A DNA stretch of 64,000 nt from Bacteroidota bacterium (GTDB lineage Bacteria; Bacteroidota; Bacteroidia; Chitinophagales; CAMDFR01), in NCBI GenBank assembly GCA_037130135.1, contig JBAXTO010000003.1, forward strand, positions 36,090-100,089. Reading direction: 5' to 3'. The translations under genes and the position numbers were made by a program. Positions 1 to 64,000 of the stretch are shown here, in pieces. The notes below the pieces were generated by a model. The model had not been told where the DNA came from. It saw only the letters and a list, made by a program, of their open reading frames with translations, and ran no database searches. Positions within the stretch are counted from its first letter, which is position 1; every line of letters begins with the position of its first letter.

Positions 1-3000
1 GTGTAGATACATTGATATTGGCTAAATCTGCCATTTTTAATGCTACGTTGGCTAATGTAGCAGTACCCCCATTTTCAGCCAAACCATTGGTACGAAGCTC
101 ATTAAACCATACTTCTACACATTTAGCGGTTCCATCATCTTCTACATCTCTCGGATTAAATGGTGCATTTTGAGCTGGATTTTTTACCCCTAACATAACG
201 GTTGCCGACATCCCTAAATCTGGATTCCCAACGATGGTTAATATATGACCTTTGCTATCAATAGTTGAGTAAGGAACTGTTAAAGGAACTCCTTTCAAGT
301 TACGCTCTTGTTTTAATTTGATGAATGCATCTAAATCTAAATCGATATTATTTTCTTCTGGCCAAACTTTTAAACGATCAGCTTCAATATCGTTTTTATA
401 AGTACCCGGAGGTGTTAAAGTTAAAGGCACTTCATACTGATAATAATTACTATTATAATCTGAACCAATACGTAAGAAACTTGTGATATCTCCATTCACT
501 GCAGTTGGACTAGCCTCTTCAGCATGGATATACATTTTTAATGTTTTATAATTTCTTAAATCTAAATTTAAATTTTTAAATAATGCTCTAGCATCGCCAT
601 CTTGTAAACCACATGCTTTCACAGAGATTGCTTGCTCATTTAATTGCACATTGGTATTGGCATTTTGACCAGGACCTTGTTCTCTATATATACCTGGAGG
701 AATCACATAATTAACAGGTGATTTTTCTGAGTTCTCTTCGATATTTACAGAGGTTTGGAAGAAGGTTGTAGGTTTATCAGGATCAGTAGGAATCACATCC
801 CCAGGACGTTTTAAATCTCCATTATATACTCTCCATTGATTACGTATTAGTTCTAATTTAGCCAAACGCATTACGATAGGTTTTTCAAAATTAGTTAAGT
901 ACATACGCATCGTTTGTATAGATCTAAAATCGGAAATATCTCCAATTTTATCTTCAAACTCTCTTATTGGAATTCTGAATTGATACCAAGTGTATGGATC
1001 TAGTGGAATGTTTTGACCATTAAATGTAACTGTTGATGCAGGATTATCCACTTTAGAAACGATATATTTATTATTCGATTCATTCATTCCAGGGAATATT
1101 GGAATTCTATATTGATAATACTCTTCATTTTCATTTAATGAATTATCTCTATTTAAATCTTCTATATCTGGAATATTCGTTGCTGCATTGGAGAACCTTT
1201 CACTCTCATTTACAATGGGAGAGTTACCTTGCGGATTATTATAGTTTAAATAGTGATCGATTATTTTTGCACTCGTAGCATCATAGGTTTCATCTCTATA
1301 ATATTTATAATCATCATTAGCGGGATCTAATGCTAGTTGATCTACTAAAGCAGTATTACTAGTTACTGTTGTACGTAAATCATTTATGAAATTAGCATAT
1401 CTTATTTTTTCTAAATCATCGGTTAAACCATCATAGCCCACATCCTGACAAGCACGTATGGCTGGGTCATTATTAAATGAATTTACTATTGGAGCTACAC
1501 GAGGCACTTGTCCCATAGTAGTTTGATCATTTTTAGTGACATCACAATCTAATCCATTTTCATAATTCATTCTACTATCGTGTAAAATATCTTCAGATAT
1601 TGTACCTAAATTAATATATAAATCACCTTGTCTGTTAACTCCTCTATCATATATAAATGGATCTAACATCCAAAATTCGATATATTCTACATTGGTTTGT
1701 TCAAAATCTGTATTATCGATATTACGCATAATACCCGCCCATCTTGATTTTGGATTATTTAAATAGCCTGAATCATCGATACCTGAAGAGTAGGTAGTAG
1801 CAAACGGTTTCGAATCAAAATTATAAGGACCACGTTGACGAGGATCCAATTTCAAATCTAAAGTAGGTAATACATTTTGAAACGAACCATTCAATGATTT
1901 ATTTGGATAAACTTCTGTTTGTTGAATTTGACGTGTATAATGATCGATATAATCTGCTGGATTATCTTTTACATAGGATGGCAAGAATTGTGAATTTTCT
2001 TGCATAAATGAAGGATCGATGGTATACCAACTTAACTTAGCTCTATTAAAGTTGCTAGTACTATCATAGTTATTTGCTTCAGGAAAAAGAATTGTTCCAC
2101 TTGCATTAACTGCATTACGAGGAGTACTTGCTAACTTCCAGTTTTGAGCTGGTAAACGAATATCGAAACCACTATTTGTTCCTTCAAAATCATCTAAATA
2201 AATAACTCCATCTTTTCCAATCAATTTAGAGTGACCCGGTTGTAATCGAGCTACCTCACCATTGAATGTAAAAGTACTCATGTCTTTTGTTGAATAAATA
2301 GGTAATTTATCAAGTCCTTTAGTTAACCAAGGTAAATCAGTATTGTATTTAATATCAGCGCCAAAGATTGTATTACGTGTAGGATCTTCACCAATATTTA
2401 CTTTTTGAGTAAATGGTCGTTCACTTAAATGCATAATTGTAGCACCTATATTTAATTTTTCACTTACTCTATAATCCATTCGTGTTCCATAAAGAGCTTT
2501 TGTTTGGAAACCAAATAAAGCATTATTTTCAAAATCAATTTTCACTTGATTCCCTGATTTAATAATTGCTTCATTAATGATTTTTACTCTTCCTAAACTA
2601 TAATCAACCGTATAATCCACTCCTTCGGTTAGTTTTATACCTCCAGCAGTAACTGTTACAGAACCTTGTGGCAAATTAAATGCTCCTAATTGTATATCAC
2701 CACCTGCTGATGATTTATAAGAACCTTTAATCACAAATCGATTTAATTCAGGAAATTGTTGTGCGATGGTTTGAGTAGAATCATATAGCTGATTGTATAC
2801 ATAAGAGGGAGCAATTGCCCCATCACCATATTGATCAAATTTAGCTTGTAAATTATTTCCAAATGGCTCTAAACATGGAAACATAATTCTACCACTGCTT
2901 GGTTTGATTGTTAAATCAGGAATAAAATCAAATACTCCATCGGGTTGAGGATCGGTTTGATTATTCGTATTATCTAAATTCAATAAGCGAATTAATTGTT

Positions 3001-4630
3001 TGCCTTTAATATTTCCTTCTGGTAAATAACGTTTCAAGCCATTCCCTGGATCATTATAATATACATCTAAGAAAAAATCTTCATTACTGATTTGGTATCC
3101 ACCAATCGAGTATATATTTTTCATCATCAAATTCCATATAGGTAATTGAGGACGAGCACTTGTACTCTTCAACATTTTTAGATAAAGTACTTTACTTACA
3201 TCATTTGAATCGCCTACGATTTGTGTAGAGAACTCCCCTACTTGATGTCTCACTCCATTGTAGGTATATTCATAGGCAACCGCTAATACTTCATTCGGGT
3301 TTAAGGTTTGATTTAACGAGATAAATCCTAAAGCTGCATCGAATGTAAAATCGCTAGGTGCTAATTTACGTGCATATATTTTTTCATAATCTTGTATCGG
3401 TTGTAGATTTAAATCATTTTGTAAAAATGGAATTACATTATCGATACCTCTTCTATCATCTGAAATACTAGGTGATCCACCGGTTAATTGTTGGTATAAA
3501 TCATTAGAATAATTATCAGGCAATGGATTGGTAGCAATGCTATGTACATTCGTTGAATACGGAGTTACTTCCCCTAAATCGGCTAATGCTACTACATCAC
3601 GCACATTTACGGTAGCACCATTTCTATTAGTTACCCATACCTCCACTCTATTAATTTGCAGCACAGAATTAATATTTGGAATAGTGCTTAAAGCGAAATC
3701 GAAATTGCTTCTGAATTTTTGTGATAAGAAATAGTGGCGATTCAAATCATATTTATCTGCAGCAATTTCAAACTTTTGAAGTTGAACACCATTATCTAAA
3801 GTGATACTTTCTTTTTTAGATTTTTGTTGCGACATTAAGGCTGAAACAGTAAAACGGCCAAAACGTAATTTGGTTTTAAAACCAAAAAGTGCTTGAGCTC
3901 CTGTAATCAATTGAGTATTTAAAGGTAAACTAACAGTACCTGCTGCTAATTCTTGAACGATGTCATCTTCTTCTCCCACATAATTCAACTTAATAAGATT
4001 ATTAAAATCATTATTAAAACTGAATCCCCCTTGCGTATTATAATTTAAATTTAATTGTAGTTTATTACCAATTTTCCCTAATACGTTTAGATTGATATTC
4101 ATATCAAAATCAAATCCGCCTGTTTTTTGAGTACGTTGAGGAAGGGTTGGATTGGCAATCTTAGTGCTATTGCCCCCTAAGGTTAATTCGATATTCCCAG
4201 AAGGTCTAATATCTACAGTTAATCCACCAAATAATCGATCTAAGGTTTTATTTTTGGTATTAATTGGTGCAACGATTCCTTTTCGTTCAACGAGTTCTGT
4301 TCCACTATTACGCCCTCTTACAAATTCATTTTTTTGTTGTTGCTCAATATATTTAGCATACTCTTCATAGGTTAAATATTGGGGGGGTCTAACACTAAAT
4401 CCGCCTACGGTTTCTCGAACAATATACATTTTGGTTTCAGGATCATACTCAACTGTTTTCACCACATTGGATGGATCATCCAAATCAATTGAGTTATTTA
4501 CGGGGTCAGTTATATAATCACCGTTTCTATCTTTTATGGGATATTTTAAGGAATCGGTAGCCATAGCCTGCGCCTGAGAAGCATATAGACAAACGAGCAA
4601 GAAAGTAAAAAGAAACGTACTAATTCTCAT
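1..4630 (-). CDS. sprA: T9SS translocon / gliding-motility protein SprA (Sov family); N-terminal ~1540 codons, 3' end runs off the window
   Basis: The minus-strand frame is uninterrupted from the ATG at 4630 to the window edge. The start reads MRISTFLFTFLLVCLYASQAQA, which looks like a signal peptide. There is an in-frame alternative ATG at 4696. I hand-translated both ends (MRISTF...ATDSLKYPIKDRNGDY at the 5' end; ...TLANVALKMADLANINVST at position 2). It is absent from the ORF track only because it has no stop in the window. A very large secreted protein immediately downstream of ruvA matches the conserved ruvA-sprA arrangement of Bacteroidota. The call rests on size and context, not on a catalytic motif. 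Confidence 0.72.
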   Translation of the reverse strand, partial: MRISTFLFTFLLVCLYASQAQAMATDSLKYPIKDRNGDYITDPVNNSIDLDDPSNVVKTVEYDPETKMYIVRETVGGFSVRPPQYLTYEEYAKYIEQQQKNEFVRGRNSGTELVERKGIVAPINTKNKTLDRLFGGLTVDIRPSGNIELTLGGNSTKIANPTLPQRTQKTGGFDFDMNINLNVLGKIGNKLQLNLNYNTQGGFSFNNDFNNLIKLNYVGEEDDIVQELAAGTVSLPLNTQLITGAQALFGFKTKLRFGRFTVSALMSQQKSKKESITLDNGVQLQKFEIAADKYDLNRHYFLSQKFRSNFDFALSTIPNINSVLQINRVEVWVTNRNGATVNVRDVVALADLGEVTPYSTNVHSIATNPLPDNYSNDLYQQLTGGSPSISDDRRGIDNVIPFLQNDLNLQPIQDYEKIYARKLAPSDFTFDAALGFISLNQTLNPNEVLAVAYEYTYNGVRHQVGEFSTQIVGDSNDVSKVLYLKMLKSTSARPQLPIWNLMMKNIYSIGGYQISNEDFFLDVYYNDPGNGLKRYLPEGNIKGKQLIRLLNLDNTNNQTDPQPDGVFDFIPDLTIKPSSGRIMFPCLEPFGNNLQAKFDQYGDGAIAPSYVYNQLYDSTQTIAQQFPELNRFVIKGSYKSSAGGDIQLGAFNLPQGSVTVTAGGIKLTEGVDYTVDYSLGRVKIINEAIIKSGNQVKIDFENNALFGFQTKALYGTRMDYRVSEKLNIGATIMHLSERPFTQKVNIGEDPTRNTIFGADIKYNTDLPWLTKGLDKLPIYSTKDMSTFTFNGEVARLQPGHSKLIGKDGVIYLDDFEGTNSGFDIRLPAQNWKLASTPRNAVNASGTILFPEANNYDSTSNFNRAKLSWYTIDPSFMQENSQFLPSYVKDNPADYIDHYTRQIQQTEVYPNKSLNGSFQNVLPTLDLKLDPRQRGPYNFDSKPFATTYSSGIDDSGYLNNPKSRWAGIMRNIDNTDFEQTNVEYIEFWMLDPFIYDRGVNRQGDLYINLGTISEDILHDSRMNYENGLDCDVTKNDQTTMGQVPRVAPIVNSFNNDPAIRACQDVGYDGLTDDLEKIRYANFINDLRTTVTSNTALVDQLALDPANDDYKYYRDETYDATSAKIIDHYLNYNNPQGNSPIVNESERFSNAATNIPDIEDLNRDNSLNENEEYYQYRIPIFPGMNESNNKYIVSKVDNPASTVTFNGQNIPLDPYTWYQFRIPIREFEDKIGDISDFRSIQTMRMYLTNFEKPIVMRLAKLELIRNQWRVYNGDLKRPGDVIPTDPDKPTTFFQTSVNIEENSEKSPVNYVIPPGIYREQGPGQNANTNVQLNEQAISVKACGLQDGDARALFKNLNLDLRNYKTLKMYIHAEEASPTAVNGDITSFLRIGSDYNSNYYQYEVPLTLTPPGTYKNDIEADRLKVWPEENNIDLDLDAFIKLKQERNLKGVPLTVPYSTIDSKGHILTIVGNPDLGMSATVMLGVKNPAQNAPFNPRDVEDDGTAKCVEVWFNELRTNGLAENGGTATLANVALKMADLANINVST

Positions 4631-4718
4631 ATAAGTAGCTAAGGTCCATTGGTTAGTTAATGTAATTGTATATAAACGCATATTATTCATTCTCATTGCC
4701 TTTTATCTAAATAATTGA

Positions 4719-5321
4719 TTACAATGATTTTAAAGTTAATTTTATCATTTCCTCCACCCCTAAATCTTGTTTATTCCCAATTATTTTACCTAATGCTTTT
4801 TCAGCCATAGGCTTAGCGATTCCAAGAGCAATAAGTGCTTGCAGTGCTTCATCTTGTTTGCCCATATGTTGTTGCACCGCACCCATTGACGAATCGGTAC
4901 TGCTAGTGCCACTAATTTTATCTTTCAATTCAAGAATTGCTCGTTGTGCTGTTTTAGGGCCAATACCTTTTATACTTTGAATCAAAGCTACATTTCCTTG
5001 TAATATAGCTCGTTCAATTTCACTTGGATTAAGTGATGATAGCATCATCCGAGCGGTATTCACTCCAATCCCTGATACAGAAGTCAATTTTAAAAATATT
5101 TCTCTTTCTGCTTCTTCATAAAAACCGAATAATTCTAAACCCGAAACATTCGAACCTTCATTCTTTACATGTAAGTAGGTGAACAATTTACACTGTTTCT
5201 GGGTTTGAATGCTAGAATAGGTATATAAACTAATATGTAAGCCATATCCAATACCATTTGTTTCTATAACCACAAGTGCAGGATTAATCATTACAATCTC
5301 TCCTTTTATAAAATACATCAT
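4719..5321 (-). CDS. ruvA: Holliday junction branch migration protein RuvA
   Basis: 200 aa. The N-terminal OB-fold signature is YFIKGEIV...VVIETNGIGYGLHISLYTY. It is followed by HhH motifs (GIGVNTA, GIGPKTAQRI) and a C-terminal domain III. Confidence 0.9.
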   Translation of the reverse strand: MMYFIKGEIVMINPALVVIETNGIGYGLHISLYTYSSIQTQKQCKLFTYLHVKNEGSNVSGLELFGFYEEAEREIFLKLTSVSGIGVNTARMMLSSLNPSEIERAILQGNVALIQSIKGIGPKTAQRAILELKDKISGTSSTDSSMGAVQQHMGKQDEALQALIALGIAKPMAEKALGKIIGNKQDLGVEEMIKLTLKSL

Positions 5322-5428
5322 ATTTTTTTAAATCCTTTGGGCTTTATTAATGAATGCAAAAAGAGCGCTAAAATACTAAAATATTAGCTAAAAATACAGC
5401 CTAAAATGTAAGTCTTAAAAAAACATCC

Positions 5429-5746
5429 TTATTTGAGTTTAGCTACTTCTTTTTTATTATCTGTAAAATAGATAATTTCGTCGGCTTCTCCTTTAAATTT
5501 GGTGAGATAAATACACATAGAAGCCTCTGCTTTCCAATCAGTTACAAACCAAATTCCTTCTTGAATGGTAGCTTGTGAGATATCTTCAGTCTTATATACA
5601 ATGGATGTGGCCTCCACTTTATTGTTGGTTATATAGATGCATTTAGACGCTTCGCTTTTATCTTCAGCAATATATACTACTTGTGCAGCTAGTTGAAAAC
5701 GAACTAATACAATACTAATAAAAATAAATAAAACCTTGTGATTCAC
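5429..5746 (-). CDS. Small secreted hypothetical protein with four internal K-x-EA-x(3)-IY-x-T repeats
   Basis: Signal-like N-terminus MNHKVLFIFISIVLVRFQLAAQ. The repeats are DKSEASKCIYITNN, NKVEATSIVYKTED, WKAEASMCIYLTKF and FKGEADEIIYFTDN. Confidence 0.5.
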   Translation of the reverse strand: MNHKVLFIFISIVLVRFQLAAQVVYIAEDKSEASKCIYITNNKVEATSIVYKTEDISQATIQEGIWFVTDWKAEASMCIYLTKFKGEADEIIYFTDNKKEVAKLK

Positions 5747-5764
5747 ATCACTAAATTAGAAGTA

Positions 5765-6127
5765 TTATTTTATATAACCAAATGAGGATTTTAAATTTTT
5801 GCCTAACCAGGTAGACAAAGCCCCTAGAATACCCCCAATTAATGCCGTTAGTATAAGTAATATCCACTTAGAAGGTAATTTAAATAAATGTGTTATTCGA
5901 GTTGATAATAGTGAATCATTTTGAAAATCTTTAAATAACATTAAGATGATCCAAGCACAAAACACACTTGCAAAACCCAATAAAAAAGCTTTTGTTGTTT
6001 TGGATGAAAACACAAAAGAAAAAAAGATTAACAAAAGTATAAATGCAAACCAAATAGGCACTAATATTGACAAAAGCAATACCGATAGAGTATAAATAAC
6101 AAATAATAATTTATTCGAAAATAGCAT
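5765..6127 (-). CDS. Hypothetical integral membrane protein (about 4 TM helices)
   Basis: 120 aa, dominated by hydrophobic stretches. It is tightly packed between neighbouring genes on the same strand. Confidence 0.45.
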   Translation of the reverse strand: MLFSNKLLFVIYTLSVLLLSILVPIWFAFILLLIFFSFVFSSKTTKAFLLGFASVFCAWIILMLFKDFQNDSLLSTRITHLFKLPSKWILLILTALIGGILGALSTWLGKNLKSSFGYIK

Positions 6128-6130
6128 AAT

Positions 6131-8566
6131 TTAAGGTTTTAATTCTAGAATAGATGAAGCATGTTTTTTCATATCATTTAATAGTGCCGAATGATAGATT
6201 TCATAATATTTCCCTTGCGACCAATCGGACACAAAATTATCATAGTATTTACTACCCGGATTGCCGCTTTGTCCGCCTGGATATATAGCTACAGCATGAA
6301 TATCATCTGTCATTTCTACAATCATTCTCCAACTCGGACCATGATATTTGGAGATTGCATTAACGATGCTTTTATTTCCACCACTTGCTACATAATCGAT
6401 AGAGAACGCTGGAATTTTAGCTAAATGTTCGATGGATGTATGTTTGTAGGTAGTCCAATCTTGCTCTGGCATAGACGCTATTTTAGCACTGGCATAGGTA
6501 AAACTTAATGCAATCAAATCGTTTAACGACTCTACTTTTTCAGTCTTTTTAATATCATAAAAAATAGAAGCTTGATCTGCACTTATAAAATGTAAGGTGG
6601 TAATTTTTTCAGGAAATCGAACTGGATATTTCGTATGCATAAACTCATCCCACATTATTTTTTCAAGTGTATCTTCCCATATTTCGTAGTATACTGCAGC
6701 CTTACTATCTGCTTCATTATAAAATTTCCAAGCACTTAATTGTTCTATGATAGCTTGTTGTTTAGCATTTACATGCGATTTATCTAATTTATTTAACATC
6801 GCAGGTAGGCATTCACTTGCCATCCAATTAAAATTATCTAATTGTAAATGCTCTACATCTTGCAATTGAATATTCGACATACGAGTCAATTCTGTATTGA
6901 TTCTTCTATTTCTAAAATATTCAAATACTCCTGTATAATAATATGGATAGGTGGTATCAGTCGGATGTTGATTGGCACTACTCACAAAACCTCTAGTTGG
7001 ATTCACCATATGTGGATTATCTTCAAAAGGAATATAACTTTTCCAATCATTCGAGGTTAAGCTTCCATCTTGAATAAACACGCCTTGGTCTTTGCGTTGA
7101 ATTGGAAACTTACCTTGTTGTTGTATGGCAATATCTCCATCCTTACAAGCAAAAACAAAGTTTTGTGCGGGGCAAGAATAATGTGAAATCGCTTCAAAAT
7201 AATCTTGTATGTTTTTTGACTTATTCAATTTGTAAAAAGTCAACATTTCTTCGCTCAGATCATGTGCTGTCCAACGCAATGCTAAATTCATCGCTTGTTT
7301 TTCACTAAAATTTCTATCGTATACCACTGGACCATGATGTGTATATACAATGGTATCATAGAAATCAGCTTCTCCTTTTATTATAAATTGTTCTACTATC
7401 TTATGTGTTTTTTTATAGGTGCCATTTACTAAATATTCATTCATAGTAGCATCTTTAAAAGTAATTTTATACCAATCACGAATATCTCTTCCTGCATTGG
7501 TTACTCCCCAAGCAATATGATCATTAAATCCACTGATTACTCCCGGTGCTCCTGGAAGGCTTGCCCCTGAAGCATTGTAGCTAGGACATGACAACTGTAT
7601 TTGAAACCAAATACTCGGTAAACTCAAACGTAAATGTGGATCATTCGCTAAAATTGGTTTCCCACTTTTGGTTTTTGCACCAGCAATTGCCCAATTATTT
7701 GAACCTAGCATATAATCATCTTCTTCTCTATCTATAGGGTTTTCTATAGACTGAATAGGATTTGAATTTGTAGAAAACAACGTATCTGCCGTATTCGTAA
7801 TAGTATTATTTATATGTTTTTGAAAAGAAGTTCCTTTCGAAACGATTGGATCTTGCTCGTCCCACCAATCTCTATAGATTAAATTAAAATCTGTTTTACC
7901 GAGCATATTCAACGCATTGGTATGTTCGATATCATATTCTAAAGCAGTTAAATTTTCAGCCATTGCTTTTAATAATAAAGCTGTTTTTAAATTCGTCCAA
8001 TCTTTAGGTTGATAATTTAAAAGTTTATATTCTACTGGATAGCTAGCCGCATTTAAGGAATGAATATATTGATTAATTCCATCTGTATAGGCCGCTAATA
8101 ATTTTTTAGCTTCTGGATTATTTTCAATAGCTGCTAAAGTTTGTTCAGCTCCATATTTCATTCCTGTACGTCTTTTTAATCGATCAAAATCTAAGGTTTT
8201 AGGTCCTAATATTTCACTCACTCTACCACAAGCAGCGCGTGTTTGAATTTCCATTTGCCACAATCTAAATCGAGCCGTTACATACCCTTGAGCACAATAT
8301 AAATCTTCTTCGTTGGCTGCATATATATGCGGAATCATATGCTCATCGTATATTACTGTAACTGGAGCATGAAGTCCTTTTAATTGAATACTTTCATTTT
8401 TTATGATATCATTATTCTCTGCATTTTTCCAAAACCCAGTGATAGGATTTAGAAATTTTCCTAGTGGTGGAATATTGGCCTTATCTGTTTTGATAGTATA
8501 ACTATTCAAAAAATAGAGACCTATTAGTAATAAAAACAAGGAAAGAATAGTACGAAAATGATTCAT
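6131..8566 (-). CDS. Penicillin acylase family (Ntn hydrolase, peptidase S45) protein; possibly an N-acyl-homoserine-lactone / beta-lactam acylase
   Basis: 811 aa with a signal peptide. The autoprocessing/nucleophile motif is ...DYMLGSNNWAIAGAKT. Its size and alpha-spacer-beta layout are typical of the PGA/PvdQ/AhlM family. Confidence 0.8.
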   Translation of the reverse strand: MNHFRTILSLFLLLIGLYFLNSYTIKTDKANIPPLGKFLNPITGFWKNAENNDIIKNESIQLKGLHAPVTVIYDEHMIPHIYAANEEDLYCAQGYVTARFRLWQMEIQTRAACGRVSEILGPKTLDFDRLKRRTGMKYGAEQTLAAIENNPEAKKLLAAYTDGINQYIHSLNAASYPVEYKLLNYQPKDWTNLKTALLLKAMAENLTALEYDIEHTNALNMLGKTDFNLIYRDWWDEQDPIVSKGTSFQKHINNTITNTADTLFSTNSNPIQSIENPIDREEDDYMLGSNNWAIAGAKTKSGKPILANDPHLRLSLPSIWFQIQLSCPSYNASGASLPGAPGVISGFNDHIAWGVTNAGRDIRDWYKITFKDATMNEYLVNGTYKKTHKIVEQFIIKGEADFYDTIVYTHHGPVVYDRNFSEKQAMNLALRWTAHDLSEEMLTFYKLNKSKNIQDYFEAISHYSCPAQNFVFACKDGDIAIQQQGKFPIQRKDQGVFIQDGSLTSNDWKSYIPFEDNPHMVNPTRGFVSSANQHPTDTTYPYYYTGVFEYFRNRRINTELTRMSNIQLQDVEHLQLDNFNWMASECLPAMLNKLDKSHVNAKQQAIIEQLSAWKFYNEADSKAAVYYEIWEDTLEKIMWDEFMHTKYPVRFPEKITTLHFISADQASIFYDIKKTEKVESLNDLIALSFTYASAKIASMPEQDWTTYKHTSIEHLAKIPAFSIDYVASGGNKSIVNAISKYHGPSWRMIVEMTDDIHAVAIYPGGQSGNPGSKYYDNFVSDWSQGKYYEIYHSALLNDMKKHASSILELKP

Positions 8567-8631
8567 AGAAGATATTTTTCGAGAATAAATATACTATGAA
8601 TATTCCTATAAATAAAAAAATCATCTAGCAT

Positions 8632-8667
8632 AAAAAAAGCTACTAATACAAATTAGTAGCTTTTTTA
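8632..8667 (-). terminator. Intrinsic terminator after the CotH-family gene (usable in both directions)
   Basis: Perfect 10-bp stem AGCTACTAAT / ATTAGTAGCT (8638-8661) with a 4-nt loop. It is flanked by an A6 run on one side and a T6 run on the other. Confidence 0.75.
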
Positions 8668-8691
8668 TAATTATATTTTTATCTCAAATGA

Positions 8692-10968
8692 CTATTCAAT
8701 AATCACTTTTTTAGATATAAGTTCACCTGATTTCATAGTTACAGTTACAATATACAAACCTTTGGCATAGCCACTGATATCTATTGTTTGTACTGGACTT
8801 AAAGAGGCATTTTGTGCATATACCACTTGTCCATTTACATATTGTATTTTCAATGCAATAGCATTTTCATTATCGATTTGTATATTCAAATTAGTATTAG
8901 CAGGATTAGGATATACTAGTACTGCATTAGATGCTTCGATATCACTTACACTCACATTGCAAATATTACTAAGCCTAGGAGTAAGTGTGCTAGTTACTTG
9001 AAAAGTACCTGATCCATTCGGGCAGCGAGCCATGGATTGGTCTGTTACTTGCGATGTAAAACTCACATTATCACTTACACTAGTACCATCACCTAAAAGG
9101 ATTGTATCAACGAGACTATTTAAATTAAAATTCGTATGAGCATCTACATAAGTGATATCATTATCATCTGCCCATGCTAAAACATAACCATTAGCAAGAA
9201 TAAATGCAGTAGTTGGGAAATGCCATTTAGCGATATTGGCTGCATCATCAGATAAATAAATATTGGCTAATCCTAAAGCAGATCCTGTTTTATTATAAAG
9301 TTCTATCCAATCTTTATGTTTGCCTTTTTCATTAATAATATTGTTATTATTATCGGCCAAAAATTCATTGATAGCAATATCATTACTACTAGCCATAGTA
9401 ATGGTAGGTGCTAAAGTATAAAATTCATGTTCGGCTCTTTCAGGTGAAAACATTCCTGCATTTGCATTTTCTGCATAAATATAATATTGTATTTCGAGTG
9501 AATTCACAGGAATACTAACCCCATAAAAATTATCTCCACTGGCGCCATCACCATGTGCTCCATCGTCATACATAGCAATTTTGATAAATTTATCAGACTT
9601 AGCATATCTATAACCTAATAATACACTTGTTCTATTTGTTACGGTAGCATTGATCGTTACGCTTGAACCAAAAGCGGGAGTGCTTGAAGAAGGGGTAACA
9701 GCAGTGATCGTTGGAGGAACAGCATTGAATTCGGATGTACCACTTAAATATGTTGCTCTACTATCCATCAATTCATAAATACCAACCGTACTTCCCATAG
9801 GGCCACCTCCTCCTGTGGAGGTTGAGGTAAGTCCGTTGGTAAAATTAGCATAGGTACTTAAATAATTCGCATCTGTTAATACGGCATTATCAATTAACGT
9901 ATGTAAAGCATTTGCATTTGTTTTATACGTTACAGATACAAAATTCTCATTATTAATCGTACGAGCGTGAGCGATATACATTTTTTTGTACTGAGGGATA
10001 GCTAATAATTTACTAATCAATGGCCATGCAGCATCTGTTTCGTGAATCAGTGGAGACATATTTCGCATGCTAGTTAAATTTAATGCGCCACCAGTTCCTA
10101 ACATCGTAAAGCTACCAAAACACATATTTAAATCCCATATAGTTGGTATCCATTGATTGTTATGGTCTTTATATAAATAATAATTTTGTCTGAATGATCC
10201 ACTATAACTATCTAAATTTACTAAAACATCATTGAAAGCCAACATCCATAAAGTACGATCTTCATCTAATGTATTCTCAATTAAATTTGGATAATTTTTA
10301 AGCGTATCAATTAGTTGCATCAACGATTTCCAACTTCCATCTTTTAAATCATATTTGGTATAATATAATGTAGAGTCAGTACCTAATACTTCTAAACTAC
10401 TGCCATTACCACTTCCTGGACCAGCATTTTCAGGATTACATTTTACAAAATCTCTACTACTAGTATAATAATGAGCTTCATTAAATTCGTCACCAATATT
10501 TTCATCATTGGTCATGACTCCGTAATAAGCCCCATTTACATATACTTTGGCAATATTGCTTTGAGGCGCATCCATATATTGGCGAAGAATAGAATAAGCT
10601 ACTACTTCCCTACACATGGATGGATCAGAAAATCCATTCGCTAATTTCACATCGGTATAGCCTTGATAATCGACATTATTCGTAAAATCTAATTTAATGT
10701 GTAATGGATTTTTAGCACGAGTAGCGCTATATGAACTATTCCCTTTATATCGAACACCGGCACCAATAAAAGGAGTTCCGTTAATCACCACCGAATCGGC
10801 ATACAAATAAGATTCATACCCAGCATTGGCAGTATCCATTCGATAATCCCAATTCGTCATACCAAAATATATACGTATATCTTGGATGGTATTCATGTCG
10901 TAAAAATTTTGTGCTGATAGTAGACTTGCCGAAATGCACAGTCCACACAATAAGATAATTCTTCTCAT
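8692..10968 (-). CDS. CotH kinase family protein with a lamin-tail domain and a T9SS C-terminal sorting domain
   Basis: CotH-type core (NYYLYKDHNNQWIPTIWDLNMCFG). LTD-like segment (IAINEFLADNNN...KDWIELYNKT). C-terminal VLVYPNPANTNLNIQI...GLYIVTVT...KKVIIE. Has an N-terminal signal peptide. Confidence 0.75.
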   Translation of the reverse strand: MRRIILLCGLCISASLLSAQNFYDMNTIQDIRIYFGMTNWDYRMDTANAGYESYLYADSVVINGTPFIGAGVRYKGNSSYSATRAKNPLHIKLDFTNNVDYQGYTDVKLANGFSDPSMCREVVAYSILRQYMDAPQSNIAKVYVNGAYYGVMTNDENIGDEFNEAHYYTSSRDFVKCNPENAGPGSGNGSSLEVLGTDSTLYYTKYDLKDGSWKSLMQLIDTLKNYPNLIENTLDEDRTLWMLAFNDVLVNLDSYSGSFRQNYYLYKDHNNQWIPTIWDLNMCFGSFTMLGTGGALNLTSMRNMSPLIHETDAAWPLISKLLAIPQYKKMYIAHARTINNENFVSVTYKTNANALHTLIDNAVLTDANYLSTYANFTNGLTSTSTGGGGPMGSTVGIYELMDSRATYLSGTSEFNAVPPTITAVTPSSSTPAFGSSVTINATVTNRTSVLLGYRYAKSDKFIKIAMYDDGAHGDGASGDNFYGVSIPVNSLEIQYYIYAENANAGMFSPERAEHEFYTLAPTITMASSNDIAINEFLADNNNNIINEKGKHKDWIELYNKTGSALGLANIYLSDDAANIAKWHFPTTAFILANGYVLAWADDNDITYVDAHTNFNLNSLVDTILLGDGTSVSDNVSFTSQVTDQSMARCPNGSGTFQVTSTLTPRLSNICNVSVSDIEASNAVLVYPNPANTNLNIQIDNENAIALKIQYVNGQVVYAQNASLSPVQTIDISGYAKGLYIVTVTMKSGELISKKVIIE

Positions 10969-10989
10969 GCTTTAATAATAGTTAATGAA

Positions 10990-10997
10990 CAAATTTA
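10990..10997 (-). promoter_or_regulatory. Bacteroidota -7 promoter box (TAAATTTG) for the CotH-family gene
   Basis: Matches TAnnTTTG on the minus strand, 21 nt upstream of the ATG at 10968. Confidence 0.5.
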
Positions 10998-11088
10998 GAC
11001 GATTAAATTTAAAAAATCCTTCACTTCTCATTTTTTTATAAGATATTCAATCCAGGTATTGAAGCCAATTTTTTTGTACATTTAAATT

Positions 11089-12330
11089 ATGAATATTTAC
11101 GTATTTATTACACCTATAGTACTACTGCTTTTAATAGCAGAACTACTGTATTCTAAATTTCAAAACAAAGGCTATTATTCGTATCAAGATACTATCGCAA
11201 ATTTAGCCACGGGTATAGGCAATCAATGTATCAATTTAGGAGTCGCATTTTTTGTATTTAAAGTATATGGAATATTATATCAATTTGCGCCCTATAAATT
11301 TGAAGCCGTTTGGTATAATTATATTTTATTATTGATATTACAAGACTTTGTCTTTTATTGGTTTCATCGCACCGGACATAGCATTAATATTTTTTGGGCG
11401 GCACATATGCCCCATCATTCTTCTGAAGAATTAAATTTATCAGTAGGTATTAGAGCTAGCTTTACACAACGATTATTTCAATTTGCTTTTTTCGATTGGG
11501 TATTTCCATTATTGGGATTCTCGCCCCAAATGGTTTACAGTGTTGCCGCCGTACATTTATTATTAGCCTTTTGGCATCATACCAAAGTGATTAAAAATTT
11601 AGGCTGGATTGAAAAAATATTTGTAACCCCTTCTCATCATCGGGTGCATCATGGAGTAAACACCCAATACTTAGATAAAAATTTTTCGGAAGTATTTATT
11701 TTTTGGGATAAACTCTTTGGCACCTATGAAAAAGAAGAAGAAGAAATTTGTTATGGGGTAACTAAACCACCACAAAGTTGGGACCCAATCTTAATCAATA
11801 TACAATTTTGGAAACATCTATGGGACGATATGCTGGCTGCTCCTTATTGGATAGACAAACTAAAAGTGTGGTTTATGCCATTGGGCTGGCGACCAAGAGG
11901 AGTAGGTGATGGAAGCATCCCACGTATTGGATATACCTTGCAAGAACAAGTCAAATTTAAAAGCAAACAAACCCCATTCACTACCTATTATTTAATTGTA
12001 CAATTGATATTTGGATTATTAATTACTACGTTTACGATAAATCAAAAACTAACATTTTTATTCATTGACCGAATAATTTTATGTGTATGTTTATTTATCA
12101 TGATTATCAGTTGGAGTAAAATCTTAGAAGGAAAAACCTATGCCATCTATGTTGAAATGATTCAACTATTGATTTTATATGGTTGTTTATTTTATGTATT
12201 ACATCATTCTTTTTCGTTAGCCTTTTTAAGTTGGCCTTATGCTCTAAGCTCTTTAATGATGGGTATTTCTTTATTATGGATTTGTATGATTGAAATTCAA
12301 AATCGAACAACATTAAAAAATCAATCATGA
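11089..12330 (+). CDS. Fatty acid hydroxylase / sterol desaturase superfamily membrane di-iron oxygenase (alkylglycerol monooxygenase-like layout)
   Basis: Histidine boxes HRTGH, HMPHHSSEE and SHHRVHHG. N-terminal TM helices plus an extra C-terminal polytopic extension. Confidence 0.7.
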   Translation: MNIYVFITPIVLLLLIAELLYSKFQNKGYYSYQDTIANLATGIGNQCINLGVAFFVFKVYGILYQFAPYKFEAVWYNYILLLILQDFVFYWFHRTGHSINIFWAAHMPHHSSEELNLSVGIRASFTQRLFQFAFFDWVFPLLGFSPQMVYSVAAVHLLLAFWHHTKVIKNLGWIEKIFVTPSHHRVHHGVNTQYLDKNFSEVFIFWDKLFGTYEKEEEEICYGVTKPPQSWDPILINIQFWKHLWDDMLAAPYWIDKLKVWFMPLGWRPRGVGDGSIPRIGYTLQEQVKFKSKQTPFTTYYLIVQLIFGLLITTFTINQKLTFLFIDRIILCVCLFIMIISWSKILEGKTYAIYVEMIQLLILYGCLFYVLHHSFSLAFLSWPYALSSLMMGISLLWICMIEIQNRTTLKNQS

Positions 12331-13259
12331 GCAAAAGAAAAAAAATAATTTTCATAATTATCATATTTTTTACCATACCCATTAGTGCTGTTTTTTTAAG
12401 ACCCTCCAACATTATTAGTAGAGAAAAAGCAATACAAAAGATTGCTCAAAAAGATTCTAAATTTTATACATGGAATGGAACTAAAATGCACTATGTAGAT
12501 CAAGGAAAAGGCAAAGTGATATTGATGATACATGGCTTAGGCGGCTCACATCGAAATTTTGAAAAAATTGCCCTTGAACTAAGTAAAGATTACCGAGTTA
12601 TTCGAATTGATTTACCCGGATTTGGATTATCTGAATTTCCAAAAGATAGTATGAAATTCATGGACGTTTATGATGGATTTTTACATTCGTTTATGCAAGA
12701 CTTGCAATTAGATTCCGTTACTTTAGTAGGTAATTCAATGGGCGGAATGGTATCATGGGTATATGCGTATAAACATCCCGAACATATTGATAAATTAGTA
12801 TTAATGGGCAGTGCTGGATATGATTTAGAAGCAGCCCGTAAACAAGCAATTCAATTTGCACGCTTTGGATTTGTAGAAGTATTAGCGCAAAAAGGTTTAC
12901 CTCTATTTATAACCAAACAAGCTGTAGATAGATGTTATTATAATAAAGATTTTATCAAACCTGAAGAAGTAAAAAAAGCCAATACCTTTTGGAATATCGA
13001 TGGCAATTTAGCTGTATTTTTTACTATTGCACATACCAAAGAATTTCCGGATGAAAAATGGATTCAACAAATTCATAAACCGACCTTAATTATCTGGGGA
13101 GAGAATGATCAAATAGCACCATTAAAAAATGCGAGCAAATTTGAACGAGATATTAAACATTCCAAAAAAATTATCTATCCGCATTGTGGGCATTTACCGC
13201 AAAACGAATATACACAGCAGTTGGCAAAAGACCTACGCGCTTTTATAGAAAATAAGTAA
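12327..13259 (+). CDS. Alpha/beta-fold hydrolase
   Basis: HGLGGS oxyanion region, nucleophile elbow GNSMGG, C-terminal HCGHLP histidine motif. Its ATGA start overlaps the stop of the upstream oxygenase gene. Confidence 0.75.
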   Translation: MSKRKKIIFIIIIFFTIPISAVFLRPSNIISREKAIQKIAQKDSKFYTWNGTKMHYVDQGKGKVILMIHGLGGSHRNFEKIALELSKDYRVIRIDLPGFGLSEFPKDSMKFMDVYDGFLHSFMQDLQLDSVTLVGNSMGGMVSWVYAYKHPEHIDKLVLMGSAGYDLEAARKQAIQFARFGFVEVLAQKGLPLFITKQAVDRCYYNKDFIKPEEVKKANTFWNIDGNLAVFFTIAHTKEFPDEKWIQQIHKPTLIIWGENDQIAPLKNASKFERDIKHSKKIIYPHCGHLPQNEYTQQLAKDLRAFIENK

Positions 13260-13270
13260 ATGCATTTAGC

Positions 13271-14944
13271 TTACATCATTTTATAAACGATAGCTAAAAT
13301 TTCTGCTTCCAATATTTCCGTCTGCGTTTTAATTTCTTCTGCTTGTTGGATTACTTGATTGACATACTCTTTATCTTTCAAGCCTGAAGCATTGATTTTT
13401 ACATTTAAGTAAGCCCCAAAAATAGCGGTGCGAATACACAGCGCTCCTACCCCTGCATCGCTTACGCTGTTTGGGTTTCCATTAGCAGCCATCTCTTTAA
13501 TCATCGGTAAAGCACTGAAAGCTGTTTGCATGACTTGAAACGGAATTTCAATCGCATATTTAGTCGCTGCTTGTATCGCTTGTGTGCGCGCTGCTTTCTC
13601 TTCATCAGTTGATTTAGGCAAGGAGAAGGCATCCATGATTTTATTGAATGCTCGTGTATCTTCATCTACTAAAAACAATAATTTATCTTTTATTTTTTGA
13701 CCTTGATCCGCCCATTCACTAAACTCTTTCCAACGAGCATCCCAACCCGTTTTATGCGAAGACAAATTCGCTACCATCGTTCCTAATGCCACCCCCATAG
13801 CCCCTGCATAGGCTGAGATCGAGCCACCACCTGGAGCAGGACTTTCGCTTGCTGTTTCATTGGCGAATGCTACTAAATCCATATCTACTAATTTTTTAGT
13901 AGTCGTATCATGCATTACATATTCTATAATTTTTTTCTGTGGATCGAATGGAGTTAGTTCATCTAATCCCATAGATTTAATAGCGATTTTAATCAACTCT
14001 GCTTCGCTCACCCCAACACTTCTTTGTTGCTTTTCTAAAAAATATTTTCCTGCATCGAGCATACTTTGAAGGGGCACTAAACCCACTAACTCCGAACCTG
14101 TAACACGCATGCCTCTGTGGAAAGCACTTTTATTACACTCATCAAATGCGATATGCAATGGCGTATCTTGTATATTCGTTAAGTTCATCGATACTTGCGC
14201 AATGCCATATTCTTCGATAAACCAACCAATTCCTTTTACACTTTTACAAGTACCTGGGATACGCATATCTTCCCCATTGGCATCTTTCATATTTTTACCG
14301 GCAGCATCTTTTTGAATACGACCTTGTTCACGAATATCAAAAGCTACGGAGTTTGCTCTACGCGTAGAAGTAGTATTTAAATTGACATTGTATGCAATCA
14401 GTAAATCTCTGGCACCAATGGCGATATTACCGCTTCTTTCGTTGAATACCTCTGGACCAAAATCAGGTTGCCAATCAGCTTGTTTAATTTTATCGGCAAT
14501 ACCTTCATACTCACCTGCACGAATGCTGGCAAGGTTTCTACGATGAGGAGCAGAAGCCGCATATTCATATAAATAAACAGGAATATTTAATTGTTCGCCT
14601 ACCAATTTTCCTAAGGCTTTCGCACAAGCGATACAATCTTCCATCGTAGCGTTGGCTATTGGTATAAACGGACAAACATCAGTAGCCCCAAAACGAGGAT
14701 GTTCGCCTTTATGTTTACTCATATCAATCAGCTCTTGTGCTTTTTTAATGGCATTGAAGGCTCCTTTTACCACAGCTTGTTCATCGCCTACAAAAGTAAT
14801 TACGGTTCTATTGGTTGCTTTCCCTGGATCGATATCTAATAATTTTACGCCCTCTGTATTTTTAATCACCTCAGCAATTTGTTGGATGATATTCATATTC
14901 ACTCCCTCACTAAAATTGGGAACACATTCAATGATTTTTTTCAT
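13271..14944 (-). CDS. Bifunctional glutamate formimidoyltransferase / formimidoyltetrahydrofolate cyclodeaminase (FTCD-like)
   Basis: Hallmark N-terminus MKKIIECVPNFSEG. At 557 aa it is long enough for the transferase domain plus a C-terminal helical cyclodeaminase domain. Confidence 0.8.
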   Translation of the reverse strand: MKKIIECVPNFSEGVNMNIIQQIAEVIKNTEGVKLLDIDPGKATNRTVITFVGDEQAVVKGAFNAIKKAQELIDMSKHKGEHPRFGATDVCPFIPIANATMEDCIACAKALGKLVGEQLNIPVYLYEYAASAPHRRNLASIRAGEYEGIADKIKQADWQPDFGPEVFNERSGNIAIGARDLLIAYNVNLNTTSTRRANSVAFDIREQGRIQKDAAGKNMKDANGEDMRIPGTCKSVKGIGWFIEEYGIAQVSMNLTNIQDTPLHIAFDECNKSAFHRGMRVTGSELVGLVPLQSMLDAGKYFLEKQQRSVGVSEAELIKIAIKSMGLDELTPFDPQKKIIEYVMHDTTTKKLVDMDLVAFANETASESPAPGGGSISAYAGAMGVALGTMVANLSSHKTGWDARWKEFSEWADQGQKIKDKLLFLVDEDTRAFNKIMDAFSLPKSTDEEKAARTQAIQAATKYAIEIPFQVMQTAFSALPMIKEMAANGNPNSVSDAGVGALCIRTAIFGAYLNVKINASGLKDKEYVNQVIQQAEEIKTQTEILEAEILAIVYKMM

Positions 14945-14961
14945 TCGTATAAAATTTTATG

Positions 14962-14969
14962 CAAAAGTA
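14962..14969 (-). promoter_or_regulatory. -7 promoter box (TACTTTTG) for the FTCD-like gene
   Basis: Matches TAnnTTTG on the minus strand, 17 nt upstream of the ATG at 14944. Confidence 0.5.
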
Positions 14970-15049
14970 AAGGGGATTCCCTGATATTAAAACAAAAAAT
15001 ACAAACATAAAATCTTTACAAAAACATTATGTTATTTTAGTAATATCTC

Positions 15050-15637
15050 TTATTCTTTAATCAATGGTCGAGCAAATAATAATTGCTCTTTGTTTTTTGC
15101 AATTATGGTATAAGTGCCTTTGGTCAATTGTTGTAATCCAGATAATTTCAATTTACTTTCTGTTGTATGCCCTTTAAAAGTATAGACTAATTGTCCTTTG
15201 ATAGTAAATAATTGAACTTCCAAATCTTTATTTTTAATTAAATCACTTTGTATTACTATTTCATTCGTAAATGGATTAGGAAATAATACTATTGCTTGGT
15301 TATCTGAGGTATTAATAATCCCCGTATTTTGAGCACTATACCCAACTCTAGCACAAATCGTAGTAGTACCACAATACGCATCGATGATGGTGACGCAATA
15401 TTCGCCCGAATCAACTCCAGCGATATCTTTAATATTATTTGTATAGCCGCCTGGACCTGTCCATGAATAGGTATAAGGTGCAGTACCTCCCGTGATTGTA
15501 AGAGTCACACTTCCTGAACTAGAAGTACCAATTGTTGCAGTTGTTGTGGCTGTTACATCATCTGCAAAGGCATTTAGTTGTATACCTAAACTGCATATAA
15601 AAATGATAAGTATATTGATGCTATTATTTGAATTCAT
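15050..15637 (-). CDS. Small T9SS-secreted protein with one SprB-type repeat
   Basis: Signal peptide. SprB-repeat-like segment VTLTITGGTAPYTYSWTGPGGYT...GEYCVTIIDAYCGTTT. T9SS CTD IVLFPNPFTNEIVIQ...GTYTIIAKN...RPLIKE. Overlaps the upstream gene by 14 nt. Confidence 0.7.
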   Translation of the reverse strand: MNSNNSINILIIFICSLGIQLNAFADDVTATTTATIGTSSSGSVTLTITGGTAPYTYSWTGPGGYTNNIKDIAGVDSGEYCVTIIDAYCGTTTICARVGYSAQNTGIINTSDNQAIVLFPNPFTNEIVIQSDLIKNKDLEVQLFTIKGQLVYTFKGHTTESKLKLSGLQQLTKGTYTIIAKNKEQLLFARPLIKE

Positions 15638-16436
15638 AATTACTTGAATTTTTTTGTATGAATATGGATATTATTATTTTATTTTCGTCTTCTACATTTG
15701 GTAAATGACTAAGTGCAGCAATTGCTTTAGTATCTTTATTAATCAGCATAAGTGGATACTTTTTTACTTCGATTATCGCTTTTGTTTTTTTACATTCATT
15801 ACAATCATATTGTGCAATAATCATTTCATTATTATAATACATGTGATTGTATCCAATAATATGCGTTAAATTACTTGGATTGACTTCTATCTTCTCCCAA
15901 TCTCCAGCTTCACTAGCAGTATATGTAGCAGTCGTATTTTTGTTACTCACATACACATATAATTTATCCGTAATCGATATATCAAAAACCAATTCATTGG
16001 TCTTTACCTCTTGTGCATATACATCTAAAAATGGTTTATTCGAGATATAGGTATTAGCCATAAAATCTGCCGTAGTTAATTTATAATTCAAGTCGCTAAT
16101 CATATCGCTAATCTTTATTTTTTTGAGCGTTTCACTCAGTTCCATATTGGCTTGTTCCATTAAGTTAATCGTATAAAAATATCCATCTTTAATATCCCAT
16201 ACTAAATCTCGTCCATCCTCCATTTTTCTAACTGGTACAAGCTTATATGTGATTACATTCGAATTAGAATCTAGGTTTCTAATTTCTAAAATGATATTAC
16301 GATTAGAACTTACAACGGTGTATATTTTTCCTTGATCAATGACTACTTTATTGCCTTCATAGTCTTGTGCAAAGATTGACTCTACTACGAAAAAGCAAAA
16401 ACAAAAAAGGAATATATTTTTTATCATCGTTAACAT
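15624..16436 (-). CDS. Hypothetical secreted protein
   Basis: 270 aa with a signal-like N-terminus (IFLFCFCFFVVESIFAQ). I recognised no motif. It appears translationally coupled to both neighbours. Confidence 0.4.
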   Translation of the reverse strand: MLTMIKNIFLFCFCFFVVESIFAQDYEGNKVVIDQGKIYTVVSSNRNIILEIRNLDSNSNVITYKLVPVRKMEDGRDLVWDIKDGYFYTINLMEQANMELSETLKKIKISDMISDLNYKLTTADFMANTYISNKPFLDVYAQEVKTNELVFDISITDKLYVYVSNKNTTATYTASEAGDWEKIEVNPSNLTHIIGYNHMYYNNEMIIAQYDCNECKKTKAIIEVKKYPLMLINKDTKAIAALSHLPNVEDENKIIISIFIQKNSSNYEFK

Positions 16437-16439
16437 AGA

Positions 16440-17735
16440 TTAATAAGAGGCTACTGTTTGAACAAAATTACTCGCATTCACATTGCGTGTTGCCCGCATT
16501 TTATATACGGTAACACCCGGTGAGAATACAGAGTCGCCATTGATATCATAGCTTTCTGCACTTTCATTAGAAGTGATTCGAATAGACCAACCATCAATCC
16601 CGGCACGTATATCAGACAAGGTATTATACATTAATCCATAGGAAGGATCGAAATATTTACCATTGATAAAACAGATTTGATGATTCGAAAAATAAGAAGC
16701 TGGATTAGGGGCTGTTTGTCCGATGATACCCGTTTGATCACTTACTTCGGTGTACGAGAAAGGATAGTAAACATCATTACTCCAGAAGTTGGCATCGTAA
16801 TAATTTTTATAAGGCATATCCGAACAAGCAATACTATCTGTTGGTGTAGAGAAAGTCCAGTTTTTCACTAAGAAGGATCCGATAGAACCACAAGAAGTGG
16901 ATACCGATTGCGCGCGAATATTGATATAATTATTCGTTTTGATAATCCCTTGGATTTTCAACACATCGATAAATAAATGTGCCCAGCAATAACATTGACC
17001 AGTATGATCGTATAATAATTCATCTGTTTGTGAATTTGGGCTATATAATCTTTCATAATATTTAAGTGGAGAACCATCCCATGTTTTAACATCATTATCT
17101 TGAAACTCTCTGTAGGTTTGAGCGATGATACTATCCTCACTGGTAGCATTATTAGCGCTTTTACAACTCAATTCAAATAAAGTATGAAACCACTGATAAC
17201 CTCTTCCTGCATTTTCAGGGGCAATGGCATGCCAAGTCACATAGAGTTTATTGGTGCTTGTTCCTGCTGGATACCAATGAACACCACCATCAAATGACAT
17301 TTCCCAATTGATTTGATAGTTATAATATTTCACTTTATTGGCCTCAAACATTTTGGTACTATTAATAACTGGATAGATGATGGTTTTAGGTGCCGTAGTA
17401 GTAGAAGGTATTGCAATGGTTTGCACGGGAAAATTAAATGAATCCGTACCAAATCCACGAACTTGCACACTTGCTGGGGCATTACTACAATTCAATTCAA
17501 AAGTAGCCGTTGCATTCATATATGAGCCACTTTTGTAAGCGATAGGATTTGAGGTGCTTGGACTACTTTTCCATTGAGGTGTGCTATAGGCGCCAGTACT
17601 ACTATCTTTTTTTACACTATAATAATCCGTACCCGAAAAAGATACTTGTTTAAGTGTGATATCATACGAGAAGTTTTGTGCTTGTATAAAGCCAAATTGA
17701 ACAATAGAATATGCTACTAGTAATAGTTTTTTCAT
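16440..17735 (-). CDS. Hypothetical secreted protein with a possible transglutaminase/papain-like Cys-His-Asp core
   Basis: Signal peptide MKKLLLVAYSIVQFGFIQAQ. Candidate catalytic Cys in HTGQCYCWAHLFIDVLKIQGI. Candidate His/Asp in SNHQICFINGKYFDPSYG, which resembles HaW.ev...g.W..fDpt of transglutaminase-like domains. The fold assignment is an inference. Confidence 0.4.
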   Translation of the reverse strand: MKKLLLVAYSIVQFGFIQAQNFSYDITLKQVSFSGTDYYSVKKDSSTGAYSTPQWKSSPSTSNPIAYKSGSYMNATATFELNCSNAPASVQVRGFGTDSFNFPVQTIAIPSTTTAPKTIIYPVINSTKMFEANKVKYYNYQINWEMSFDGGVHWYPAGTSTNKLYVTWHAIAPENAGRGYQWFHTLFELSCKSANNATSEDSIIAQTYREFQDNDVKTWDGSPLKYYERLYSPNSQTDELLYDHTGQCYCWAHLFIDVLKIQGIIKTNNYINIRAQSVSTSCGSIGSFLVKNWTFSTPTDSIACSDMPYKNYYDANFWSNDVYYPFSYTEVSDQTGIIGQTAPNPASYFSNHQICFINGKYFDPSYGLMYNTLSDIRAGIDGWSIRITSNESAESYDINGDSVFSPGVTVYKMRATRNVNASNFVQTVASY

Positions 17736-17757
17736 TTGATACAGATTAGTTCTATAC

Positions 17758-17765
17758 CAAATATA
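17758..17765 (-). promoter_or_regulatory. -7 promoter box (TATATTTG) for the 17735-15050 three-gene cluster
   Basis: Matches TAnnTTTG on the minus strand, 22 nt upstream of the ATG at 17735 and just downstream of a strong terminator. Confidence 0.5.
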
Positions 17766-17778
17766 CTACAATTTGATT

Positions 17779-17816
17779 AAAAAAAAGAGGAGGCCTATTA
17801 ATTAGGTCTCCTCTCT
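17779..17816 (-). terminator. Intrinsic terminator after the 137-aa lipoprotein gene
   Basis: On the minus strand: AGAGGAGACCTA-ATTAA-TAGGCCTCCTCT stem (one G-U pair) followed by T8. Confidence 0.8.
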
Positions 17817-17896
17817 TCAAACATTATTATCACCAAAAAACTATAAACTAATAACGAATCAATCGTATTAGTATTATATATGAAGTGTTAAATATT

Positions 17897-18310
17897 CTAT
17901 ATCTTTTTCAATGTAAACTCATACGACACCCCACTTATCACCATGGTATATACCAAATTACTTTTATCTACGCTAACAATAGTATAGGTATCCGTGCCGC
18001 CAGTAGCATTATAAACACTCACTGTTTTGGCATCTTCACTTAATTCGTATTGAAAATTATTGGCTACTCCATTTAAAGATTGAACACCCCCACAACGTAG
18101 TACATTAGCCTTACATAAATCGAAATGCAAAGTAGCAGAAGTATAGCCTAAAGTGGCAGGATCTACAGTGATTCCTATTAATTTAATGGTAGTATATTGC
18201 CAATCGCCAGCTAATTTATTGAGTGTTACTTGTTCTTTTGAGCAAGAGCTAAAAAGCAAACAAATCACTAATAATGCAGAGAATGAGCTTGCAAAGAGTA
18301 CTTTTTTCAT
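17897..18310 (-). CDS. Small lipoprotein, lipocalin-like
   Basis: Lipobox LLFSSC followed by S. The motif LAGDWQYTTIK resembles the G-x-W start of lipocalin-like domains. Confidence 0.45.
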   Translation of the reverse strand: MKKVLFASSFSALLVICLLFSSCSKEQVTLNKLAGDWQYTTIKLIGITVDPATLGYTSATLHFDLCKANVLRCGGVQSLNGVANNFQYELSEDAKTVSVYNATGGTDTYTIVSVDKSNLVYTMVISGVSYEFTLKKI

Positions 18311-18407
18311 ATTTTTTTTATTTGTTTAAGTAAAAGTAATAAATTTTAATTGAATAGCTAAATATTCTATTGCTATATAAGGGGCTTTTTTAGGATAAAA
18401 AATGTAG

Positions 18408-18415
18408 TAACTTTG
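18408..18415 (+). promoter_or_regulatory. -7 promoter box (TAACTTTG) for the E2 acyltransferase gene
   Basis: Matches TAnnTTTG, 20 nt upstream of the ATG at 18436. Confidence 0.5.
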
Positions 18416-18435
18416 TCGCCAAATAAATTAAGATT

Positions 18436-19677
18436 ATGGCATCAGTTTTAAGACTCCCAAGAATGAGTGATACAATGGAAGAAGGTGTAATTGCTTCTAT
18501 GAAAATAAAAGTAGGCGACACTCTTAAGCCAGGCATGGTAATAGCTGAGGTAGAAACAGATAAGGCAACCATGGAATGGGAAAGCTTTGTAAGTGGAACC
18601 GTTTTGCATATTACTGCTAAAGATGGCGATACGATTCCAGTAGAAGGGATGGTGGCAATTTTAGGTAAACCGGGAGAAGATTTTCAAGCATTATTATCTG
18701 GCGATACAGCTAAACCAGCTGCAGCTGCAACAACTAGCAAAGTAGAAAATACTTCAAGCAATACGAATCCTCCTCAAGTAATGGTGGCTCCATCTATGCC
18801 AGTAGCAACAGCTCCTACCAGTGATGGAAGAGTAAAAGCTAGTCCATTAGCTAAAACCATTGCGAAAGAAAATGGTATTGATATATCATCTATTGCTGGT
18901 TCTGGTGAAGAAGGTCGAATTATAAAAAAAGATATTGAAGCAGCACTCTCTAATAAATCTGCATCTATTTCTAGCGCTCCTAGTATTGCAGGACAAGAAA
19001 GCTTTACTGAAGTGGCGGTTTCACAAATGCGTAAAACGATTGCTAAACGTTTAGCAGAAAGTAAATTTGGAGCACCACATTTCTATTTAACGATGGAAAT
19101 CTGTATGGATGAAGCTATGCATGCGCGTGAATCGATGAATCAGACATCACCAGCAAAATTATCTTTTAATGATTTAGTGATTAAAGCAACTGCGATGAGT
19201 CTTAGACAAAATCCGGTGATTAATTCTTCTTGGTTAGGTGATAAAATCAGATATAATAATCATATCCATATCGGAATGGCAGTAGCTGTAGAAGAAGGAT
19301 TATTAGTCCCTGTCATAAAATTTGCAGATCAGTTAAGCTTAAGTCAGATTGCAGCTTCTGCTAAAGACTTTGCAGAAAAAGCAAAAGGTAAAAAATTACA
19401 ACCAAACGATATGCAAGGAAATACCTTTACGATTTCTAACTTAGGGATGATGGGTATCGAAGAATTTACAGCGATTATCAATCCACCTGATGCTTGTATT
19501 TTAGCAGTAGGAGGAATTAAAAAAGTATTAGCACTAAAAGACGGTGATATCATCGAATCAAACATGATGAAAGTAACTTTATCTTGTGATCATAGAGTAG
19601 TAGATGGTATGAAAGGAGCGCAGTTTTTACAAACCTTAAAATCGCTTTTAGAAAATCCAGTACGAATGTTAATCTAA
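18436..19677 (+). CDS. 2-oxoacid dehydrogenase complex E2 component (dihydrolipoyllysine-residue acyltransferase)
   Basis: Lipoyl domain with ETDKATME, an Ala/Pro linker, a peripheral subunit-binding domain (ASPLAKTIAKENGIDISSIAGSG) and a catalytic domain with SCDHRVVDG. Confidence 0.88.
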   Translation: MASVLRLPRMSDTMEEGVIASMKIKVGDTLKPGMVIAEVETDKATMEWESFVSGTVLHITAKDGDTIPVEGMVAILGKPGEDFQALLSGDTAKPAAAATTSKVENTSSNTNPPQVMVAPSMPVATAPTSDGRVKASPLAKTIAKENGIDISSIAGSGEEGRIIKKDIEAALSNKSASISSAPSIAGQESFTEVAVSQMRKTIAKRLAESKFGAPHFYLTMEICMDEAMHARESMNQTSPAKLSFNDLVIKATAMSLRQNPVINSSWLGDKIRYNNHIHIGMAVAVEEGLLVPVIKFADQLSLSQIAASAKDFAEKAKGKKLQPNDMQGNTFTISNLGMMGIEEFTAIINPPDACILAVGGIKKVLALKDGDIIESNMMKVTLSCDHRVVDGMKGAQFLQTLKSLLENPVRMLI

Positions 19678-19703
19678 TTTATTGATTATTTAGATATAAA
19701 AAA

Positions 19704-19730
19704 GTCACGCTGTTGCGTGACTTTTTTTTT
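19704..19730. terminator. Bidirectional intrinsic terminator between convergent genes
   Basis: Stem GTCACGC-TGTT-GCGTGAC. T9 follows on the + strand and the A-run upstream gives a U-tail on the - strand. It overlaps the stop codon of the SDR gene. Confidence 0.8.
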
Positions 19731-20493
19731 AGTTTTTTCGATGCACATATACACTTCGCTGTGCGGTGGGATAAACGATTATATTTTGAATATTGACATG
19801 TGCAGGTCTACTGGCTACAAATACCGCTATATCTGCAATATCCGATGCTTTTAAGGGCTCATAACCTTCATATACTTTCTTTGCATTTTCTTCATCGCCT
19901 TTAAAACGAACAATACTAAATTCTGTTTCAACCGCTCCAGGGTCAATACTACATACTTTAATATCTGTATCTACCAAATCTAAATTCATCGCCTCATTCA
20001 AGGCTTTTACGGCATATTTCGCTGCATGATAGACATTGCCTCCCGGATAAATGATATGACCAGCAGTACTTCCAATATTTAATACAACACCCGTATTTCT
20101 TTCAATCATCATGGGTAAAATACAACGAGATACATACAGCAATCCTTTTACATTGGTATCAATCATGCGTTCCCAATCTTCTATAATCCCTTCTTGAATT
20201 TTATTTCTACTTACCGCTAATCCTGCATTATTAATAAGGATATAAGGCACTATGGAAATACTTTCTAATTTAGTAGCGAAATCTTGTACTGCCTCAAAAT
20301 CTCTTACATCAAAGGCATAATAAAGCACTATAATATTATACGCATTTTCCAATTCATCTTTCAAAGCTATCAATCGTTCTTCTCTTCGCGCAGTGATGAT
20401 AAGGTTATAACCTTCTTTAGCAAATGCTATGGCACAAGCTTTTCCAATACCTGATGAAGCTCCAGTAACTAAAACATATTTATTTGTCGACAT
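19729..20493 (-). CDS. Short-chain dehydrogenase/reductase (YdfG-like NADP-dependent 3-hydroxy acid dehydrogenase family)
   Basis: VLVTGASSGIGKA cofactor motif, NNAG, catalytic YHAAKYAV (YxxxK). Confidence 0.85.
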   Translation of the reverse strand: MSTNKYVLVTGASSGIGKACAIAFAKEGYNLIITARREERLIALKDELENAYNIIVLYYAFDVRDFEAVQDFATKLESISIVPYILINNAGLAVSRNKIQEGIIEDWERMIDTNVKGLLYVSRCILPMMIERNTGVVLNIGSTAGHIIYPGGNVYHAAKYAVKALNEAMNLDLVDTDIKVCSIDPGAVETEFSIVRFKGDEENAKKVYEGYEPLKASDIADIAVFVASRPAHVNIQNIIVYPTAQRSVYVHRKN

Positions 20494-20595
20494 ATAAAAA
20501 GTTTAAGCAAAAATAGATTCATTCCATGAATATTACTCAATTTATTTGCAATCTAATTATTTAAATATTATTTTTATGTAGCTAAATACTATTAT

Positions 20596-22044
20596 ATGAA
20601 AAAAATTATACTCAGCTTATTCATAATATATTCTTTATTTATGACTGTTCAAAGTCAGACTTATTTACAATCTACTACTTTTATTCGTAGTTATAATAAA
20701 ACTCAACTAGATTCCATCTTAGATTTTAATGGTTTACCTAGTGCATTTTTAGGAACTACTTTTAAAATTGATTTATATAAAATGAATTATTGGAGTAAAG
20801 ATGCTTATGATACGCTAGTAAATGCATCTGGCTTATTGATTGTACCACAAGATACTTGCGACTTGCCAATGTTTGCCTATTCACATGGAACAATAAGTAG
20901 AAAAAATGATGCTCCTTCACGTGTCAATGGTGCCGAGCCGTTTATCGGTATGGTGATGGGTTCGAATGGTTACTTGACAATCATGCCCGATTATTTAGGC
21001 TTGGGTGATGGTGCGGGATTGCACCCATATCAACATGCACGTACCGAAGCTTATGCAAATATCTATATGTTAAAAGCATTGAAAGAATATTGTACAGCCA
21101 ATAATATTCATTTAAATAATCAATTATTTTTATCGGGTTATTCGCAAGGTGGACATGCTTCTATGTGCACACATCGTATGATTGAACAAGAATATTCAAG
21201 TGAATTTACCGTTACTGCCTCTGCCCCAATGAGTGGAGCTTATGATATGGATGGTACTATGGTAGATGTGATGTTGAGCGATTCTATTTATGCGGCTCCT
21301 GCCTATTTACCTTATTTAGTTTTGTCATGGAATCCTATTTATCATCTATATGCCAATATCAGTGATGCATTCAAAGTGCCTTATGATACTTCTTTACCCC
21401 CTTTATTTGATGGGACTAGATCTTTAGGTTATATAGAAGCACGTATGCCGAATGTACCTAAATTAATTTTTGATAGTACGGAATTATATCGTTTTACAAC
21501 TGATTTAGCGCACCCATTTCGTTTAGCTTTAAAAGACAATAATAGTTATACGCATTGGACACCAGCTGCCCCTTTACGCATGTTTTATTGTACTGCCGAC
21601 AGACAAGTGAAATACTTAAATGCCATTGTTGCCAGCGATAGTTTAAAAGCGAATGGATGTAGTACTTGTGATGCTGTTTTGGTAAATGCCGTACTCGATC
21701 ATCAGGAATGTGCTCAATTTGCAGTCATCATGGCAAAGAATTTTATGGATAGCTTACGCTATGATGGTTGTAGAAGTAATGGCATCAGTTCACATAAAAC
21801 CGTTAAGACAACGATCACCGTATTTCCAAATCCAACAGCTCAAGATATCAAAGTTGATTTTATGGAGAATAGAAGCTATGAGGTGATTATAACTGATTTA
21901 AGTGGCAAAATTATTTACGCTAATAAATCGTATGAAAATAATCAAGCTATTGCTATAAAAGACTTTGCTAATGGAATGTATACTGTTCAAGTTCGAATGA
22001 ATGCAGTATTAGTAGATAGTAAATTATTTATTGTACAAAAATAA
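20596..22044 (+). CDS. Secreted lipase-like alpha/beta hydrolase with a T9SS C-terminal sorting domain
   Basis: Signal peptide. Nucleophile elbow GYSQGGHAS; candidate Asp (CTADRQV) and His (LDHQEC). CTD ITVFPNPTAQDIKVDF...GMYTVQV...LFIVQK. Paralog of 48042..49328. Confidence 0.7.
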   Translation: MKKIILSLFIIYSLFMTVQSQTYLQSTTFIRSYNKTQLDSILDFNGLPSAFLGTTFKIDLYKMNYWSKDAYDTLVNASGLLIVPQDTCDLPMFAYSHGTISRKNDAPSRVNGAEPFIGMVMGSNGYLTIMPDYLGLGDGAGLHPYQHARTEAYANIYMLKALKEYCTANNIHLNNQLFLSGYSQGGHASMCTHRMIEQEYSSEFTVTASAPMSGAYDMDGTMVDVMLSDSIYAAPAYLPYLVLSWNPIYHLYANISDAFKVPYDTSLPPLFDGTRSLGYIEARMPNVPKLIFDSTELYRFTTDLAHPFRLALKDNNSYTHWTPAAPLRMFYCTADRQVKYLNAIVASDSLKANGCSTCDAVLVNAVLDHQECAQFAVIMAKNFMDSLRYDGCRSNGISSHKTVKTTITVFPNPTAQDIKVDFMENRSYEVIITDLSGKIIYANKSYENNQAIAIKDFANGMYTVQVRMNAVLVDSKLFIVQK

Positions 22045-22054
22045 TTGATTCAAT

Positions 22055-22675
22055 TTACTCCATACGTTTGTCGTATGCAGCACCCATTGTTTTTTCGTTG
22101 GTTGATTTACCAAACAATTCTTTTACTATATATTGAAAGATTGCATGTAATGCCATCATATGTAAATCTTCGGTGATTTGCATATCATTTACGGGTGTGT
22201 AAATACATACATCAGCCATATCTTTAATTTTACCTCCTTTGAAACCACTCAATGCAATTGTTTGCAAGCCGCTGTCTTTAGCGTATTGCATGGCTTTTAC
22301 GATATTCGCTGAATTTCCACTTCCACTGATACCTATGAATAATTCTCCTGCTTGAGCAAAATTTTTCAATGGCTCAATAAATATTTCTTCATACGATAAA
22401 TCGTTAGATATCGCTAAAATCGAAGTGATGTTATCATTTAAGCAAATAAATTTAAATCGTTTATCTAATCCATAGGATGCTCCTTTGATATAATCGCCGG
22501 TGATATGGGAAGCACTAGCACCACTTCCTCCATTACCACAGATATAAATATTAGCTCCTTTATGGTAGGCATCTAATATTAAACGAGCTGCTTTTTCTAA
22601 AGCAACTACATCTAACATTTTTATGATCTCTATTTCTTTCTCAATATAATTTGCAAAGTGCGACATGGTATTCAA
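22055..22675 (-). CDS. gmhA: SIS-domain sugar-phosphate isomerase, GmhA-like (D-sedoheptulose-7-phosphate isomerase family)
   Basis: CGNGGSGASASH, GISGSGNSANIV and SGFKGGK motifs line up with GmhA motifs CGNGGS, GISTSGNSANV and TGxDGGK. Confidence 0.6.
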   Translation of the reverse strand: MNTMSHFANYIEKEIEIIKMLDVVALEKAARLILDAYHKGANIYICGNGGSGASASHITGDYIKGASYGLDKRFKFICLNDNITSILAISNDLSYEEIFIEPLKNFAQAGELFIGISGSGNSANIVKAMQYAKDSGLQTIALSGFKGGKIKDMADVCIYTPVNDMQITEDLHMMALHAIFQYIVKELFGKSTNEKTMGAAYDKRME

Positions 22676-22795
22676 TTTTATTATTATAACAAAGATACTA
22701 AAGCGAGATGATAATTTTTTATTCCAACATGTATTTAGCTTTTTTTATAAATCGCTTCTACCTAATACAACATAAATGTAAGCAGATAAGTTTCT

Positions 22796-23977
22796 TTACA
22801 AAGCTGATTCTTGTTTCGTATTTACTTGAAACATCTGTTGAATCAGTAATAAACAAGATATTAATATGATACAGGCAATCACATAAGGCATATGCAAATC
22901 AAATGCATAAAGCATACTTCCTAGTAATGGTCCTGCAAAACGTGCTAAAGCACCAATTGATTGATGCACCCCCATCAAGGAGCCTTGTTCGTTTGGTATC
23001 GCGGTTAAAGACAAAGTGCTCAATACACTTGGACCAATAGCTCCATTGGCGATGGTCATTACACCAAGCGCTATGAGTTGAAAAGGGATGAATAAATTTT
23101 TACTCATAAATGGAATAGATAAAATACTTAGTCCCATCAGAATAGAACCAAAAAAGATTAATTTTTTTTCAGTGAATATTTTTTTAAATGTAGCGATTAA
23201 TCCCCCTTGAACAATAGCTGAACATAGGCCGATAAACATAAATAAATAGCCCCGTTGTTTTTCATTATAGCCATATTTATCTTCCCATAAAAGAGTAGCT
23301 GTAATTTGAAACATAGAGAAGGCAGTTACATATAAAAAGTTATAGATAAAAATAGAGGCGCGTTGTTTCACCGCAAAGTGATTTTTAAATTCTTTCCAAG
23401 GAATGATTTGTATTTTTTTAATTTTCTTTTCTACCAAGGATTCATCTAATAAAAAATAGGCGAGTATAAAATTTAATACACACAACATTGCAGTTATATA
23501 ACCTATCCATTCAAAACCTAAATCGGCTGCGATAAATCCACCAATCGGTGGACCTAATATAAACCCCATACCAAAAGCAGCACCAATCAATCCCATGGTT
23601 TTAGTTCTTTTTTCTGGAGCGGTTACATCACTGATATAAGCTTGTGCTACTCCAATATTACCAGAGCCTAATCCAGCGATAACCCTCGAAATAAACAATA
23701 TTAGTAATGTGGTAGAGAAAGCAAATAATATATATGCTACTATACTAAATAAAATAGTACCTAATAATAAAGGTCTACGGCCATAGCGATCACTTAAAGC
23801 CCCCCAAGTAGGTGTAGAAATAAAGGCACATAAGGCATACACGCCACTGATGATGCCAGTCCACATAGCGCTACCACCAAGCTCTTTGGCATAATTAGGC
23901 AAGATGGGTATAACAATACCAAAACCTAATAAATCAATAAAAATAGTGAGCAATAGGATAGCAATTTTTCTATCCAT
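22796..23977 (-). CDS. MFS transporter (TetA/TCR-like drug:H+ antiporter family)
   Basis: 12-TM profile. MFS motif A: GALSDRYGRRPLLL. Confidence 0.75.
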   Translation of the reverse strand: MDRKIAILLLTIFIDLLGFGIVIPILPNYAKELGGSAMWTGIISGVYALCAFISTPTWGALSDRYGRRPLLLGTILFSIVAYILFAFSTTLLILFISRVIAGLGSGNIGVAQAYISDVTAPEKRTKTMGLIGAAFGMGFILGPPIGGFIAADLGFEWIGYITAMLCVLNFILAYFLLDESLVEKKIKKIQIIPWKEFKNHFAVKQRASIFIYNFLYVTAFSMFQITATLLWEDKYGYNEKQRGYLFMFIGLCSAIVQGGLIATFKKIFTEKKLIFFGSILMGLSILSIPFMSKNLFIPFQLIALGVMTIANGAIGPSVLSTLSLTAIPNEQGSLMGVHQSIGALARFAGPLLGSMLYAFDLHMPYVIACIILISCLLLIQQMFQVNTKQESAL

Positions 23978-23979
23978 GA

Positions 23980-24636
23980 TTATACAGTCATTTCAGTCAC
24001 GTGATCAGACACTATAAGTTTCCCAGCTGTTTTAGATTTAACTTCGTCAATACTCACACCAGGTGCTGTTTCTAACAAATGGAATGCACCCTCTTTGATT
24101 TCAAAATAGCCTAGATCGGTGATTACTTTTTTGATACAATTTTTACCGGTAAGAGGTAATGAACAAGCTGGTAATAATTTACTTTCTCCTTCTTTATTGG
24201 TATGCATCATAGCTACGATGATATTATCTGTACCAGCAACTAAATCCATGGCACCTCCCATACCTTTGACCATTTTTCCTGGAATTTTCCAGTTGGCAAT
24301 ATCTCCATTTTCACTTACTTCCATAGCCCCTAAAACAGTTAAGTCAACATGGCGACCTCTTATCATAGCAAAGCTAGTAGCGCTATCAAAAATAGAGGAA
24401 CCAGGCAAGGTCGTAATGGTTTGTTTACCTGCATTAATATAATCAGCATCTTCTTCCCCTTCGAAAGGGAAAGGTCCCATACCTAATAATCCATTCTCAG
24501 ATTGTAAAACTACACTCATGCCTTCGGGAATATAGTTGGCTACTAAAGTGGGAATTCCAATTCCTAAATTTACATAATATCCATTTTTCAATTCACGAGC
24601 AATTCGTTTGGCAATTTGAAATTTATCTAAACCCAT
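23980..24636 (-). CDS. scoB: 3-oxoacid CoA-transferase subunit B
   Basis: N-terminus IAKRIARELKNGYYVNLGIGIPTL and the SENG active-site glutamate motif (VLQSENGLLGMGP). No subunit A gene is adjacent. Confidence 0.85.
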   Translation of the reverse strand: MGLDKFQIAKRIARELKNGYYVNLGIGIPTLVANYIPEGMSVVLQSENGLLGMGPFPFEGEEDADYINAGKQTITTLPGSSIFDSATSFAMIRGRHVDLTVLGAMEVSENGDIANWKIPGKMVKGMGGAMDLVAGTDNIIVAMMHTNKEGESKLLPACSLPLTGKNCIKKVITDLGYFEIKEGAFHLLETAPGVSIDEVKSKTAGKLIVSDHVTEMTV

Positions 24637-24672
24637 AAAATTATTTTTTTCAAAAATAGGTAGAAATTGTGA

Positions 24673-25560
24673 TTACATGTAACCAAATTTTTTCAATACT
24701 TTTTCATTATTTCTCCAATTGTCCATCACTTTTACAAACAAATCGAGAAATACTTTAGTACCTATAAACTCTTCAATATCTTTTCTAGCTTCTGTACCTA
24801 ATTTATTGATAGAAGAGCCTCCTTTACCAATGATAATATTTTTTTGTGAGTCGCGCTCTACATATATCAAGGCTCTAATTTTAGTAATATGTGGTTCTTC
24901 TTTATATTCTTCTACAACCACTTCGCAAGAATAAGGAATTTCTTTTTCGTATTGTTCTAATATTTTTTCGCGAATAATCTCCGTTACAAAAAATCGTTGA
25001 TTACGATCACTTACATCATCTTTATCAAAATAAGGTGGATGTTCAGGAATATACGATTTGATGAGTTCAAATAAATCAGCTGTGTTTTTTTGTTGAAGTG
25101 CCGATACATTTACAAACTTAGCTGTCGGAAAAATTTGATTGTATTTTACAATCAATTCAAGCACTTCTTGTTCTTTGCATTCATCCATTTTATTAATCAC
25201 CACAATTATAGGTACTTTAGTCTGTTGCAACTTTTCAATGAGTGGTTTTTGATCCTCGTCTTTAGCATATTTGTGAGTAACAAACAAAAACAAATCTGCA
25301 TCTTCAAAAGTAGAAGCCACAAAATCATTCATGTGTTTCTGCAGCTTATATGCTGCTTTATTAATAAAGCCGGGGGTATCTGAAAATACGATTTGGTAGT
25401 CATCATCATTATAGATACCATATAATCGATGTCGAGTCGTTTGAGCTTTGGAGGTGATGATAGAGAGCTTCTCTCCTATGAGCGCATTCATAAGTGTTGA
25501 TTTGCCTACGTTAGGCAGACCAATAATATTAACAAAACCTGATTTGTGCATAGTAAACAA
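24673..25560 (-). CDS. era: GTPase Era
   Basis: G1 GLPNVGKST, G3 DTPG, G4 NKMD and a C-terminal KH domain (IIGKGGSSINKLG). Confidence 0.9.
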   Translation of the reverse strand: MFTMHKSGFVNIIGLPNVGKSTLMNALIGEKLSIITSKAQTTRHRLYGIYNDDDYQIVFSDTPGFINKAAYKLQKHMNDFVASTFEDADLFLFVTHKYAKDEDQKPLIEKLQQTKVPIIVVINKMDECKEQEVLELIVKYNQIFPTAKFVNVSALQQKNTADLFELIKSYIPEHPPYFDKDDVSDRNQRFFVTEIIREKILEQYEKEIPYSCEVVVEEYKEEPHITKIRALIYVERDSQKNIIIGKGGSSINKLGTEARKDIEEFIGTKVFLDLFVKVMDNWRNNEKVLKKFGYM

Positions 25561-25580
25561 AGTTAATGTATTCCCTAAAA

Positions 25581-25605
25581 TAAAAAAAGACCGCTAAAGC
25601 GATCT
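25581..25605 (-). terminator. Intrinsic terminator following tRNA-fMet
   Basis: Minus-strand hairpin AGAUCGC-UUUA-GCGGUCU (one U-G pair) followed by U6. It lies between the tRNA and the era start. Confidence 0.6.
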
Positions 25606-25613
25606 TTTTTTAG

Positions 25614-25686
<73 letters not shown>

Positions 25687-25731
25687 ATATATTGTATAAA
25701 TGAATTGTATTTCTATTCCCTAATCGGTTTG

Positions 25732-25739
25732 CAAAGGTA
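25732..25739 (-). promoter_or_regulatory. -7 promoter box (TACCTTTG) for tRNA-fMet
   Basis: Matches TAnnTTTG on the minus strand, about 45 nt upstream of the mature tRNA 5' end. Confidence 0.45.
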
Positions 25740-25872
25740 TAACTATATTTAAAGAATAACAAATATATTATGCACATAATTGTTAAAAACCTTTAGAATT
25801 CTATAATTCAAGGAATAGATAGTATAATTCATAGTACCTTTATCTTCGATTTGAAGCAATTAGTTTCCCAGC

Positions 25873-27135
25873 ATGACAAAATATATTTTCAGTAATATTT
25901 TTACACGAGTACTTTGCAATGTTCTAAATTTTATTTTAGCCTTGATTATTACTCGTTATTATGGGGCTGTTGGCAAAGGTGAAATGACTTATATAGTTAC
26001 ACTTATAACCTTTGTAGGTTTCTTTAGCAATATATTTAGCAGCAATAGCTTGATTTACAGTTATTCGAAACATCAATTCAAAACTATCTATACCACAGCA
26101 TTGGTATGGATTTTAATGGTCAGTTGTATTGAATTTGTATTATTAAAAATGTTTATTCCGGGGAATAATGAATATATCTTTCATATCTGCGCCCTTACAA
26201 TTTTGCAATCTATTTTCACTCTTCTATCATCTGTACTATTAGCCAATAAAGAAATCAAGAAAAATAATATTCTATCTATTTTATTCATTGCTATGAATGT
26301 ACTCATTATTAGTTTTTTTATTTTCGGAATACAATTAATGAGTTTAGGTTCCATTATTAAGATGCTCTATATTGCCTATATTATAAGCATTTTTGTTGGT
26401 TTATTCTACTCTATAAAGTATATTCAATCAAATCGATTAGCACTCGATATAGAGGAAGTTAAAATCATTTTATCGTATGGTTACAAATTTCAAATTTTTG
26501 ATTTTTTACAATTTTTAATGCTACGATTTAGTTTTTTACTGCTCTTTCAATATGAAGGAAAAGTGTCTCTAGGAGTATTCTCTATTGGCCTATCGCTTAT
26601 TGAAAGTATTTGGATTGTTTCACGAAGTATCGCCACTTTAAATTATATCAAAATAGCCAATTCCTCTGAACCTAAATCATATAGTCGATTTACTTTAAAA
26701 TTAGTACGTATTTCATCAGTTATCAGCTTGCTATTAGTTGGTCTAGTCTTCCTGATCCCTACAGATGTTTATGTTTTTATTTTTGGCAAGTATTGTCAGG
26801 TGCTTAAACATTATATCCGCTGGTTAATACCGGGTGCAATCATTTTCCCTGTATTTATTATACTAAGTTCATATTATTCGGGCAAAGGACGTATGGATTA
26901 TAATATTATTGCTTGTGGTTTAGGGAGTTTCATCTCGATTGTCTTAGGATTTTTACTTATTCGTAAATATGAAATGACAGGTACTGCCTTTACGATGAGT
27001 ATTTCGTTTATAGTTTGTTCATTATTTCTATTCTATAAGTTTTATAAATCGAATAATTTTACACTTTCAGATTTATTACTCAACCGAAATGATTTTTCTG
27101 AATTCAATAGTTTTATAAAAAAATATTTATATTAA
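25873..27135 (+). CDS. Polysaccharide/oligosaccharide flippase (MOP/Wzx-like) membrane protein
   Basis: 420 aa with about 12-14 TM helices and a very hydrophobic, Ile/Phe-rich composition typical of Wzx-type flippases. No catalytic motif seen. Confidence 0.5.
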   Translation: MTKYIFSNIFTRVLCNVLNFILALIITRYYGAVGKGEMTYIVTLITFVGFFSNIFSSNSLIYSYSKHQFKTIYTTALVWILMVSCIEFVLLKMFIPGNNEYIFHICALTILQSIFTLLSSVLLANKEIKKNNILSILFIAMNVLIISFFIFGIQLMSLGSIIKMLYIAYIISIFVGLFYSIKYIQSNRLALDIEEVKIILSYGYKFQIFDFLQFLMLRFSFLLLFQYEGKVSLGVFSIGLSLIESIWIVSRSIATLNYIKIANSSEPKSYSRFTLKLVRISSVISLLLVGLVFLIPTDVYVFIFGKYCQVLKHYIRWLIPGAIIFPVFIILSSYYSGKGRMDYNIIACGLGSFISIVLGFLLIRKYEMTGTAFTMSISFIVCSLFLFYKFYKSNNFTLSDLLLNRNDFSEFNSFIKKYLY

Positions 27136-27146
27136 AAAATTACACT

Positions 27147-29378
27147 ATGTCTAATACTACTTCTGAAAACACAACAACAGTTGAAACAGCAAAAGACTTA
27201 GGTTTACTACCTGAAGAGTTTGAAAAAATTAAAGAGGTAATGGGTCGTACACCTAATTTTAATGAACTTTCAATTTATAGTGTGATGTGGAGTGAACATT
27301 GCTCCTACAAAAACTCGATCAAGTATTTAAAAAAACTTCCACGAAGTGGCAAACATTTATTAGTGGAAGCGGGTGAAGAAAATGCAGGTTTAGTAGATAT
27401 TGGAAATGATTTAGGATGTGCATTTAAAATTGAAAGTCATAATCACCCTTCTGCTCTTGAGCCATATCAAGGTGCTGCTACTGGTGTAGGGGGTATTCAC
27501 AGAGATATTTTTACGATGGGCGCTCGACCCATAGCGGCATTAAATTCTTTACGTTTTGGTGATTTAAAAAATAATAAAACTAAACATTTATTAAAAGGTG
27601 TAGTAAAAGGTATTGGCGATTATGGAAATGCATTTGGTGTTCCTACGGTTGCTGGTGAAGTATACTTTGATAGTTGTTATCAAACTAATCCTTTGGTGAA
27701 TGCAATGTCAGTTGGTATTGTCAAAAAAGGAGAAACGGTGTCTGCCACTTCTTATGGGGTAGGAAACCCTGTATATATTGTAGGCTCTTCTACTGGTAAA
27801 GATGGTATTGCTGGTGCGGCTTTCGCTTCAAAAGATATCAGTGCTGATTCTATCAATGACTTACCTGCCGTACAAGTAGGTGATCCATTTCAAGAAAAAT
27901 TATTATTAGAAGCTACTCTTGAAGTGATTAAAACAGGTGCTGTGATTGGCATGCAGGATATGGGTGCTGCAGGTATCACTTGCTCTACCTCTGAAATGAG
28001 TGCGAAAGGCGAACATGGTATGAATATCTGGTTAGATAAAGTACCTACTCGACAATTGAATATGAAACCTTGGGAAATTTTACTTTCTGAAAGTCAAGAA
28101 AGAATGTTAATAGTTGTAGAGAAAGGAAAAGAAGCATTAGTAGAAAAAGTATTCGATAAATGGGACTTACATTGTGCTGTAATCGGTGAAGTAATTGCTG
28201 GTGGTCAATTAAATTATTTTATGCATGAAGAACTTGTGGCATCAGTACCTGCTCATTCACTCGTTTTAGGCGGTGGTGCACCTGTATATGATAAGCCTTT
28301 TAGTGAACCGGCTTATTTTCAAGCACTCAAAAAATTTGATATCAATTCTATTTCTATTCCATCTAACTTAAAAGAAACAGCACAAAAATTAGTGCAATCA
28401 CCTAATATCGCTTCTAAACGTTGGGTCTACGAACAATATGATTCAATGGTTGGTATTGCCAATACTTCTATCAATGAAAAAAGTGATGCCGCTGTAATTC
28501 GTATCGAAGGCACAGAAACATGTTTAGCTCTTACTGTTGACTGCAACTCGAGATATATTTATGCCGATCCTTATGTAGGTGCTATGATTGCAGTGAGTGA
28601 GGCTGCTCGAAACATCACTTGTAGTGGCGCTATTCCAAGTGCTATTACCAATTGTTTAAATTTTGGTAATCCAAATAAACCCGAAGTATACTGGACTTTC
28701 GTTCAAGCACTCAAAGGGATGGGTGAGGCTTGTATTAAATTTGATACCCCAGTAACAGGTGGTAATGTAAGTTTTTATAATCAATCAAATGATGGTGGAG
28801 CGGTATTCCCTACTCCTACTATCGGTATGATCGGGACGATGAAACATATCGACCAAAAAATGACTTTACATTTTAAAAATACAGGTGATTTGATTTATCT
28901 ATTAGGAGAAACTAAAAACGATATCAGTTCGTCACAATACTTAGTGAATATTCACGGTGAAGAAAATTCATCAGTACCATATTTCAGTTTAGAAGAAGAA
29001 TTTTTATTGCAGCAAACTCTACATAGCCTCAATGCTCATAAACTTGCATTGTCGATGCATGATGTAACTGAAGGAGGATTATTTGTTACGATGCTTGAAA
29101 GCGCTATGAGTGGCAATAAAGGATTTGAATTATGTTATGGAGAAGATATTCGTGAAGATGCTAGTTTATTTGGAGAAAGTCAAAGCAGAGTAGTCGTTTC
29201 AATTGCTCCATCCAATAAAGAAGCTTTCGAAAAAATGCTAACTGACGCAAAATTAGCTTATATGCATATCGGAAAAGTAAGTGATACCAATATTCAAGTA
29301 AAATCTGAAAATTGGGGACCGATTCACGAATGGGCTACATTGTATAATAATGCCATCGAAAAAGAATTATTTAGTTAA
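27147..29378 (+). CDS. purL: Phosphoribosylformylglycinamidine synthase subunit PurL (FGAM synthase II)
   Basis: 743 aa. Motifs EHCSYK, ESHNHPSALEPYQGAATGVGG and the duplicated AIR-synthase-like domains. Confidence 0.92.
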   Translation: MSNTTSENTTTVETAKDLGLLPEEFEKIKEVMGRTPNFNELSIYSVMWSEHCSYKNSIKYLKKLPRSGKHLLVEAGEENAGLVDIGNDLGCAFKIESHNHPSALEPYQGAATGVGGIHRDIFTMGARPIAALNSLRFGDLKNNKTKHLLKGVVKGIGDYGNAFGVPTVAGEVYFDSCYQTNPLVNAMSVGIVKKGETVSATSYGVGNPVYIVGSSTGKDGIAGAAFASKDISADSINDLPAVQVGDPFQEKLLLEATLEVIKTGAVIGMQDMGAAGITCSTSEMSAKGEHGMNIWLDKVPTRQLNMKPWEILLSESQERMLIVVEKGKEALVEKVFDKWDLHCAVIGEVIAGGQLNYFMHEELVASVPAHSLVLGGGAPVYDKPFSEPAYFQALKKFDINSISIPSNLKETAQKLVQSPNIASKRWVYEQYDSMVGIANTSINEKSDAAVIRIEGTETCLALTVDCNSRYIYADPYVGAMIAVSEAARNITCSGAIPSAITNCLNFGNPNKPEVYWTFVQALKGMGEACIKFDTPVTGGNVSFYNQSNDGGAVFPTPTIGMIGTMKHIDQKMTLHFKNTGDLIYLLGETKNDISSSQYLVNIHGEENSSVPYFSLEEEFLLQQTLHSLNAHKLALSMHDVTEGGLFVTMLESAMSGNKGFELCYGEDIREDASLFGESQSRVVVSIAPSNKEAFEKMLTDAKLAYMHIGKVSDTNIQVKSENWGPIHEWATLYNNAIEKELFS

Positions 29379-29391
29379 TCTTATTATTCCC

Positions 29392-30168
29392 TTATATCGT
29401 TTGCAAATAATTTTTATAGTAGGAGGCTGCATGTAATAATCGGCTTCCATACCAACTGAATATTTCGCCATCTACCAATTGTATTTTTGCGTTAGGACAA
29501 ATTTTTTGCAACTCATCAATATGTCTTTGTTTGAATGGAAATGGCTCACTAGAAAGCAATATATACGCTGGGTTTAATGATTGTATTTGTTCCATACTCA
29601 ATTCAGGATAGCGTTTCATATCAGCAGTCAGATTGATAAAACCTAATTCATGCATCATATGATGAATAAAGGTATCAGCACCAACCGTCATCCAAGGTTT
29701 ACGCCAAATAAAATACAAAGCTGATTTTTTTTCAGCTACTTGAACAACTGCTAATGAATTACTAATTTGTTGCTGTATATGCTGTGCTTCCTCTTCTTTA
29801 AAAGTGATTTTTCCAATATCTATTATCATTTTATAAGCATCTGCTAGTGTAGTAATATCACTTACATAAACAGGAAATTGCTTTTGCAAGGTTTCAATAT
29901 CCGATTGGGTATTTTCTTCCTTATTGGCTATTATTAAATCAGGTTGTAAAGATGCTATGATTTCTAATCGACAATTTTTTGTACCACCTACTTGAGTAAT
30001 TTTTGAAACTTCAAGAGCCGGATGTATACAAAATTTGGTTATACCTACTATTTGATTTCCTAAATCTAAATCAAATAAAAGCTCCGTTTGTGATGGCACC
30101 AACGATACTATTCGCTGAGGAGCTTGTGTACAATTTATTTTATTATCTAATGGATCTATCACTTGCAT
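29392..30168 (-). CDS. Helical-backbone metal receptor / BtuF-like (TroA superfamily) binding protein without a signal peptide
   Basis: RIVSLVPSQTELLFDLDLGNQIVGIT and PDLIIAN segments are typical of class III periplasmic binding protein folds. Confidence 0.55.
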   Translation of the reverse strand: MQVIDPLDNKINCTQAPQRIVSLVPSQTELLFDLDLGNQIVGITKFCIHPALEVSKITQVGGTKNCRLEIIASLQPDLIIANKEENTQSDIETLQKQFPVYVSDITTLADAYKMIIDIGKITFKEEEAQHIQQQISNSLAVVQVAEKKSALYFIWRKPWMTVGADTFIHHMMHELGFINLTADMKRYPELSMEQIQSLNPAYILLSSEPFPFKQRHIDELQKICPNAKIQLVDGEIFSWYGSRLLHAASYYKNYLQTI

Positions 30169-30290
30169 GATGTAAAGATAATTTAGATTAGTCAGTATTT
30201 TATTATTTTAATAACCTATAATTCAATACTTTATAAAATATATAGTACAGAACAGAATTTATTTGTAACATAATTATATTAATTGCGTAC

Positions 30291-30361
30291 TAGATGATGT
30301 TAGGTAGTTTTAAGGTTAGGTATCCCGATCATTCTAAGAGAATATCGGGATTCTTATTTTT
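30291..30361 (+). ncRNA. Candidate small RNA module, variant A, copy 1
   Basis: TAGATGATGTTAGGTAGTTTTAAGGTTAGGT, then hairpin ATCCCGAT-C-ATTCT-AAG-AGAAT-ATCGGGAT, then TCTTATTTTT. A conserved TTGTAAC lies about 25-30 nt upstream. Confidence 0.45.
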
Positions 30362-30490
30362 AAGACATTTTATCTTTTACTATTGTATTCAAAATTTCTA
30401 ACAAGCATTCCATCCCTTTATTTACAGTTTTTTCAAGAATAAATTAAAATCATTATCGTTTATTGTAACCTTATGCATTTATCTGCGTAA

Positions 30491-30560
30491 TAGATGATGT
30501 TAGGTAGTTTTAAGGTTAGGTATCCCGATATTCTTAGAGAATGTCGGGATTTTTATTTTT
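30491..30560 (+). ncRNA. Candidate small RNA module, variant B, copy 1
   Basis: Same 5' segment as variant A. Hairpin ATCCCGATATTCT-TAG-AGAATGTCGGGAT (13 bp, one U-G pair) followed by TTTTTATTTTT. Confidence 0.45.
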
Positions 30561-30580
30561 AGGAAGGTTTATTTTAATGC

Positions 30581-30658
30581 TTTCACGCCTTGGCTTGACT
30601 TAATTCTTTGACGCCTAGGCATGACTTAATTCTTTGACGCCTTGGCGTGACTTAATTA
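30581..30658. repeat. 3 x 26-nt tandem sub-repeat of a hairpin module (TTTSACGCCTWGGCDTGACTTAATTM)
   Basis: Units at 30581-30606, 30607-30632 and 30633-30658. The third contains the ACGCC-TT-GGCGT core of the palindrome TCACGCCTTGGCGTGA, which occurs in full at 48021 and 52292. Confidence 0.85.
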
Positions 30659-30688
30659 AATTGTAACCTTTTTCATTTCTCTACGTAA

Positions 30689-30759
30689 TAGATGATGTTA
30701 GGTAGTTTTAAGGTTAGGTATCCCGATCATTCTAAGAGAATATCGGGATTCTTATTTTT
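30689..30759 (+). ncRNA. Candidate small RNA module, variant A, copy 2
   Basis: Identical to 30291..30361. Confidence 0.45.
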
Positions 30760-30888
30760 AAGACATTTTATCTTTTACTATTGTATTCAAAATTTCTAAC
30801 AAGCATTCCATCCCTTTATTTACAGTTTTTTCAAGAATAAATTAAAATCATTATCGTTTATTGTAACCTTATGCATTTATCTGCGTAA

Positions 30889-30958
30889 TAGATGATGTTA
30901 GGTAGTTTTAAGGTTAGGTATCCCGATATTCTTAGAGAATGTCGGGATTTTTATTTTT
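30889..30958 (+). ncRNA. Candidate small RNA module, variant B, copy 2
   Basis: Identical to 30491..30560. Confidence 0.45.
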
Positions 30959-30978
30959 AGGAAGGTTTATTTTAATGC

Positions 30979-31056
30979 TTTCACGCCTTGGCTTGACTTA
31001 ATTCTTTGACGCCTAGGCATGACTTAATTCTTTGACGCCTTGGCGTGACTTAATTA
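30979..31056. repeat. Second copy of the 3 x 26-nt hairpin sub-repeat
   Basis: The same sequence, 398 bp downstream of 30581..30658. Confidence 0.85.
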
Positions 31057-31086
31057 AATTGTAACCTTTTTCATTTCTCTACGTAA

Positions 31087-31157
31087 TAGATGATGTTAGG
31101 TAGTTTTAAGGTTAGGTATCCCGATCATTCTAAGAGAATATCGGGATTCTTATTTTT
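31087..31157 (+). ncRNA. Candidate small RNA module, variant A, copy 3
   Basis: Identical to the other A copies. Its U-tail overlaps the queE stop codon (31156-31158) on the opposite strand. Confidence 0.45.
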
Positions 31158-31761
31158 AGGGAATTTGAATATACTTATGTACTTGTAAAGAGAGTTGCCA
31201 GGATGGATGCTCTTTGATATATTCAATAATAGCAGGTGTTACCAAGTCTTTATTATCCCATTCGGGTTGTAAGTATAATTTACAAGAAGTATTTTTTATT
31301 TTATCTGCATGAATTTGAGCCCAACGTAAATCATTTACATGATTAATCACCACTTTCAATTCGTTAGCTATTTCATAATAAACATCTAATGGTTTTTTGA
31401 ATCGTTTAGGTGAATAACAAATCCAATTCCAAGTACCACTCAATTCATTAGTGCCAGATGTTTCAATATTACAAAGTATCTGTTCTTTTTGTAAGGCTGC
31501 AGTCAATACATCTAAATGATGCATGGTTGGTTCACCTCCAGTGATGACCACTAATTTAGCTTTGGCTTGTACTGGCCACGAAACAATTTCTTCTATACTG
31601 AATAATGGATGCGCAGCGGCATCCCAACTCTCTTTGACATCGCACCAAGTGCAACCAACATCGCAACCGCCTAAACGAATAAAATAAGCCGCTTGACCTT
31701 GATAAAAGCCTTCGCCTTGCAAAGTATAAAAATGTTCCATTACAGGTAATTGCTGACTCAT
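31156..31761 (-). CDS. queE: 7-carboxy-7-deazaguanine synthase QueE (radical SAM)
   Basis: N-terminus VMEHFYTLQGEGFYQGQAAYFIRLGGCDVGCTWCDVKESW matches the QueE TLQGEG...CxxxCxxC signature. Confidence 0.88.
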   Translation of the reverse strand: MSQQLPVMEHFYTLQGEGFYQGQAAYFIRLGGCDVGCTWCDVKESWDAAAHPLFSIEEIVSWPVQAKAKLVVITGGEPTMHHLDVLTAALQKEQILCNIETSGTNELSGTWNWICYSPKRFKKPLDVYYEIANELKVVINHVNDLRWAQIHADKIKNTSCKLYLQPEWDNKDLVTPAIIEYIKEHPSWQLSLQVHKYIQIP

Positions 31762-31763
31762 AC

Positions 31764-32672
31764 TTATTTTATTTCTAGGATTTTTTTATCATAACGAGCA
31801 TTGGCAATATCCAATTTATCATCTGTAATCGGAATCATACAAATCAACTCTTGTGCATCTGTTCCATAATAAAATGTAATCTCCACTATTATATTCGAAA
31901 AATCTATGGATTTATTTTGTTCACTAATATTCATCAATGCGATACGTCTACCTTCATCAATACTTGTATATGATTTATTAGAAGTGCTCAACACAATTTT
32001 AGGTGTATACAAGGAGAAAAAATTATACAATTTTTCATCTAACACTTTAATTTGTAATTGTTGAATTTGATTCATATTAGAGGCATAGAATAATTTACCT
32101 ACTAAATGTTTGGCTGCATCATCTGCCGATTTAAATTCAGTTTTAGTCGATTGAAAACCTATATATCTTCGCTCTTTAGAATTAGGTATAACCAAATCAT
32201 AATAATCATTCGTAAAACTCAAAAGCATTTCACCATTTAATGGATTGTATACCGAATACCAATCTTCTGTTGTATCATTTCCATTTTTTTTTGCAAAAAT
32301 ACTAGCTTCTTTAAAACTGATTTCATCGGCATTTACATCCACACTATATTTTTTTGTATGAGCTGTTTGGGCTATAAAATAAACAGGTTGAATTTGAATT
32401 TGTGTAGTTGATTTCGTTAACGCTTTATTGGAAATTGTTTTTTTACAAATCTTTAAAACCCCAGCATTTTTTTCTTTATACAAGGAGAAATCAAAAGGGA
32501 TATAATCTACACTTTCTCTTCTTATCTCATTGGCAGTAATATACATTTTAGCATAAGCTGAATCTTTGATGATAGCATCTTTACTAGCTGCTATGACTAA
32601 TGTACTACCTGTTTTAGGTTTACAAGCATAGAAACTATAAGCGAAAAATAAAAGTGCTAGATATCGATACAT
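31764..32672 (-). CDS. Hypothetical lipoprotein
   Basis: Signal plus lipobox-like FYAC. I recognised no motif. It is wedged between folD and queE with 1-3 nt spacing. Confidence 0.4.
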   Translation of the reverse strand: MYRYLALLFFAYSFYACKPKTGSTLVIAASKDAIIKDSAYAKMYITANEIRRESVDYIPFDFSLYKEKNAGVLKICKKTISNKALTKSTTQIQIQPVYFIAQTAHTKKYSVDVNADEISFKEASIFAKKNGNDTTEDWYSVYNPLNGEMLLSFTNDYYDLVIPNSKERRYIGFQSTKTEFKSADDAAKHLVGKLFYASNMNQIQQLQIKVLDEKLYNFFSLYTPKIVLSTSNKSYTSIDEGRRIALMNISEQNKSIDFSNIIVEITFYYGTDAQELICMIPITDDKLDIANARYDKKILEIK

Positions 32673-33550
32673 TAATTGCTGTAAATTAATTTTTGAGAAG
32701 CTTGAAGGGTATTTAACAATAAAGAAACCACCGTCATGGGTCCTACTCCACCAGGAACTGGGGTAATAAAACTACATTGGTCTTTTACGGCTTCAAAATC
32801 TACATCCCCTACTATTCTATAACCACTTTTTTTAGAGGCATCTTCTAAACGAGTAATACCTACATCGATTATCACAGCACCTGGTTTTACCATGTCTTTA
32901 GTCACAAACTTAGGTTTCCCTAATGCAGCAATAATAATATCGGCACGTAAACATTCTTCTGTTAAGTTTTTAGTTCTTGAATGGCAAAGAGTAACAGTGC
33001 AATCAATACCAGAGCGACTCATCAAAACACTCATTGGTCTACCTACGATATTGCTTCTACCAATCACCACACAATGTTTACCAGCAGTTTCGATTTTATA
33101 ACGTTCGAGTAATGTCATAATCCCCATAGGAGTTGCTGGAATATAAGCAGGTAGATTTAAACACATTCTACCGAAATTGATCGGATGAAATCCATCTACA
33201 TCTTTAGAAGCATCAATTTCTAATAATATTTTATCCGCATCAATATGTTTTGGTAAAGGCAATTGAACAATAAATCCATCGATATCAGGGTCATTATTGA
33301 GTTGGTGAATTTGTTGAATCAATTCATTTTCAGTGATGGTATCTTCACAACGAATGAGTGTAGATTTAAAACCGACTTGCTCACAACTTTTTACTTTATG
33401 CCCTACATAGGTTTGACTAGCCCCATCATTGCCCACTAATATAGCGGCTAAGTGTGGTTGTTTATGACCTGCTTGAACTAATTGACTCACTTTTTCTTTT
33501 ACTTCTTCCTTGATTTGATTGGAAATTAAATTACCGTCTATTAATGTCAT
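32672..33550 (-). CDS. folD: Bifunctional methylenetetrahydrofolate dehydrogenase (NADP+) / methenyltetrahydrofolate cyclohydrolase FolD
   Basis: [51 protein letters not shown]. Confidence 0.92.
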
Positions 33551-33648
33551 GATTTGAATATTTTTACAAATTTAAGCTAAACGCATAAAATGTTTAACAT
33601 TATTTAATGCCATAACTAATAGGATATGCACGAATAATCAATAAATTT

Positions 33649-34134
33649 GTGCTTACAATGAAAGGATTATTTTATTTACTATTGATTTATGGAGGAGTAG
33701 GTTGTAAAAGCTTTGGTACAGGCATAAACACGAATATGGCTGGCAATCCTAGCGATACAACAAAAACTCAAAATTGGAAAGAGTTAAGTCCCGAGCAATA
33801 TAAAGTTTGTCATGATAAGGCTACAGAAGCTCCCTTTAGTGGCAAATATGATAATCATTACGAAAAAGGAATTTATTATTGTGCCGTATGCAAAACGCCT
33901 TTATTTAGTTCAGAAACCAAATTTAAAAGCGGCACTGGTTGGCCTAGTTTTTATAATGAAATTGATACGAATGTGTCAACACATACCGATAGTTCGTATA
34001 ATATGATACGCGATGAGATTGTATGTAATAAATGTGGATCACATTTGGGTCATGTGTTTAATGATGGACCAGCTCCTACAGGTATGCGCTATTGTGTAAA
34101 TTCACTCTCTTTAGATTTTAAGCCGAGCAAATAA
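33649..34134 (+). CDS. msrB: Peptide-methionine (R)-S-oxide reductase MsrB with an N-terminal export signal
   Basis: YYCAVCKTPLF...GTGWPSF...CNKCGSHLGHVFNDGP...RYCVNS. Confidence 0.9.
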   Translation: MLTMKGLFYLLLIYGGVGCKSFGTGINTNMAGNPSDTTKTQNWKELSPEQYKVCHDKATEAPFSGKYDNHYEKGIYYCAVCKTPLFSSETKFKSGTGWPSFYNEIDTNVSTHTDSSYNMIRDEIVCNKCGSHLGHVFNDGPAPTGMRYCVNSLSLDFKPSK

Positions 34135-34205
34135 TAATCTAATGAATTGATAGATAAAGAATTCATCTATACACTCCTTAATTTTAAGCCATTAAAATAA
34201 AAAAA

Positions 34206-34242
34206 GCCTTGTATGAAATTCATACAAGGCTTATGTTTTTTT
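34206..34242 (+). terminator. Intrinsic terminator after msrB (the upstream A-run also makes it usable for tRNA-Leu on the minus strand)
   Basis: Stem GCCTTGTATGA / TCATACAAGGC followed by TTATGTTTTTTT. Confidence 0.8.
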
Positions 34243-34246
34243 GATG

Positions 34247-34326
34247 TGCCCCAAGTGGGAATCGAACCCACACACTTTCGTACACGATTTTGAGTCGTGC
34301 GCGTCTACCAATTCCGCCATCAGGGC
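34247..34326 (-). tRNA. tRNA-Leu (anticodon CAA)
   Basis: The reverse complement reads GCCCTGATGGCGGAATTGGTAGACGCGCACGACTCAAAATCGTGTACGAAAGTGTGTGGGTTCGATTCCCACTTGGGGCA. It has a long variable arm and the anticodon loop CTCAAAA. Confidence 0.9.
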
Positions 34327-34357
34327 ATTTAATAAGAACGTTAATTATTAAGTCCGA

Positions 34358-34365
34358 CAAAGATA
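34358..34365 (-). promoter_or_regulatory. -7 promoter box (TATCTTTG) for tRNA-Leu
   Basis: Matches TAnnTTTG on the minus strand, 31 nt upstream of the tRNA 5' end. Confidence 0.5.
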
Positions 34366-34400
34366 AGAAATAATCAGACTAGAAAAAAAATGTTCTTTTA

Positions 34401-34634
34401 TTATAATGATTTTAAAAATTCTTTACCAACTCCACTTTTTAAATATTTCTCTCTATTTCTTGCTTCAATTCGAGTATCAAATTTTTCGAAATGAACTAGA
34501 ATAAATGGTGCATAAAACTTAGTTGATGTGTTTTGTTTATTATTATGTTGCTTTACCCTACGATCAATATCGTTTGTCATTCCAACATAAATGTAATTAA
34601 ATTGTACACTTTTAATTGCATATACAAAATACAT
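34401..34634 (-). CDS. Small stand-alone GIY-YIG nuclease domain protein (UPF0213/COG2827-like)
   Basis: 77 aa. MYFVYAIKS...NYIYVGMTNDIDRRVKQHN carries the GIY...YIG...R...H/N signature, and a conserved E lies in IEARNREKYLK. Confidence 0.8.
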   Translation of the reverse strand: MYFVYAIKSVQFNYIYVGMTNDIDRRVKQHNNKQNTSTKFYAPFILVHFEKFDTRIEARNREKYLKSGVGKEFLKSL

Positions 34635-34668
34635 AAGTAAAAATAATTATCGAGAGTTAAAGTGCCCG

Positions 34669-34688
34669 CCTGCCTGCCGTCAGGCAGG
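34669..34688. repeat. GC-rich palindromic hairpin module (CCTGCCTG-CCGT-CAGGCAGG)
   Basis: Perfect 8-bp stem. It is related to the CCTGTC-GGCA-GACAGG module at 47970 and the partial copy at 52205, and it abuts tRNA fragment 1. Confidence 0.8.
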
Positions 34689-34711
34689 TCTACCAGTTCC
34701 GCCATCAGGGC
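34688..34711 (-). pseudogene. Truncated tRNA-Leu 5' fragment 1 (24 nt)
   Basis: The reverse complement GCCCTGATGGCGGAACTGGTAGAC matches positions 1-24 of the tRNA-Leu at 34247..34326 with one T-to-C difference, then diverges into the hairpin module. Confidence 0.8.
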
Positions 34712-34770
34712 ATAAAATTTATTTAAATATGTCTGATCTCTAGCGTTCGTAATTGCAAAAAACTATTGCT

Positions 34771-34791
34771 TACCAGTTCCGCCATCAGGGC
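34771..34791 (-). pseudogene. Truncated tRNA-Leu 5' fragment 2 (21 nt)
   Basis: The reverse complement GCCCTGATGGCGGAACTGGTA carries the same T-to-C variant as fragment 1 and has its own TATCTTTG box upstream. Confidence 0.8.
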
Positions 34792-34826
34792 ATAAATAAA
34801 ATGAACGTTTCCCTAAATTAGGATTG

Positions 34827-34834
34827 CAAAGATA
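34827..34834 (-). promoter_or_regulatory. -7 promoter box (TATCTTTG) upstream of tRNA fragment 2
   Basis: TTATCTTTG is identical to the box of the intact tRNA-Leu. It lies 35 nt upstream of the fragment 5' end. Confidence 0.45.
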
Positions 34835-34897
34835 ATTCTTTTCCTTGAATTAGTCAATGTATATATGTAAGTTTTTAGAGTCAATGCCCTCTACTTA

Positions 34898-36139
34898 CTA
34901 TGCTAAACCCTGTTCTAAATCGCTGATAATATCACCTATATACTCCAATCCTACCGACAAGCGAATCAAGCCATCGCCAATTCCAAATTGCTCGCGTTGT
35001 GCTTTTGGTACATTGAAATGCGTCATACTCGCTGGATGCTGAATCAGCGTATCTGCCGTGCCTAAAGAGGCTGTCAAAGTACATAATTGCACGCGATTCA
35101 TCAATTTTATACCTGCTTCTAATTCTCCTTTTAATTCAAATGAAATCACTCCTCCAAACTCGCGCATTTGTTTTAACGCAATCGCATGTTGTGGATGTGT
35201 TTCAAAGCCTAAATAATTTACTTTACTCACGGCTGCATGTGACTCTAAATACATCGCCACCAATCGCGCATTTTCCACATGTCGGTCCATACGCAAACTC
35301 AAGGTCTTTAATCCCTGATTCAATAACCACGCATCAAAGGGCGCTAACATCGCACCTTGCAATTTTCGTTGCTTCCACACTTGTTGTTTCATAAAATCTA
35401 TATCTCTTCCCACTAAAAATCCTCCTAAGGCAGTTCCATGTCCATTCAAAAACTTGGTAGTAGAATGCACAATTAAATCTACTCCCTGTGCAAATGGTTG
35501 TTGTAAATAGGGCGTTGCAAAGGTATTATCTACAGCCATCAACGCATTGTGTTGATGTGCAATAGCAGCTATCGCTTCTAAATCATAGGCATTAATAGTA
35601 GGATTAGAAGGCGTTTCGGCATAAATCAATTTCAATGTTTTAGTGTTAGATGCTAATTCACGCAATGCCTCTAAGTTATCTAAATCGGTATAAACTATTT
35701 GCACTCCTCGCTCTTGAATAATGGTATTTAATAATTCTATGGTGGTGCCATAAATATTTCCTTGTGCTATAATGGTATCGCCTGTTTTCAAGACACTATT
35801 AAATAGTGCCGCAATAGCAGCCATCCCCGTACTAAATAAATAACCTTTTGCTTCTATATTTTCAATACCATAACATTCTAATTGAGTGAGTTTATTTTCA
35901 ACTAATTCTACATTTGGATGATTCCATCTGCCATAAATAAAAGCTTCTTCATTTCCTCGAAATACATCCATTGCTTTTTCGGCACTTTCATAAATAAAAG
36001 TAGAACTGGCAAATATAGGAGTAGTGTGCGATGTAGGAGCATATACACTATCGTCTTTGATACAAATGGTATCGAATCCTTTTTTAAATTTATCATTCAT
36101 ATAGAAAATACTAATTTTGTTTATTATACATTCAATCAA
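34898..36139 (-). CDS. Cys/Met-metabolism PLP-dependent enzyme (trans-sulfuration family: cystathionine gamma-synthase / gamma-lyase / O-acetylhomoserine sulfhydrylase-like)
   Basis: PLP-lysine motif HSTTKFLNGHG, PASMTH near the C-terminus and YGRWNHPN. The true start is probably the internal ATG at 36100 (MNDKFKKGFDT...). Confidence 0.8.
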   Translation of the reverse strand: MIECIINKISIFYMNDKFKKGFDTICIKDDSVYAPTSHTTPIFASSTFIYESAEKAMDVFRGNEEAFIYGRWNHPNVELVENKLTQLECYGIENIEAKGYLFSTGMAAIAALFNSVLKTGDTIIAQGNIYGTTIELLNTIIQERGVQIVYTDLDNLEALRELASNTKTLKLIYAETPSNPTINAYDLEAIAAIAHQHNALMAVDNTFATPYLQQPFAQGVDLIVHSTTKFLNGHGTALGGFLVGRDIDFMKQQVWKQRKLQGAMLAPFDAWLLNQGLKTLSLRMDRHVENARLVAMYLESHAAVSKVNYLGFETHPQHAIALKQMREFGGVISFELKGELEAGIKLMNRVQLCTLTASLGTADTLIQHPASMTHFNVPKAQREQFGIGDGLIRLSVGLEYIGDIISDLEQGLA

Positions 36140-36144
36140 ATATC

Positions 36145-36660
36145 ATGAAAGAATATCTAGTAAAATTAGCGCATTATAATCTTTGGGCAAATCAAAATAT
36201 ATTGACGATGATTCCCGATGATGAAAAACTTTTTAATCATATAGTGAAAAGTAGCTTCCCTTCTATCAAAAGTACCTTATTGCATATTTGGGATGCACAA
36301 GATATTTGGCTCACGCGATTAAAAGATGAAGTAATCACCGATTTCCCTAGCAAAAATTTCAAAGGAAATGCGCAGGATATACGTAAAGGATTGATTGCCT
36401 CTTCAGAAGAATTTTATTTATTTCTCGACAAACAACTTCCTACCTACGATACCAAAATTAGCTCTTATAAAACAATTGCAGGTGTTGTACAAAGTTCTAC
36501 TACAACAGAGATTGTGTCACATTGCATGAATCATAGTACATTTCACCGCGGACAAATCATTACTATTTTAAGAGAATTAGATTGCACCGATTTCATTGCA
36601 ACCGATATGATTGCTTATTACAGACATATCAGTCAAGTGAAAAAAGATATTTTAGATTAA
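36145..36660 (+). CDS. DinB family (DinB/YfiT-like four-helix bundle) protein
   Basis: LAHYNLWANQNIL start, with conserved His residues in LLHIWDAQ and HCMNHSTFHRGQ. Confidence 0.7.
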   Translation: MKEYLVKLAHYNLWANQNILTMIPDDEKLFNHIVKSSFPSIKSTLLHIWDAQDIWLTRLKDEVITDFPSKNFKGNAQDIRKGLIASSEEFYLFLDKQLPTYDTKISSYKTIAGVVQSSTTTEIVSHCMNHSTFHRGQIITILRELDCTDFIATDMIAYYRHISQVKKDILD

Positions 36661-36667
36661 CTTTATT

Positions 36668-36756
36668 AAGTTTAAAGCTCTAAGTTTTAAGATTTAAGTT
36701 TAATGAATTCGTAATTCTTAATTCGTAATTCGTAATTGTTAATTCGTAATTAATTC
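36668..36756. repeat. Mosaic intergenic repeat: AAGTTTA-type units followed by an AATTCGT/AATTCTT 7-nt-period array
   Basis: AAGTTTAAAGCTCTAAGTTTTAAGATTTAAGTTTAATG, then GAATTCGTAATTCTTAATTCGTAATTCGTAATTGTTAATTCGTAATTAATTC. Confidence 0.85.
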
Positions 36757-36760
36757 TTCT

Positions 36761-36768
36761 TACCTTTG
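36761..36768 (+). promoter_or_regulatory. -7 promoter box (TACCTTTG) for the CCA-adding enzyme gene
   Basis: Matches TAnnTTTG, 16 nt upstream of the TTG start at 36785. Confidence 0.5.
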
Positions 36769-36784
36769 TAAAAAATAGCATTCA

Positions 36785-38212
36785 TTGTCAAATACGATAC
36801 CATTAGACCATCCCATATTTCCTTATATCACACAAGCAGCAAGTGAGCTGGGTGTTGATACTTACGTAGTGGGTGGCTATGTGCGCGACTTATTAATGCA
36901 TGGTCCAACTAAGAAAGATATTGATTTTGTTTGTATAGGAAGTGGTATTGAATTGGCTGAAAAAACCGCTGCGTTAATTGATCCCAAACTTAAAGTACAT
37001 ACCTTTAAAAATTATGGTACTGCAATGTTTCATGTGTTCGATACTGATATCGAATTTGTAGGTGCTCGCAAAGAATCCTATCAACGTGAATCGCGAAATC
37101 CTATCGTAGAAAATGGTACTTTAGAAGATGATCAAAACAGAAGAGATTTTACTATAAATGCACTGGCAATCTCTGTAAACAAAGATAATTTTGGTACTTT
37201 AATAGATCCATTTGATGGTATTGCCGATATTGAAAAAGGAATCATACGAACTCCTCAAGACGCTACTATTACTTTTAGTGATGATCCATTGCGTATGTTG
37301 CGTGCCATTCGTTTTGCAACGGTATTACAATTTAGCATTGAACAAAAAACACTAGAAGCGATACATACAAATAAAGAACGAATTAAAATTATTTCGCAAG
37401 AACGAATCACAGAAGAATTAAATAAAATTATCTTATCTAAAAATCCATCGATCGGTTTTAATTTACTTTTTGATACTGGATTATTAGCGATTATATTCCC
37501 TGAAATGCAGGCATTACATGGCACCGAAACAATTAATGAGTTATCTCATAAAGATAATTTTTATCATACCTTGAAAGTACTAGACAATGTATGTGAGATG
37601 AGTGATAATTTATGGTTACGTTGGAGTGCTATTTTACATGATATTGCAAAACCTCCAACAAAGCGATTTGATCCTCGACATGGTTGGACATTTCACGGAC
37701 ATGAATTTTTAGGTTCGAAGTGGGTACCGGGTATTTTCAAACGAATGAAATTGCCTTTAGATGCGCCAATGCGTTATGTTCAAAAACTAGTTTTATTACA
37801 TCTACGTCCTATATCATTGACGAAAGAAAATATTACTGATGCGGCAATACGTCGCTTATTATTTGAAGCAGCCGATGATATAGATGATTTAATGATTTTA
37901 TGTAGAGCAGATATCACTTCTAAAAACAAAATGAAAGTGAAACGATATTTAGAAAATTTTGATATCGTTGAAAAGAAAATTGTAGAAATAGAAGCGAAAG
38001 ATCATATTCGAAATTTTCAACCCCCTATCAGTGGTGAGCTCATCATGGAAACCTTTGGAATCAAGCCATCTAAACCAATTGGTGAAATCAAAAATTACAT
38101 TAAAGATGCCATTTTAGATGGTATTATTAATAATGATTTTGAGCAAGCGTATCAATTAATGTTAGAAAAAGGGGAAAGTTTAGGATTAATACAAGTGCAT
38201 GGAAACAGCTAA
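36785..38212 (+). CDS. cca: tRNA nucleotidyltransferase (CCA-adding enzyme / poly(A) polymerase family) with an HD domain
   Basis: GGYVRDLLM...KDIDF nucleotidyltransferase head, RRDFTINA, and an HD motif (ILHDIAKP). It apparently uses a TTG start. Confidence 0.75.
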   Translation: MSNTIPLDHPIFPYITQAASELGVDTYVVGGYVRDLLMHGPTKKDIDFVCIGSGIELAEKTAALIDPKLKVHTFKNYGTAMFHVFDTDIEFVGARKESYQRESRNPIVENGTLEDDQNRRDFTINALAISVNKDNFGTLIDPFDGIADIEKGIIRTPQDATITFSDDPLRMLRAIRFATVLQFSIEQKTLEAIHTNKERIKIISQERITEELNKIILSKNPSIGFNLLFDTGLLAIIFPEMQALHGTETINELSHKDNFYHTLKVLDNVCEMSDNLWLRWSAILHDIAKPPTKRFDPRHGWTFHGHEFLGSKWVPGIFKRMKLPLDAPMRYVQKLVLLHLRPISLTKENITDAAIRRLLFEAADDIDDLMILCRADITSKNKMKVKRYLENFDIVEKKIVEIEAKDHIRNFQPPISGELIMETFGIKPSKPIGEIKNYIKDAILDGIINNDFEQAYQLMLEKGESLGLIQVHGNS

Positions 38213-39083
38213 ACTTATAGTAATAGCAGGTGCTACAGCCAGTGGCAAAACATCTCTTGCGATTGCATTAGCACAACATTTACAAACTGAAATTATTAGT
38301 TGTGATGCACGACAATTTTACAAAGAATTAGAAATTGGAGTAGCTAAACCTAGTGCAGCACAACTTGCTATGGTACCGCATCATTTCATCGGACATAAAT
38401 CAATTCAAGAAAATTATAGTATTGCTGATTTTGAAAAAGAAGCTTTAGCGTTAAGTGCATCATTATTTAAAAAACATCAAACGATCATCCTTTGTGGAGG
38501 CAGTGGTTTATATATAGATGCCTTATGCAATGGGATAGATGAAATGCCTGCTATTAGCGAAGAGATTAAGCAGCAAGTAGCAATATTAAATCAAAGTGAA
38601 CGAATATCTATTATCCAAGACAAAGACCCTGAATATTATGCTGAATTAGATATTCAAAACATACGTAGGGTTCAACGTGCCTGTGAAGTCATTCTGCAAA
38701 GTGGTGAAAGTTTTTCTTCTTTTAGAACAGGACATAAAAAAAATCGTCCTTTTACGATTTATAAATTTGCGATAGATATTGAACGCGAGGCATTATATCA
38801 ACAGATTAATCATCGAGTGGATGCCATGATTGAAGCAGGATTAGAAGCAGAAGCGAAAACATTATTTCCCTTATTGCCTAATAAAAACCTTGACACCATA
38901 GGTTATAGAGAGTTTTTCGATTCTTTTAATGGATTGCAAAGCAGAGAACAAGCCATCGATAAAATAAAGCAGCATACTCGTAATTATGCTAAACGACAAA
39001 TGACCTGGTTTAGAAAAGATAAAAGCATTCAATGGGTTAAGTCTGAAAATATTGAAGTAATTTTGCAGGCTATTCAAAATTAG
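38199..39083 (+). CDS. miaA: tRNA dimethylallyltransferase MiaA
   Basis: P-loop GATASGKTSLA, SCDARQFYKELEIG, GGSGLY, YAKRQMTWFR. Confidence 0.9.
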   Translation: METAKLIVIAGATASGKTSLAIALAQHLQTEIISCDARQFYKELEIGVAKPSAAQLAMVPHHFIGHKSIQENYSIADFEKEALALSASLFKKHQTIILCGGSGLYIDALCNGIDEMPAISEEIKQQVAILNQSERISIIQDKDPEYYAELDIQNIRRVQRACEVILQSGESFSSFRTGHKKNRPFTIYKFAIDIEREALYQQINHRVDAMIEAGLEAEAKTLFPLLPNKNLDTIGYREFFDSFNGLQSREQAIDKIKQHTRNYAKRQMTWFRKDKSIQWVKSENIEVILQAIQN

Positions 39084-40321
39084 TGAAAGAGATAATTCAA
39101 GCATATAAACGTGTAGATAGTAATATTTACAAAATCATTTGGGCACAGTTTTTCTTCCAATTGATGAATGCATCCTTTAGTTTATTGCGCAATTATTTTA
39201 TGCTTTCTAAAGGCTATAAAGATTTTGAAATTGCCAATTTTACGTCCTATAATTATATTGCTATTACACTGATTGCATTCCCCTTAGGCTTATATATCAA
39301 AGGAAAAAAATTACGAAGTTGGTTTATTACAGCCATGTGTTTTTTACCTGTAATAGCATTTTTAGAAATCTATTCTATCGATCATCGACTTAATGGACTT
39401 ATCACTTTATCCATGTTTTGTTGGGGTATAGCCTTTGCTTGTTTATCTGCTACCGTTACTCCCTACTTATTATTAAATAGTAAAACAGAAACTCATACAG
39501 AAGTGATGGCACTTACTTTTCAAACCTTTACTTTCTCTATGATTATTGTAGGCATCACGCATTATTTAATTAAGTTTATGGTACCTGTTTTCGCTGTAGA
39601 TAGAAATTTTTTATATGCGGTATCTTTTATTTCTGCATTTGGATTAATTTTTTTATTTAGAATTAATAATAAAGAAATCACCTCCGAACGAGTACCTCTT
39701 AGTAAAGCCTATAAGACTTATGATTGGCAGCGAATATTTGCAACTCTTATACCTACTACTATCATTGCTATTGGAGCTGGGTTAACGATTCAATTCATCA
39801 ATTTATTTTTTGAAAATGTGCATGGAGTGCAATCGAGCACCTTTGCAGTGATGGGTGCCAGCACTTATATTTTAGTTGCATTAGGTACGTTTATTATTCC
39901 AACTGTAAAAAGAAATTTCGGCTATAAAGTAGCGATTACTTGGGTGCAAGTGGCTGCTATAATAATACTGGCTGGATTAGCCACAACCGAGTGGTATAAA
40001 GAACATTGGTATGCTGTTTACATCGCTATCTTCCTATTCATCATTCGTCAACCGCTTATGAATGTAGCTGCACCAATGACATCTGAATTGACGATGAATT
40101 ATGTAGGAGAAAAAAATCGCGAATTAGTAAGTTCCTTAACAGCTTCTATCTGGAGTGGCTCTTGGTTTTTCTCGGCTAAAATATTTGAATTATTAAGAAG
40201 CTTAGATATTGGCTATAGTTATATTCTTTTGATAACTGCTTTCATGTATAGCATTGGCGTTTATGGGTATAATGTTTTGATAAAAAAATATTATGCGCAA
40301 ATGAATAAATTAGCAGATTAG
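39083..40321 (+). CDS. MFS-type transporter
   Basis: 412 aa with about 12 TM helices. GTG start overlaps the miaA stop. No specific substrate motif. Confidence 0.55.
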   Translation: MKEIIQAYKRVDSNIYKIIWAQFFFQLMNASFSLLRNYFMLSKGYKDFEIANFTSYNYIAITLIAFPLGLYIKGKKLRSWFITAMCFLPVIAFLEIYSIDHRLNGLITLSMFCWGIAFACLSATVTPYLLLNSKTETHTEVMALTFQTFTFSMIIVGITHYLIKFMVPVFAVDRNFLYAVSFISAFGLIFLFRINNKEITSERVPLSKAYKTYDWQRIFATLIPTTIIAIGAGLTIQFINLFFENVHGVQSSTFAVMGASTYILVALGTFIIPTVKRNFGYKVAITWVQVAAIIILAGLATTEWYKEHWYAVYIAIFLFIIRQPLMNVAAPMTSELTMNYVGEKNRELVSSLTASIWSGSWFFSAKIFELLRSLDIGYSYILLITAFMYSIGVYGYNVLIKKYYAQMNKLAD

Positions 40322-40403
40322 CAAATTTGTTAATTAGCCGATTTGTTGATTAACAATTCAAAAGCTCTTGTTAGATCAAATAATTGTTATCGACTCAGTA
40401 ATT

Positions 40404-40425
40404 ATCTGCCGACAGGTTTTAAACC
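40404..40425. repeat. Degenerate reverse-orientation copy of the CCTGTCGGCAGA hairpin module
   Basis: ATCTGCCGACAGGTTTTAAACC is the reverse complement of GGTTTAAAACCTGTCGGCAGAT. It shares CCTGTCGGCAGAT with the module near 52205. Confidence 0.5.
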
Positions 40426-40522
40426 TTATATGTTAAAAGAATTGCTTCTAATTCACTTAGTATAATGGCTGTTGCTCCCCATACAATTCGATCTTCTAAA
40501 GCATAAGCAGGTACATCCTTGA

Positions 40523-41170
40523 TCAATCCTTTTGAGGAACTAATATCTGTGATAATTTTTTTTCTGTTTGTAAAATATGATGTAATGGAACTTCTAATAC
40601 TTCCTTTACTTCATATGGATCGGGTTGAAATGCAGAAATAGAAGGCACATAAAAAACATAAGGAGAGACTAAAAAATGACTAGGTGGAATATAAATTGGG
40701 GTAAGTGCTAAACATACATTTGAAGAATCTAATCCAATTCCGACTTCTTCATATGTTTCGCGAATAGCCGTTTCTAAAATAGATTCGGAGGTTTCTTGTT
40801 TCCCTCCTGGGAAACTCACTTGTCCACTATGAGTCCCTTCATATTCATGTCGTTGAGTGAGTATAAAATGTAAATTTTCCTCTTTTTCATACAATACAAT
40901 GGCCACCGCTCCTCGTTTAGGATTCAGTTCTAGTATCTTTTCGAGTTGTAATTCGCCTCGATAGCTAGGTGACATTTTCTTCTGTGCCTCCCATCCTGGA
41001 AGGGAAACCGCAGATTCCTGTCTCAACTTTTCTATAATATTATTCCCTATCAACCTGTATAAATATTGTACGAAATTATAAATAACATTAGTTTTGCACT
41101 CTATTTTTTTAAAAAAAGAGTAGGAATGATGATTAATAAGTAGTTTCACTAAATAAAAGTGAACCCACAT
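40523..41170 (-). CDS. NUDIX hydrolase (CoA pyrophosphatase NudL-like)
   Basis: Nudix box GGKQETSESILETAIRETYEEVGI. The track start at 41170 overlaps the divergent gene. A more likely start is the TTG at 41053 (LIGNNIIEKLRQ...) or the ATG at 40975. Confidence 0.75.
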   Translation of the reverse strand: MWVHFYLVKLLINHHSYSFFKKIECKTNVIYNFVQYLYRLIGNNIIEKLRQESAVSLPGWEAQKKMSPSYRGELQLEKILELNPKRGAVAIVLYEKEENLHFILTQRHEYEGTHSGQVSFPGGKQETSESILETAIRETYEEVGIGLDSSNVCLALTPIYIPPSHFLVSPYVFYVPSISAFQPDPYEVKEVLEVPLHHILQTEKKLSQILVPQKD

Positions 41171-42202
41171 AGCGAAGAAAATAAAAATATAATGATGAAA
41201 GATAGGTTTGTAACTTGGAGTAGTAGTAAAGAAAAAAAGAGAAAATTATTAGCATTACAGTTAGATAAGTCGGCTTTTAAAGTAGATATTTATGTATTTG
41301 AAGAAGCTGATATCGATAAAGAATTTGCAGAGAAACTGGAAAAAGAATGGGCCAAAGGGAAAGATTTAGCATTTCCTGAAACACACACTAAAATTGTACG
41401 TCCTTTAAGTGAGGATTCATTATTACCAGATGATATCAAAGTGGATGAAACTGGCAAGATTAGAAATCTTCAAAATGAATGGGCTTACTTATTATTGACA
41501 GAAAAATTAGTAGAATCGATAGTAGATGAATTATCCGATATTAAAGAAAAGGTAAATACATTTACTGCCTATAGCAAAGACGCTTTTGAACAAACTAAAT
41601 CGTTATGGGAAAGAATTTTAGAGCATAGAAGAGAAAAAAATATTGGTCAAGATAAAGTAGATGAACTAAAAGAAGAAGTAAATAGCGTTTTTGAAAAATT
41701 AAAAAGTTTACGTGCCGAAGAAAATAAAAAATTTGGTGAACAAGCGGAAACGATCTATACAGAGCTTAAATCAAACATTGAACAAACTATTCAATCGATA
41801 CAAAATAATGGCTCAGCAAAAGAGTTGTTTGAAAAATTAAAAGAACACCGTAATAATGTAATCAAACTTACTTTACGTAAACCTAGTAGAGAAGAATTAC
41901 ATAAATATTTAGATGAGGCATTTGATTTATTAAAAAACAGAAGATCCGACCGTGAAAATAAACATAATGAAAAACGAATTTATGATTTAACAGAAATCAT
42001 TCAAAAGCTAGAGAAATCACAAGACTATGATAAGAAAGATTTAGATTATCAAATCAAAAAAAGAAATGATAAAAATGTAAATCAATTAGAATCGAAACTT
42101 CGTGAAGCAAAAATCACTATGCTTGAAGAAAAAATTGCTAGCAAAGAAGAAAAATTAGCTGATGTGCGAAACACCTTAGCTAGCTTACAAGGAACTAAAT
42201 AA
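41159..42202 (+). CDS. Hypothetical Lys/Glu-rich coiled-coil protein
   Basis: Highly charged heptad-like sequence throughout. The likely true start is the ATG at 41192 (MMKDRFVTWSS...). Confidence 0.45.
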   Translation: MNPHSEENKNIMMKDRFVTWSSSKEKKRKLLALQLDKSAFKVDIYVFEEADIDKEFAEKLEKEWAKGKDLAFPETHTKIVRPLSEDSLLPDDIKVDETGKIRNLQNEWAYLLLTEKLVESIVDELSDIKEKVNTFTAYSKDAFEQTKSLWERILEHRREKNIGQDKVDELKEEVNSVFEKLKSLRAEENKKFGEQAETIYTELKSNIEQTIQSIQNNGSAKELFEKLKEHRNNVIKLTLRKPSREELHKYLDEAFDLLKNRRSDRENKHNEKRIYDLTEIIQKLEKSQDYDKKDLDYQIKKRNDKNVNQLESKLREAKITMLEEKIASKEEKLADVRNTLASLQGTK

Positions 42203-42211
42203 AAATCTCCC

Positions 42212-42568
42212 TTATTTATTTGCATCGGCCTGCATCTGGCTGAGCTTATCGATCACTTCTAAATATACTAAATCCATATCTTCTGGGTTTTGCATATAAA
42301 AATTATAGGTTTTCATAAACACTTCTTGATTTACTTTATGCGCCTGTAAAACCGTTTTAAAATTCATTTGATTGGTCATCACTAATGTATCTGCTTGATA
42401 GCCTTTATACTCGGTATAGGCATCTGAAATATGAATATCGCAGAGTACATCTATAAATTCTTGTTTGCTTAAAATATCTTTGGGACGAACTTTTTTATCC
42501 TTACAAGCTGTAAAGAAAATAGTAGTTACAAGAAGTACCAAAGCCATATAGTAGAATAGCGATTTCAC
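42212..42568 (-). CDS. Small lipoprotein, DUF4296-like
   Basis: Lipobox FFTAC. FIDVLCDIHISDAYTEY resembles the conserved DUF4296 helix, recalled from memory and not searched. Confidence 0.45.
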   Translation of the reverse strand: MKSLFYYMALVLLVTTIFFTACKDKKVRPKDILSKQEFIDVLCDIHISDAYTEYKGYQADTLVMTNQMNFKTVLQAHKVNQEVFMKTYNFYMQNPEDMDLVYLEVIDKLSQMQADANK

Positions 42569-42644
42569 CTAACAAAGGTAGTATGAAAATACCGCATGTG
42601 GTATAGGATGTATTATAAAATATTTATAACTTCGTAGAATCAAC

Positions 42645-42652
42645 TACATTTG
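42645..42652 (+). promoter_or_regulatory. -7 promoter box (TACATTTG) only 4 nt upstream of the yggS ATG
   Basis: Matches TAnnTTTG. The spacing predicts a transcription start at or next to the ATG at 42657, i.e. a candidate leaderless mRNA. Confidence 0.4.
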
Positions 42653-42656
42653 ATTT

Positions 42657-43316
42657 ATGAATATTGCTTTTTATAATGAATTAGCCCCTCAACTAAATAC
42701 CTATCATGCAACGCTAATTGCTGTTACTAAAAATCAACCCTTACCGGCTTTACAAGAATTATATGATTTTGGCTTACGTCGATTTGGAGAAAATAGAGTT
42801 CAAGAACTTTGTGAAAAGCAACAACAACTACCTGCTGATATTGAGTGGCATTTAATTGGGCATTTACAAAGCAATAAAGTGAAATACATTGCTCCTTTTA
42901 TTTCGTATATTCATAGTGTAGATAGTTTAAAATTACTCGAAGAAATAAACAAACACGCTGCTTCCAATCAACGAATTATTAAATGTATGTTACAGTGTTA
43001 TATCGCGAGTGAAGAAACAAAATATGGTTTAGATGAAGCAGAATTAATGGATCTTTTGAATGCCCCTAATTTAAAAACGTTTCAACATATTGAAATTGTG
43101 GGATTGATGGGAATGGCTACAAACACTAAAAATACAGCGCTAATTGCAAAGGAATTTAAACACTTAAAAAATATATTTGATCGTGTACAAAGTCAATTTT
43201 TTAATACTCAAAATTCATTTAAAGAAATATCAATGGGTATGAGTAGTGATTATGAGATAGCATTAGAATGTGGTAGCACCATGTTACGAATAGGCTCCAT
43301 GCTATTTACTCAGTAA
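42657..43316 (+). CDS. yggS: YggS family pyridoxal-phosphate homeostasis protein
   Basis: LIAVTKNQP (PLP lysine), FGENRVQE, HLIGHLQSNK, GMSSDYEIALECGSTMLRIGS. Confidence 0.88.
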   Translation: MNIAFYNELAPQLNTYHATLIAVTKNQPLPALQELYDFGLRRFGENRVQELCEKQQQLPADIEWHLIGHLQSNKVKYIAPFISYIHSVDSLKLLEEINKHAASNQRIIKCMLQCYIASEETKYGLDEAELMDLLNAPNLKTFQHIEIVGLMGMATNTKNTALIAKEFKHLKNIFDRVQSQFFNTQNSFKEISMGMSSDYEIALECGSTMLRIGSMLFTQ

Positions 43317-43323
43317 TATTTAT

Positions 43324-43331
43324 TATATTTG
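43324..43331 (+). promoter_or_regulatory. -7 promoter box (TATATTTG) for the 43351 gene
   Basis: Matches TAnnTTTG, 19 nt upstream of the ATG. Confidence 0.5.
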
Positions 43332-43350
43332 AAATCAAACCAATTATTAT

Positions 43351-44382
43351 ATGAAAAAACTTTTTACATTATGTAGTCTAATTTTAGGAATTGGACTCAT
43401 TCAAATGAGTTACGGACAATCAGTAAACTTTAAAGTATATGGTGGATATTCTTGGCCTGGTTTCTTCAAAACTAGTGGCATCAAAGGATTTCAACCAGGA
43501 AGTAATCCTGAACCAACTGCTGCAAGTATTGTAGATATGATGAATATTGTAGATACAGGCGTAACGAATAAATCATATCAAGCTATTAGAGGTTCTTATG
43601 GTAAAGGAGGTAATATAGGAATTAGTGTTGGTTATATGTTTAATAAATGGATTGGCGTAGAGATGAATATGGTTTATTTATTTGGTTCTAGCATTCAATC
43701 TACACAAGTATCAAATGCTTCAGCATTATTAGGACCAGGTGCGATTACACGTACCAAAACCAGTGCTAACGGATTAAGTTTATTGCCTGCTATTAATTTA
43801 GTGGCAGCAGTTGACAATTGGAAAGTATTGCCTTATGCACGTTTAGGCATATCTGTTCCGGTATATGGAAGCATTAAACATGTTATCGATATTGAAGCAC
43901 CAAAACCGAATTCAGCATTTTTTGCAACGGCTAAAAGTATTAAATCACATGTAGAAGTTAAAACTGATGCGACTATTTCTTTAGGATTTATTGGCGCTAT
44001 TGGAGCAACCTATCAAGTGCATAAAAACATTCGAATCTTTGCCGAAGTAAATGCACAAGTATTAGATGTGCGAGCTAAAAAAACTACGGTTGTAGCATAT
44101 TCTATCACACAAACAGATGTAAATGGCGTAGAATCTGATTACTTAACCTTAGATAATTTTCCTAATACCTATAGTAGAGAAGTTGTGTTTGTAGATGAGT
44201 TAACCGATAAATCTAATAATGCAAATTATAATACAACTTATAATAGCTCAGGCTACAACTATGATAAAGATAAACCAAAAGATGAGTTAAGACCTACTGC
44301 CCCATTTCATAATGTAGGATTAAGTGTTGGTTTAAACTTTATGATTAGTACAGCTAAAGTATCAAAAATAACAGTAAATTAA
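43351..44382 (+). CDS. Hypothetical secreted protein, probably an outer-membrane beta-barrel
   Basis: Signal peptide ending SYGQ. Alternating Gly/aromatic beta-strand-like segments. No specific motif. Confidence 0.4.
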   Translation: MKKLFTLCSLILGIGLIQMSYGQSVNFKVYGGYSWPGFFKTSGIKGFQPGSNPEPTAASIVDMMNIVDTGVTNKSYQAIRGSYGKGGNIGISVGYMFNKWIGVEMNMVYLFGSSIQSTQVSNASALLGPGAITRTKTSANGLSLLPAINLVAAVDNWKVLPYARLGISVPVYGSIKHVIDIEAPKPNSAFFATAKSIKSHVEVKTDATISLGFIGAIGATYQVHKNIRIFAEVNAQVLDVRAKKTTVVAYSITQTDVNGVESDYLTLDNFPNTYSREVVFVDELTDKSNNANYNTTYNSSGYNYDKDKPKDELRPTAPFHNVGLSVGLNFMISTAKVSKITVN

Positions 44383-44402
44383 ATTAGTTACCTATTCAAT
44401 AA

Positions 44403-44439
44403 AGCCTATAAATAATAATATTTATAGGCTATTTCATTT
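44403..44439 (+). terminator. Intrinsic terminator after the 43351 gene
   Basis: Perfect 12-bp stem AGCCTATAAATA / TATTTATAGGCT with a 4-nt loop and a weak ATTTCATTT tail. Confidence 0.55.
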
Positions 44440-44685
44440 AGTACAATACTAAGACTTATCACAGAAGAATGGATTAATGTTATTTATTAGATTCAAAACA
44501 CTAAGGATTTTATTAATATTCAGCAATTGATTTATCCTATTTATATAAATCGAAACACCTACACCGCCTCTTTAAATAATATTAAAACCGTCAAGGTAAT
44601 TAAGGCAACTCTATGGAACTAATAAGTATGCCATATAAATTTCTACACTAAAAAAGGATTGTAGCACAAATATCCGCAAAAGGGA

Positions 44686-44773
44686 TTGGCAGTAGTACCA
44701 GCCACTGATTATTTGGCTGTACTCCAGAAAGCCCGGTCTTGTCATGTCCTCAGGGCGAGACAAGAATTGCCAA
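44686..44773 (+). ncRNA. Candidate structured RNA of unknown class; strand uncertain
   Basis: A GC-rich island in AT-rich intergenic DNA. Closing helix TTGGCA (44686-91) / TGCCAA (44768-73). Hairpin GTACCAGCC (44695-703) / GGCTGTAC (44715-22). Hairpin TCTTGTC (44737-43) / GACAAGA (44759-65), whose loop GGGC (44753-56) can pair with the upstream GCCC (44731-34). Confidence 0.3.
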
Positions 44774-44794
44774 AATAAATCAATAATTTTTTTT

Positions 44795-44826
44795 AAAATA
44801 AAAAAGCCCCAAGTAAACTTGAGGCT
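44795..44826 (-). terminator. Intrinsic terminator after tRNA-Glu
   Basis: Minus-strand stem AGCCUCAAG-UUUA-CUUGGGGCU (one U-G pair) followed by UUUUUAUUUU. Confidence 0.7.
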
Positions 44827-44839
44827 TTTATCGCGTGTG

Positions 44840-44911
44840 TGACCCGTAGGGGATTCGAACCCCTATTTCATCCGTGAAAGGGACGTGTCCTAACCCTTAG
44901 ACGAACAGGCC
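44840..44911 (-). tRNA. tRNA-Glu (anticodon TTC)
   Basis: The reverse complement reads GGCCTGTTCGTCTAAGGGTTAGGACACGTCCCTTTCACGGATGAAATAGGGGTTCGAATCCCCTACGGGTCA. It closely parallels bacterial tRNA-Glu (GTCTA...AGGACA...CTTTCAC...GGGGTTCGAATCCCC). Confidence 0.9.
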
Positions 44912-44929
44912 ATTTCCTAAAAAGGAGTG

Positions 44930-44937
44930 CAAATATA
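44930..44937 (-). promoter_or_regulatory. -7 promoter box (TATATTTG) for tRNA-Glu
   Basis: Matches TAnnTTTG on the minus strand, 18 nt upstream of the tRNA 5' end. Confidence 0.5.
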
Positions 44938-45032
44938 CGTACTTTTTATCATCGATGTCAATAATTTGTTAATTTTTTTTATTAAAATTTAATTTACCCC
45001 TATAAATCATTGTCACAGAGCCTCAGAATACG

Positions 45033-45040
45033 TACCTTTG
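45033..45040 (+). promoter_or_regulatory. -7 promoter box (TACCTTTG) for gap, with a TTG -33 element at 45010-45012
   Basis: Matches TAnnTTTG. The TTG lies 20 nt upstream and the ATG 41 nt downstream. Confidence 0.55.
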
Positions 45041-45048
45041 CACCCTAA

Positions 45049-46086
<1,038 letters not shown>

Positions 46087-46115
46087 TAGTTTTAAATGAA
46101 GAATTTTTAATGATG

Positions 46116-46152
46116 AATGTTGAGTGTAGGATGAATTTCTAAACTCAACATT
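46116..46152 (+). terminator. Hairpin between gap and pgk (weak terminator or attenuator)
   Basis: 10-bp stem AATGTTGAGT / ACTCAACATT with a 17-nt loop and only a weak T-rich tail. Confidence 0.35.
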
Positions 46153-46179
46153 TATCATTTATAATATAAAAAAAGCAAG

Positions 46180-47373
46180 ATGATAAATATAGATAATTAT
46201 AATTTCAAAGGCCAGAAAGCATTGATACGTGTCGATTTCAATGTGCCTATGGATAAAGATTTTAAGGTGACTGATGACAGTCGTATCACGGCTGCCATTC
46301 CGACTATTCAAAAGGTTTTAAATGATGGTGGCGCGGTGATTTTAATGACACATTTTGGTCGACCTAAAAACGGACCAGAAGATAAATATTCAACCAAACA
46401 TTTATTGCCAACGCTAAATAAACTCTTAGGTTTAGAAGTAAAATTTACGCCTAATTGTGTAGAAGCAGAAGCGGTTTTAGCTTGTGGTACGCTTGAAATG
46501 GGACAGGTATTGATGTTGGAAAATACGCGTTTCAATCCGGAAGAAGAAGCAGGTGATAAAGTATTTGCAGAATTATTAGGGGAATTGGGGGATGTATATA
46601 TCAATGATGCATTTGGTACGGCACATAGAGCACATGCCTCAACAGCTATTGTAGCAGATCATTTTGATGAGATGCATAAAATGTTTGGTTATTGTATGCA
46701 AGGCGAAGTGAGTGCAGCAGAAAAAGTAATGAAAGATGCAGAACGACCATTCACCGCTATTTTAGGAGGTGCTAAAGTGTCGGATAAAATTTTAATCATC
46801 GAAAATTTATTGAATGTAGCCAATAATATTATTATTGGTGGTGGTATGGCGTATACCTTCTTTAAAGCCATGGGAGGTAATATTGGAAGCTCTTTATGCG
46901 AAAATGACAAATTAGATTTAGCCAAATCTTTATTGGAAAAAGCAAAAGCAAAAAATGTACAAATCTATTTACCGGTTGATTCTATCGTTGCTGATAAATT
47001 TGATGCGGCAGCCAATACGCAATTAGCTGACAATAAAAGCATCCCTGATGGCTGGATGGGATTAGATATTGGCGAACAAGCCATCGTTGATTTTTGCAAG
47101 GTTATAAGTGAATCGAAGACGATTTTGTGGAATGGCCCAATGGGAGTTTTTGAAATGGATAAGTTTAGTAATGGCACCAAACAAATTGCTTTAGCTATTG
47201 CAGAGGCTACTTCAAAAGGCACATACTCTTTAATTGGCGGTGGCGATAGCGTTGCAGCGATTCATAAATTTAATTTAGCTGATCAGGTAAGTTATGTAAG
47301 TACCGGTGGTGGTGCGATGCTTGAATTTTTTGAAGGCAAAGAATTACCGGGTATTAAAGCGATACGAGGATAA
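46180..47373 (+). CDS. pgk: Phosphoglycerate kinase
   Basis: RVDFNVP, NDAFGTAHRAHAST, STGGGAMLEFFEGKELPG. Confidence 0.95.
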   Translation: MINIDNYNFKGQKALIRVDFNVPMDKDFKVTDDSRITAAIPTIQKVLNDGGAVILMTHFGRPKNGPEDKYSTKHLLPTLNKLLGLEVKFTPNCVEAEAVLACGTLEMGQVLMLENTRFNPEEEAGDKVFAELLGELGDVYINDAFGTAHRAHASTAIVADHFDEMHKMFGYCMQGEVSAAEKVMKDAERPFTAILGGAKVSDKILIIENLLNVANNIIIGGGMAYTFFKAMGGNIGSSLCENDKLDLAKSLLEKAKAKNVQIYLPVDSIVADKFDAAANTQLADNKSIPDGWMGLDIGEQAIVDFCKVISESKTILWNGPMGVFEMDKFSNGTKQIALAIAEATSKGTYSLIGGGDSVAAIHKFNLADQVSYVSTGGGAMLEFFEGKELPGIKAIRG

Positions 47374-47381
47374 TTTTATTC

Positions 47382-47660
47382 AATTACGAATTACAAATTA
47401 CGAATTGTGGATTAAGAATTAATTACGCTAAAGCGTTAATTAATTACGAATTACGAATTACAAATTACGATTTATGGTTAAGTATACCAAGTCGTTAAAC
47501 ATTAAAAATTCGTAATTTGAAATTCGTGATTAATAAAGTCCTTTTAATAGTGTCAAAATTACATACTAACAATACGAAGGAGTATTAGAATTAAAAATTG
47601 ATATCCCAAAGTACCGAACGTTCGGTATGAGACCTCATTCGTAATCTGTAATTCGTAATT
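47382..47660. repeat. Mosaic intergenic repeat cluster: AATTACG/AATTCGT 7-nt arrays in both orientations plus palindrome modules
   Basis: Arrays at 47382-47406 and 47442-47470 (AATTACG orientation) and at 47507-47531 and 47637-47660 (AATTCGT orientation). Imperfect palindrome AATTACGCTAAAGCGTTAATT (47421-41). Perfect 16-nt palindrome TACCGAACGTTCGGTA (47612-27). Confidence 0.9.
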
Positions 47661-47663
47661 TTT

Positions 47664-47897
47664 TTATTGTAACTGTGCTTTCTTCGATTTCTTTTTATGC
47701 CACCACCATATCATACCGACAGTGAACACTAAAAAGTAGGGTGCTACTAATAAATAAATGATGCCTCTGTTGATACTCAATAAATCTTTCGCTCCAGCAT
47801 TGACACTGGTTTCAGCATTGGCTTTACACATCGCACATTGTGCATAGGTCGCTACTTGTATTCCTACTAATACGACTGAAAAAATATACTTTTTCAT
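47664..47897 (-). CDS. Small hypothetical protein: signal peptide, CAMC motif, C-terminal TM helix and a basic tail
   Basis: The preferred start is the ATG at 47897 (MKKYIFSVVLVGIQVATYAQCAMCK...), 19 nt downstream of a TATCTTTG box. The track's longer start at 47942 would run into the repeat region. Confidence 0.45.
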   Translation of the reverse strand: MKKYIFSVVLVGIQVATYAQCAMCKANAETSVNAGAKDLLSINRGIIYLLVAPYFLVFTVGMIWWWHKKKSKKAQLQ

Positions 47898-47916
47898 ATG
47901 CCTGTATTTTATAGTA

Positions 47917-47924
47917 CAAAGATA
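47917..47924 (-). promoter_or_regulatory. -7 promoter box (TATCTTTG) for the small CAMC protein gene
   Basis: Matches TAnnTTTG on the minus strand, 19 nt upstream of the ATG at 47897. Confidence 0.5.
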
Positions 47925-47933
47925 GTACTTATT

Positions 47934-48041
47934 AAAGTTCAAAGTTTAAAGTTTAAAGTTTTGAGCCTGCCTGTCGGCAGACAGGTTTAAAGTACAGAGT
48001 ATTCTTAATTCTTAATTCTTTCACGCCTTGGCGTGACGTAA
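47934..48041. repeat. Mosaic intergenic repeat: AGTTTAA array, TTTTGAG, hairpin CCTGTC-GGCA-GACAGG, ATTCTTA array, hairpin TCACGCC-TT-GGCGTGA
   Basis: AAAGTTCAAAGTTTAAAGTTTAAAGTTTTGAGCCTGCCTGTCGGCAGACAGGTTTAAAGTACAGAGTATTCTTAATTCTTAATTCTTTCACGCCTTGGCGTGACGTAATT. The same modules occur in the same order as the 52165-52342 copy. Confidence 0.9.
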
Positions 48042-49328
48042 TTAATAGTACGCGTGATCACTCTTCGTTTCCGCATACTTTTTCTCTTCCTGCTTTTTCA
48101 CGATGCCTAATAACATCTTTTTAAATCCTGGAACATCCTTCATTTTCGGATTCTCACCATGTTTTTTAAATCGATCGAAGAATCCAATGGTAGCCATTAC
48201 AGCAAATAACGCACAGGTATTATGATCTAACTGTGGACTTAAATTATTCAACTTAATATCTTTCTTTCCATTTTTAGTCATCTCTTCATACACCTTCTCC
48301 GAATTTTTGTATGACACTTCTCTGTCGCCCTGACAATAACACAATTGAACAGGCGCTTTGGGCATCCAGTCATATAAATTATTATCTTGTAATCGTGCTT
48401 TAAATGCAAAGTTTGGATCATTCAAAAACAAATTAATGAATGTATCTCTCACTACATCTTTAGGTACTTTCGGTAAAATATTATTCAAGTCCCATAAACC
48501 ATGTAAACGTTCTCCTTCAAAATAAAATGGCAAAATAGAATCATAAGGTGCTTTAAATATCGAATAAATATTATTTGTATTCACTACGTGATATGCTTCT
48601 TGATACGACACTAATAAATAGGGTAAATAAAATGGTCGTGGATAGACTTGAAACATAAATTTCGCTTGATCTCCATTCATGTCATAGGCACCACTCATAG
48701 GCGAACTAGCCGTTACCTTGAAACGAGGATCATTCAATTGCTCTAAATATTTATGTGCAGCAAATGATGCATGTCCTCCTTGCGAATAGCCCGTCAAAAA
48801 CAATTGACCATTGGTGGTGACACCAATTTTTTTATTCAACTCATCAATCGCATATAACATATAAATTATCGCATTGGCTTCCGATTCGGCATGCTGATAG
48901 ATATGATTCCCATCCCCTGCTCCTATTCCAAAATAATCGGGATATAAGGCATTATAGCCATTCGTTGCCGAACCTAAGGCAATTCCTTGTTGTGCATCTT
49001 TATCAGAAATCTGTCTTCCTTTATGTATTTCAGTCCCATGACAAAAAACTAAATAAGGAGATTTTTCTTTGGTTTTTGGTACATAATAAATCCCGGATGC
49101 TTTTCTCATCGTGCCATCTACAAACTTCCCATAATAAGTGATTTCATATATATCTACATCGTATTTTACAGGCACAATAATACGTGGCAACTTATTGCTT
49201 TTCCATAAAGCTTTCAGTGTTTTCTTAGTATGTGTTTTTACTAAATTGTACGAAATTAGATATTGATCTGCGGCTTGTACATGGCTCATAATTACTACCG
49301 ACATGAGTAGTAGGAGGATTCGTTTCAT
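48042..49328 (-). CDS. Secreted lipase-like alpha/beta hydrolase (paralog of 20596..22044, without a T9SS CTD)
   Basis: Signal peptide. GYSQGGHAS elbow, SSPMSGAYDM, CQGDREV and LDHNTC align with the paralog motifs GYSQGGHAS, SAPMSGAYDM, CTADRQV and LDHQEC. Confidence 0.7.
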   Translation of the reverse strand: MKRILLLLMSVVIMSHVQAADQYLISYNLVKTHTKKTLKALWKSNKLPRIIVPVKYDVDIYEITYYGKFVDGTMRKASGIYYVPKTKEKSPYLVFCHGTEIHKGRQISDKDAQQGIALGSATNGYNALYPDYFGIGAGDGNHIYQHAESEANAIIYMLYAIDELNKKIGVTTNGQLFLTGYSQGGHASFAAHKYLEQLNDPRFKVTASSPMSGAYDMNGDQAKFMFQVYPRPFYLPYLLVSYQEAYHVVNTNNIYSIFKAPYDSILPFYFEGERLHGLWDLNNILPKVPKDVVRDTFINLFLNDPNFAFKARLQDNNLYDWMPKAPVQLCYCQGDREVSYKNSEKVYEEMTKNGKKDIKLNNLSPQLDHNTCALFAVMATIGFFDRFKKHGENPKMKDVPGFKKMLLGIVKKQEEKKYAETKSDHAYY

Positions 49329-49391
49329 TCTATCGTTTTAATAAGTTGAAAAAAAAGGGTTTTCAAATCTACAACAATAGAACGAATTGCG

Positions 49392-50396
49392 TTATAGTTG
49401 CGAAAAATATTTTTTATTCCAAAGAAAATACTGCAGTACAATGCTTTTCGAATAGCTTGAAACTGCTACTTTTCTTATCGCCTTACGTTTCTGTAGTAGA
49501 CTTGGTAGTGCTGCATAAAAATGAAAATGGGCTTTTAGTATCGCTTGTACATCCGCTATATTTCGCTTGATGAATAATGCTTGCACCCCAGCTAAACCAT
49601 CCAATAACATACGAACAAAAATTTTAAATGGCATAACACTCCCTGCTTCGTTTTTAAACATCATAAATAAATTATTACGGAAGTTCAAGTAGGTTTTACG
49701 CGGATTGCCTTGGGGCAAAGTACCACCGCCCACATGATAAACCGTACTAGTGGCTATGCAATATATTTTATACCCCAGCATGCGCACACGCCAACATAAA
49801 TCAATCTCTTCCATATGTGCAAAGAAATCATCATCCAGTTTACCAGCTTGTTCAAAGACTTCTTTACGAATAAACAGACAGGCCCCGCTTGCCCAATGAC
49901 ATTCGATATTAGAGGAGTATTGATTCGTATCTTTTTCAACGGTATCGAATATTCTTCCTCTACAAAAGGGATAGCCTAAATAATCGATAAAGCCTCCTGC
50001 AGCGCCTGCATATTCAAACGATTCAGGCGAATGAAAGGCTTTTATAATCGGTTGAACGGCACCAACCTCCTTATGTGTATCCATATACGAAACCAAAGGT
50101 TCCAGCCAGTTCTCACTTAAAGCTACATCGCTATTAAGTAATACATAATATTGGGCATTAATCTGTGCTAAAGCCTGATTATAACCACCCGCATACCCAT
50201 AATTTTTTGCTAATGCTATCAGTTGGATTGTTGGATATTGTTGTTGCATAAAGTCTCTGGAATCATCCGTAGAAGCATTATCGGCCACAACCACTTCACA
50301 CCAATCAAATGCACAATGCTGCAATACATTGGGTAAAAACTGTTCGAGCCATTTTTTACCATTATAATTGAGAATAACTATAGAAACTTTTTTCAC
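49392..50396 (-). CDS. Family 2 glycosyltransferase
   Basis: VSIVILNYNG start, DNASTDDS, LNSD (DxD-like) and a GGxxxxRKEVF-type segment. GTG start. Confidence 0.8.
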   Translation of the reverse strand: MKKVSIVILNYNGKKWLEQFLPNVLQHCAFDWCEVVVADNASTDDSRDFMQQQYPTIQLIALAKNYGYAGGYNQALAQINAQYYVLLNSDVALSENWLEPLVSYMDTHKEVGAVQPIIKAFHSPESFEYAGAAGGFIDYLGYPFCRGRIFDTVEKDTNQYSSNIECHWASGACLFIRKEVFEQAGKLDDDFFAHMEEIDLCWRVRMLGYKIYCIATSTVYHVGGGTLPQGNPRKTYLNFRNNLFMMFKNEAGSVMPFKIFVRMLLDGLAGVQALFIKRNIADVQAILKAHFHFYAALPSLLQKRKAIRKVAVSSYSKSIVLQYFLWNKKYFSQL

Positions 50397-50400
50397 TCAA

Positions 50401-50408
50401 CAAAGATA
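50401..50408 (-). promoter_or_regulatory. -7 promoter-like box (TATCTTTG) only 4 nt upstream of the GT2 GTG start
   Basis: Matches TAnnTTTG on the minus strand. Same 4-nt spacing as at yggS. Confidence 0.35.
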
Positions 50409-50482
50409 AAAGGAATAAAATGAAAATGAATTGTGGTCTCGATGAAATGAATTATTGCATCTTATCATACAAGCAAGTAAAA

Positions 50483-51541
50483 TTATATGCTATTTACATA
50501 CCATTTCTTCCTAAACCAAAACGCCAATTTCACCAATAAAATCAAAGCGGGTACTTCTACCAAGGGACCGATAACACCTGCGAATGCTTGTCCTGAATTC
50601 ATTCCAAATAAACCTACGGCAACGGCAATAGCCAATTCGAAATTATTGCCTGTAGCGGTAAAAGATATAGCGGTATTGGTAGGATAATCAGCTCCTAATT
50701 TTCGGGCAATTATAAAAGTAACCACAAACATCACGATAAAATATATCACTAAAGGAATGGCTACACGTACTACATCCATTGGTATTTGCACAATCATCTC
50801 GCCTTTCATACTAAACATCAATACAATGGTAAATAATAGTGCGATCAAAGTAATAGGAGAAATGAAAGGAATAAATTTAGTATTAAACCAAGTTTCTCCT
50901 TTCCATTTGATGAGAGCATATCTGCTGATAAAGCCTGCTAGAAAAGGGATGCCTAAATAGATAAAAACGCTTTGTGCAATCTGCCCCATGGTGATAGCTA
51001 CTGATAATGATTTCATTCCTAAAAAAGTTGGAACAATCGTCAAATAAAAATAGGCATAACTCGAATATAATAATACTTGTAAAACACTATTAATACCTAC
51101 TAAACCGGCCAAATACTCTCTATTGCCTTCGGCTAATTCATTCCAAACAATCACCATCGCTATGCAAGGGGCAATTCCTATTAAGATTAATCCAGTGAAA
51201 TAATCGGGATACTCTTTTAAAAATACATAAGCCAATCCAAACATAAATAAGGGTGCTATCACCCAGGTAATAAATAAGGAGAACGCAATCAGTTTTATAT
51301 TTTTAAATAGCGTTGGAATCTTTGCATAATTTACTTTGGCTAAGGGTGGATACATCATTAAAATCAAGCCAATAGCTAAAGGGATATTGGTGGTTCCCTT
51401 GGATAATGAATCGATAGAACTAGTAACTATTGGAAAAAAATATCCGATGGCAACCCCAATAAGCATGGCTGCAAAAATCCATAAGGTTAAATACCTATCT
51501 AAAAAAGTTAATCGTTTGGGTTTGGGTATAGTATGATTCAT
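50483..51541 (-). CDS. acr3: ACR3 family arsenite efflux transporter
   Basis: N-terminus LTFLDRYLTLWIFAAMLIGVAIGYF and 10-TM BART-superfamily architecture. Lies in an ars operon. Confidence 0.85.
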   Translation of the reverse strand: MNHTIPKPKRLTFLDRYLTLWIFAAMLIGVAIGYFFPIVTSSIDSLSKGTTNIPLAIGLILMMYPPLAKVNYAKIPTLFKNIKLIAFSLFITWVIAPLFMFGLAYVFLKEYPDYFTGLILIGIAPCIAMVIVWNELAEGNREYLAGLVGINSVLQVLLYSSYAYFYLTIVPTFLGMKSLSVAITMGQIAQSVFIYLGIPFLAGFISRYALIKWKGETWFNTKFIPFISPITLIALLFTIVLMFSMKGEMIVQIPMDVVRVAIPLVIYFIVMFVVTFIIARKLGADYPTNTAISFTATGNNFELAIAVAVGLFGMNSGQAFAGVIGPLVEVPALILLVKLAFWFRKKWYVNSI

Positions 51542-51542
51542 A

Positions 51543-52160
51543 TTATGATTTGACTAATGAAAATGCGTATAATGTTTCTGTAAGTATTTGTTTAAAGCGA
51601 TCTTGATAGGTTTGTTCTTGTAAGGCCGTGCCATCCGATTTTTTAGGATCTTCATAGGTAGTGCCTATACGTAATGACACCCCGGGTATCAAAGGGCAGT
51701 TTTCATCGGCATCCGAACAAGTCATGATGGCTGCAAAATGTTGTTTCGGATTCACTTCATCCTTATATATTTTCGAAAAACACGTGGTATATAAATCCTC
51801 TCCAAAGGAAACTTTATAAATCGGATTGGCTTGCTCTAATTGGGTTGTACTTATCTCAAAACCTAAAGTGCGTAATGCTTGAATGGCATTGGGATGAAAA
51901 GCAGTGGCTTCTGTCCCACCAGAAAATGTAGATACCTGATTGATATGAAAATAATTCGCCGCCAATGCTCCAGCTATCTGTCCGAAGTGCGAGCGACGAG
52001 AATTATGCGTACAGATATACACTAATTGAATGGGCTCATTCGAGTCTTTTTTCTGTTGAATAAAAGATGCAAGCTCATTCAAAATTTTTTTTCGTTCCAT
52101 ACTGATGGTATCGAATTCTTGAATGAGTGTATCTGCTAATTTCTTTAATCGTATATACAT
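51543..52160 (-). CDS. arsC: Arsenate reductase, LMW-PTPase family (thioredoxin-coupled ArsC type), with an N-terminal extension
   Basis: P-loop CTHNSRRS (CX5R-S), and downstream MTCSDADENCP, which matches the Cys82/Cys89 relay motif of Gram-positive ArsC. Confidence 0.8.
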   Translation of the reverse strand: MYIRLKKLADTLIQEFDTISMERKKILNELASFIQQKKDSNEPIQLVYICTHNSRRSHFGQIAGALAANYFHINQVSTFSGGTEATAFHPNAIQALRTLGFEISTTQLEQANPIYKVSFGEDLYTTCFSKIYKDEVNPKQHFAAIMTCSDADENCPLIPGVSLRIGTTYEDPKKSDGTALQEQTYQDRFKQILTETLYAFSLVKS

Positions 52161-52164
52161 ATAA

Positions 52165-52342
52165 GTTTAAAGTACAAAGTTTAAAGTTTAAAGTTTTGAG
52201 TTTTGAGCCTGCCTGTCGGCAGATATGTTCTTAGTTTAATTCATAATTTTTATCCCGAAGTACCGAACGTTCGGTAAGAGACGTAATTCGTTCACGCCTT
52301 GGCGTGACGTAATTCGTAATTTGTAATTCGTAATTCGTAATT
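52165..52342. repeat. Mosaic repeat cluster inserted inside the ars operon
   Basis: GTTTAAAGT units, TTTTGAG x2, GCCTGCCTGTCGGCAGA, CCCGAAG-TACCGAACGTTCGGTA-AGAGAC, TCACGCCTTGGCGTGA (52292-52307), then the AATTCGT array. It fills the DUF6428-arsC spacer. Confidence 0.9.
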
Positions 52343-52348
52343 GAAAAA

Positions 52349-52819
52349 CTAACAACATCCCCCTCCCGGCGTACAACAAGCTTTATCAGTTTGCAAATCA
52401 CTTAAATTTACTTTCAGCTTATCTGCTGGGATACCACATTTATCTGAAGCTAAACAATTGGTCTGTTTTGATTTCAAAATAAAATCGGTTCCATTAAAAT
52501 CTAAATCAAATCTACCAATCGTATTCATTTGATACTCTACTTCTACCTCTAAATCTCCTAATCCTAGGGTCTTTTCAGAGAGAGCTATAATGTTTAATAA
52601 TTTTTGTGGAGCTAAACGATGATCAAAATCATTAGCCTCCCACAATTGAAAATTGGCTACTTGCTCTGTACGTACCGTTCCACCGCAATCGATAAAATGC
52701 TTGGTAACCATACCGACTTCCGTCACATGAAAATGTACCGGTACTTTGCTTCCATCTTCTAATTTAAAATGTAAATGTTCTACTTGACTTAATGTATTTT
52801 TTACTGCGGATAATTTCAT
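52349..52819 (-). CDS. DUF6428-like ars-operon protein with a C-terminal Cys cluster
   Basis: 156 aa. Sits between arsR and arsC. The HFHVTEVG motif is recalled from the DUF6428 family. The C-terminal tail DKACCTPGGGCC has two vicinal Cys pairs. Confidence 0.5.
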   Translation of the reverse strand: MKLSAVKNTLSQVEHLHFKLEDGSKVPVHFHVTEVGMVTKHFIDCGGTVRTEQVANFQLWEANDFDHRLAPQKLLNIIALSEKTLGLGDLEVEVEYQMNTIGRFDLDFNGTDFILKSKQTNCLASDKCGIPADKLKVNLSDLQTDKACCTPGGGCC

Positions 52820-52865
52820 GATGTATAAATTTTAATAAATGAATGAATATAAATAAGCTGCTTTT

Positions 52866-53198
52866 CTAACAACAAGCATTTTTTTGTTTTTCTAATTGAG
52901 TGTGTATTTTGGAGAAATACTGATTTAATTGTGCCATTACTTTTTCGTCTAAGCAATAACAAATGGCAGTACCTTCAATATTCCCTTTGATGATTCCTGC
53001 ATTTTTCAATTCACGTAAATGTTGCGATACTGTAGGTTGTGCGAGTGGCAATTCATTCACTATATCGACACATATACAAGCTTGTACTTTCAATAAATGT
53101 TCGATTATCGCAATACGTGCAGGATGTGCAATTGCTTTTAATAAAATCGCTAATTGATTTTGTTTGGCTGTAAAATGCTCTGTTTTTGTTGCTCCCAT
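52866..53198 (-). CDS. arsR: ArsR/SmtB family metalloregulator
   Basis: wHTH region LAQPTVSQHLRELKNAGII, CIC metal-site motif (KVQACICVDIV) and a C-terminal NACC. The preferred start is the ATG at 53198 (MGATKTEHF...); the track's TTG at 53219 lies inside the palindrome. Confidence 0.85.
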   Translation of the reverse strand: MGATKTEHFTAKQNQLAILLKAIAHPARIAIIEHLLKVQACICVDIVNELPLAQPTVSQHLRELKNAGIIKGNIEGTAICYCLDEKVMAQLNQYFSKIHTQLEKQKNACC

Positions 53199-53204
53199 TG
53201 TTTG

Positions 53205-53228
53205 ATTATAATATTGCAATATTACAAT
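53205..53228. promoter_or_regulatory. Candidate ArsR operator: 24-bp near-perfect palindrome
   Basis: ATTATAATATTGCAATATTACAAT is symmetric at 22 of 24 positions, is centred on TTGCAA, and lies 6 nt upstream of the arsR ATG. Confidence 0.45.
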
Positions 53229-53307
53229 CTTTATAAGATATAAAAAAATATAGTTTGTTAAAAAGATAATTTAGAGGGCTTTTAAGGTTTCAGAAAGTAA
53301 ATTAGTC

Positions 53308-53327
53308 CCTGCGGGGTCTTCCGCAGG
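53308..53327 (-). terminator. GC-rich hairpin downstream of the 453-aa T9SS gene
   Basis: CCTGCGG-GGTCTT-CCGCAGG. The U-tail on the minus strand is weak, so it may instead be another hairpin repeat module. Confidence 0.35.
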
Positions 53328-53381
53328 AGAGACCGTAGCTTCTTTAAAATATAGTAAATGAATTATTTTCAATCAACAAAT

Positions 53382-54743
53382 CTACTCTTTAACAAATCTA
53401 CCTGTACCTATAAATGTATTATTATTTGGACTATATACCTTTACAAAGTACATGCCTACACTTAATTTATTGATATTTCCTTGATAGCTAATATTAGCCT
53501 CTGTATTATTTTTCAGTGTGAAATTACAATTGACTTGTTTACCCATCATATCATATACAAACAACTTGAAATCTTTTGTTTTTTGATTTTTAGTAGAAAC
53601 TAATTTGATGTCGATGTTGATGATATCAGTACTTGGATTAGGATATATTTTTAAAGAAGCCGACTCATATGCTATAGGGTTTTGAATACCTATGCTTTTA
53701 TCTCGTAAGCGACAAAATATAATACTATCACAACCATATACAGATGGCATAACTATAGTGAATGTGGTGTCTTTACCTGCAAAGATGCGCGACCAAAAAT
53801 AAACGGTTTTAAAAGTATCAGTTGGCAAACCTTCAAAAAATAGATTCGTATGTGTTTCGGCATAGCTAATAGGCTGAATATATTTGCGATAAGGCAAGCC
53901 TGCAACCGTATCAAAATACAAGCCTGCATTTTTACGCCAAGCACCTTCTAAAAATACACTATCATTGAGGCATAGATGGACAGTGTCGATAAGGGAAGTG
54001 TCGATGACAGCTACATCATCAATATAATAAAAGATTTCCCCTGTGGGAGAAGTTAAATCGGCCCCATTATTAAAGCAATCAAAAATTTTGGTATGTGCAT
54101 TATCATCAAAATTACCAATAATAAAATAACGTTCTCCTCCACTAGCTAAATAAGTACCTTCCACTTTTTGCCATCCTAATGTATCACTTAATGCATTTAA
54201 GGTATCATTTCTATATTGAGGAATTAATGGTAACTTATCTGAATTATTATAAAATATACTAGTATCCGAAAAATAAAAACCAATATTAGAAATACAAAAT
54301 CTATAATAATTCCAAAATTCACTTTTACTTATATAATATTGTATACCATATCGTTTCCCTGCAACTAATGTATCTTTTAAAGTACCTTTTGGATATTGTC
54401 TATAACTATGCCCATCATTCCAATTCGCATAGGGACCGAATAGTGCATATGCAATACCTCTATGTGGTATTTGAAACCCAAAAAAGTTAAATGGAATTGT
54501 AGTTCTTTTTTCTATATCATTAAATTGATTGGCACAAATATTCAAATAAAACATAGGTTCAAGATTAGCACTTCTCCAATTATATGCTGCTCCTTCAATA
54601 ATACCATCGTGTAATGATGTACAAAAACTATCCATTTCAAAACCGGGATTGAGTACTAAATTAGCTTGTGCTTGTATTTTAGAATTAATAAAACACAAAA
54701 CACAAATAAAATAAAATAGAAATCTATATTTCTTTTTATTCAT
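53382..54743 (-). CDS. Hypothetical T9SS-secreted protein
   Basis: Signal peptide. Mature N-terminus NLVLNPGFE. T9SS CTD LKIYPNPSTDIINIDI...GMYFVKVY...GRFVKE. Starts 32 nt downstream of the giant gene. Confidence 0.6.
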   Translation of the reverse strand: MNKKKYRFLFYFICVLCFINSKIQAQANLVLNPGFEMDSFCTSLHDGIIEGAAYNWRSANLEPMFYLNICANQFNDIEKRTTIPFNFFGFQIPHRGIAYALFGPYANWNDGHSYRQYPKGTLKDTLVAGKRYGIQYYISKSEFWNYYRFCISNIGFYFSDTSIFYNNSDKLPLIPQYRNDTLNALSDTLGWQKVEGTYLASGGERYFIIGNFDDNAHTKIFDCFNNGADLTSPTGEIFYYIDDVAVIDTSLIDTVHLCLNDSVFLEGAWRKNAGLYFDTVAGLPYRKYIQPISYAETHTNLFFEGLPTDTFKTVYFWSRIFAGKDTTFTIVMPSVYGCDSIIFCRLRDKSIGIQNPIAYESASLKIYPNPSTDIINIDIKLVSTKNQKTKDFKLFVYDMMGKQVNCNFTLKNNTEANISYQGNINKLSVGMYFVKVYSPNNNTFIGTGRFVKE

Positions 54744-54775
54744 TATAACCTATTTAATATTTTAAAATTATATTT

Positions 54776-57700
54776 CTATCTATTAATTACAAACTTATAC
54801 AATACATGCGTATTATCACTACAAATAAAATAAATAAAATATAATCCTTCCGGATATATACTAGTATCGATCTTACCACTATTAGTTATATTAGCACCCT
54901 CACTTTTCTTTACAGTCACTCCTCTAATATCTTGTAAAACAAATCCGATAACATCACTACATTTTTCTTTGTCTTTCTGTTCAATTTTATATTCTATATA
55001 TTGATTAGCTGGATTAGGAAAGATACTTATATTTTCATTCACCACAATATTGGTATAGATTTCCTCATCAGTAGAACTTGGCGCTATTTTATAGTTAACT
55101 CCTGCAATACAAATTTGTTCATCGTCCCAACCCATGGCTTCATAACCTTTTTGTGTATTTATTAATGTACGTGCCAAATAAACCGAGGCACCATAACGTA
55201 TAGGACAATAATTTGCAACCTCCATAAGAGCATTTAATTCTTCATTGGTACAAATAAAAGAAGCTCTTTGTTCTAATTCATTTTGGATACTATAAACTAT
55301 TTTATCTGCTTCTTGTTCAAAGGTAGTCGGTTCTAATGCCTCTATACTTGACTCTACACTAGCATAGTCTTCATTACTCATATTTTCCTTAATGGCATCT
55401 ATGGTTCCAACATAATCATCTTGTTTTATTTCATAATAATTTTTAAGGCTATCATCAAATTCTAATAGTTCAGGTTTGTTTTTTAATACATCATAAATAT
55501 ATTCTTCACTCATCTGTTTATCACCTGTTTCTAATTCACTTGATGAGGCATTGGTTGTATTTATCATCGACATCATTTTAGAGGCATCAGAGCTGGTATC
55601 AATACTTAATAAAGATAAGCCACCAGATCCAATACCACTAGTGGTGCATACTTCTCGCATTGTGAGGATTGTACTCAAATAACTGATACCTATAGGTGAC
55701 AAAGTCGTTGTAGAAGGTGAACTTGGATAAAAATAAGTTGGTATTGTTCTCATTTCATACCATAATATATATGGGCTACTAATATTAATTGAACGAATAA
55801 GCGCTTTTTGATTCATTTTATTATTATGAAAAGTAGTAGGTCCAGATATAGTTCCATCATCAATCACTTGCTGAGTATCTATTTGTGGGGAAGTATTTCC
55901 AAAAATATGATAACTGGTATATCCAAAATTATTACTGTATAATCTGTTTTTCATATTACATGCTCCTTGGAAGAAAAATCCATAAAACACACTATCTATT
56001 GCATTACAAAATACTCTATTGTTTTTTGATGTAACTAATTTGATAGCAGATTTAGCTCTACTAGTTATATCTAATGTTGTTCCCTTAATATAATTATTTC
56101 CAATATTTATATTATTTGCGTTTTGAAGATAAATTCCTATATAACTATTTTTATTATCCTTACTAAAAATACTATCAGAGAGTATGCTATTTTCATAATA
56201 TACAACAGTAGGTGGCCCTCCTAGTGGTAGGCTAGGCATTGTATCTATTGGCTGAGTTAAACTCTGAACATATATACCATACCTTCCATTATAAATTTTA
56301 TTGTCATTGATATTAAATCTAGGATTTATTTTTGAACTTACTGATGTACCTGATATGTTTATACCTGTTTCTAAACTTAGAGGTCTAAGAGTGCTGTTTA
56401 TGTTACTTGTAATAATATTATTAGTTATAATTGCCCATACTTTTTTACAAGCATTTAAATAAATACCTTTATAGGAATAGCTAGTGCCTTCTCCATACCT
56501 TGCATTACTACTACCATAATTAATAATATTATTTCTAATAATACTGCTACTATAATTTGGTTTTACAGTTGTATTGCCTAAATTCTCTCCTAGTACACCA
56601 AAATAACTTTTAGTCATTTTATTATATTCAATAGTATCAAAAACTAATCTGCCGTTTAGATAAACACCTGCATTTTCCATACTATCCATGGTACTGTTTT
56701 GGACATGTAAACCTACCACATAGCTAATACCGCTACTATCGCTGGTAAATTCTATGCCATTACCACGTAGGAATTCAATCATAAAACCTGAGTATTGATA
56801 ATATCTTCGCATATTGAAAAAATCTATATTTTTTACTTGTAGTCCACTATTTATAGAATATATACCAGTATACATATCTTCGATTTTATTTCTAGTATAA
56901 ATGCCATATATACTATCTCCAATTTGAAGATTCATATTATTTCTTACAAATACACCATAGTTCGTTTTTGCTCCCCGATATGGATACCACATTGTGCCGC
57001 TACTATCGGGATATACATTGCCATAGTAGGATGGGGTTTCAAAATGACAAAATAGATTACTATTAATAATTGTACTTGGGTTACTACTTGTAGTATTTGG
57101 ATGTACACTTATACAAACCATATTTCGATTAAAGTTGGTGTTTAAAATATGATATTCGGCATTTTTCATACATATAATTGCTGTGTCTGCATCGTATATC
57201 CTTGATGAAACGGCCAGGCCTTTAGTGTATAATTTACTATATGGTTTGCATACTATACCTTGCCATATACTGGTATCACAGGCTACAATATCAACATTAT
57301 CTAAAAACAATAATTGTGAATCTTGCATAATAATCTTACTGTTTTTTTCCATATAGAATTTGCACGTTCGAAATATTGTATTTGTATCTATAATAAATAA
57401 ACCATTAATTCTAAAATCTTCTCCGACTATTAAAATTGTATCAGCACTTAATCTGGGATATCCTGTAAAAAACAAACTAGAACTGGTATTGCTAATAAGC
57501 CTTTCTGTTCTTAAACAACATTGTTCTATAGTTACAATCAATGTATCTAAACATATACTATCACTCACAATTATTTTTATAATAGCTCTATTACTATCAC
57601 TAAGCATATTAAATCGTATGGTATTATCTAATCCTATAATGCCACTGCTAGGACTTGTATTTACTCCTAACCATGTGTAATTGAAACTTGAGCCTATAAC

Positions 57701-60700
57701 ACGTTTTATAACTATACTATCTGCTCTTAAATCACAGGTAGTATATGGTTGGTAGCTAATAGTTGGTAATTGAATTGGGTTAGTGAGTGCATTAACAGTA
57801 AAACTTGCAGTATCAGCACATCCATAACCATCTATTGCTGTTACAGTATAAGTACCCGCCACAAGACTATCTATAAAAAGTCCTGTATCACCAGTACTCC
57901 ATTGATAATCTACAATACTTAACCCATCTCTTCGCATAGTATCTTTAATACGTATATATCCGTCATGCGAACCATTGCAACTAGCATGTTTTATACTATC
58001 TAAAAAGAAACTAATTATTGGACAAGTATTAGAAGCAGTAGTAGCAACTCTTATATTCTTTATACTATCAACAATAACATCATTACAATAACTAATTCCT
58101 CTGAGCCATAAATTAGGCTTAAAACTCGTTGCTATGCATGAACCAATTGTAAACCTAATTACTATTTCTAACTCACTTCTTGATAAAGAGGGAGTTCCAT
58201 GTAAGGCAGTATCAGCATTGAATTCATAAAAATGATAAATACGTCCACCTATTATTGTTGTTGTAATAAAATTCATCGCTAGTGTGTCGCTAGGTGCTCC
58301 AGGCATCATATAAGCTCTATAAGTAGCTTGTTGCGACAAAACTCTTACACCTAATGGCACATCAATACCTGCTTGTAAATGATCTATCTCCCCTGCATTC
58401 AATATTCTAAATCTACATTCAATGGTATCCACTCCACATTTAGGGATACTAATAGTACTATCTTTTATATAATGCACAATTTGTATAGGTGCTTTTTCTA
58501 AATTAATAGCTAATGTATCACTAAAACAATTCATTCCTTCTATACAGCTATATCCGAATATCAGTTGAATACTATCTGGTGTTATACAGGTATTTACATC
58601 AAAGCATATTTGCAAATCGATATACTGATTTCTTGTTAGATGATTCACATTCGCAATGAGTCCATCAGCACTATCACTTACTATACTTGTAGCATCAACT
58701 CCTGCACTACTAGCCACTTCTGTTATACTCACTATTGAACCTCCTAAATTTGGACTTAGCGCATGTACCCATAAATTTTCTGCAAGTTGTGAAGTAGTAG
58801 CTGTATTGATTAATCTTACTGTAAAACAATTTACATCTGTACTATATACTGCTACCGGACCACTTACTAGTCTTAATTGTAATTTTGGATTTGGATTAGT
58901 TAGCGTATAAAACGGTTTGTTAATTTCTATTGTGTCAGTTATAGTGTCGCTTGGACAATATGTATATAGTAGTTGCGCATAGTTACTATCTGTATTTACT
59001 CGAATAGTACTATCGGGAATACCACATGTAATTGGTTCAAAGTTATACATAATCTCTATATGGGATCTTTCATCACTATGTACAAAACTTGTTGTGCTAT
59101 CTATTGGCAAACTACCCTCTACTACCATACTTATAGCGTTAGGAACATGATAGTTATTAAAACTTCCATAGGAAGTAATACTACCTATAGTAGTGTTTTT
59201 TATTGTTGTATTTACTAATGTATTCCAATTAGTATAAAAACTAGTATTGGTTATATTCTGTAATAAATAATTAGGTGCTAGCATAGATGGTCTTCTATAA
59301 AAATCATTTGTGAATTCCAATGCTAATGGTCTATACTCATAAGTAAATAGATTCACTAAATTTTCATTTATTGCTTCTACTTTAATATTATATTTATTAA
59401 TCAATTTTTTATTACATGTAATACTACTACTAAAATTATCATCTCCTTTGTCTTGCCAAATACAAGTATATTCTCGTTTAAGTCTGAATGCAGTAAGCAT
59501 ATCGCCATGCCCTTCACAATAATATATTAATCCAGGGCTCATATGTGCTTGCCTTGTTGCATACACACTATCTCTGTAAACAGTATTTATTTTACCGGCA
59601 GTGCTTGACGTATCGAATGAATTAAAAGGCATGGTGCTATCTCCACTCCACCATAAATAAGTACTTATATTACATTCCGCTGCATGACCATTGCCACATG
59701 CTTTTAAACGCATATTTATTGTATAATAATCTTGCATTCCAATACTATCTCCTATTGCTCGTATAGGTACTCTATAAAATAAATAATCTGCGCCATGCAC
59801 TAAATAAGGAGCAAGGAGCGTCATACCACTTAAGCCTCCTGGTCTGCTCCAATGTAATGTATCACCCATCACTGTCCAATTAAATTCATCCGTTGCTGCA
59901 CACTCGTTTTTGATAAAAATATACAAATCTGTATACTTAGTTGGATAGTTAATATCTGTTGCGTGTCTGCTTTGCCAATAGTTTTGTAAACTTTGATAAC
60001 TAAATCCTAAACTATCTATCCCATCTGTTCCATAGCCTTCAAAAGACAAACTCATCTCATCTGATGGCATATAATATTTGCCTGCATATCTATTTCTGGT
60101 GATAGCATCAATACTACTATAGGGAGTAGTTCCATCTGCTATTCCATTATTATTTAAATCAGGATATCCTACTGTTTCTCTTCTTACTTTACAATTATCT
60201 GCAATAATACCAGGTGTAATACAACCTGGACAATGTAGTTGAATCATTCTTGTAGTAGAACCTATAGGTATTTTACAATCGACACAGGTACTTGCATGTC
60301 CTCTATTCGGTCTTAAATAAAATCGCACAGTTATAGAAGGAGTTGGTAAGCCATTACAACAAGGAGTAATTGGAATTCGTAAATAAGCACCATTTAAATA
60401 AGTCAATAAATTATGGTATGTATTTATACTTGTATCTGCATGTAATGAATCAACATTGAAATAAGCCGCAGTATTACCTCCCGATAATCCATAACTTGAT
60501 GTAGCTGTAGTGGCATAACGAATGTTACTTCCTGTAAATACACTACCTTCAATATAAATAGGGTGACTAACACTGGTACTAGAGTTTAATCCCATATCTG
60601 TAATTACTTCAATTTCTAATTGACCACTTATTGGTCCACCATGAAAAAGCGCTAATAATGCTTCGTTTCTTGATTCTGCTGCTCCATTACAAAAAGCACC

Positions 60701-62386
60701 TAGAGGAATATCATAATATTGGGTAAGTGTAGTATCACAACTATTATTATGTCCTGTAAGATGTGCAGGACCCAGTATAGAGCCTACATCAATATCTGTG
60801 AGTACTATTCCTTGATTGATACTTGTTTGTAAACGTACATCATCCCCACATTCATCTCTTGCTACAAAATGGTCATCATTATCATCTATCGAATCTAAAT
60901 AGCCATTCACTCCCCATGTATCAAAATATTCAGGATAGGTGAAATTACCAACATATTTATTAGTATCGCTTGGGCAACATCTATAACTATCAAAATGTAT
61001 GATAATACTGTCATTAGGATTTAATACGGGAACTACCCAACTCATATTATAAATTGGAGTATACATATCTGTATCACTTGGCATTAGGTCTTTAAAACTT
61101 TCAATACAAATAGGCATAATACTGTCTGGTCTAGAAGGATTATGTATGTAATATGTAAGTTGGTTTGCATGAATAGTAGTGCCATTATACGATGCATCCA
61201 CCCAAGATTTAGCAACTATTTCACTAGTTCTAACAGTAGATCGCAATATTAAATTCACGTTATAAGCAGTGCTTAATCCTTTGTTTTTAATTATATGTGT
61301 ATGATGTATCAATTGACCTGTACTAGGTATTGAACTAAAACTAGAATTTTGAAAACAGGCCGTATCCCAATTTCCTAAAGATGTATACTGAGTATCTCTA
61401 ATAATAGGTCTTTCAGGTCCTCTATAAATAAAGGCATTCGTGTGTAAATTTTTACATAAGTTAGTATCACATCCATAATTTACAGTTAATAAACTTTGTA
61501 TTCTATTATCAGAACAATTATCAATACACTTTTGTAAACTATCACTTATAATATGAATGACTTCACCTATTTCTATATATTCTCCCTGTGCACTATTTAA
61601 ATGAACGGGAAGAGTAAAAATAGAAGTACTACTTGGTAAGATGGGAGGTGCATAGTAGATACTTGAGATGCTAGTTCTACTCAATAAAATTGGATTAACA
61701 ATTTGTACTTTTATAGAATCTATTTCATACATATCACAACCATTGGTTATTTCATCTATAAATTGAATAGTCCCATCAAAATCAGTTGATAATTTTGAAT
61801 TACTCTCGAGTACTATTGTTATATTGATATATTCACCTACAGTACCAAATGCAGTAAGATGTGAATAGCTGATGGGTACAGCTGGTGATGGAACGATATA
61901 TAAATTTGCATAACCTATAGTATTTACATTATAGATTGTTGACACAAAACTTAGTGAGGGATAAGCAGTATATTTTCTTTTATCTGTTATAGTATCTTTA
62001 AGTATCAAATTTCCTGACGATTCACCATCAATGATTAAACTACATGGAATATAATAGCTATAGTCGAGTACAATACTATCTGAAAAAGCATTGAAAGCAA
62101 TTTTTGTATAACCAAAAGAATCTATTCTAGATAACCAACTACCATAAATTGGTACTACACGAAATCCACTTACTTGATTTGGATAATTCAAAGTTAATGT
62201 ATCAATAAATCCGTCTATATCAATGCTGTCATTCTTTATTATTATCCTATTATGAATCGTATCGCAAGTATGTACACTATTAGTATCGAGTTGAAATACT
62301 TTAACTGTAGGTTTTAATGTACGTGCATGAATTTGTGTAATTGAAATAAAAAGTATGATAATACTTAGTAGGTAGTTATTTTTCAT
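54776..62386 (-). CDS. Giant (2536 aa) T9SS-secreted surface protein with a SprB-type repeat, a right-handed beta-helix-like region and an acidic linker
   Basis: Signal peptide MKNNYLLSIIILFISITQIHA. SprB-type repeat ASCNGSHDGYIRI...YQWSTGDTG...AGTYTVTAIDGYGCADTASFTV (about 57795-57990). Ile/Asn-rich short repeats (NNIINYG, NNIITSN, NDNKIYNG, GNNYIKG) over about 55900-57450. T9SS CTD ISIFPNPANQYIEYKI...GLYFIYF...KFVINR. Confidence 0.7.
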   Translation of the reverse strand: MKNNYLLSIIILFISITQIHARTLKPTVKVFQLDTNSVHTCDTIHNRIIIKNDSIDIDGFIDTLTLNYPNQVSGFRVVPIYGSWLSRIDSFGYTKIAFNAFSDSIVLDYSYYIPCSLIIDGESSGNLILKDTITDKRKYTAYPSLSFVSTIYNVNTIGYANLYIVPSPAVPISYSHLTAFGTVGEYINITIVLESNSKLSTDFDGTIQFIDEITNGCDMYEIDSIKVQIVNPILLSRTSISSIYYAPPILPSSTSIFTLPVHLNSAQGEYIEIGEVIHIISDSLQKCIDNCSDNRIQSLLTVNYGCDTNLCKNLHTNAFIYRGPERPIIRDTQYTSLGNWDTACFQNSSFSSIPSTGQLIHHTHIIKNKGLSTAYNVNLILRSTVRTSEIVAKSWVDASYNGTTIHANQLTYYIHNPSRPDSIMPICIESFKDLMPSDTDMYTPIYNMSWVVPVLNPNDSIIIHFDSYRCCPSDTNKYVGNFTYPEYFDTWGVNGYLDSIDDNDDHFVARDECGDDVRLQTSINQGIVLTDIDVGSILGPAHLTGHNNSCDTTLTQYYDIPLGAFCNGAAESRNEALLALFHGGPISGQLEIEVITDMGLNSSTSVSHPIYIEGSVFTGSNIRYATTATSSYGLSGGNTAAYFNVDSLHADTSINTYHNLLTYLNGAYLRIPITPCCNGLPTPSITVRFYLRPNRGHASTCVDCKIPIGSTTRMIQLHCPGCITPGIIADNCKVRRETVGYPDLNNNGIADGTTPYSSIDAITRNRYAGKYYMPSDEMSLSFEGYGTDGIDSLGFSYQSLQNYWQSRHATDINYPTKYTDLYIFIKNECAATDEFNWTVMGDTLHWSRPGGLSGMTLLAPYLVHGADYLFYRVPIRAIGDSIGMQDYYTINMRLKACGNGHAAECNISTYLWWSGDSTMPFNSFDTSSTAGKINTVYRDSVYATRQAHMSPGLIYYCEGHGDMLTAFRLKREYTCIWQDKGDDNFSSSITCNKKLINKYNIKVEAINENLVNLFTYEYRPLALEFTNDFYRRPSMLAPNYLLQNITNTSFYTNWNTLVNTTIKNTTIGSITSYGSFNNYHVPNAISMVVEGSLPIDSTTSFVHSDERSHIEIMYNFEPITCGIPDSTIRVNTDSNYAQLLYTYCPSDTITDTIEINKPFYTLTNPNPKLQLRLVSGPVAVYSTDVNCFTVRLINTATTSQLAENLWVHALSPNLGGSIVSITEVASSAGVDATSIVSDSADGLIANVNHLTRNQYIDLQICFDVNTCITPDSIQLIFGYSCIEGMNCFSDTLAINLEKAPIQIVHYIKDSTISIPKCGVDTIECRFRILNAGEIDHLQAGIDVPLGVRVLSQQATYRAYMMPGAPSDTLAMNFITTTIIGGRIYHFYEFNADTALHGTPSLSRSELEIVIRFTIGSCIATSFKPNLWLRGISYCNDVIVDSIKNIRVATTASNTCPIISFFLDSIKHASCNGSHDGYIRIKDTMRRDGLSIVDYQWSTGDTGLFIDSLVAGTYTVTAIDGYGCADTASFTVNALTNPIQLPTISYQPYTTCDLRADSIVIKRVIGSSFNYTWLGVNTSPSSGIIGLDNTIRFNMLSDSNRAIIKIIVSDSICLDTLIVTIEQCCLRTERLISNTSSSLFFTGYPRLSADTILIVGEDFRINGLFIIDTNTIFRTCKFYMEKNSKIIMQDSQLLFLDNVDIVACDTSIWQGIVCKPYSKLYTKGLAVSSRIYDADTAIICMKNAEYHILNTNFNRNMVCISVHPNTTSSNPSTIINSNLFCHFETPSYYGNVYPDSSGTMWYPYRGAKTNYGVFVRNNMNLQIGDSIYGIYTRNKIEDMYTGIYSINSGLQVKNIDFFNMRRYYQYSGFMIEFLRGNGIEFTSDSSGISYVVGLHVQNSTMDSMENAGVYLNGRLVFDTIEYNKMTKSYFGVLGENLGNTTVKPNYSSSIIRNNIINYGSSNARYGEGTSYSYKGIYLNACKKVWAIITNNIITSNINSTLRPLSLETGINISGTSVSSKINPRFNINDNKIYNGRYGIYVQSLTQPIDTMPSLPLGGPPTVVYYENSILSDSIFSKDNKNSYIGIYLQNANNINIGNNYIKGTTLDITSRAKSAIKLVTSKNNRVFCNAIDSVFYGFFFQGACNMKNRLYSNNFGYTSYHIFGNTSPQIDTQQVIDDGTISGPTTFHNNKMNQKALIRSINISSPYILWYEMRTIPTYFYPSSPSTTTLSPIGISYLSTILTMREVCTTSGIGSGGLSLLSIDTSSDASKMMSMINTTNASSSELETGDKQMSEEYIYDVLKNKPELLEFDDSLKNYYEIKQDDYVGTIDAIKENMSNEDYASVESSIEALEPTTFEQEADKIVYSIQNELEQRASFICTNEELNALMEVANYCPIRYGASVYLARTLINTQKGYEAMGWDDEQICIAGVNYKIAPSSTDEEIYTNIVVNENISIFPNPANQYIEYKIEQKDKEKCSDVIGFVLQDIRGVTVKKSEGANITNSGKIDTSIYPEGLYFIYFICSDNTHVLYKFVINR

Positions 62387-62486
62387 TAGATATTCATTGG
62401 TGGTGTATAGCTAATATAGATAGAATTAACAATATATCAAAAAAAAATAATATTAAGTTATTGATTCAATACAAAAAAAATACACC

Positions 62487-64000
62487 CTAAAACTTGACCA
62501 CCAGCCGCACATTATACCGCCTATTCGATAAATAATTCGGTACCGCAAATTGTCGGTTTTGGAAATCTTTTATCCATAAATATGATACCGTATTATTGAT
62601 TCCTAATATATTGAAGATATCAAAACTCAACCAGATCGATTTCAAACTTTTGAAAACGGTTTTATTGATATGATGTTTTTTCCATTCTGAATTGTATAAC
62701 TGTCCACTGAATCCCACATCCACTCTCTTATACGAAGGGATACGTATGGTATCTGAATTCTTTCTTCCATCGGGTGGACCAAAAGGTAAACCCGTTGCAA
62801 AGTCCATATTTACATGTACTTTCAACTCAGGTACACGTGGGATATGATCTTGAAAAAATAAATTAAAACTAATTCGTTGATCGGTTGGCAATGGAATCGA
62901 ACCCGGATAAACTATGGCACTATCAACTGCTGCATTAGCATTTGAATACTGTGGATAGGTTTTATTTCCGAGGGTATCAAAATACTCTTTATAATAATCA
63001 TCTAAAATATTCATACGTGCATTCATGATATTCATCGATATCCACGATTGATCTCCTTTGGCTAATTCGCCATTCAATCTGAAATCAATACCATAGGCAT
63101 AACCATTGGCATTATTGGTTCCGAAATATCGTATCAAAGTATTATCTAAATCATAAGGCACAATATCCCATAAATATTTATAGTATAATTCTGTGGTGAA
63201 TTTAAAAGGTCGCTTCCACGCAGTGAATTCATAATCGGTTGTGAATACTGCATGATATGATTTTTGCGATTTTAAATTGGTATTCACTGTTCCATCCAAT
63301 CGACGCATCTCTCTATAAAATGGGGCTTGCTGATATACTCCGGTAGATAATGTAAAAGTCAAATTATCTTTTTTGGTGCGTGGTTTAAATCCTATTTGAA
63401 TCCGCGGACTAACAATCACATCTTTATTCAAGGACCAATACTGCATACGTACACCCGTATTTACCGTCCATTTATTATCGCCATTCCATTTCCATGTATT
63501 TTGTATATGTGCTTCAATACGATCGGAATTGATTTGTATTTGCGATTTTAAATAATAAGGAATATTGATTTGATTGGGATCATAAGGCAATGAATAGCCA
63601 GCCGAATCAAGTCTTTTCCATTCTTTTAATTGATCATCTACTATTTCATGCTTATAGGATATGCCCCAATTAATGGTATTGCTTTTAGAATAATACGAAC
63701 CTAAAAGTCGTGCATTATAAATTTGTATTTGCAATTCATTTCTTCCAAAATTATGCGTCTCGCCTGTACCCAATGCATATTTAATCGTATTGAAATCTTC
63801 TCTATTGATATCGCTTTTCTCTACTTCTCCTATAAAATACGAACTGATTACATCGAAGGCTTCGCGCTCACTCGAGTTATACGCCGCCACCATCAATTTT
63901 AATTTTAGTTTCTCTACTGGTTCGAATGAATACGCTAATCCACCCATGATATTACGATAACGATTGCGTTCTTGTCCGTCGAAACCAACCGTAATACGTA
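62487..64000 (-). CDS. TonB-dependent receptor, C-terminal beta-barrel portion (5' end outside the window)
   Basis: The frame stays open upstream of the track's Met at 63947 to the window edge. It has a beta-strand-rich Tyr/Gly/Asn composition and the terminal ...RYNVRLVVKF with a C-terminal Phe. Confidence 0.7.
   Translation of the reverse strand, partial: RITVGFDGQERNRYRNIMGGLAYSFEPVEKLKLKLMVAAYNSSEREAFDVISSYFIGEVEKSDINREDFNTIKYALGTGETHNFGRNELQIQIYNARLLGSYYSKSNTINWGISYKHEIVDDQLKEWKRLDSAGYSLPYDPNQINIPYYLKSQIQINSDRIEAHIQNTWKWNGDNKWTVNTGVRMQYWSLNKDVIVSPRIQIGFKPRTKKDNLTFTLSTGVYQQAPFYREMRRLDGTVNTNLKSQKSYHAVFTTDYEFTAWKRPFKFTTELYYKYLWDIVPYDLDNTLIRYFGTNNANGYAYGIDFRLNGELAKGDQSWISMNIMNARMNILDDYYKEYFDTLGNKTYPQYSNANAAVDSAIVYPGSIPLPTDQRISFNLFFQDHIPRVPELKVHVNMDFATGLPFGPPDGRKNSDTIRIPSYKRVDVGFSGQLYNSEWKKHHINKTVFKSLKSIWLSFDIFNILGINNTVSYLWIKDFQNRQFAVPNYLSNRRYNVRLVVKF

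Follow-up and report, generated by a model that had tools for sequence, protein, structure and literature searches.

SegB of phages T4 and T6 is a free-standing GIY-YIG homing endonuclease encoded in a tRNA gene cluster, where it recognises a conserved tRNA-gene sequence, the T-psi-C stem-loop motif, and drives the nuclease-dependent tandem amplification of tRNA plus segB units via recombination at short homologies (PMC2330249; PMC13096335). The nuclease described here, encoded in a 64,000-nt window (the whole stretch of DNA that was analysed) of a Bacteroidota genome, resembles SegB in being an intron-free GIY-YIG gene among tRNA genes that is present or absent between related genomes. The tandem amplification seen with SegB also parallels the tandem and nested tRNA stubs found here. 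On the other hand, SegB comes from phages and has a DNA-binding part at its C-terminus, whereas the window protein is a 77-aa catalytic domain on a bacterial chromosome; SegB has no counterpart of the conserved 20-bp palindrome in the partial tRNA copy, and the window cassette, unlike SegB, splits the host tRNA gene and rebuilds it.

Among small GIY-YIG proteins, UPF0213 (YhbQ-type; PDB 1YWL and 1ZG2) and Slx1 (URI-type) have the same core size and catalytic residues as the window nuclease, but Slx1, unlike the latter, depends on its RING domain and on Slx4, and its substrate in repair is branched DNA. Proteins of the UPF0213 family have not been assigned a function. To our knowledge, no tRNA or palindrome context has been reported for either UPF0213 or Slx1, and a full-text literature search found no functional paper on UPF0213/YhbQ. 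Integrase islands and prophages insert into tRNA genes, restore the gene from element sequence and leave a direct tRNA repeat. The window cassette is like integrase islands in its insertion inside a tRNA gene, the restoration of that gene and the direct tRNA repeat; however, the islands have tyrosine integrases, duplicate the 3' part of the tRNA and span kilobases, while the cassettes described here have no integrase, a 5' duplication and a length of 386-465 nt. Group I introns in bacterial tRNA-Leu genes are mobile insertions that leave the tRNA functional and sometimes carry a GIY-YIG endonuclease, but they keep the tRNA by splicing, whereas the window cassette keeps it by duplication and lacks a ribozyme. 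SDR elements of Nostocaceae and REP/RAYT systems consist of short GC-rich palindromes, many per genome, that sit precisely in repeats or hairpins, and REP/RAYT systems have cognate palindromes on either side of a single-copy enzyme gene. RAYT is an HUH (Y1) tyrosine transposase, unlike the GIY-YIG nuclease of the window; no enzyme is known for SDRs, and neither SDR nor REP/RAYT is tied to tRNA gene fragments. We found no description of bacterial tRNA-resident mini GIY-YIG plus palindrome cassettes in a full-text literature search, and the window holds one copy of such an apparently undescribed cassette.

The sequence-only reading that preceded this analysis had reported a tRNA-Leu(CAA) gene, two copies of its 5' end and an intervening 77-aa GIY-YIG ORF. 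This was confirmed with ARAGORN, Rfam, a repeat search and Pfam, with the repeat search returning three co-oriented copies of the tRNA 5' end at the locus. Its features, in window coordinates, are as follows.

33649 to 34134, plus strand: host gene msrB (SelR; Pfam PF01641, E=4e-52), the right-hand flank, common to empty alleles
34199 to 34245, unstranded: bidirectional intrinsic terminator, stem at 34205-34231 with T/A runs on both sides (inverted repeat and direct reading)
34246 to 34326, minus strand: working tRNA-Leu(CAA) (ARAGORN; Rfam RF00005, 56.9 bits)
34327 to 34400, minus strand: leader of the working tRNA, carried by the cassette; -7 box TTATCTTTG of Bacteroidota type at 34358-34366 (direct reading)
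34401 to 34634, minus strand: 77-aa GIY-YIG nuclease gene, catalytic domain only (PF01541, E=1.3e-16)
34635 to 34661, minus strand: A/T-rich, cassette-specific 5' UTR of the nuclease gene (direct reading; homologous in L116, L118 and L119)
34662 to 34668, minus strand: relic of tRNA nt 24-30, CGGGCAC (one mismatch; L116 and L119 have the exact CGCGCAC)
34669 to 34688, unstranded: 20-bp palindrome CCTGCCTGACGGCAGGCAGG with an 8-bp GC stem, inserted precisely into stub 1 at the junction of tRNA nt 23 and 24
34689 to 34711, minus strand: stub 1, tRNA-Leu nt 1-23 with the ancestral C16 (repeat search, direct reading, blastn-short)
34712 to 34770, minus strand: 59-nt spacer, the decayed leader of stub 1, containing TTTGCAAT (compared by eye with L116)
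34771 to 34791, minus strand: stub 2, tRNA-Leu nt 1-21, contiguous with the native leader
34792 to 34897, minus strand: native tRNA-Leu leader and promoter region, -7 box TTATCTTTG at 34827-34835, homologous to the tRNA upstream regions of G002 and G004
34898 to 36139, minus strand: Cys/Met-metabolism PLP enzyme gene (PF01053, E=1e-121), the left-hand host flank

The cassette occupies 34327-34791, and the allele is longer than that of the empty relative G002 by that length, 465 nt. It lies within the tRNA-Leu(CAA) transcription unit, with the ancestral promoter and the first 21 nt of the gene surviving as stub 2. The unit is closed by the terminator, which is also conserved in the empty allele, and msrB synteny is kept in G002/L121, L119 and L120. 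L116, L118 and L119 share the leader of the working tRNA in conserved form, and the empty alleles (G002/L120-L124) lack it. The duplicated part of the tRNA is its 5' part, nt 1-21 and nt 1-30. Stub 2 was read directly at 34771-34791, exactly where it had been placed before, while the copy previously assigned to 34688-34711 is real but one base shorter at 34689-34711, its 24th base being shared with the palindrome. Likewise, the 8-bp GC stem had been recognised correctly, but it does not follow stub 1; it is a 20-bp insertion within that stub, with nt 24-30 lying beyond. As earlier proposed, stub 2 and the working tRNA have the same -7 box, TTATCTTTG, located 35 nt upstream of the former and 31 nt upstream of the latter, and the related element TTTGCAAT is found upstream of stub 1, in a spacer whose 3' 24 nt agree at 19 of 24 positions, by eye, with the 40-nt spacer of L116. 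In an Rfam E-value scan of 34100-34950, only RF00005 exceeded the threshold, with no ribozyme core and no known RNA family, and the stub-hairpin-UTR region showed no excess RNA structure relative to shuffles (z=-0.65), the 8-bp stem apart.

Both stubs read GGAACTGG, while the working tRNA gene reads GGAATTGG. The single difference had been presented as a variant shared by the stubs, and they do carry the same base, but the implied polarity is reversed. The working tRNA is identical to that of the congeners G001-G004 except for a T at D-loop nt 16, and C occupies this position in the working tRNA of all four congeners and of three metagenomic relatives. Since C is found in all of these working tRNAs, the stubs keep the ancestral base and the T of the working tRNA is derived. 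We also considered whether the T/C variant proves that 5' tRNA sequence was imported and rejected this, the T being private to this genome. When all 30 tRNAs were searched against the 3.09-Mb genome with blastn-short, the strongest non-tRNA match was stub 1 (E=1.7e-4), while stub 2 (E=0.011) was on par with marginal matches elsewhere; apart from a few of these, 17-20 nt long (E 0.013-0.045), no other tRNA stubs were found in the genome. Both stubs lie on the same strand as the parent tRNA gene and less than 500 nt from it.

Related genomes provided an empty site, which the sequence-only reading had suggested as a check. The cassette is absent from all four congeners, and in the same-genus genome G002:C88 (GCA_947464015.1) the native leader is joined directly to an intact tRNA, with the filled and empty junctions determined by eye and BLAST. 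Since the native leader of G002 runs straight into the intact tRNA, stub 2 is, by this comparison, the putative 5' end of the ancestral tRNA gene. The empty allele has no counterpart of the leader before the working tRNA, and the right junction is hidden within the invariant tRNA. G002 and three further assemblies have an identical 1321-nt flank and are all empty, the same sequence recurring across at least four samples, and L124 is an empty allele too. On the other hand, L116 is filled with two stubs and has a flank 98.94% identical to that of empty G002, and L119 is filled with one stub and has a flank 96.98% identical to that of empty L124. Presence and absence are therefore polymorphic at one site within lineages that are 97-99% identical in their flanks. 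The two-stub form is common to this genome (G000) and L116, and therefore the empty G002 allele may represent a precise loss and not the ancestral state. No co-conversion tract and no cluster of differences near the junction was seen in the left flank of L116, whose final 228 nt match empty G002 without a difference; the lack of such a tract may count against nuclease-driven spread. Several contigs from the metagenomes behind L116, L119 and L120-L124 break off within the tRNA, a hint that filled and empty alleles may coexist in one population. Close relatives supply empty, one-stub and two-stub forms of the locus as a natural series, from which the steps of gain, loss and duplication can be reconstructed.

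These alleles bear on the proposal, made before, that the stubs are the remains of a tandem tRNA-Leu array hit by chance by an unrelated GIY-YIG gene. Three co-oriented tRNA 5' ends, each with an A/T-rich leader, are what such an array might leave behind, but the congeners (four of four) and the empty alleles have a single tRNA-Leu(CAA) and no stub, which already contradicts it. The stubs end at nt 21-30, at the same positions in unrelated genomes, and the same layout recurs at at least 70 loci with this nuclease clade, making an array remnant highly improbable. We regard as barely credible the further idea that an integrase once placed an island here, with the tRNA gene as attachment site, and that the insert is its scar. 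Integration into tRNA genes is classic and the insert does lie between direct repeats of tRNA sequence, but it is the 5' and not the 3' end of the tRNA that is repeated. The 465-nt insert encodes only the nuclease, and the ORF list and Pfam scan of insert and neighbours returned msrB, the GIY-YIG gene, the PLP enzyme and DinB only; the absence of an integrase in or beside the insert, noted previously and borne out here, already contradicts an island scar.

The earlier suggestion to survey small GIY-YIG genes for adjacency to tRNA genes was followed in other genomes, the GIY-YIG gene being single-copy in this one. At 74 of the 79 closest homologous loci, a co-oriented tRNA (Leu at 71, Arg at 3) lies within 600 nt, compared to an expectation of about 2%. 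A search of relatives recovered a small GIY-YIG gene beside a co-oriented intact tRNA, with a partial copy of that tRNA on the opposite side, at 11 of 20 loci, namely 10 in other genomes and the locus of this window, and tandem cassette copies are present at 11 of the 79 related loci. The insert ranges from 386 to 465 nt. The exact 20-bp palindrome CCTGCCTGCCGGCAGGCAGG, from which the window copy CCTGCCTGACGGCAGGCAGG differs by one mismatch, occurs at 41 of the 79 loci, precisely inside the partial tRNA copy and in MAGs of nine named phyla; counting the same or equivalent tRNA positions, the element is found, precisely inserted at a loop-coding position, at 64 of the 79. Its insertion points lie between nt 14 and 15, 15 and 16, 23 and 24, and 39 and 40, and at nt 68-71, with tRNA bases neither lost nor gained. 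On the protein tree, the tRNA-Leu label requires 6 changes compared to 22.4 in shuffles, none of 500 shuffles being as low. Different hairpins accompany other nuclease clades, while the Arg-associated sister clade shares this palindrome. The proteins are 60-70% identical in Bacteroidota, Patescibacteria lineages, Nitrospirota and Ignavibacteriota. Since the ORF lies about 10 nt ahead of the tRNA in most relatives, leaving no room for a promoter of its own, it is plausible that the nuclease would be expressed from tRNA-type promoters.

The window protein scores 61 bits for PF01541 (cut-off 22.6, E=1.3e-16), the GIY-YIG domain covering residues 1-67, and 19.7 bits for TIGR01453, below the cut-off of 56. 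Across 101 homologues, residues Y5, Y16, G18, R26, H30 and E62 each show at least 97% conservation, and Y5, G18, H30 and E62 are invariant in a set of 49. The AF2 model (pLDDT 95.9) has the topology b-b-a-b-a-a, a three-stranded sheet with flanking helices, and Foldseek matched it to UPF0213, Slx1, I-TevI and UvrC N-terminal domains. Slx1 gave the best fold matches (TM 0.68-0.74, 25-28% identity) and UPF0213 the best sequence matches (1YWL, E=1.8e-5; 1ZG2, E=7e-4), and the predicted fold is nearest to these two families. Pfam, profile searches and the AF2 model revealed no second domain in the 77-aa protein, including any DNA-binding module, while every characterised homing GIY-YIG enzyme that we know of has one. 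A lone 77-aa catalytic domain of this kind counts against nuclease-driven spread.

With the PLP enzyme gene as the yardstick of divergence for the dS comparisons, we compared the cassette with its flanks. Between L116 and L119, the cassette differs at 5 of 422 positions (98.8% identity) and the flank at 22 of 364 (94.0%; Fisher p=2.4e-4, small counts), and synonymous differences number 1 of 50 in the GIY-YIG gene compared to 13 of 55 in the PLP gene (p=0.001, again on small counts). Between G000 and L116, dS is 0.35 in the GIY-YIG gene and 0.66 in the PLP gene (p=0.008), likewise on small counts. These alignments show a cassette that is less diverged between lineages than the adjoining host genes, on small counts, which points to recent exchange, and the mobility of the cassette is well supported by the sequence comparisons. 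The GIY-YIG ORF has a dN/dS of 0.06-0.12, indicating purifying selection, and selection of this strength would also fit a gene useful to the host. Such a gene might be a domesticated tRNA-operon nuclease, involved, for instance, in repair or processing where a tRNA locus is heavily transcribed, and the stubs would then have arisen from local duplication rather than mobility. A host-serving role would accord with the gene being co-oriented with tRNA genes and probably co-transcribed, as well as with the two-stub state being retained in G000 and L116. However, a gene that serves its host would not be expected to be missing in all four congeners, to come and go within lineages 97-99% identical, to be younger than its flanks, to recur as tandem copies at 11 of 79 loci or to encode proteins 60-70% identical across the phyla listed above, and we consider this reading very unlikely.

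We think it probable that 34327-34791 is a tRNA-resident mini-cassette, composed of the palindrome, the nuclease gene and a sub-lineage leader with its own promoter, that spreads between tRNA genes. Homologous recombination would move the cassette between orthologous tRNA genes, with conserved tRNA sequence on both sides serving as homology arms, and recombination through these arms would automatically keep a working tRNA in the host. The direct repeat formed by the stub and the tRNA 5' end would permit both precise loss, yielding an empty allele, and tandem duplication. The two stubs may stem from a tandem duplication of the cassette, produced when stub and tRNA crossed over unequally and later subject to decay, or from a second insertion. 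A repeated insertion that regenerates the tRNA 5' end had been proposed by the sequence-only reading; the old 5' end is indeed kept while a new leader and 5' part are brought in, but repetition is only one of these two routes. The native tRNA promoter would transcribe the nuclease through the stub and palindrome, and the working tRNA here would use the cassette-borne promoter. That movement is driven by the cassette's own nuclease is something we only infer, and the most speculative step, possible but rather unlikely, is that the nuclease itself initiates recombination. It could do so in a SegB-like manner, by cutting cassette-free tRNA-Leu DNA, or, in line with the Slx1-like fold, by cleaving its cognate palindrome when this is extruded as a hairpin or cruciform. 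The working tRNA of a filled allele equals the supposed target sequence, which leaves self-cutting unexplained and counts against nuclease-driven spread.

If the mini-cassette reading is true, few self-contained selfish DNA units in bacteria would be as small as this element (about 390-465 nt, a 77-aa protein and a 20-bp palindrome), which would inhabit essential tRNA genes without harm across very distant phyla, the ultra-small Patescibacteria among them. It would account for many pseudo-tRNA fragments and for the thousands of tRNA-adjacent genes annotated as "GIY-YIG nuclease family protein", would give researchers a minimal nuclease whose 20-bp cognate sequence is defined, and would bear on the role of tRNA genes as conserved landing pads for interspecies gene flow.

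The true mobile unit could also be the 20-bp palindrome, with the GIY-YIG protein as its cognate structure-specific nuclease, comparable to RAYT and REP; the palindrome would insert at loop-coding, tRNA-like positions and survive only in dispensable tRNA copies, and the nuclease gene would reside where such copies occur. This possibility overlaps with the mini-cassette reading and is not strictly exclusive of it, and we hold it to be unlikely. It draws on a palindrome that is letter-perfect across phyla while the protein is 57-73% identical, that always has tRNA sequence on both sides (between nt n and n+1) and never sits at the ORF junction, and whose type tracks the protein clade and not the tRNA type. 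This genome has about 10-13 additional copies scattered among its 7-nt arrays, but these are a slightly different, asymmetric variant, CCTGCCTGACGGCAGTCAGG. Among 41 related genomes, the palindrome is enriched in those with a close GIY-YIG gene (6 of 10 compared to 4 of 31, p=0.006), but palindromes persist in G002 and G004 although both lack a close nuclease gene, and the co-occurrence is not decisive. GIY-YIG enzymes are, moreover, not known to insert DNA, and we know of none that does. A more specific proposal, which we put forward tentatively and consider doubtful, is that the palindrome and the Slx1-like nuclease form a cognate pair and a new kind of mobile element, in which the enzyme would cut the extruded palindrome and not a linear sequence. 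The break would drive both the copying of the cassette into orthologous tRNA genes and the spread of palindromes into loop-coding DNA and 7-nt arrays, without the involvement of a transposase, an integrase or a homing enzyme of the classical, sequence-reading kind. The nearest fold to that of the window protein, Slx1, is a branched-DNA nuclease, which favours a structure-specific enzyme acting on the palindrome.

The window (C23:36090-100089) comes from a Bacteroidota genome of 3.09 Mb in 31 contigs with 32% G+C, and the PLP enzyme encoded beside the locus has its nearest named relatives, at ~60% identity, in Chitinophagales MAGs. Direct inspection of the locus revealed the arrangement below, which bears out the claim of the sequence-only reading that copies of the tRNA-Leu 5' end lie upstream of the working gene, and in which the boxes TTATCTTTG and the motif TTTGCAAT sit where that reading had placed them.

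Features of the tRNA-Leu(CAA) locus in the window
34246-34326, minus strand: working tRNA-Leu(CAA), with a bidirectional terminator after it
34401-34634, minus strand: 77-aa ORF between stub 1 and the tRNA, Pfam GIY-YIG (E=1.3e-16)
34669-34688: GC hairpin (palindrome), inside stub 1
34689-34711, minus strand: stub 1, tRNA nt 1-23, upstream of the tRNA on the same strand
34771-34791, minus strand: stub 2, tRNA nt 1-21, upstream of the tRNA on the same strand

The GC hairpin had been noticed before, as a module following stub 1; we found that it is instead inserted into the stub, with tRNA nt 24-30 beyond it, as CGGGCAC with one mismatch in the window and as exact CGCGCAC in two close relatives that carry the cassette (L116 and L119). 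Both stubs share a C, as had also been noted, where the working gene has a T (window 34311, tRNA nt 16 in the D-loop). Since the working tRNA has C in all four congeners and all three metagenomic relatives compared, C is the ancestral base rather than a departure from the working gene, and the T is a private substitution of this genome in the sole copy of an essential tRNA gene. A survey of the same genome returned the 77-aa ORF, adjoining tRNA-Leu, as its single GIY-YIG gene, and just a few marginal 17-20-nt matches to tRNA stubs besides stubs 1 and 2.

A DNA search of related genomes recovered empty sites, for which the sequence-only reading had proposed to look. In G002 (GCA_947464015.1, a 9932-nt contig from the same genus), msrB, tRNA-Leu(CAA) and the PLP gene lie side by side with no cassette, and a leader matching that before stub 2 joins the intact tRNA directly. 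The window allele is therefore 465 nt longer, and stub 2, by this comparison, is the 5' end of the ancestral tRNA gene with its native promoter. The same empty allele occurs in three further assemblies from other samples, whose 1321-nt flank is identical; L124, the fifth contig without the cassette, represents a lineage at 95% identity, and the remaining three congeners each have one tRNA-Leu(CAA) without a stub or nuclease gene. Together, the empty sites and the gene content of the insert contradict both a decayed tandem tRNA array, one of the origins proposed earlier, and a scar left by an integrase at the tRNA gene.

The closest nuclease homologues, with identities of 92, 91 and 87%, are each found at the same tRNA-Leu(CAA). 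L119 (+386 nt) has one stub, the palindrome, CGCGCAC, the ORF, a new leader and the tRNA, and L116 (+447 nt) has two stubs and a 40-nt spacer, whose 3' 24 nt agree with the window's 59-nt spacer at 19/24 positions. The window thereby contributes a natural series of alleles in the empty, one-stub and two-stub states. In L118, the palindrome, ORF, leader and tRNA are oriented opposite to msrB, with a 7-nt tandem array in the stub's place; here (L118:2420-2500, Logan SRR20005816), the flanks are 77% identical and a (TAGTTTT)n array abuts the palindrome directly, a layout that suggests an inversion or rearrangement with its breakpoint at the palindrome. Five independent metagenome contigs (L116, L118, L122, L123 and L124) terminate inside or just past the 5' part of tRNA-Leu, the point at which an assembler would break if a sample contained both filled and empty alleles, or stub repeats. 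In a congener without the cassette (L034, G004:C9), two tandem ~100-nt repeats lie ~60-300 nt upstream of the same tRNA-Leu(CAA), each with the hairpin CGCTCGGCTCTGCCGAGTG, along with (AAATGTT)-like arrays; the module differs from the cassette, and the site is the same.

Filled and empty alleles have closely similar flanks (98.94% identity for filled L116 and empty G002; 96.98% for filled L119 and empty L124). Between L116 and L119, we counted 5/422 differences in the cassette versus 22/364 in the flank (Fisher p=2.4e-4; small counts), and at synonymous sites 1/~50 in the nuclease gene versus 13/55 in the PLP gene next to the locus (p=0.001; small counts). Between the window and L116, the nuclease gene had a dS of 0.35 and the PLP gene one of 0.66 (p=0.008; small counts). 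Since the cassette is less diverged than its flanks, it coalesces more recently than its hosts, and the window adds evidence that it is younger than those flanks. These comparisons, mostly of MAG or metagenome contigs, show that the cassette has moved, or was converted, between lineages after their divergence. Because the two-stub form is common to the window and L116, the G002 empty allele may have arisen by precise loss, through recombination of the stub with the 5' end of the tRNA; even so, at least one gain is needed to account for the foreign leader of the cassette and for its lack in all four species representatives. Purifying selection acts on the nuclease ORF (dN/dS 0.06-0.12). That the gene serves the host is unlikely, given its patchy presence, polymorphism within lineages and cross-phylum similarity.

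A family scan with one genome per species yielded 79 loci, encoding proteins 57-73% identical, of which 74 have a co-oriented tRNA gene within 600 nt (chance expectation ~2%). The tRNA is tRNA-Leu, with five anticodons, at 71 loci and tRNA-Arg at the other 3. The tRNA label was clustered on a protein tree (6 changes for Leu versus 22.4 in shuffles; 0/500 as low); this tree, which is weakly resolved with only 77 columns, included more distant relatives adjoining Met, Glu, Pro and Ser tRNAs. The exact 20-bp perfect palindrome CCTGCCTGCCGGCAGGCAGG lies no more than 450 nt from the ORF in 41/79 loci, or 64/79 with up to 3 mismatches; by the labels of their bins, the MAGs concerned belong to nine phyla, several of which are Patescibacteria lineages. 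The palindrome is always inserted, with zero bases lost or gained, into an incomplete copy of the tRNA next to it, at nt 14|15 or 15|16 in the D-loop, 23|24 as in the window, 39|40 at the anticodon loop edge, or 68-71 in the T-loop. These copies have the same anticodon as the adjoining tRNA and span about 26 to 71 nt, so the window's short stubs are the eroded extreme of a series. Nuclease clades that are more distant have hairpins of their own (TCCGCC..GGCGGA at tRNA-Met; CCCGA..TCGGG at tRNA-Pro and others), while the Arg-associated sister clade has the palindrome of the Leu clade; the palindrome thus goes with the protein rather than with the tRNA. Nuclease clade is linked to both tRNA type and palindrome.

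One locus binned as Gammaproteobacteria (L060) has the same arrangement and near-identical sequence as one from Candidatus Paceibacter (L050): stub, palindrome, nuclease gene, tRNA-Leu(CAA) and two tRNA-Met, with proteins that are sisters on the tree. L060 probably belongs to Patescibacteria and was mis-binned, which calls for caution with the phylum count.

An element centred on the palindrome, a reading that overlaps with that of a cassette, is a less probable alternative. A slightly asymmetric variant, CCTGCCTGNCGGCAGNCAGG, is dispersed in ~10-13 copies within 7-nt tandem arrays of this genome, and palindromes are enriched in relatives with a close nuclease (p=0.006); against this, G002 and G004 hold palindromes without a close nuclease gene. 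Examples of CCTGCCTGNCGGCAGNCAGG at 47925-47990 and 52165-52330 of the window lie in arrays such as (AAAGTTC)n, between the AAAG and TTC of a unit, a junction resembling the T-loop sites of the palindrome in partial tRNA copies elsewhere (GTTCGA|TTCC, GTTCAAG|TCC). The same intergenic mosaics hold other GC hairpin modules (TACCGAACGTTCGGTA, TCACGCCTTGGCGTGA) and (TAATTCG)n arrays.

Returning to the cassette, we place it with known free-standing GIY-YIG elements at tRNA genes, and there is a real chance that its palindrome-nuclease pairing is something categorically new. A full-text literature search of incomplete coverage found no published description of a tRNA-resident GIY-YIG plus palindrome arrangement, which leaves its absence unproven. 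We infer that the cassette passes from one orthologous tRNA gene to another by homologous recombination, in which the stub and the intact tRNA serve as arms. The recipient's own promoter and 5' part would be left as a stub, and the recipient would acquire the palindrome, the ORF, the leader of the donor and a tRNA that has been rebuilt. The stub/tRNA direct repeat would also allow precise loss and tandem duplication, and the window's two stubs could reflect either such a duplication, after which the first copy decayed, or a second insertion. SegB-dependent amplification of tRNA+segB units provides an experimental precedent (PMC13096335). Two to four tandem nuclease genes, each with its own palindrome-bearing tRNA fragment, occur in 11/79 loci (L038, L041, L044, L051, L061, L069, L085, L087, L103, L112 and L113), as expected from unequal crossing-over between tRNA-derived direct repeats.

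Whether the nuclease itself triggers recombination, and so drives the spread, is a tentative proposal that we consider rather doubtful. The model for cutting of empty alleles is SegB, whose recognition target in tRNA genes is the T-psi-C motif (PMC2330249). The 77-aa protein has conserved residues Y5, Y16, G18, R26, H30 and E62, and its structure is predicted with confidence (pLDDT 95.9). Its nearest solved relatives are the UPF0213 proteins 1YWL and 1ZG2 and the nuclease domain of Slx1 (TM 0.68-0.74), with weaker matches to the I-TevI and UvrC domains. Slx1 is a branched-DNA endonuclease, and the two UPF0213 proteins have no assigned function. Neither sequence domain searches nor the predicted model revealed a DNA-binding domain. 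The Slx1-like fold, the lack of such a domain and the perfect palindrome point to an extruded hairpin or cruciform, rather than the empty tRNA allele, as the putative target.

In most relatives, the ORF ends ~10 nt ahead of the tRNA, and the two must therefore share a promoter upstream of the stub, which makes it probable that the window's nuclease is also transcribed from the native tRNA promoter. The window adds a sub-lineage whose cassette carries its own predicted tRNA promoter. In a tRNA-Arg(TCT) cassette of another family (L002, G019:C9:66220-66441), the nuclease ORF runs into the intact tRNA, and its stop codon is the TAG of the D-loop (GGATAG), so that ORF and tRNA overlap.

Follow-up and report, generated by a model that had tools for sequence, protein, structure and literature searches.

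Since 1990 tandem heptamer repeats have been recorded, first in cyanobacteria and afterwards in further phyla; we know of no accepted origin or function for them. The 64-kb window analysed here (the whole stretch of 64,000 nucleotides) contains intergenic mosaics of heptamer arrays and short palindromes, and the question raised by this locus is whether these mosaics are copies of a single mobile element or the product of separate processes acting on the same spacers.

Modules and sites in the window

A sequence-only reading had described six module types (a-f), shared by at least seven intergenic sites, and every one was found at the coordinates claimed. Types a (AATTCGT/AATTACG, or ATTCTTA), b (AAGTTTA) and c (TTTTGAG) are tandem arrays, and TRF agrees with the claimed period of exactly 7 nt for all four array types. 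Types d, e and f are palindromes, referred to here as D (CCTGCCTGTCGGCAGACAGG), E (TACCGAACGTTCGGTA) and F (TCACGCCTTGGCGTGA). The sites are as follows:

30574-30657, + strand: 26-nt tandem of 3.2 units, each comprising TTAATTCTT and the F-like palindrome TGACGCCTTGGCATGA, a degenerate copy of F; second copy at 30972-31055
34669-34688, no strand assigned: D-type palindrome CCTGCCTGCCGTCAGGCAGG, related to D, about 30 nt upstream of a small GIY-YIG gene (34434-34634, minus strand)
36666-36751, + strand: direct composite of an AAGTTTA-type array (b, 36666-36703) followed by an AATTCGT/AATTCTT array (a, 36706-36751), lying between the stop of a DinB-family gene (36660) and a CCA/poly(A)-polymerase-family gene
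40307-40416, + strand: 8-nt ATTAGCAR array (40307-40356), directly after an MFS gene stop, and half a D palindrome, CTGCCGACAGG (about 40406-40416)
47382-47660, no strand assigned: gene-less heptamer-armed hairpin in the spacer separating a PGK gene from the small membrane ORF convergent with it; outer arms AATTACG (a, 47382-47421) and AATTCGT (a, 47637-47660), inner arms 47442-47474 (a) and 47507-47530, F-like mini-hairpin TTACGCTAAAGCGTTAA at about 47427-47443, nested E palindrome at 47612-47627
47932-48036, + strand: direct composite between a small ORF start and a lipase-like gene stop (48042); AAGTTTA array (b, 47932-47961), D (47966-47985), ATTCTTA array (a, 48001-48020), F (48021-48036)
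52163-52342, + strand: direct composite within a co-oriented ars-type operon, between a DUF6428 gene stop (52349) and the next gene start (52160); AAGTTTA array (b, 52163-52196), 2.3 copies of TTTTGAG (c, 52192-52207), truncated D (52208-52222), TCCCGAAG with E (52261-52276) and AGAGAC (together 52253-52282), F (52292-52307), AATTCGT array (a, 52308-52342)

Both E palindromes carry the flanks given in the sequence-only reading. The motif AATTCGTAATTCGT, an AATTCGT doublet, has 10 matches in the window at no more than one mismatch, compared with 0.04 expected from shuffles, and 0 of 100 shuffles reached 10 matches. The order b-c-d-(e)-f-a is, as proposed, identical at 47.93 and 52.17 kb, and positions 1-30167 are without any module, which agrees with the reported absence of copies from the first 30 kb. 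The modules were found at all seven sites, but those at 40.40 and 30.58 kb are weaker members of the set: the former has only half a D palindrome beside its 8-nt array, and the latter lies within a separate tandem small-RNA gene array, where it is situated in a 398-nt tandem repeat. The 30.58-kb tandem shows local amplification of a unit made up of a heptamer and a palindrome. The hairpin at 47382-47660 folds with a dG of -76 to -80 kcal/mol (z of -9 to -11) on both strands, and a search by folding for a large hairpin in the composite at 36666-36751 found none (z about +1).

A dispersed family at the 3' ends of genes

The family had been proposed to be dispersed, a view that depended on further copies; a genome-wide motif scan located these across the 3.09-Mb Chitinophagales genome, at about 71 intergenic sites. 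The palindromes number 57 (F), 22 (E), 16 (D) and 7 (P), and the arrays 34 (a), 26 (t), 20 (b), 13 (v) and 8 (c). Both CACGCCTTGG and AAGCTTCGGG rank with the most over-represented non-coding 10-mers of the genome. Among intergenic tandem arrays, 117 have a period of 7, compared with 20-35 for each of the periods 6, 8 and 9, and AATTACG is the commonest heptamer unit. Only about 12 of the 137 intergenic arrays of period 7 or 8 are paired as inverted arms.

The sites are biased towards the 3' ends of genes. Convergent gene pairs hold 27 of 66 sites (41%, against a background of 15%), and the median distance is 30 nt to stop codons and 99 nt to starts, which upholds the earlier description of a BIME-like layout in gene 3' regions and spacers. 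The orientation of sites showed no bias relative to GC skew, which is itself noisy. At all seven sites with both AAGTTYA and AATTCKT arrays, the former are on the 5' side of the latter and share their strand, a grammar that pure in-situ decay does not predict. The family, which the sequence-only reading did not recognise, is not in Rfam: a search at gathering and E-value thresholds returned only tRNAs and sub-threshold noise. An exact search of 185,579 species genomes with the 30-nt junction of F and AATTCGT gave 0 matches.

Sites persist while their contents turn over

Orthologous sites were compared with a congener at 88% identity. Of seven orthologous sites that bear modules, four have them in both genomes, and at all four the content differs, so that sites persist while their contents change rapidly. 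The idea that the composites behave as single mobile units is not sustained by this comparison, in which the site is kept in the congener and its module set is different in 4/4 cases. The orthologue of 47932-48036 has a different module set in G002 and only degenerate 7-nt periodic sequence in G004; that of 52163-52342 has in G002 only b/t arrays and an F with a flipped centre, and in G004 no modules. Inspection of composite boundaries revealed no common termini and nothing resembling terminal inverted repeats or target duplications. A MITE, Correia or BOX-type element was rejected on the grounds that the composites lack defined ends and that the differences between orthologous sites affect single modules rather than entire units. 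The family has at least two layers, heptamer arrays and palindromes, and is not one transposing element.

Heptamer units recur as arms of PF05635 cassettes

The sequence-only reading saw no candidate mobilising gene in the window; outside it, the genome encodes both RAYT-type Y1 transposases and PF05635 cassettes. All three genes for PF05635 ("23S rRNA intervening-sequence protein", IVP) of this genome are flanked by inverted arrays, with the arms AATTACG/AATTCGT+AATTCTT, AATGTTT/AAGCATT and ATTAGCAR 8-mers; the units paired with the three paralogues are AATTCGT, AATGCTT and ATTAGCAR, respectively. The third of these is the 8-mer of the window array at 40307-40356. Congener cassettes have the arms AAGTTCA/AACTTTG and TTTTGAG/CAAAATT; AATTCGT, AATTCTT, AAGTTYA and TTTTGAG each occur as the inverted arm of a PF05635 gene in this genome or a congener.

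The association extends beyond this group. Among 80 homologues of IVP, spread over many phyla, 76 have an array of period 5-9 within 150 nt of the gene; 54 of the 80 have arrays on both sides, which are inverted in 52. Cassette arms abut the gene and are near-constant in length, at about 4-4.6 units. The arm unit clusters on the IVP protein tree (52-55 changes, whereas shuffling gives 62-65, and none of 200-300 shuffles reached a value as low as that observed), and the AATTACG unit alone requires 7 changes compared with 14.1. At least 120 genomes, from many phyla, contain exact (AATTCGT)3.5 arrays, which are abundant in Nostocales and four of which abut an IVP gene. The unit recurs unchanged in unrelated phyla, in genomes both GC-rich and AT-rich. 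A literature search found no mention of the link between heptamer arrays and PF05635 cassettes.

One site in three congeners documents both the presence or absence of a cassette and its inversion. In G003 the site is empty, with neither gene nor arrays; G000 has a cassette on the + strand, and G004 a cassette on the - strand whose IVP is 68% identical. The window elements contain no PF05635 ORF, and could therefore only be gene-less derivatives of an IVS-type cassette. A tblastn search for PF05635 remnants in gene-less sites found none, so that the case for solo arrays having come from cassettes is an indirect one.

Mini-palindromes form a second layer

F, E and P share a layout of 7 nt + 2 nt + 7 nt, and D comprises 20 nt. 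These palindromes behave as discrete insertions: D is a 20-nt indel that separates G000 and G002, the loops of the repeat REP2 (see below) are 10 nt or, with F inside, 22 nt, and E is found at the tip of some paralogous hairpins and is absent from others. The [palindrome + array] unit has been duplicated locally. Of 24 F copies within arrays, at least 20 have the same orientation as the array, which suggests that it spreads together with its flanks. The 16-20-nt palindromes are restricted to this clade, with F found in G000, G002 and G004 only, and F and E are absent from most PF05635-positive Chitinophagales genomes, indicating that the palindromes need a separate cause. Stem covariation was sought and not detected; paired cells were as frequent as expected from shuffles, and each family had 1-2 compensatory cells. 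The palindromes were also considered as intrinsic terminators and rejected as such, since no T tracts lie behind them and units of the CGTAATT type follow F, E and P. A terminator scan of the region gave one weak match (52209-52222).

Origin of the mosaic

On balance, the mosaic is probably non-coding, non-autonomous DNA that accumulates after stop codons through two separate processes, one yielding cassette-arm heptamers and the other copied palindromes. The heptamer arrays would be arm repeats of IVS-type cassettes, in which a four-helix-bundle PF05635 gene of about 360 nt lies between inverted arrays, each some 28 nt long and made up of about four 7-nt units. Such a cassette would insert directly after a stop codon, could invert, and would leave or spawn gene-less forms, comprising inverted-arm hairpins (for example that at 47.38-47.66 kb) and the solo or direct arrays that would be by far the commoner derivatives in this genome. 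The gene-less arrays may then change where they lie, through slippage, unequal exchange and unit replacement, while the 16-20-nt palindromes would be copied as discrete, sequence-defined units into array unit boundaries and the loops of other hairpins. Solo arrays probably derive from cassettes, although it may be, conversely, that in this genome PF05635 genes entered pre-existing arrays. By analogy with 23S rRNA intervening sequences, read-through transcripts could form arm-arm dsRNA that RNase III would cut. For the most part the elements appear to be selfish or neutral DNA at 3' ends, which would affect 3' RNA structure as a side effect. We tentatively raise the further possibility that PF05635 proteins partner their own arm unit as RAYTs do REPs, making or maintaining the arrays, and that the 7+2+7 palindromes are ultra-small mobile DNA targeting unit boundaries and hairpin loops.

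Alternatively, the modules could be selected RNA-level elements, kept as 3'-UTR or intercistronic signals such as terminators, stabilisers against 3' exonucleases or sites bound by single-strand RNA-binding proteins whose footprint is 7 nt. The 3'-end and convergent-pair bias, the proximity to stop codons and the persistent occupancy of sites between species at 88% identity are all consistent with such a role, and the heptamers upstream of start codons in Beggiatoaceae have been proposed as regulator binding sites (PMC4679880). The mixed orientation to transcription in tandem gene pairs (6 sense, 11 antisense), however, together with the lack of T tracts, of compensatory variation in stems and of an Rfam match, and the unlike content of every shared orthologous site, makes this explanation doubtful. 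Plain replication slippage, by which arrays arise wherever a 7-nt doublet appears and PF05635 genes merely prefer inserting or surviving there, would fit the single substitutions that separate neighbouring arrays, the predominance of solo arrays in this genome and, as PMC4679880 summarises Mrazek et al. 2007, the finding that in many prokaryotes heptanucleotide repeats are commoner than any other class of 5-11 nt. It would not predict an arm unit that tracks PF05635 phylogeny across phyla, abutting arms of near-constant length, a G003 site that lacks arrays as well as gene, or an identical AATTCGT unit in both GC-rich and AT-rich genomes from phyla that are unrelated, and it leaves the constant-sequence palindromes unexplained; we regard it as quite unlikely.

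The remaining alternatives concern the palindromes. F, E, D and P could be REPs mobilised in trans by RAYT-type Y1 transposases, the mosaics then being BIME-like clusters. A search for such genes, suggested by the sequence-only reading, did identify two RAYT-like genes, at C29:162600-163022 (94.7 bits on NF047646, above cut-off) and C2:31813-32259 (77 bits on the same model, with HUH and YxxNP motifs); the hairpins are also short and rich in GC, with extragenic positions at 3' ends, and the C2 gene has both an E-type palindrome and a REP2 containing F no more than about 550 nt away. Each RAYT gene, however, is flanked by a distinct hairpin of its own that is not F, E or D, namely REP1 (GTTCGACATG-n10-CATGTCGAAC, about 8 copies) and REP2 (GTGGTTGGTG-n10-CACCAACCAC, about 18 sites). 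F is an insert within REP2 loops rather than a RAYT-flanking repeat, G001 and G003 have RAYT-like genes yet no F and no E, G004 has neither palindrome within 5 kb of a RAYT gene, and the hairpins show no inverted-doublet (REPIN) layout. Mobilisation by RAYTs is thus unlikely. It could also be argued that the small GIY-YIG single-strand nuclease encoded at 34434-34634 has the palindromes as its targets, in the manner of Neisseria NTS/SRM repeats, as a D-type palindrome lies close upstream of the only small GIY-YIG gene and Ssn genes are typically flanked by their own hairpin repeats (PMC11893778). The degenerate SRM pattern HGTCWYN(0-2)YYVSBRHN(0-5)WNVSBRGN(0-2)RNCYNB (PMC11893778), however, had 0 genome matches against 2 in a shuffle and overlapped 0 of 102 palindromes; the gene has a single palindrome, on one side only, and other D copies sit in AAGTTYA arrays far from it. 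This explanation is highly improbable.

Relation to known systems

Small dispersed repeats (SDRs) of 21-27 nt were reportedly described in Nostoc punctiforme by Elhai and colleagues in 2008, and are said to be very small constant-sequence units, occurring as discrete insertions nested in repeats and hairpins, in genomes that are reportedly rich in heptamer arrays. The tiny constant units described here resemble that account in being discrete, nested insertions, and are set apart from it by their length of 16-20 nt, perfect palindromy, 7-nt arms and phylum. Heptamer direct repeats such as TAACTGA occur in Beggiatoaceae, cyanobacteria and some Bacteroidetes (PMC4679880). The short tandemly repeated repetitive (STRR) heptamers of heterocystous cyanobacteria and those of Beggiatoaceae are likewise mostly intergenic tandem 7-nt units, with several unit types per genome and a patchy distribution across phyla. 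In contrast, the arrays described here are interleaved with constant 16-20-nt palindromes, can be tied to PF05635 cassettes, and are located at gene 3' ends instead of just upstream of start codons as in Beggiatoaceae.

ORF-bearing 23S rRNA IVSs (S23p/PF05635) are found in Coxiella burnetii, where the IVS spans 428 nt and its stem 28 bp, and in Leptospira (PMC4990558). Three loci of the present genome similarly place a PF05635 ORF between stem-forming inverted repeats of about 28 nt, and both systems have a sporadic distribution that suggests horizontal transfer. Whereas the IVSs sit in rRNA helices, the cassettes follow stop codons of protein genes and their arms are explicit tandem heptamers, with only gene-less forms in the window. 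The BIMEs and REPs of enterobacteria, and REPINs with their RAYT transposases (PMC3116915), are also mosaics of short palindromes and other motifs in extragenic 3' regions, and this genome likewise has RAYT genes with their own flanking REPs. F, E, D and P differ in being neither RAYT-flanking repeats nor arranged as REPIN doublets, and in being embedded in heptamer arrays, which BIMEs lack.

Significance

These data link a Bacteroidota repeat family, through common arm units, to the long-unexplained heptamer repeats of cyanobacteria, and place side by side in one genome cassette-arm units, forms that lack the gene and, as a second layer, mini-palindromes. If PF05635 proteins do partner their arms and the palindromes are mobile, this would provide a mechanistic origin for STRR-type heptamers across bacteria. 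The repeats lie inside operons, as in the ars operon at 52.2 kb, and could be misannotated as terminators or small RNAs. Several contig ends fall within them, indicating that these repeats break assemblies.

Heptamer arrays and palindromes across the genome

The sequence-only reading had described the intergenic repeats of the window as mosaics of palindromic hairpins and arrays with a 7-nt period, with the module order b-c-d-(e)-f-a at 47.93 and 52.17 kb. All the listed modules were recovered where that reading had placed them, none lies in the first 30 kb, the order is common to the 47.93 and 52.17 kb copies, and the period is exactly 7 in the AATTCGT/AATTACG, ATTCTTA, AAGTTTA and TTTTGAG arrays (TRF). 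Where dinucleotide shuffles predict 0.04 AATTCGT doublets with at most one mismatch, the window has 10. The window corresponds to C23:36090-100089 of the source genome (G000; 3.09 Mb, 32% GC, 31 contigs), which by its protein matches belongs with freshwater MAGs of the order Chitinophagales. A scan of this genome for further copies, through a fuzzy-motif inventory that allowed palindromes at most 2-3 mismatches, returned ~71 intergenic sites, showing that the family is real, genome-wide and mosaic. The inventory holds 34 arrays of class a (AATTCGT/AATTACG), 26 of t, 20 of b (AAGTTTA type), 13 of v and 8 of c (TTTTGAG), together with four palindrome families.

Palindrome families in G000 (fuzzy-motif inventory)
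F palindrome, TCACGCCWWGGCGTGA, 57 copies
E palindrome, TCCCGAANNTTCGGGA, 22 copies
D palindrome, CCTGCCTGnnnnCAGGCAGG, 16 copies
P palindrome, TACCGAACGTTCGGTA, 7 copies

The palindrome cores rank among the most over-represented non-coding 10-mers of the genome. Period 7 accounts for 117 intergenic tandem arrays (3,728 nt), compared with 20, 35 and 20 arrays of periods 6, 8 and 9, respectively, and across the whole genome its commonest unit is AATTACG (23 arrays by TRF). The most fitting reading of the family is a BIME-like mixture in which heptamer arms of IVS cassettes, along with gene-less forms derived from them, make up one layer and clade-specific mini-palindromes, inserted as discrete units, make up the other.

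Convergent gene pairs are over-represented around the sites (27 of 66, versus 15% among intergenic regions overall), and divergent pairs are under-represented (3 of 66, again versus 15%). The median distance of a site is 30 nt to a stop codon and 99 nt to a start, the latter being approximate because genes were called as longest ORFs. Orientation relative to transcription is mixed in co-directional pairs, and no bias was seen relative to GC skew. All seven sites with both types have the AAGTTYA array 5' and the AATTCKT array 3', both on one strand. D always lies within AAGTTYA-type arrays, and F and E lie mostly within AATTCKT-type arrays.

Several contigs of G000 (C13:1, C29:178433, C3:84213, C30:1-200 and C9:26383) terminate in an F palindrome or a heptamer array, as contig C162 of the congener G002 does in an array; thus, the repeats appear to break assembly. 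The longest ORF of a small membrane protein (window 47664-47942) begins at a TTG within an AAGTTTA array. The true start is likely the ATG at 47899, in which case the array there is probably 5'-UTR and not coding.

Heptamer arrays and the arms of PF05635 cassettes

The source genome carries three genes of PF05635 ('23S rRNA intervening-sequence protein'; Pfam 96 bits; closest solved structure 2rld, E 1e-32), and inverted arrays bracket all three.

PF05635 cassettes of G000
C1:182990-183301, arms AATTACG (left) and AATTCGT + AATTCTT (right)
C4:23285-23593, arms AATGTTT and AAGCATT
C13:7655-7960, arms of inverted ATTAGCAR 8-mers

The 8-mer of the C13 cassette recurs at window 40307-40356, and PF05635 genes of the congener G004 have arms of AAGTTCA/AACTTTG and TTTTGAG/CAAAATT. 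Thus, each heptamer type named in the sequence-only reading is a cassette arm somewhere in the genus. At a site 3' of an SDR-family gene the cassette gene lies on the plus strand in G000 and on the minus strand in G004, the two proteins being 68% identical, above any paralogue pair; in a further congener, G003, two convergent genes abut there with no arrays. Recombination between inverted arms would produce such opposite orientations.

The association extends well beyond the genus. Homologues of the C1 protein from many phyla (50-64% identity) were surveyed with 600-nt flanks, and 76 of 80 have a period 5-9 array within 150 nt of the gene; 54 have arrays on both sides, inverted in 52, and in all the closest homologues AATTACG x4 upstream and AATTCGT x4 downstream directly abut the ORF. 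PF05635 proteins with 55-64% identity to the one in G000 are found in Bacteroidota, KSB1, Thiotrichales, Pirellulaceae, SAR202, Paceibacterota, Clostridia and Nostoc, a distribution suggesting that the cassette has spread widely by horizontal transfer. Arm units are clustered on the maximum-likelihood protein tree (52-55 changes versus 62-65 with shuffled labels, none of 200-300 shuffles being as low; 7 versus 14.1 for the AATTACG label), which, given the poor resolution of a tree built on 121 columns, represents clustering and not clean clades. In length the arms (~4-4.6 units, 28-32 nt) agree with the terminal stem (28 bp) of the Coxiella IVS, a 428-nt sequence cut by RNase III (PMC4990558). 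No paper tying PF05635 genes to heptamer repeats was found in the literature searched.

At least 120 genomes, among them Nostocales, Acidobacteriota, Chloroflexota, Ignavibacteria, Planctomycetota and many Bacteroidota, contain exact (AATTCGT)3.5 arrays; among the matches listed, a PF05635 gene lies within ~100 nt of 4 of 120, and F, E and D are almost never alongside. Within G000 inverted pairs account for only ~12 of the 137 period-7/8 arrays between genes, and no PF05635 remnants were detectable at gene-less sites. The sole long heptamer-armed hairpin of the window is at 47374-47665 (dG -76 to -80 kcal/mol, z -9 to -11); the composites at 36.67, 47.93 and 52.17 kb fold into small local hairpins only.

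Palindromes as a separate layer

In F, E and P, two central bases separate a 7-nt arm from its complement; D measures 20 nt, and P is nested in an E-like stem. The palindromes act as discrete units. Inside an array, G000 and G002 differ by a clean 20-nt D indel, and paralogous long hairpins have a plain loop or carry E or F at the tip. F in arrays is co-oriented with the units: at least 20 of 24 copies have a pyrimidine-pyrimidine centre. The [heptamer + F] unit has itself been tandemly amplified at window 30574-30657, and G002 shows a further such amplification over G000 at C30:124128. Among 41 Chitinophagales genomes exact F is confined to G000 (20 copies), G002 (12) and G004 (12), and E occurs in three other families besides; PF05635 is present in 33 of the 41, indicating that the palindromes are a separate, younger layer. 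Compensatory variation in the stems did not exceed that in shuffles, in a test whose power is lowered by the 2-3-mismatch limit of the inventory; the result is consistent with a defined sequence that was copied recently, not with conserved RNA structures.

It could be argued that RAYT genes mobilize the palindromes, and two candidates are present in G000.

RAYT genes of G000
C29, region 162300-163150, RAYT gene, 166 aa, NF047646 94.7 bits
C2:31813-32259, minus strand, RAYT-like gene, 77 bits

Each is flanked by a hairpin repeat of its own: the C29 gene by REP1 (GTTCGACATG-n10-CATGTCGAAC; ~8 copies genome-wide), and the C2 gene on both sides by REP2 (GTGGTTGGTG-n10-CACCAACCAC), with at least eight copies of GTGGTTGGTG-GAAAATACAA-CACCAACCAC-GGGGTAAA around it (C2:31250-32560). 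REP2 loops are either 10 nt (GAAAATACAA) or 22 nt (GAA-F-CAA), and about one-third of REP2 copies genome-wide hold F in the loop. All five congeners have RAYT-like genes, even the two that lack F or E, and a search of the G000 genome with the published Ssn-related motif returned nothing. None of the RAYT or Ssn-type candidates accounts for F, E or D.

Turnover between species

G000 and G002 were compared over 409 kb of alignment (88% identity) with 269 orthologous intergenic regions. Modules are present in seven of these regions, shared by the two genomes in four, limited to G000 in one and limited to G002 in two. None of the four shared sites has the same module content in both genomes. At C26:25306-25430 the two arms changed together, being AATTACG/AATTCGT in G000 and AATTAAG/AATTCTT in G002. 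The window sites at 47.93 and 52.17 kb are occupied by other module sets in G002, and in G004 (72-75% identity) by degenerate 7-nt periodic sequence or nothing. Shared occupancy with differing content thus indicates long-lived repeat nests with fast internal change.

Other observations

A 398-nt tandem repeat (x2.2) at window 30262-31157 contains five copies of a ~75-nt unit with a terminator-like hairpin, and its spacers hold a 26-nt tandem of heptamer plus F-like palindrome. A D-type palindrome adjoins a small GIY-YIG gene (window 34434-34634); nearby, a tRNA gene (window 34247-34326, minus strand) is accompanied by two extra tRNA end fragments (CTACCAGTTCCGCCATCAGGGCA) at ~34690 and ~34770. 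A different dispersed element of ~300-400 nt (~20 copies; conserved core ...cgtcgaagactagaacgaaaataatc...gacggccaccgcaccctaggttg...) has no Rfam match.

Copies of the ~300-400-nt element
C1:428901-429750
C26:24435-24715
C23:297903-298319

Its presence differs between G000 and G002, and one copy sits as an insertion within a heptamer array, accompanied by a direct duplication of ~19 nt.
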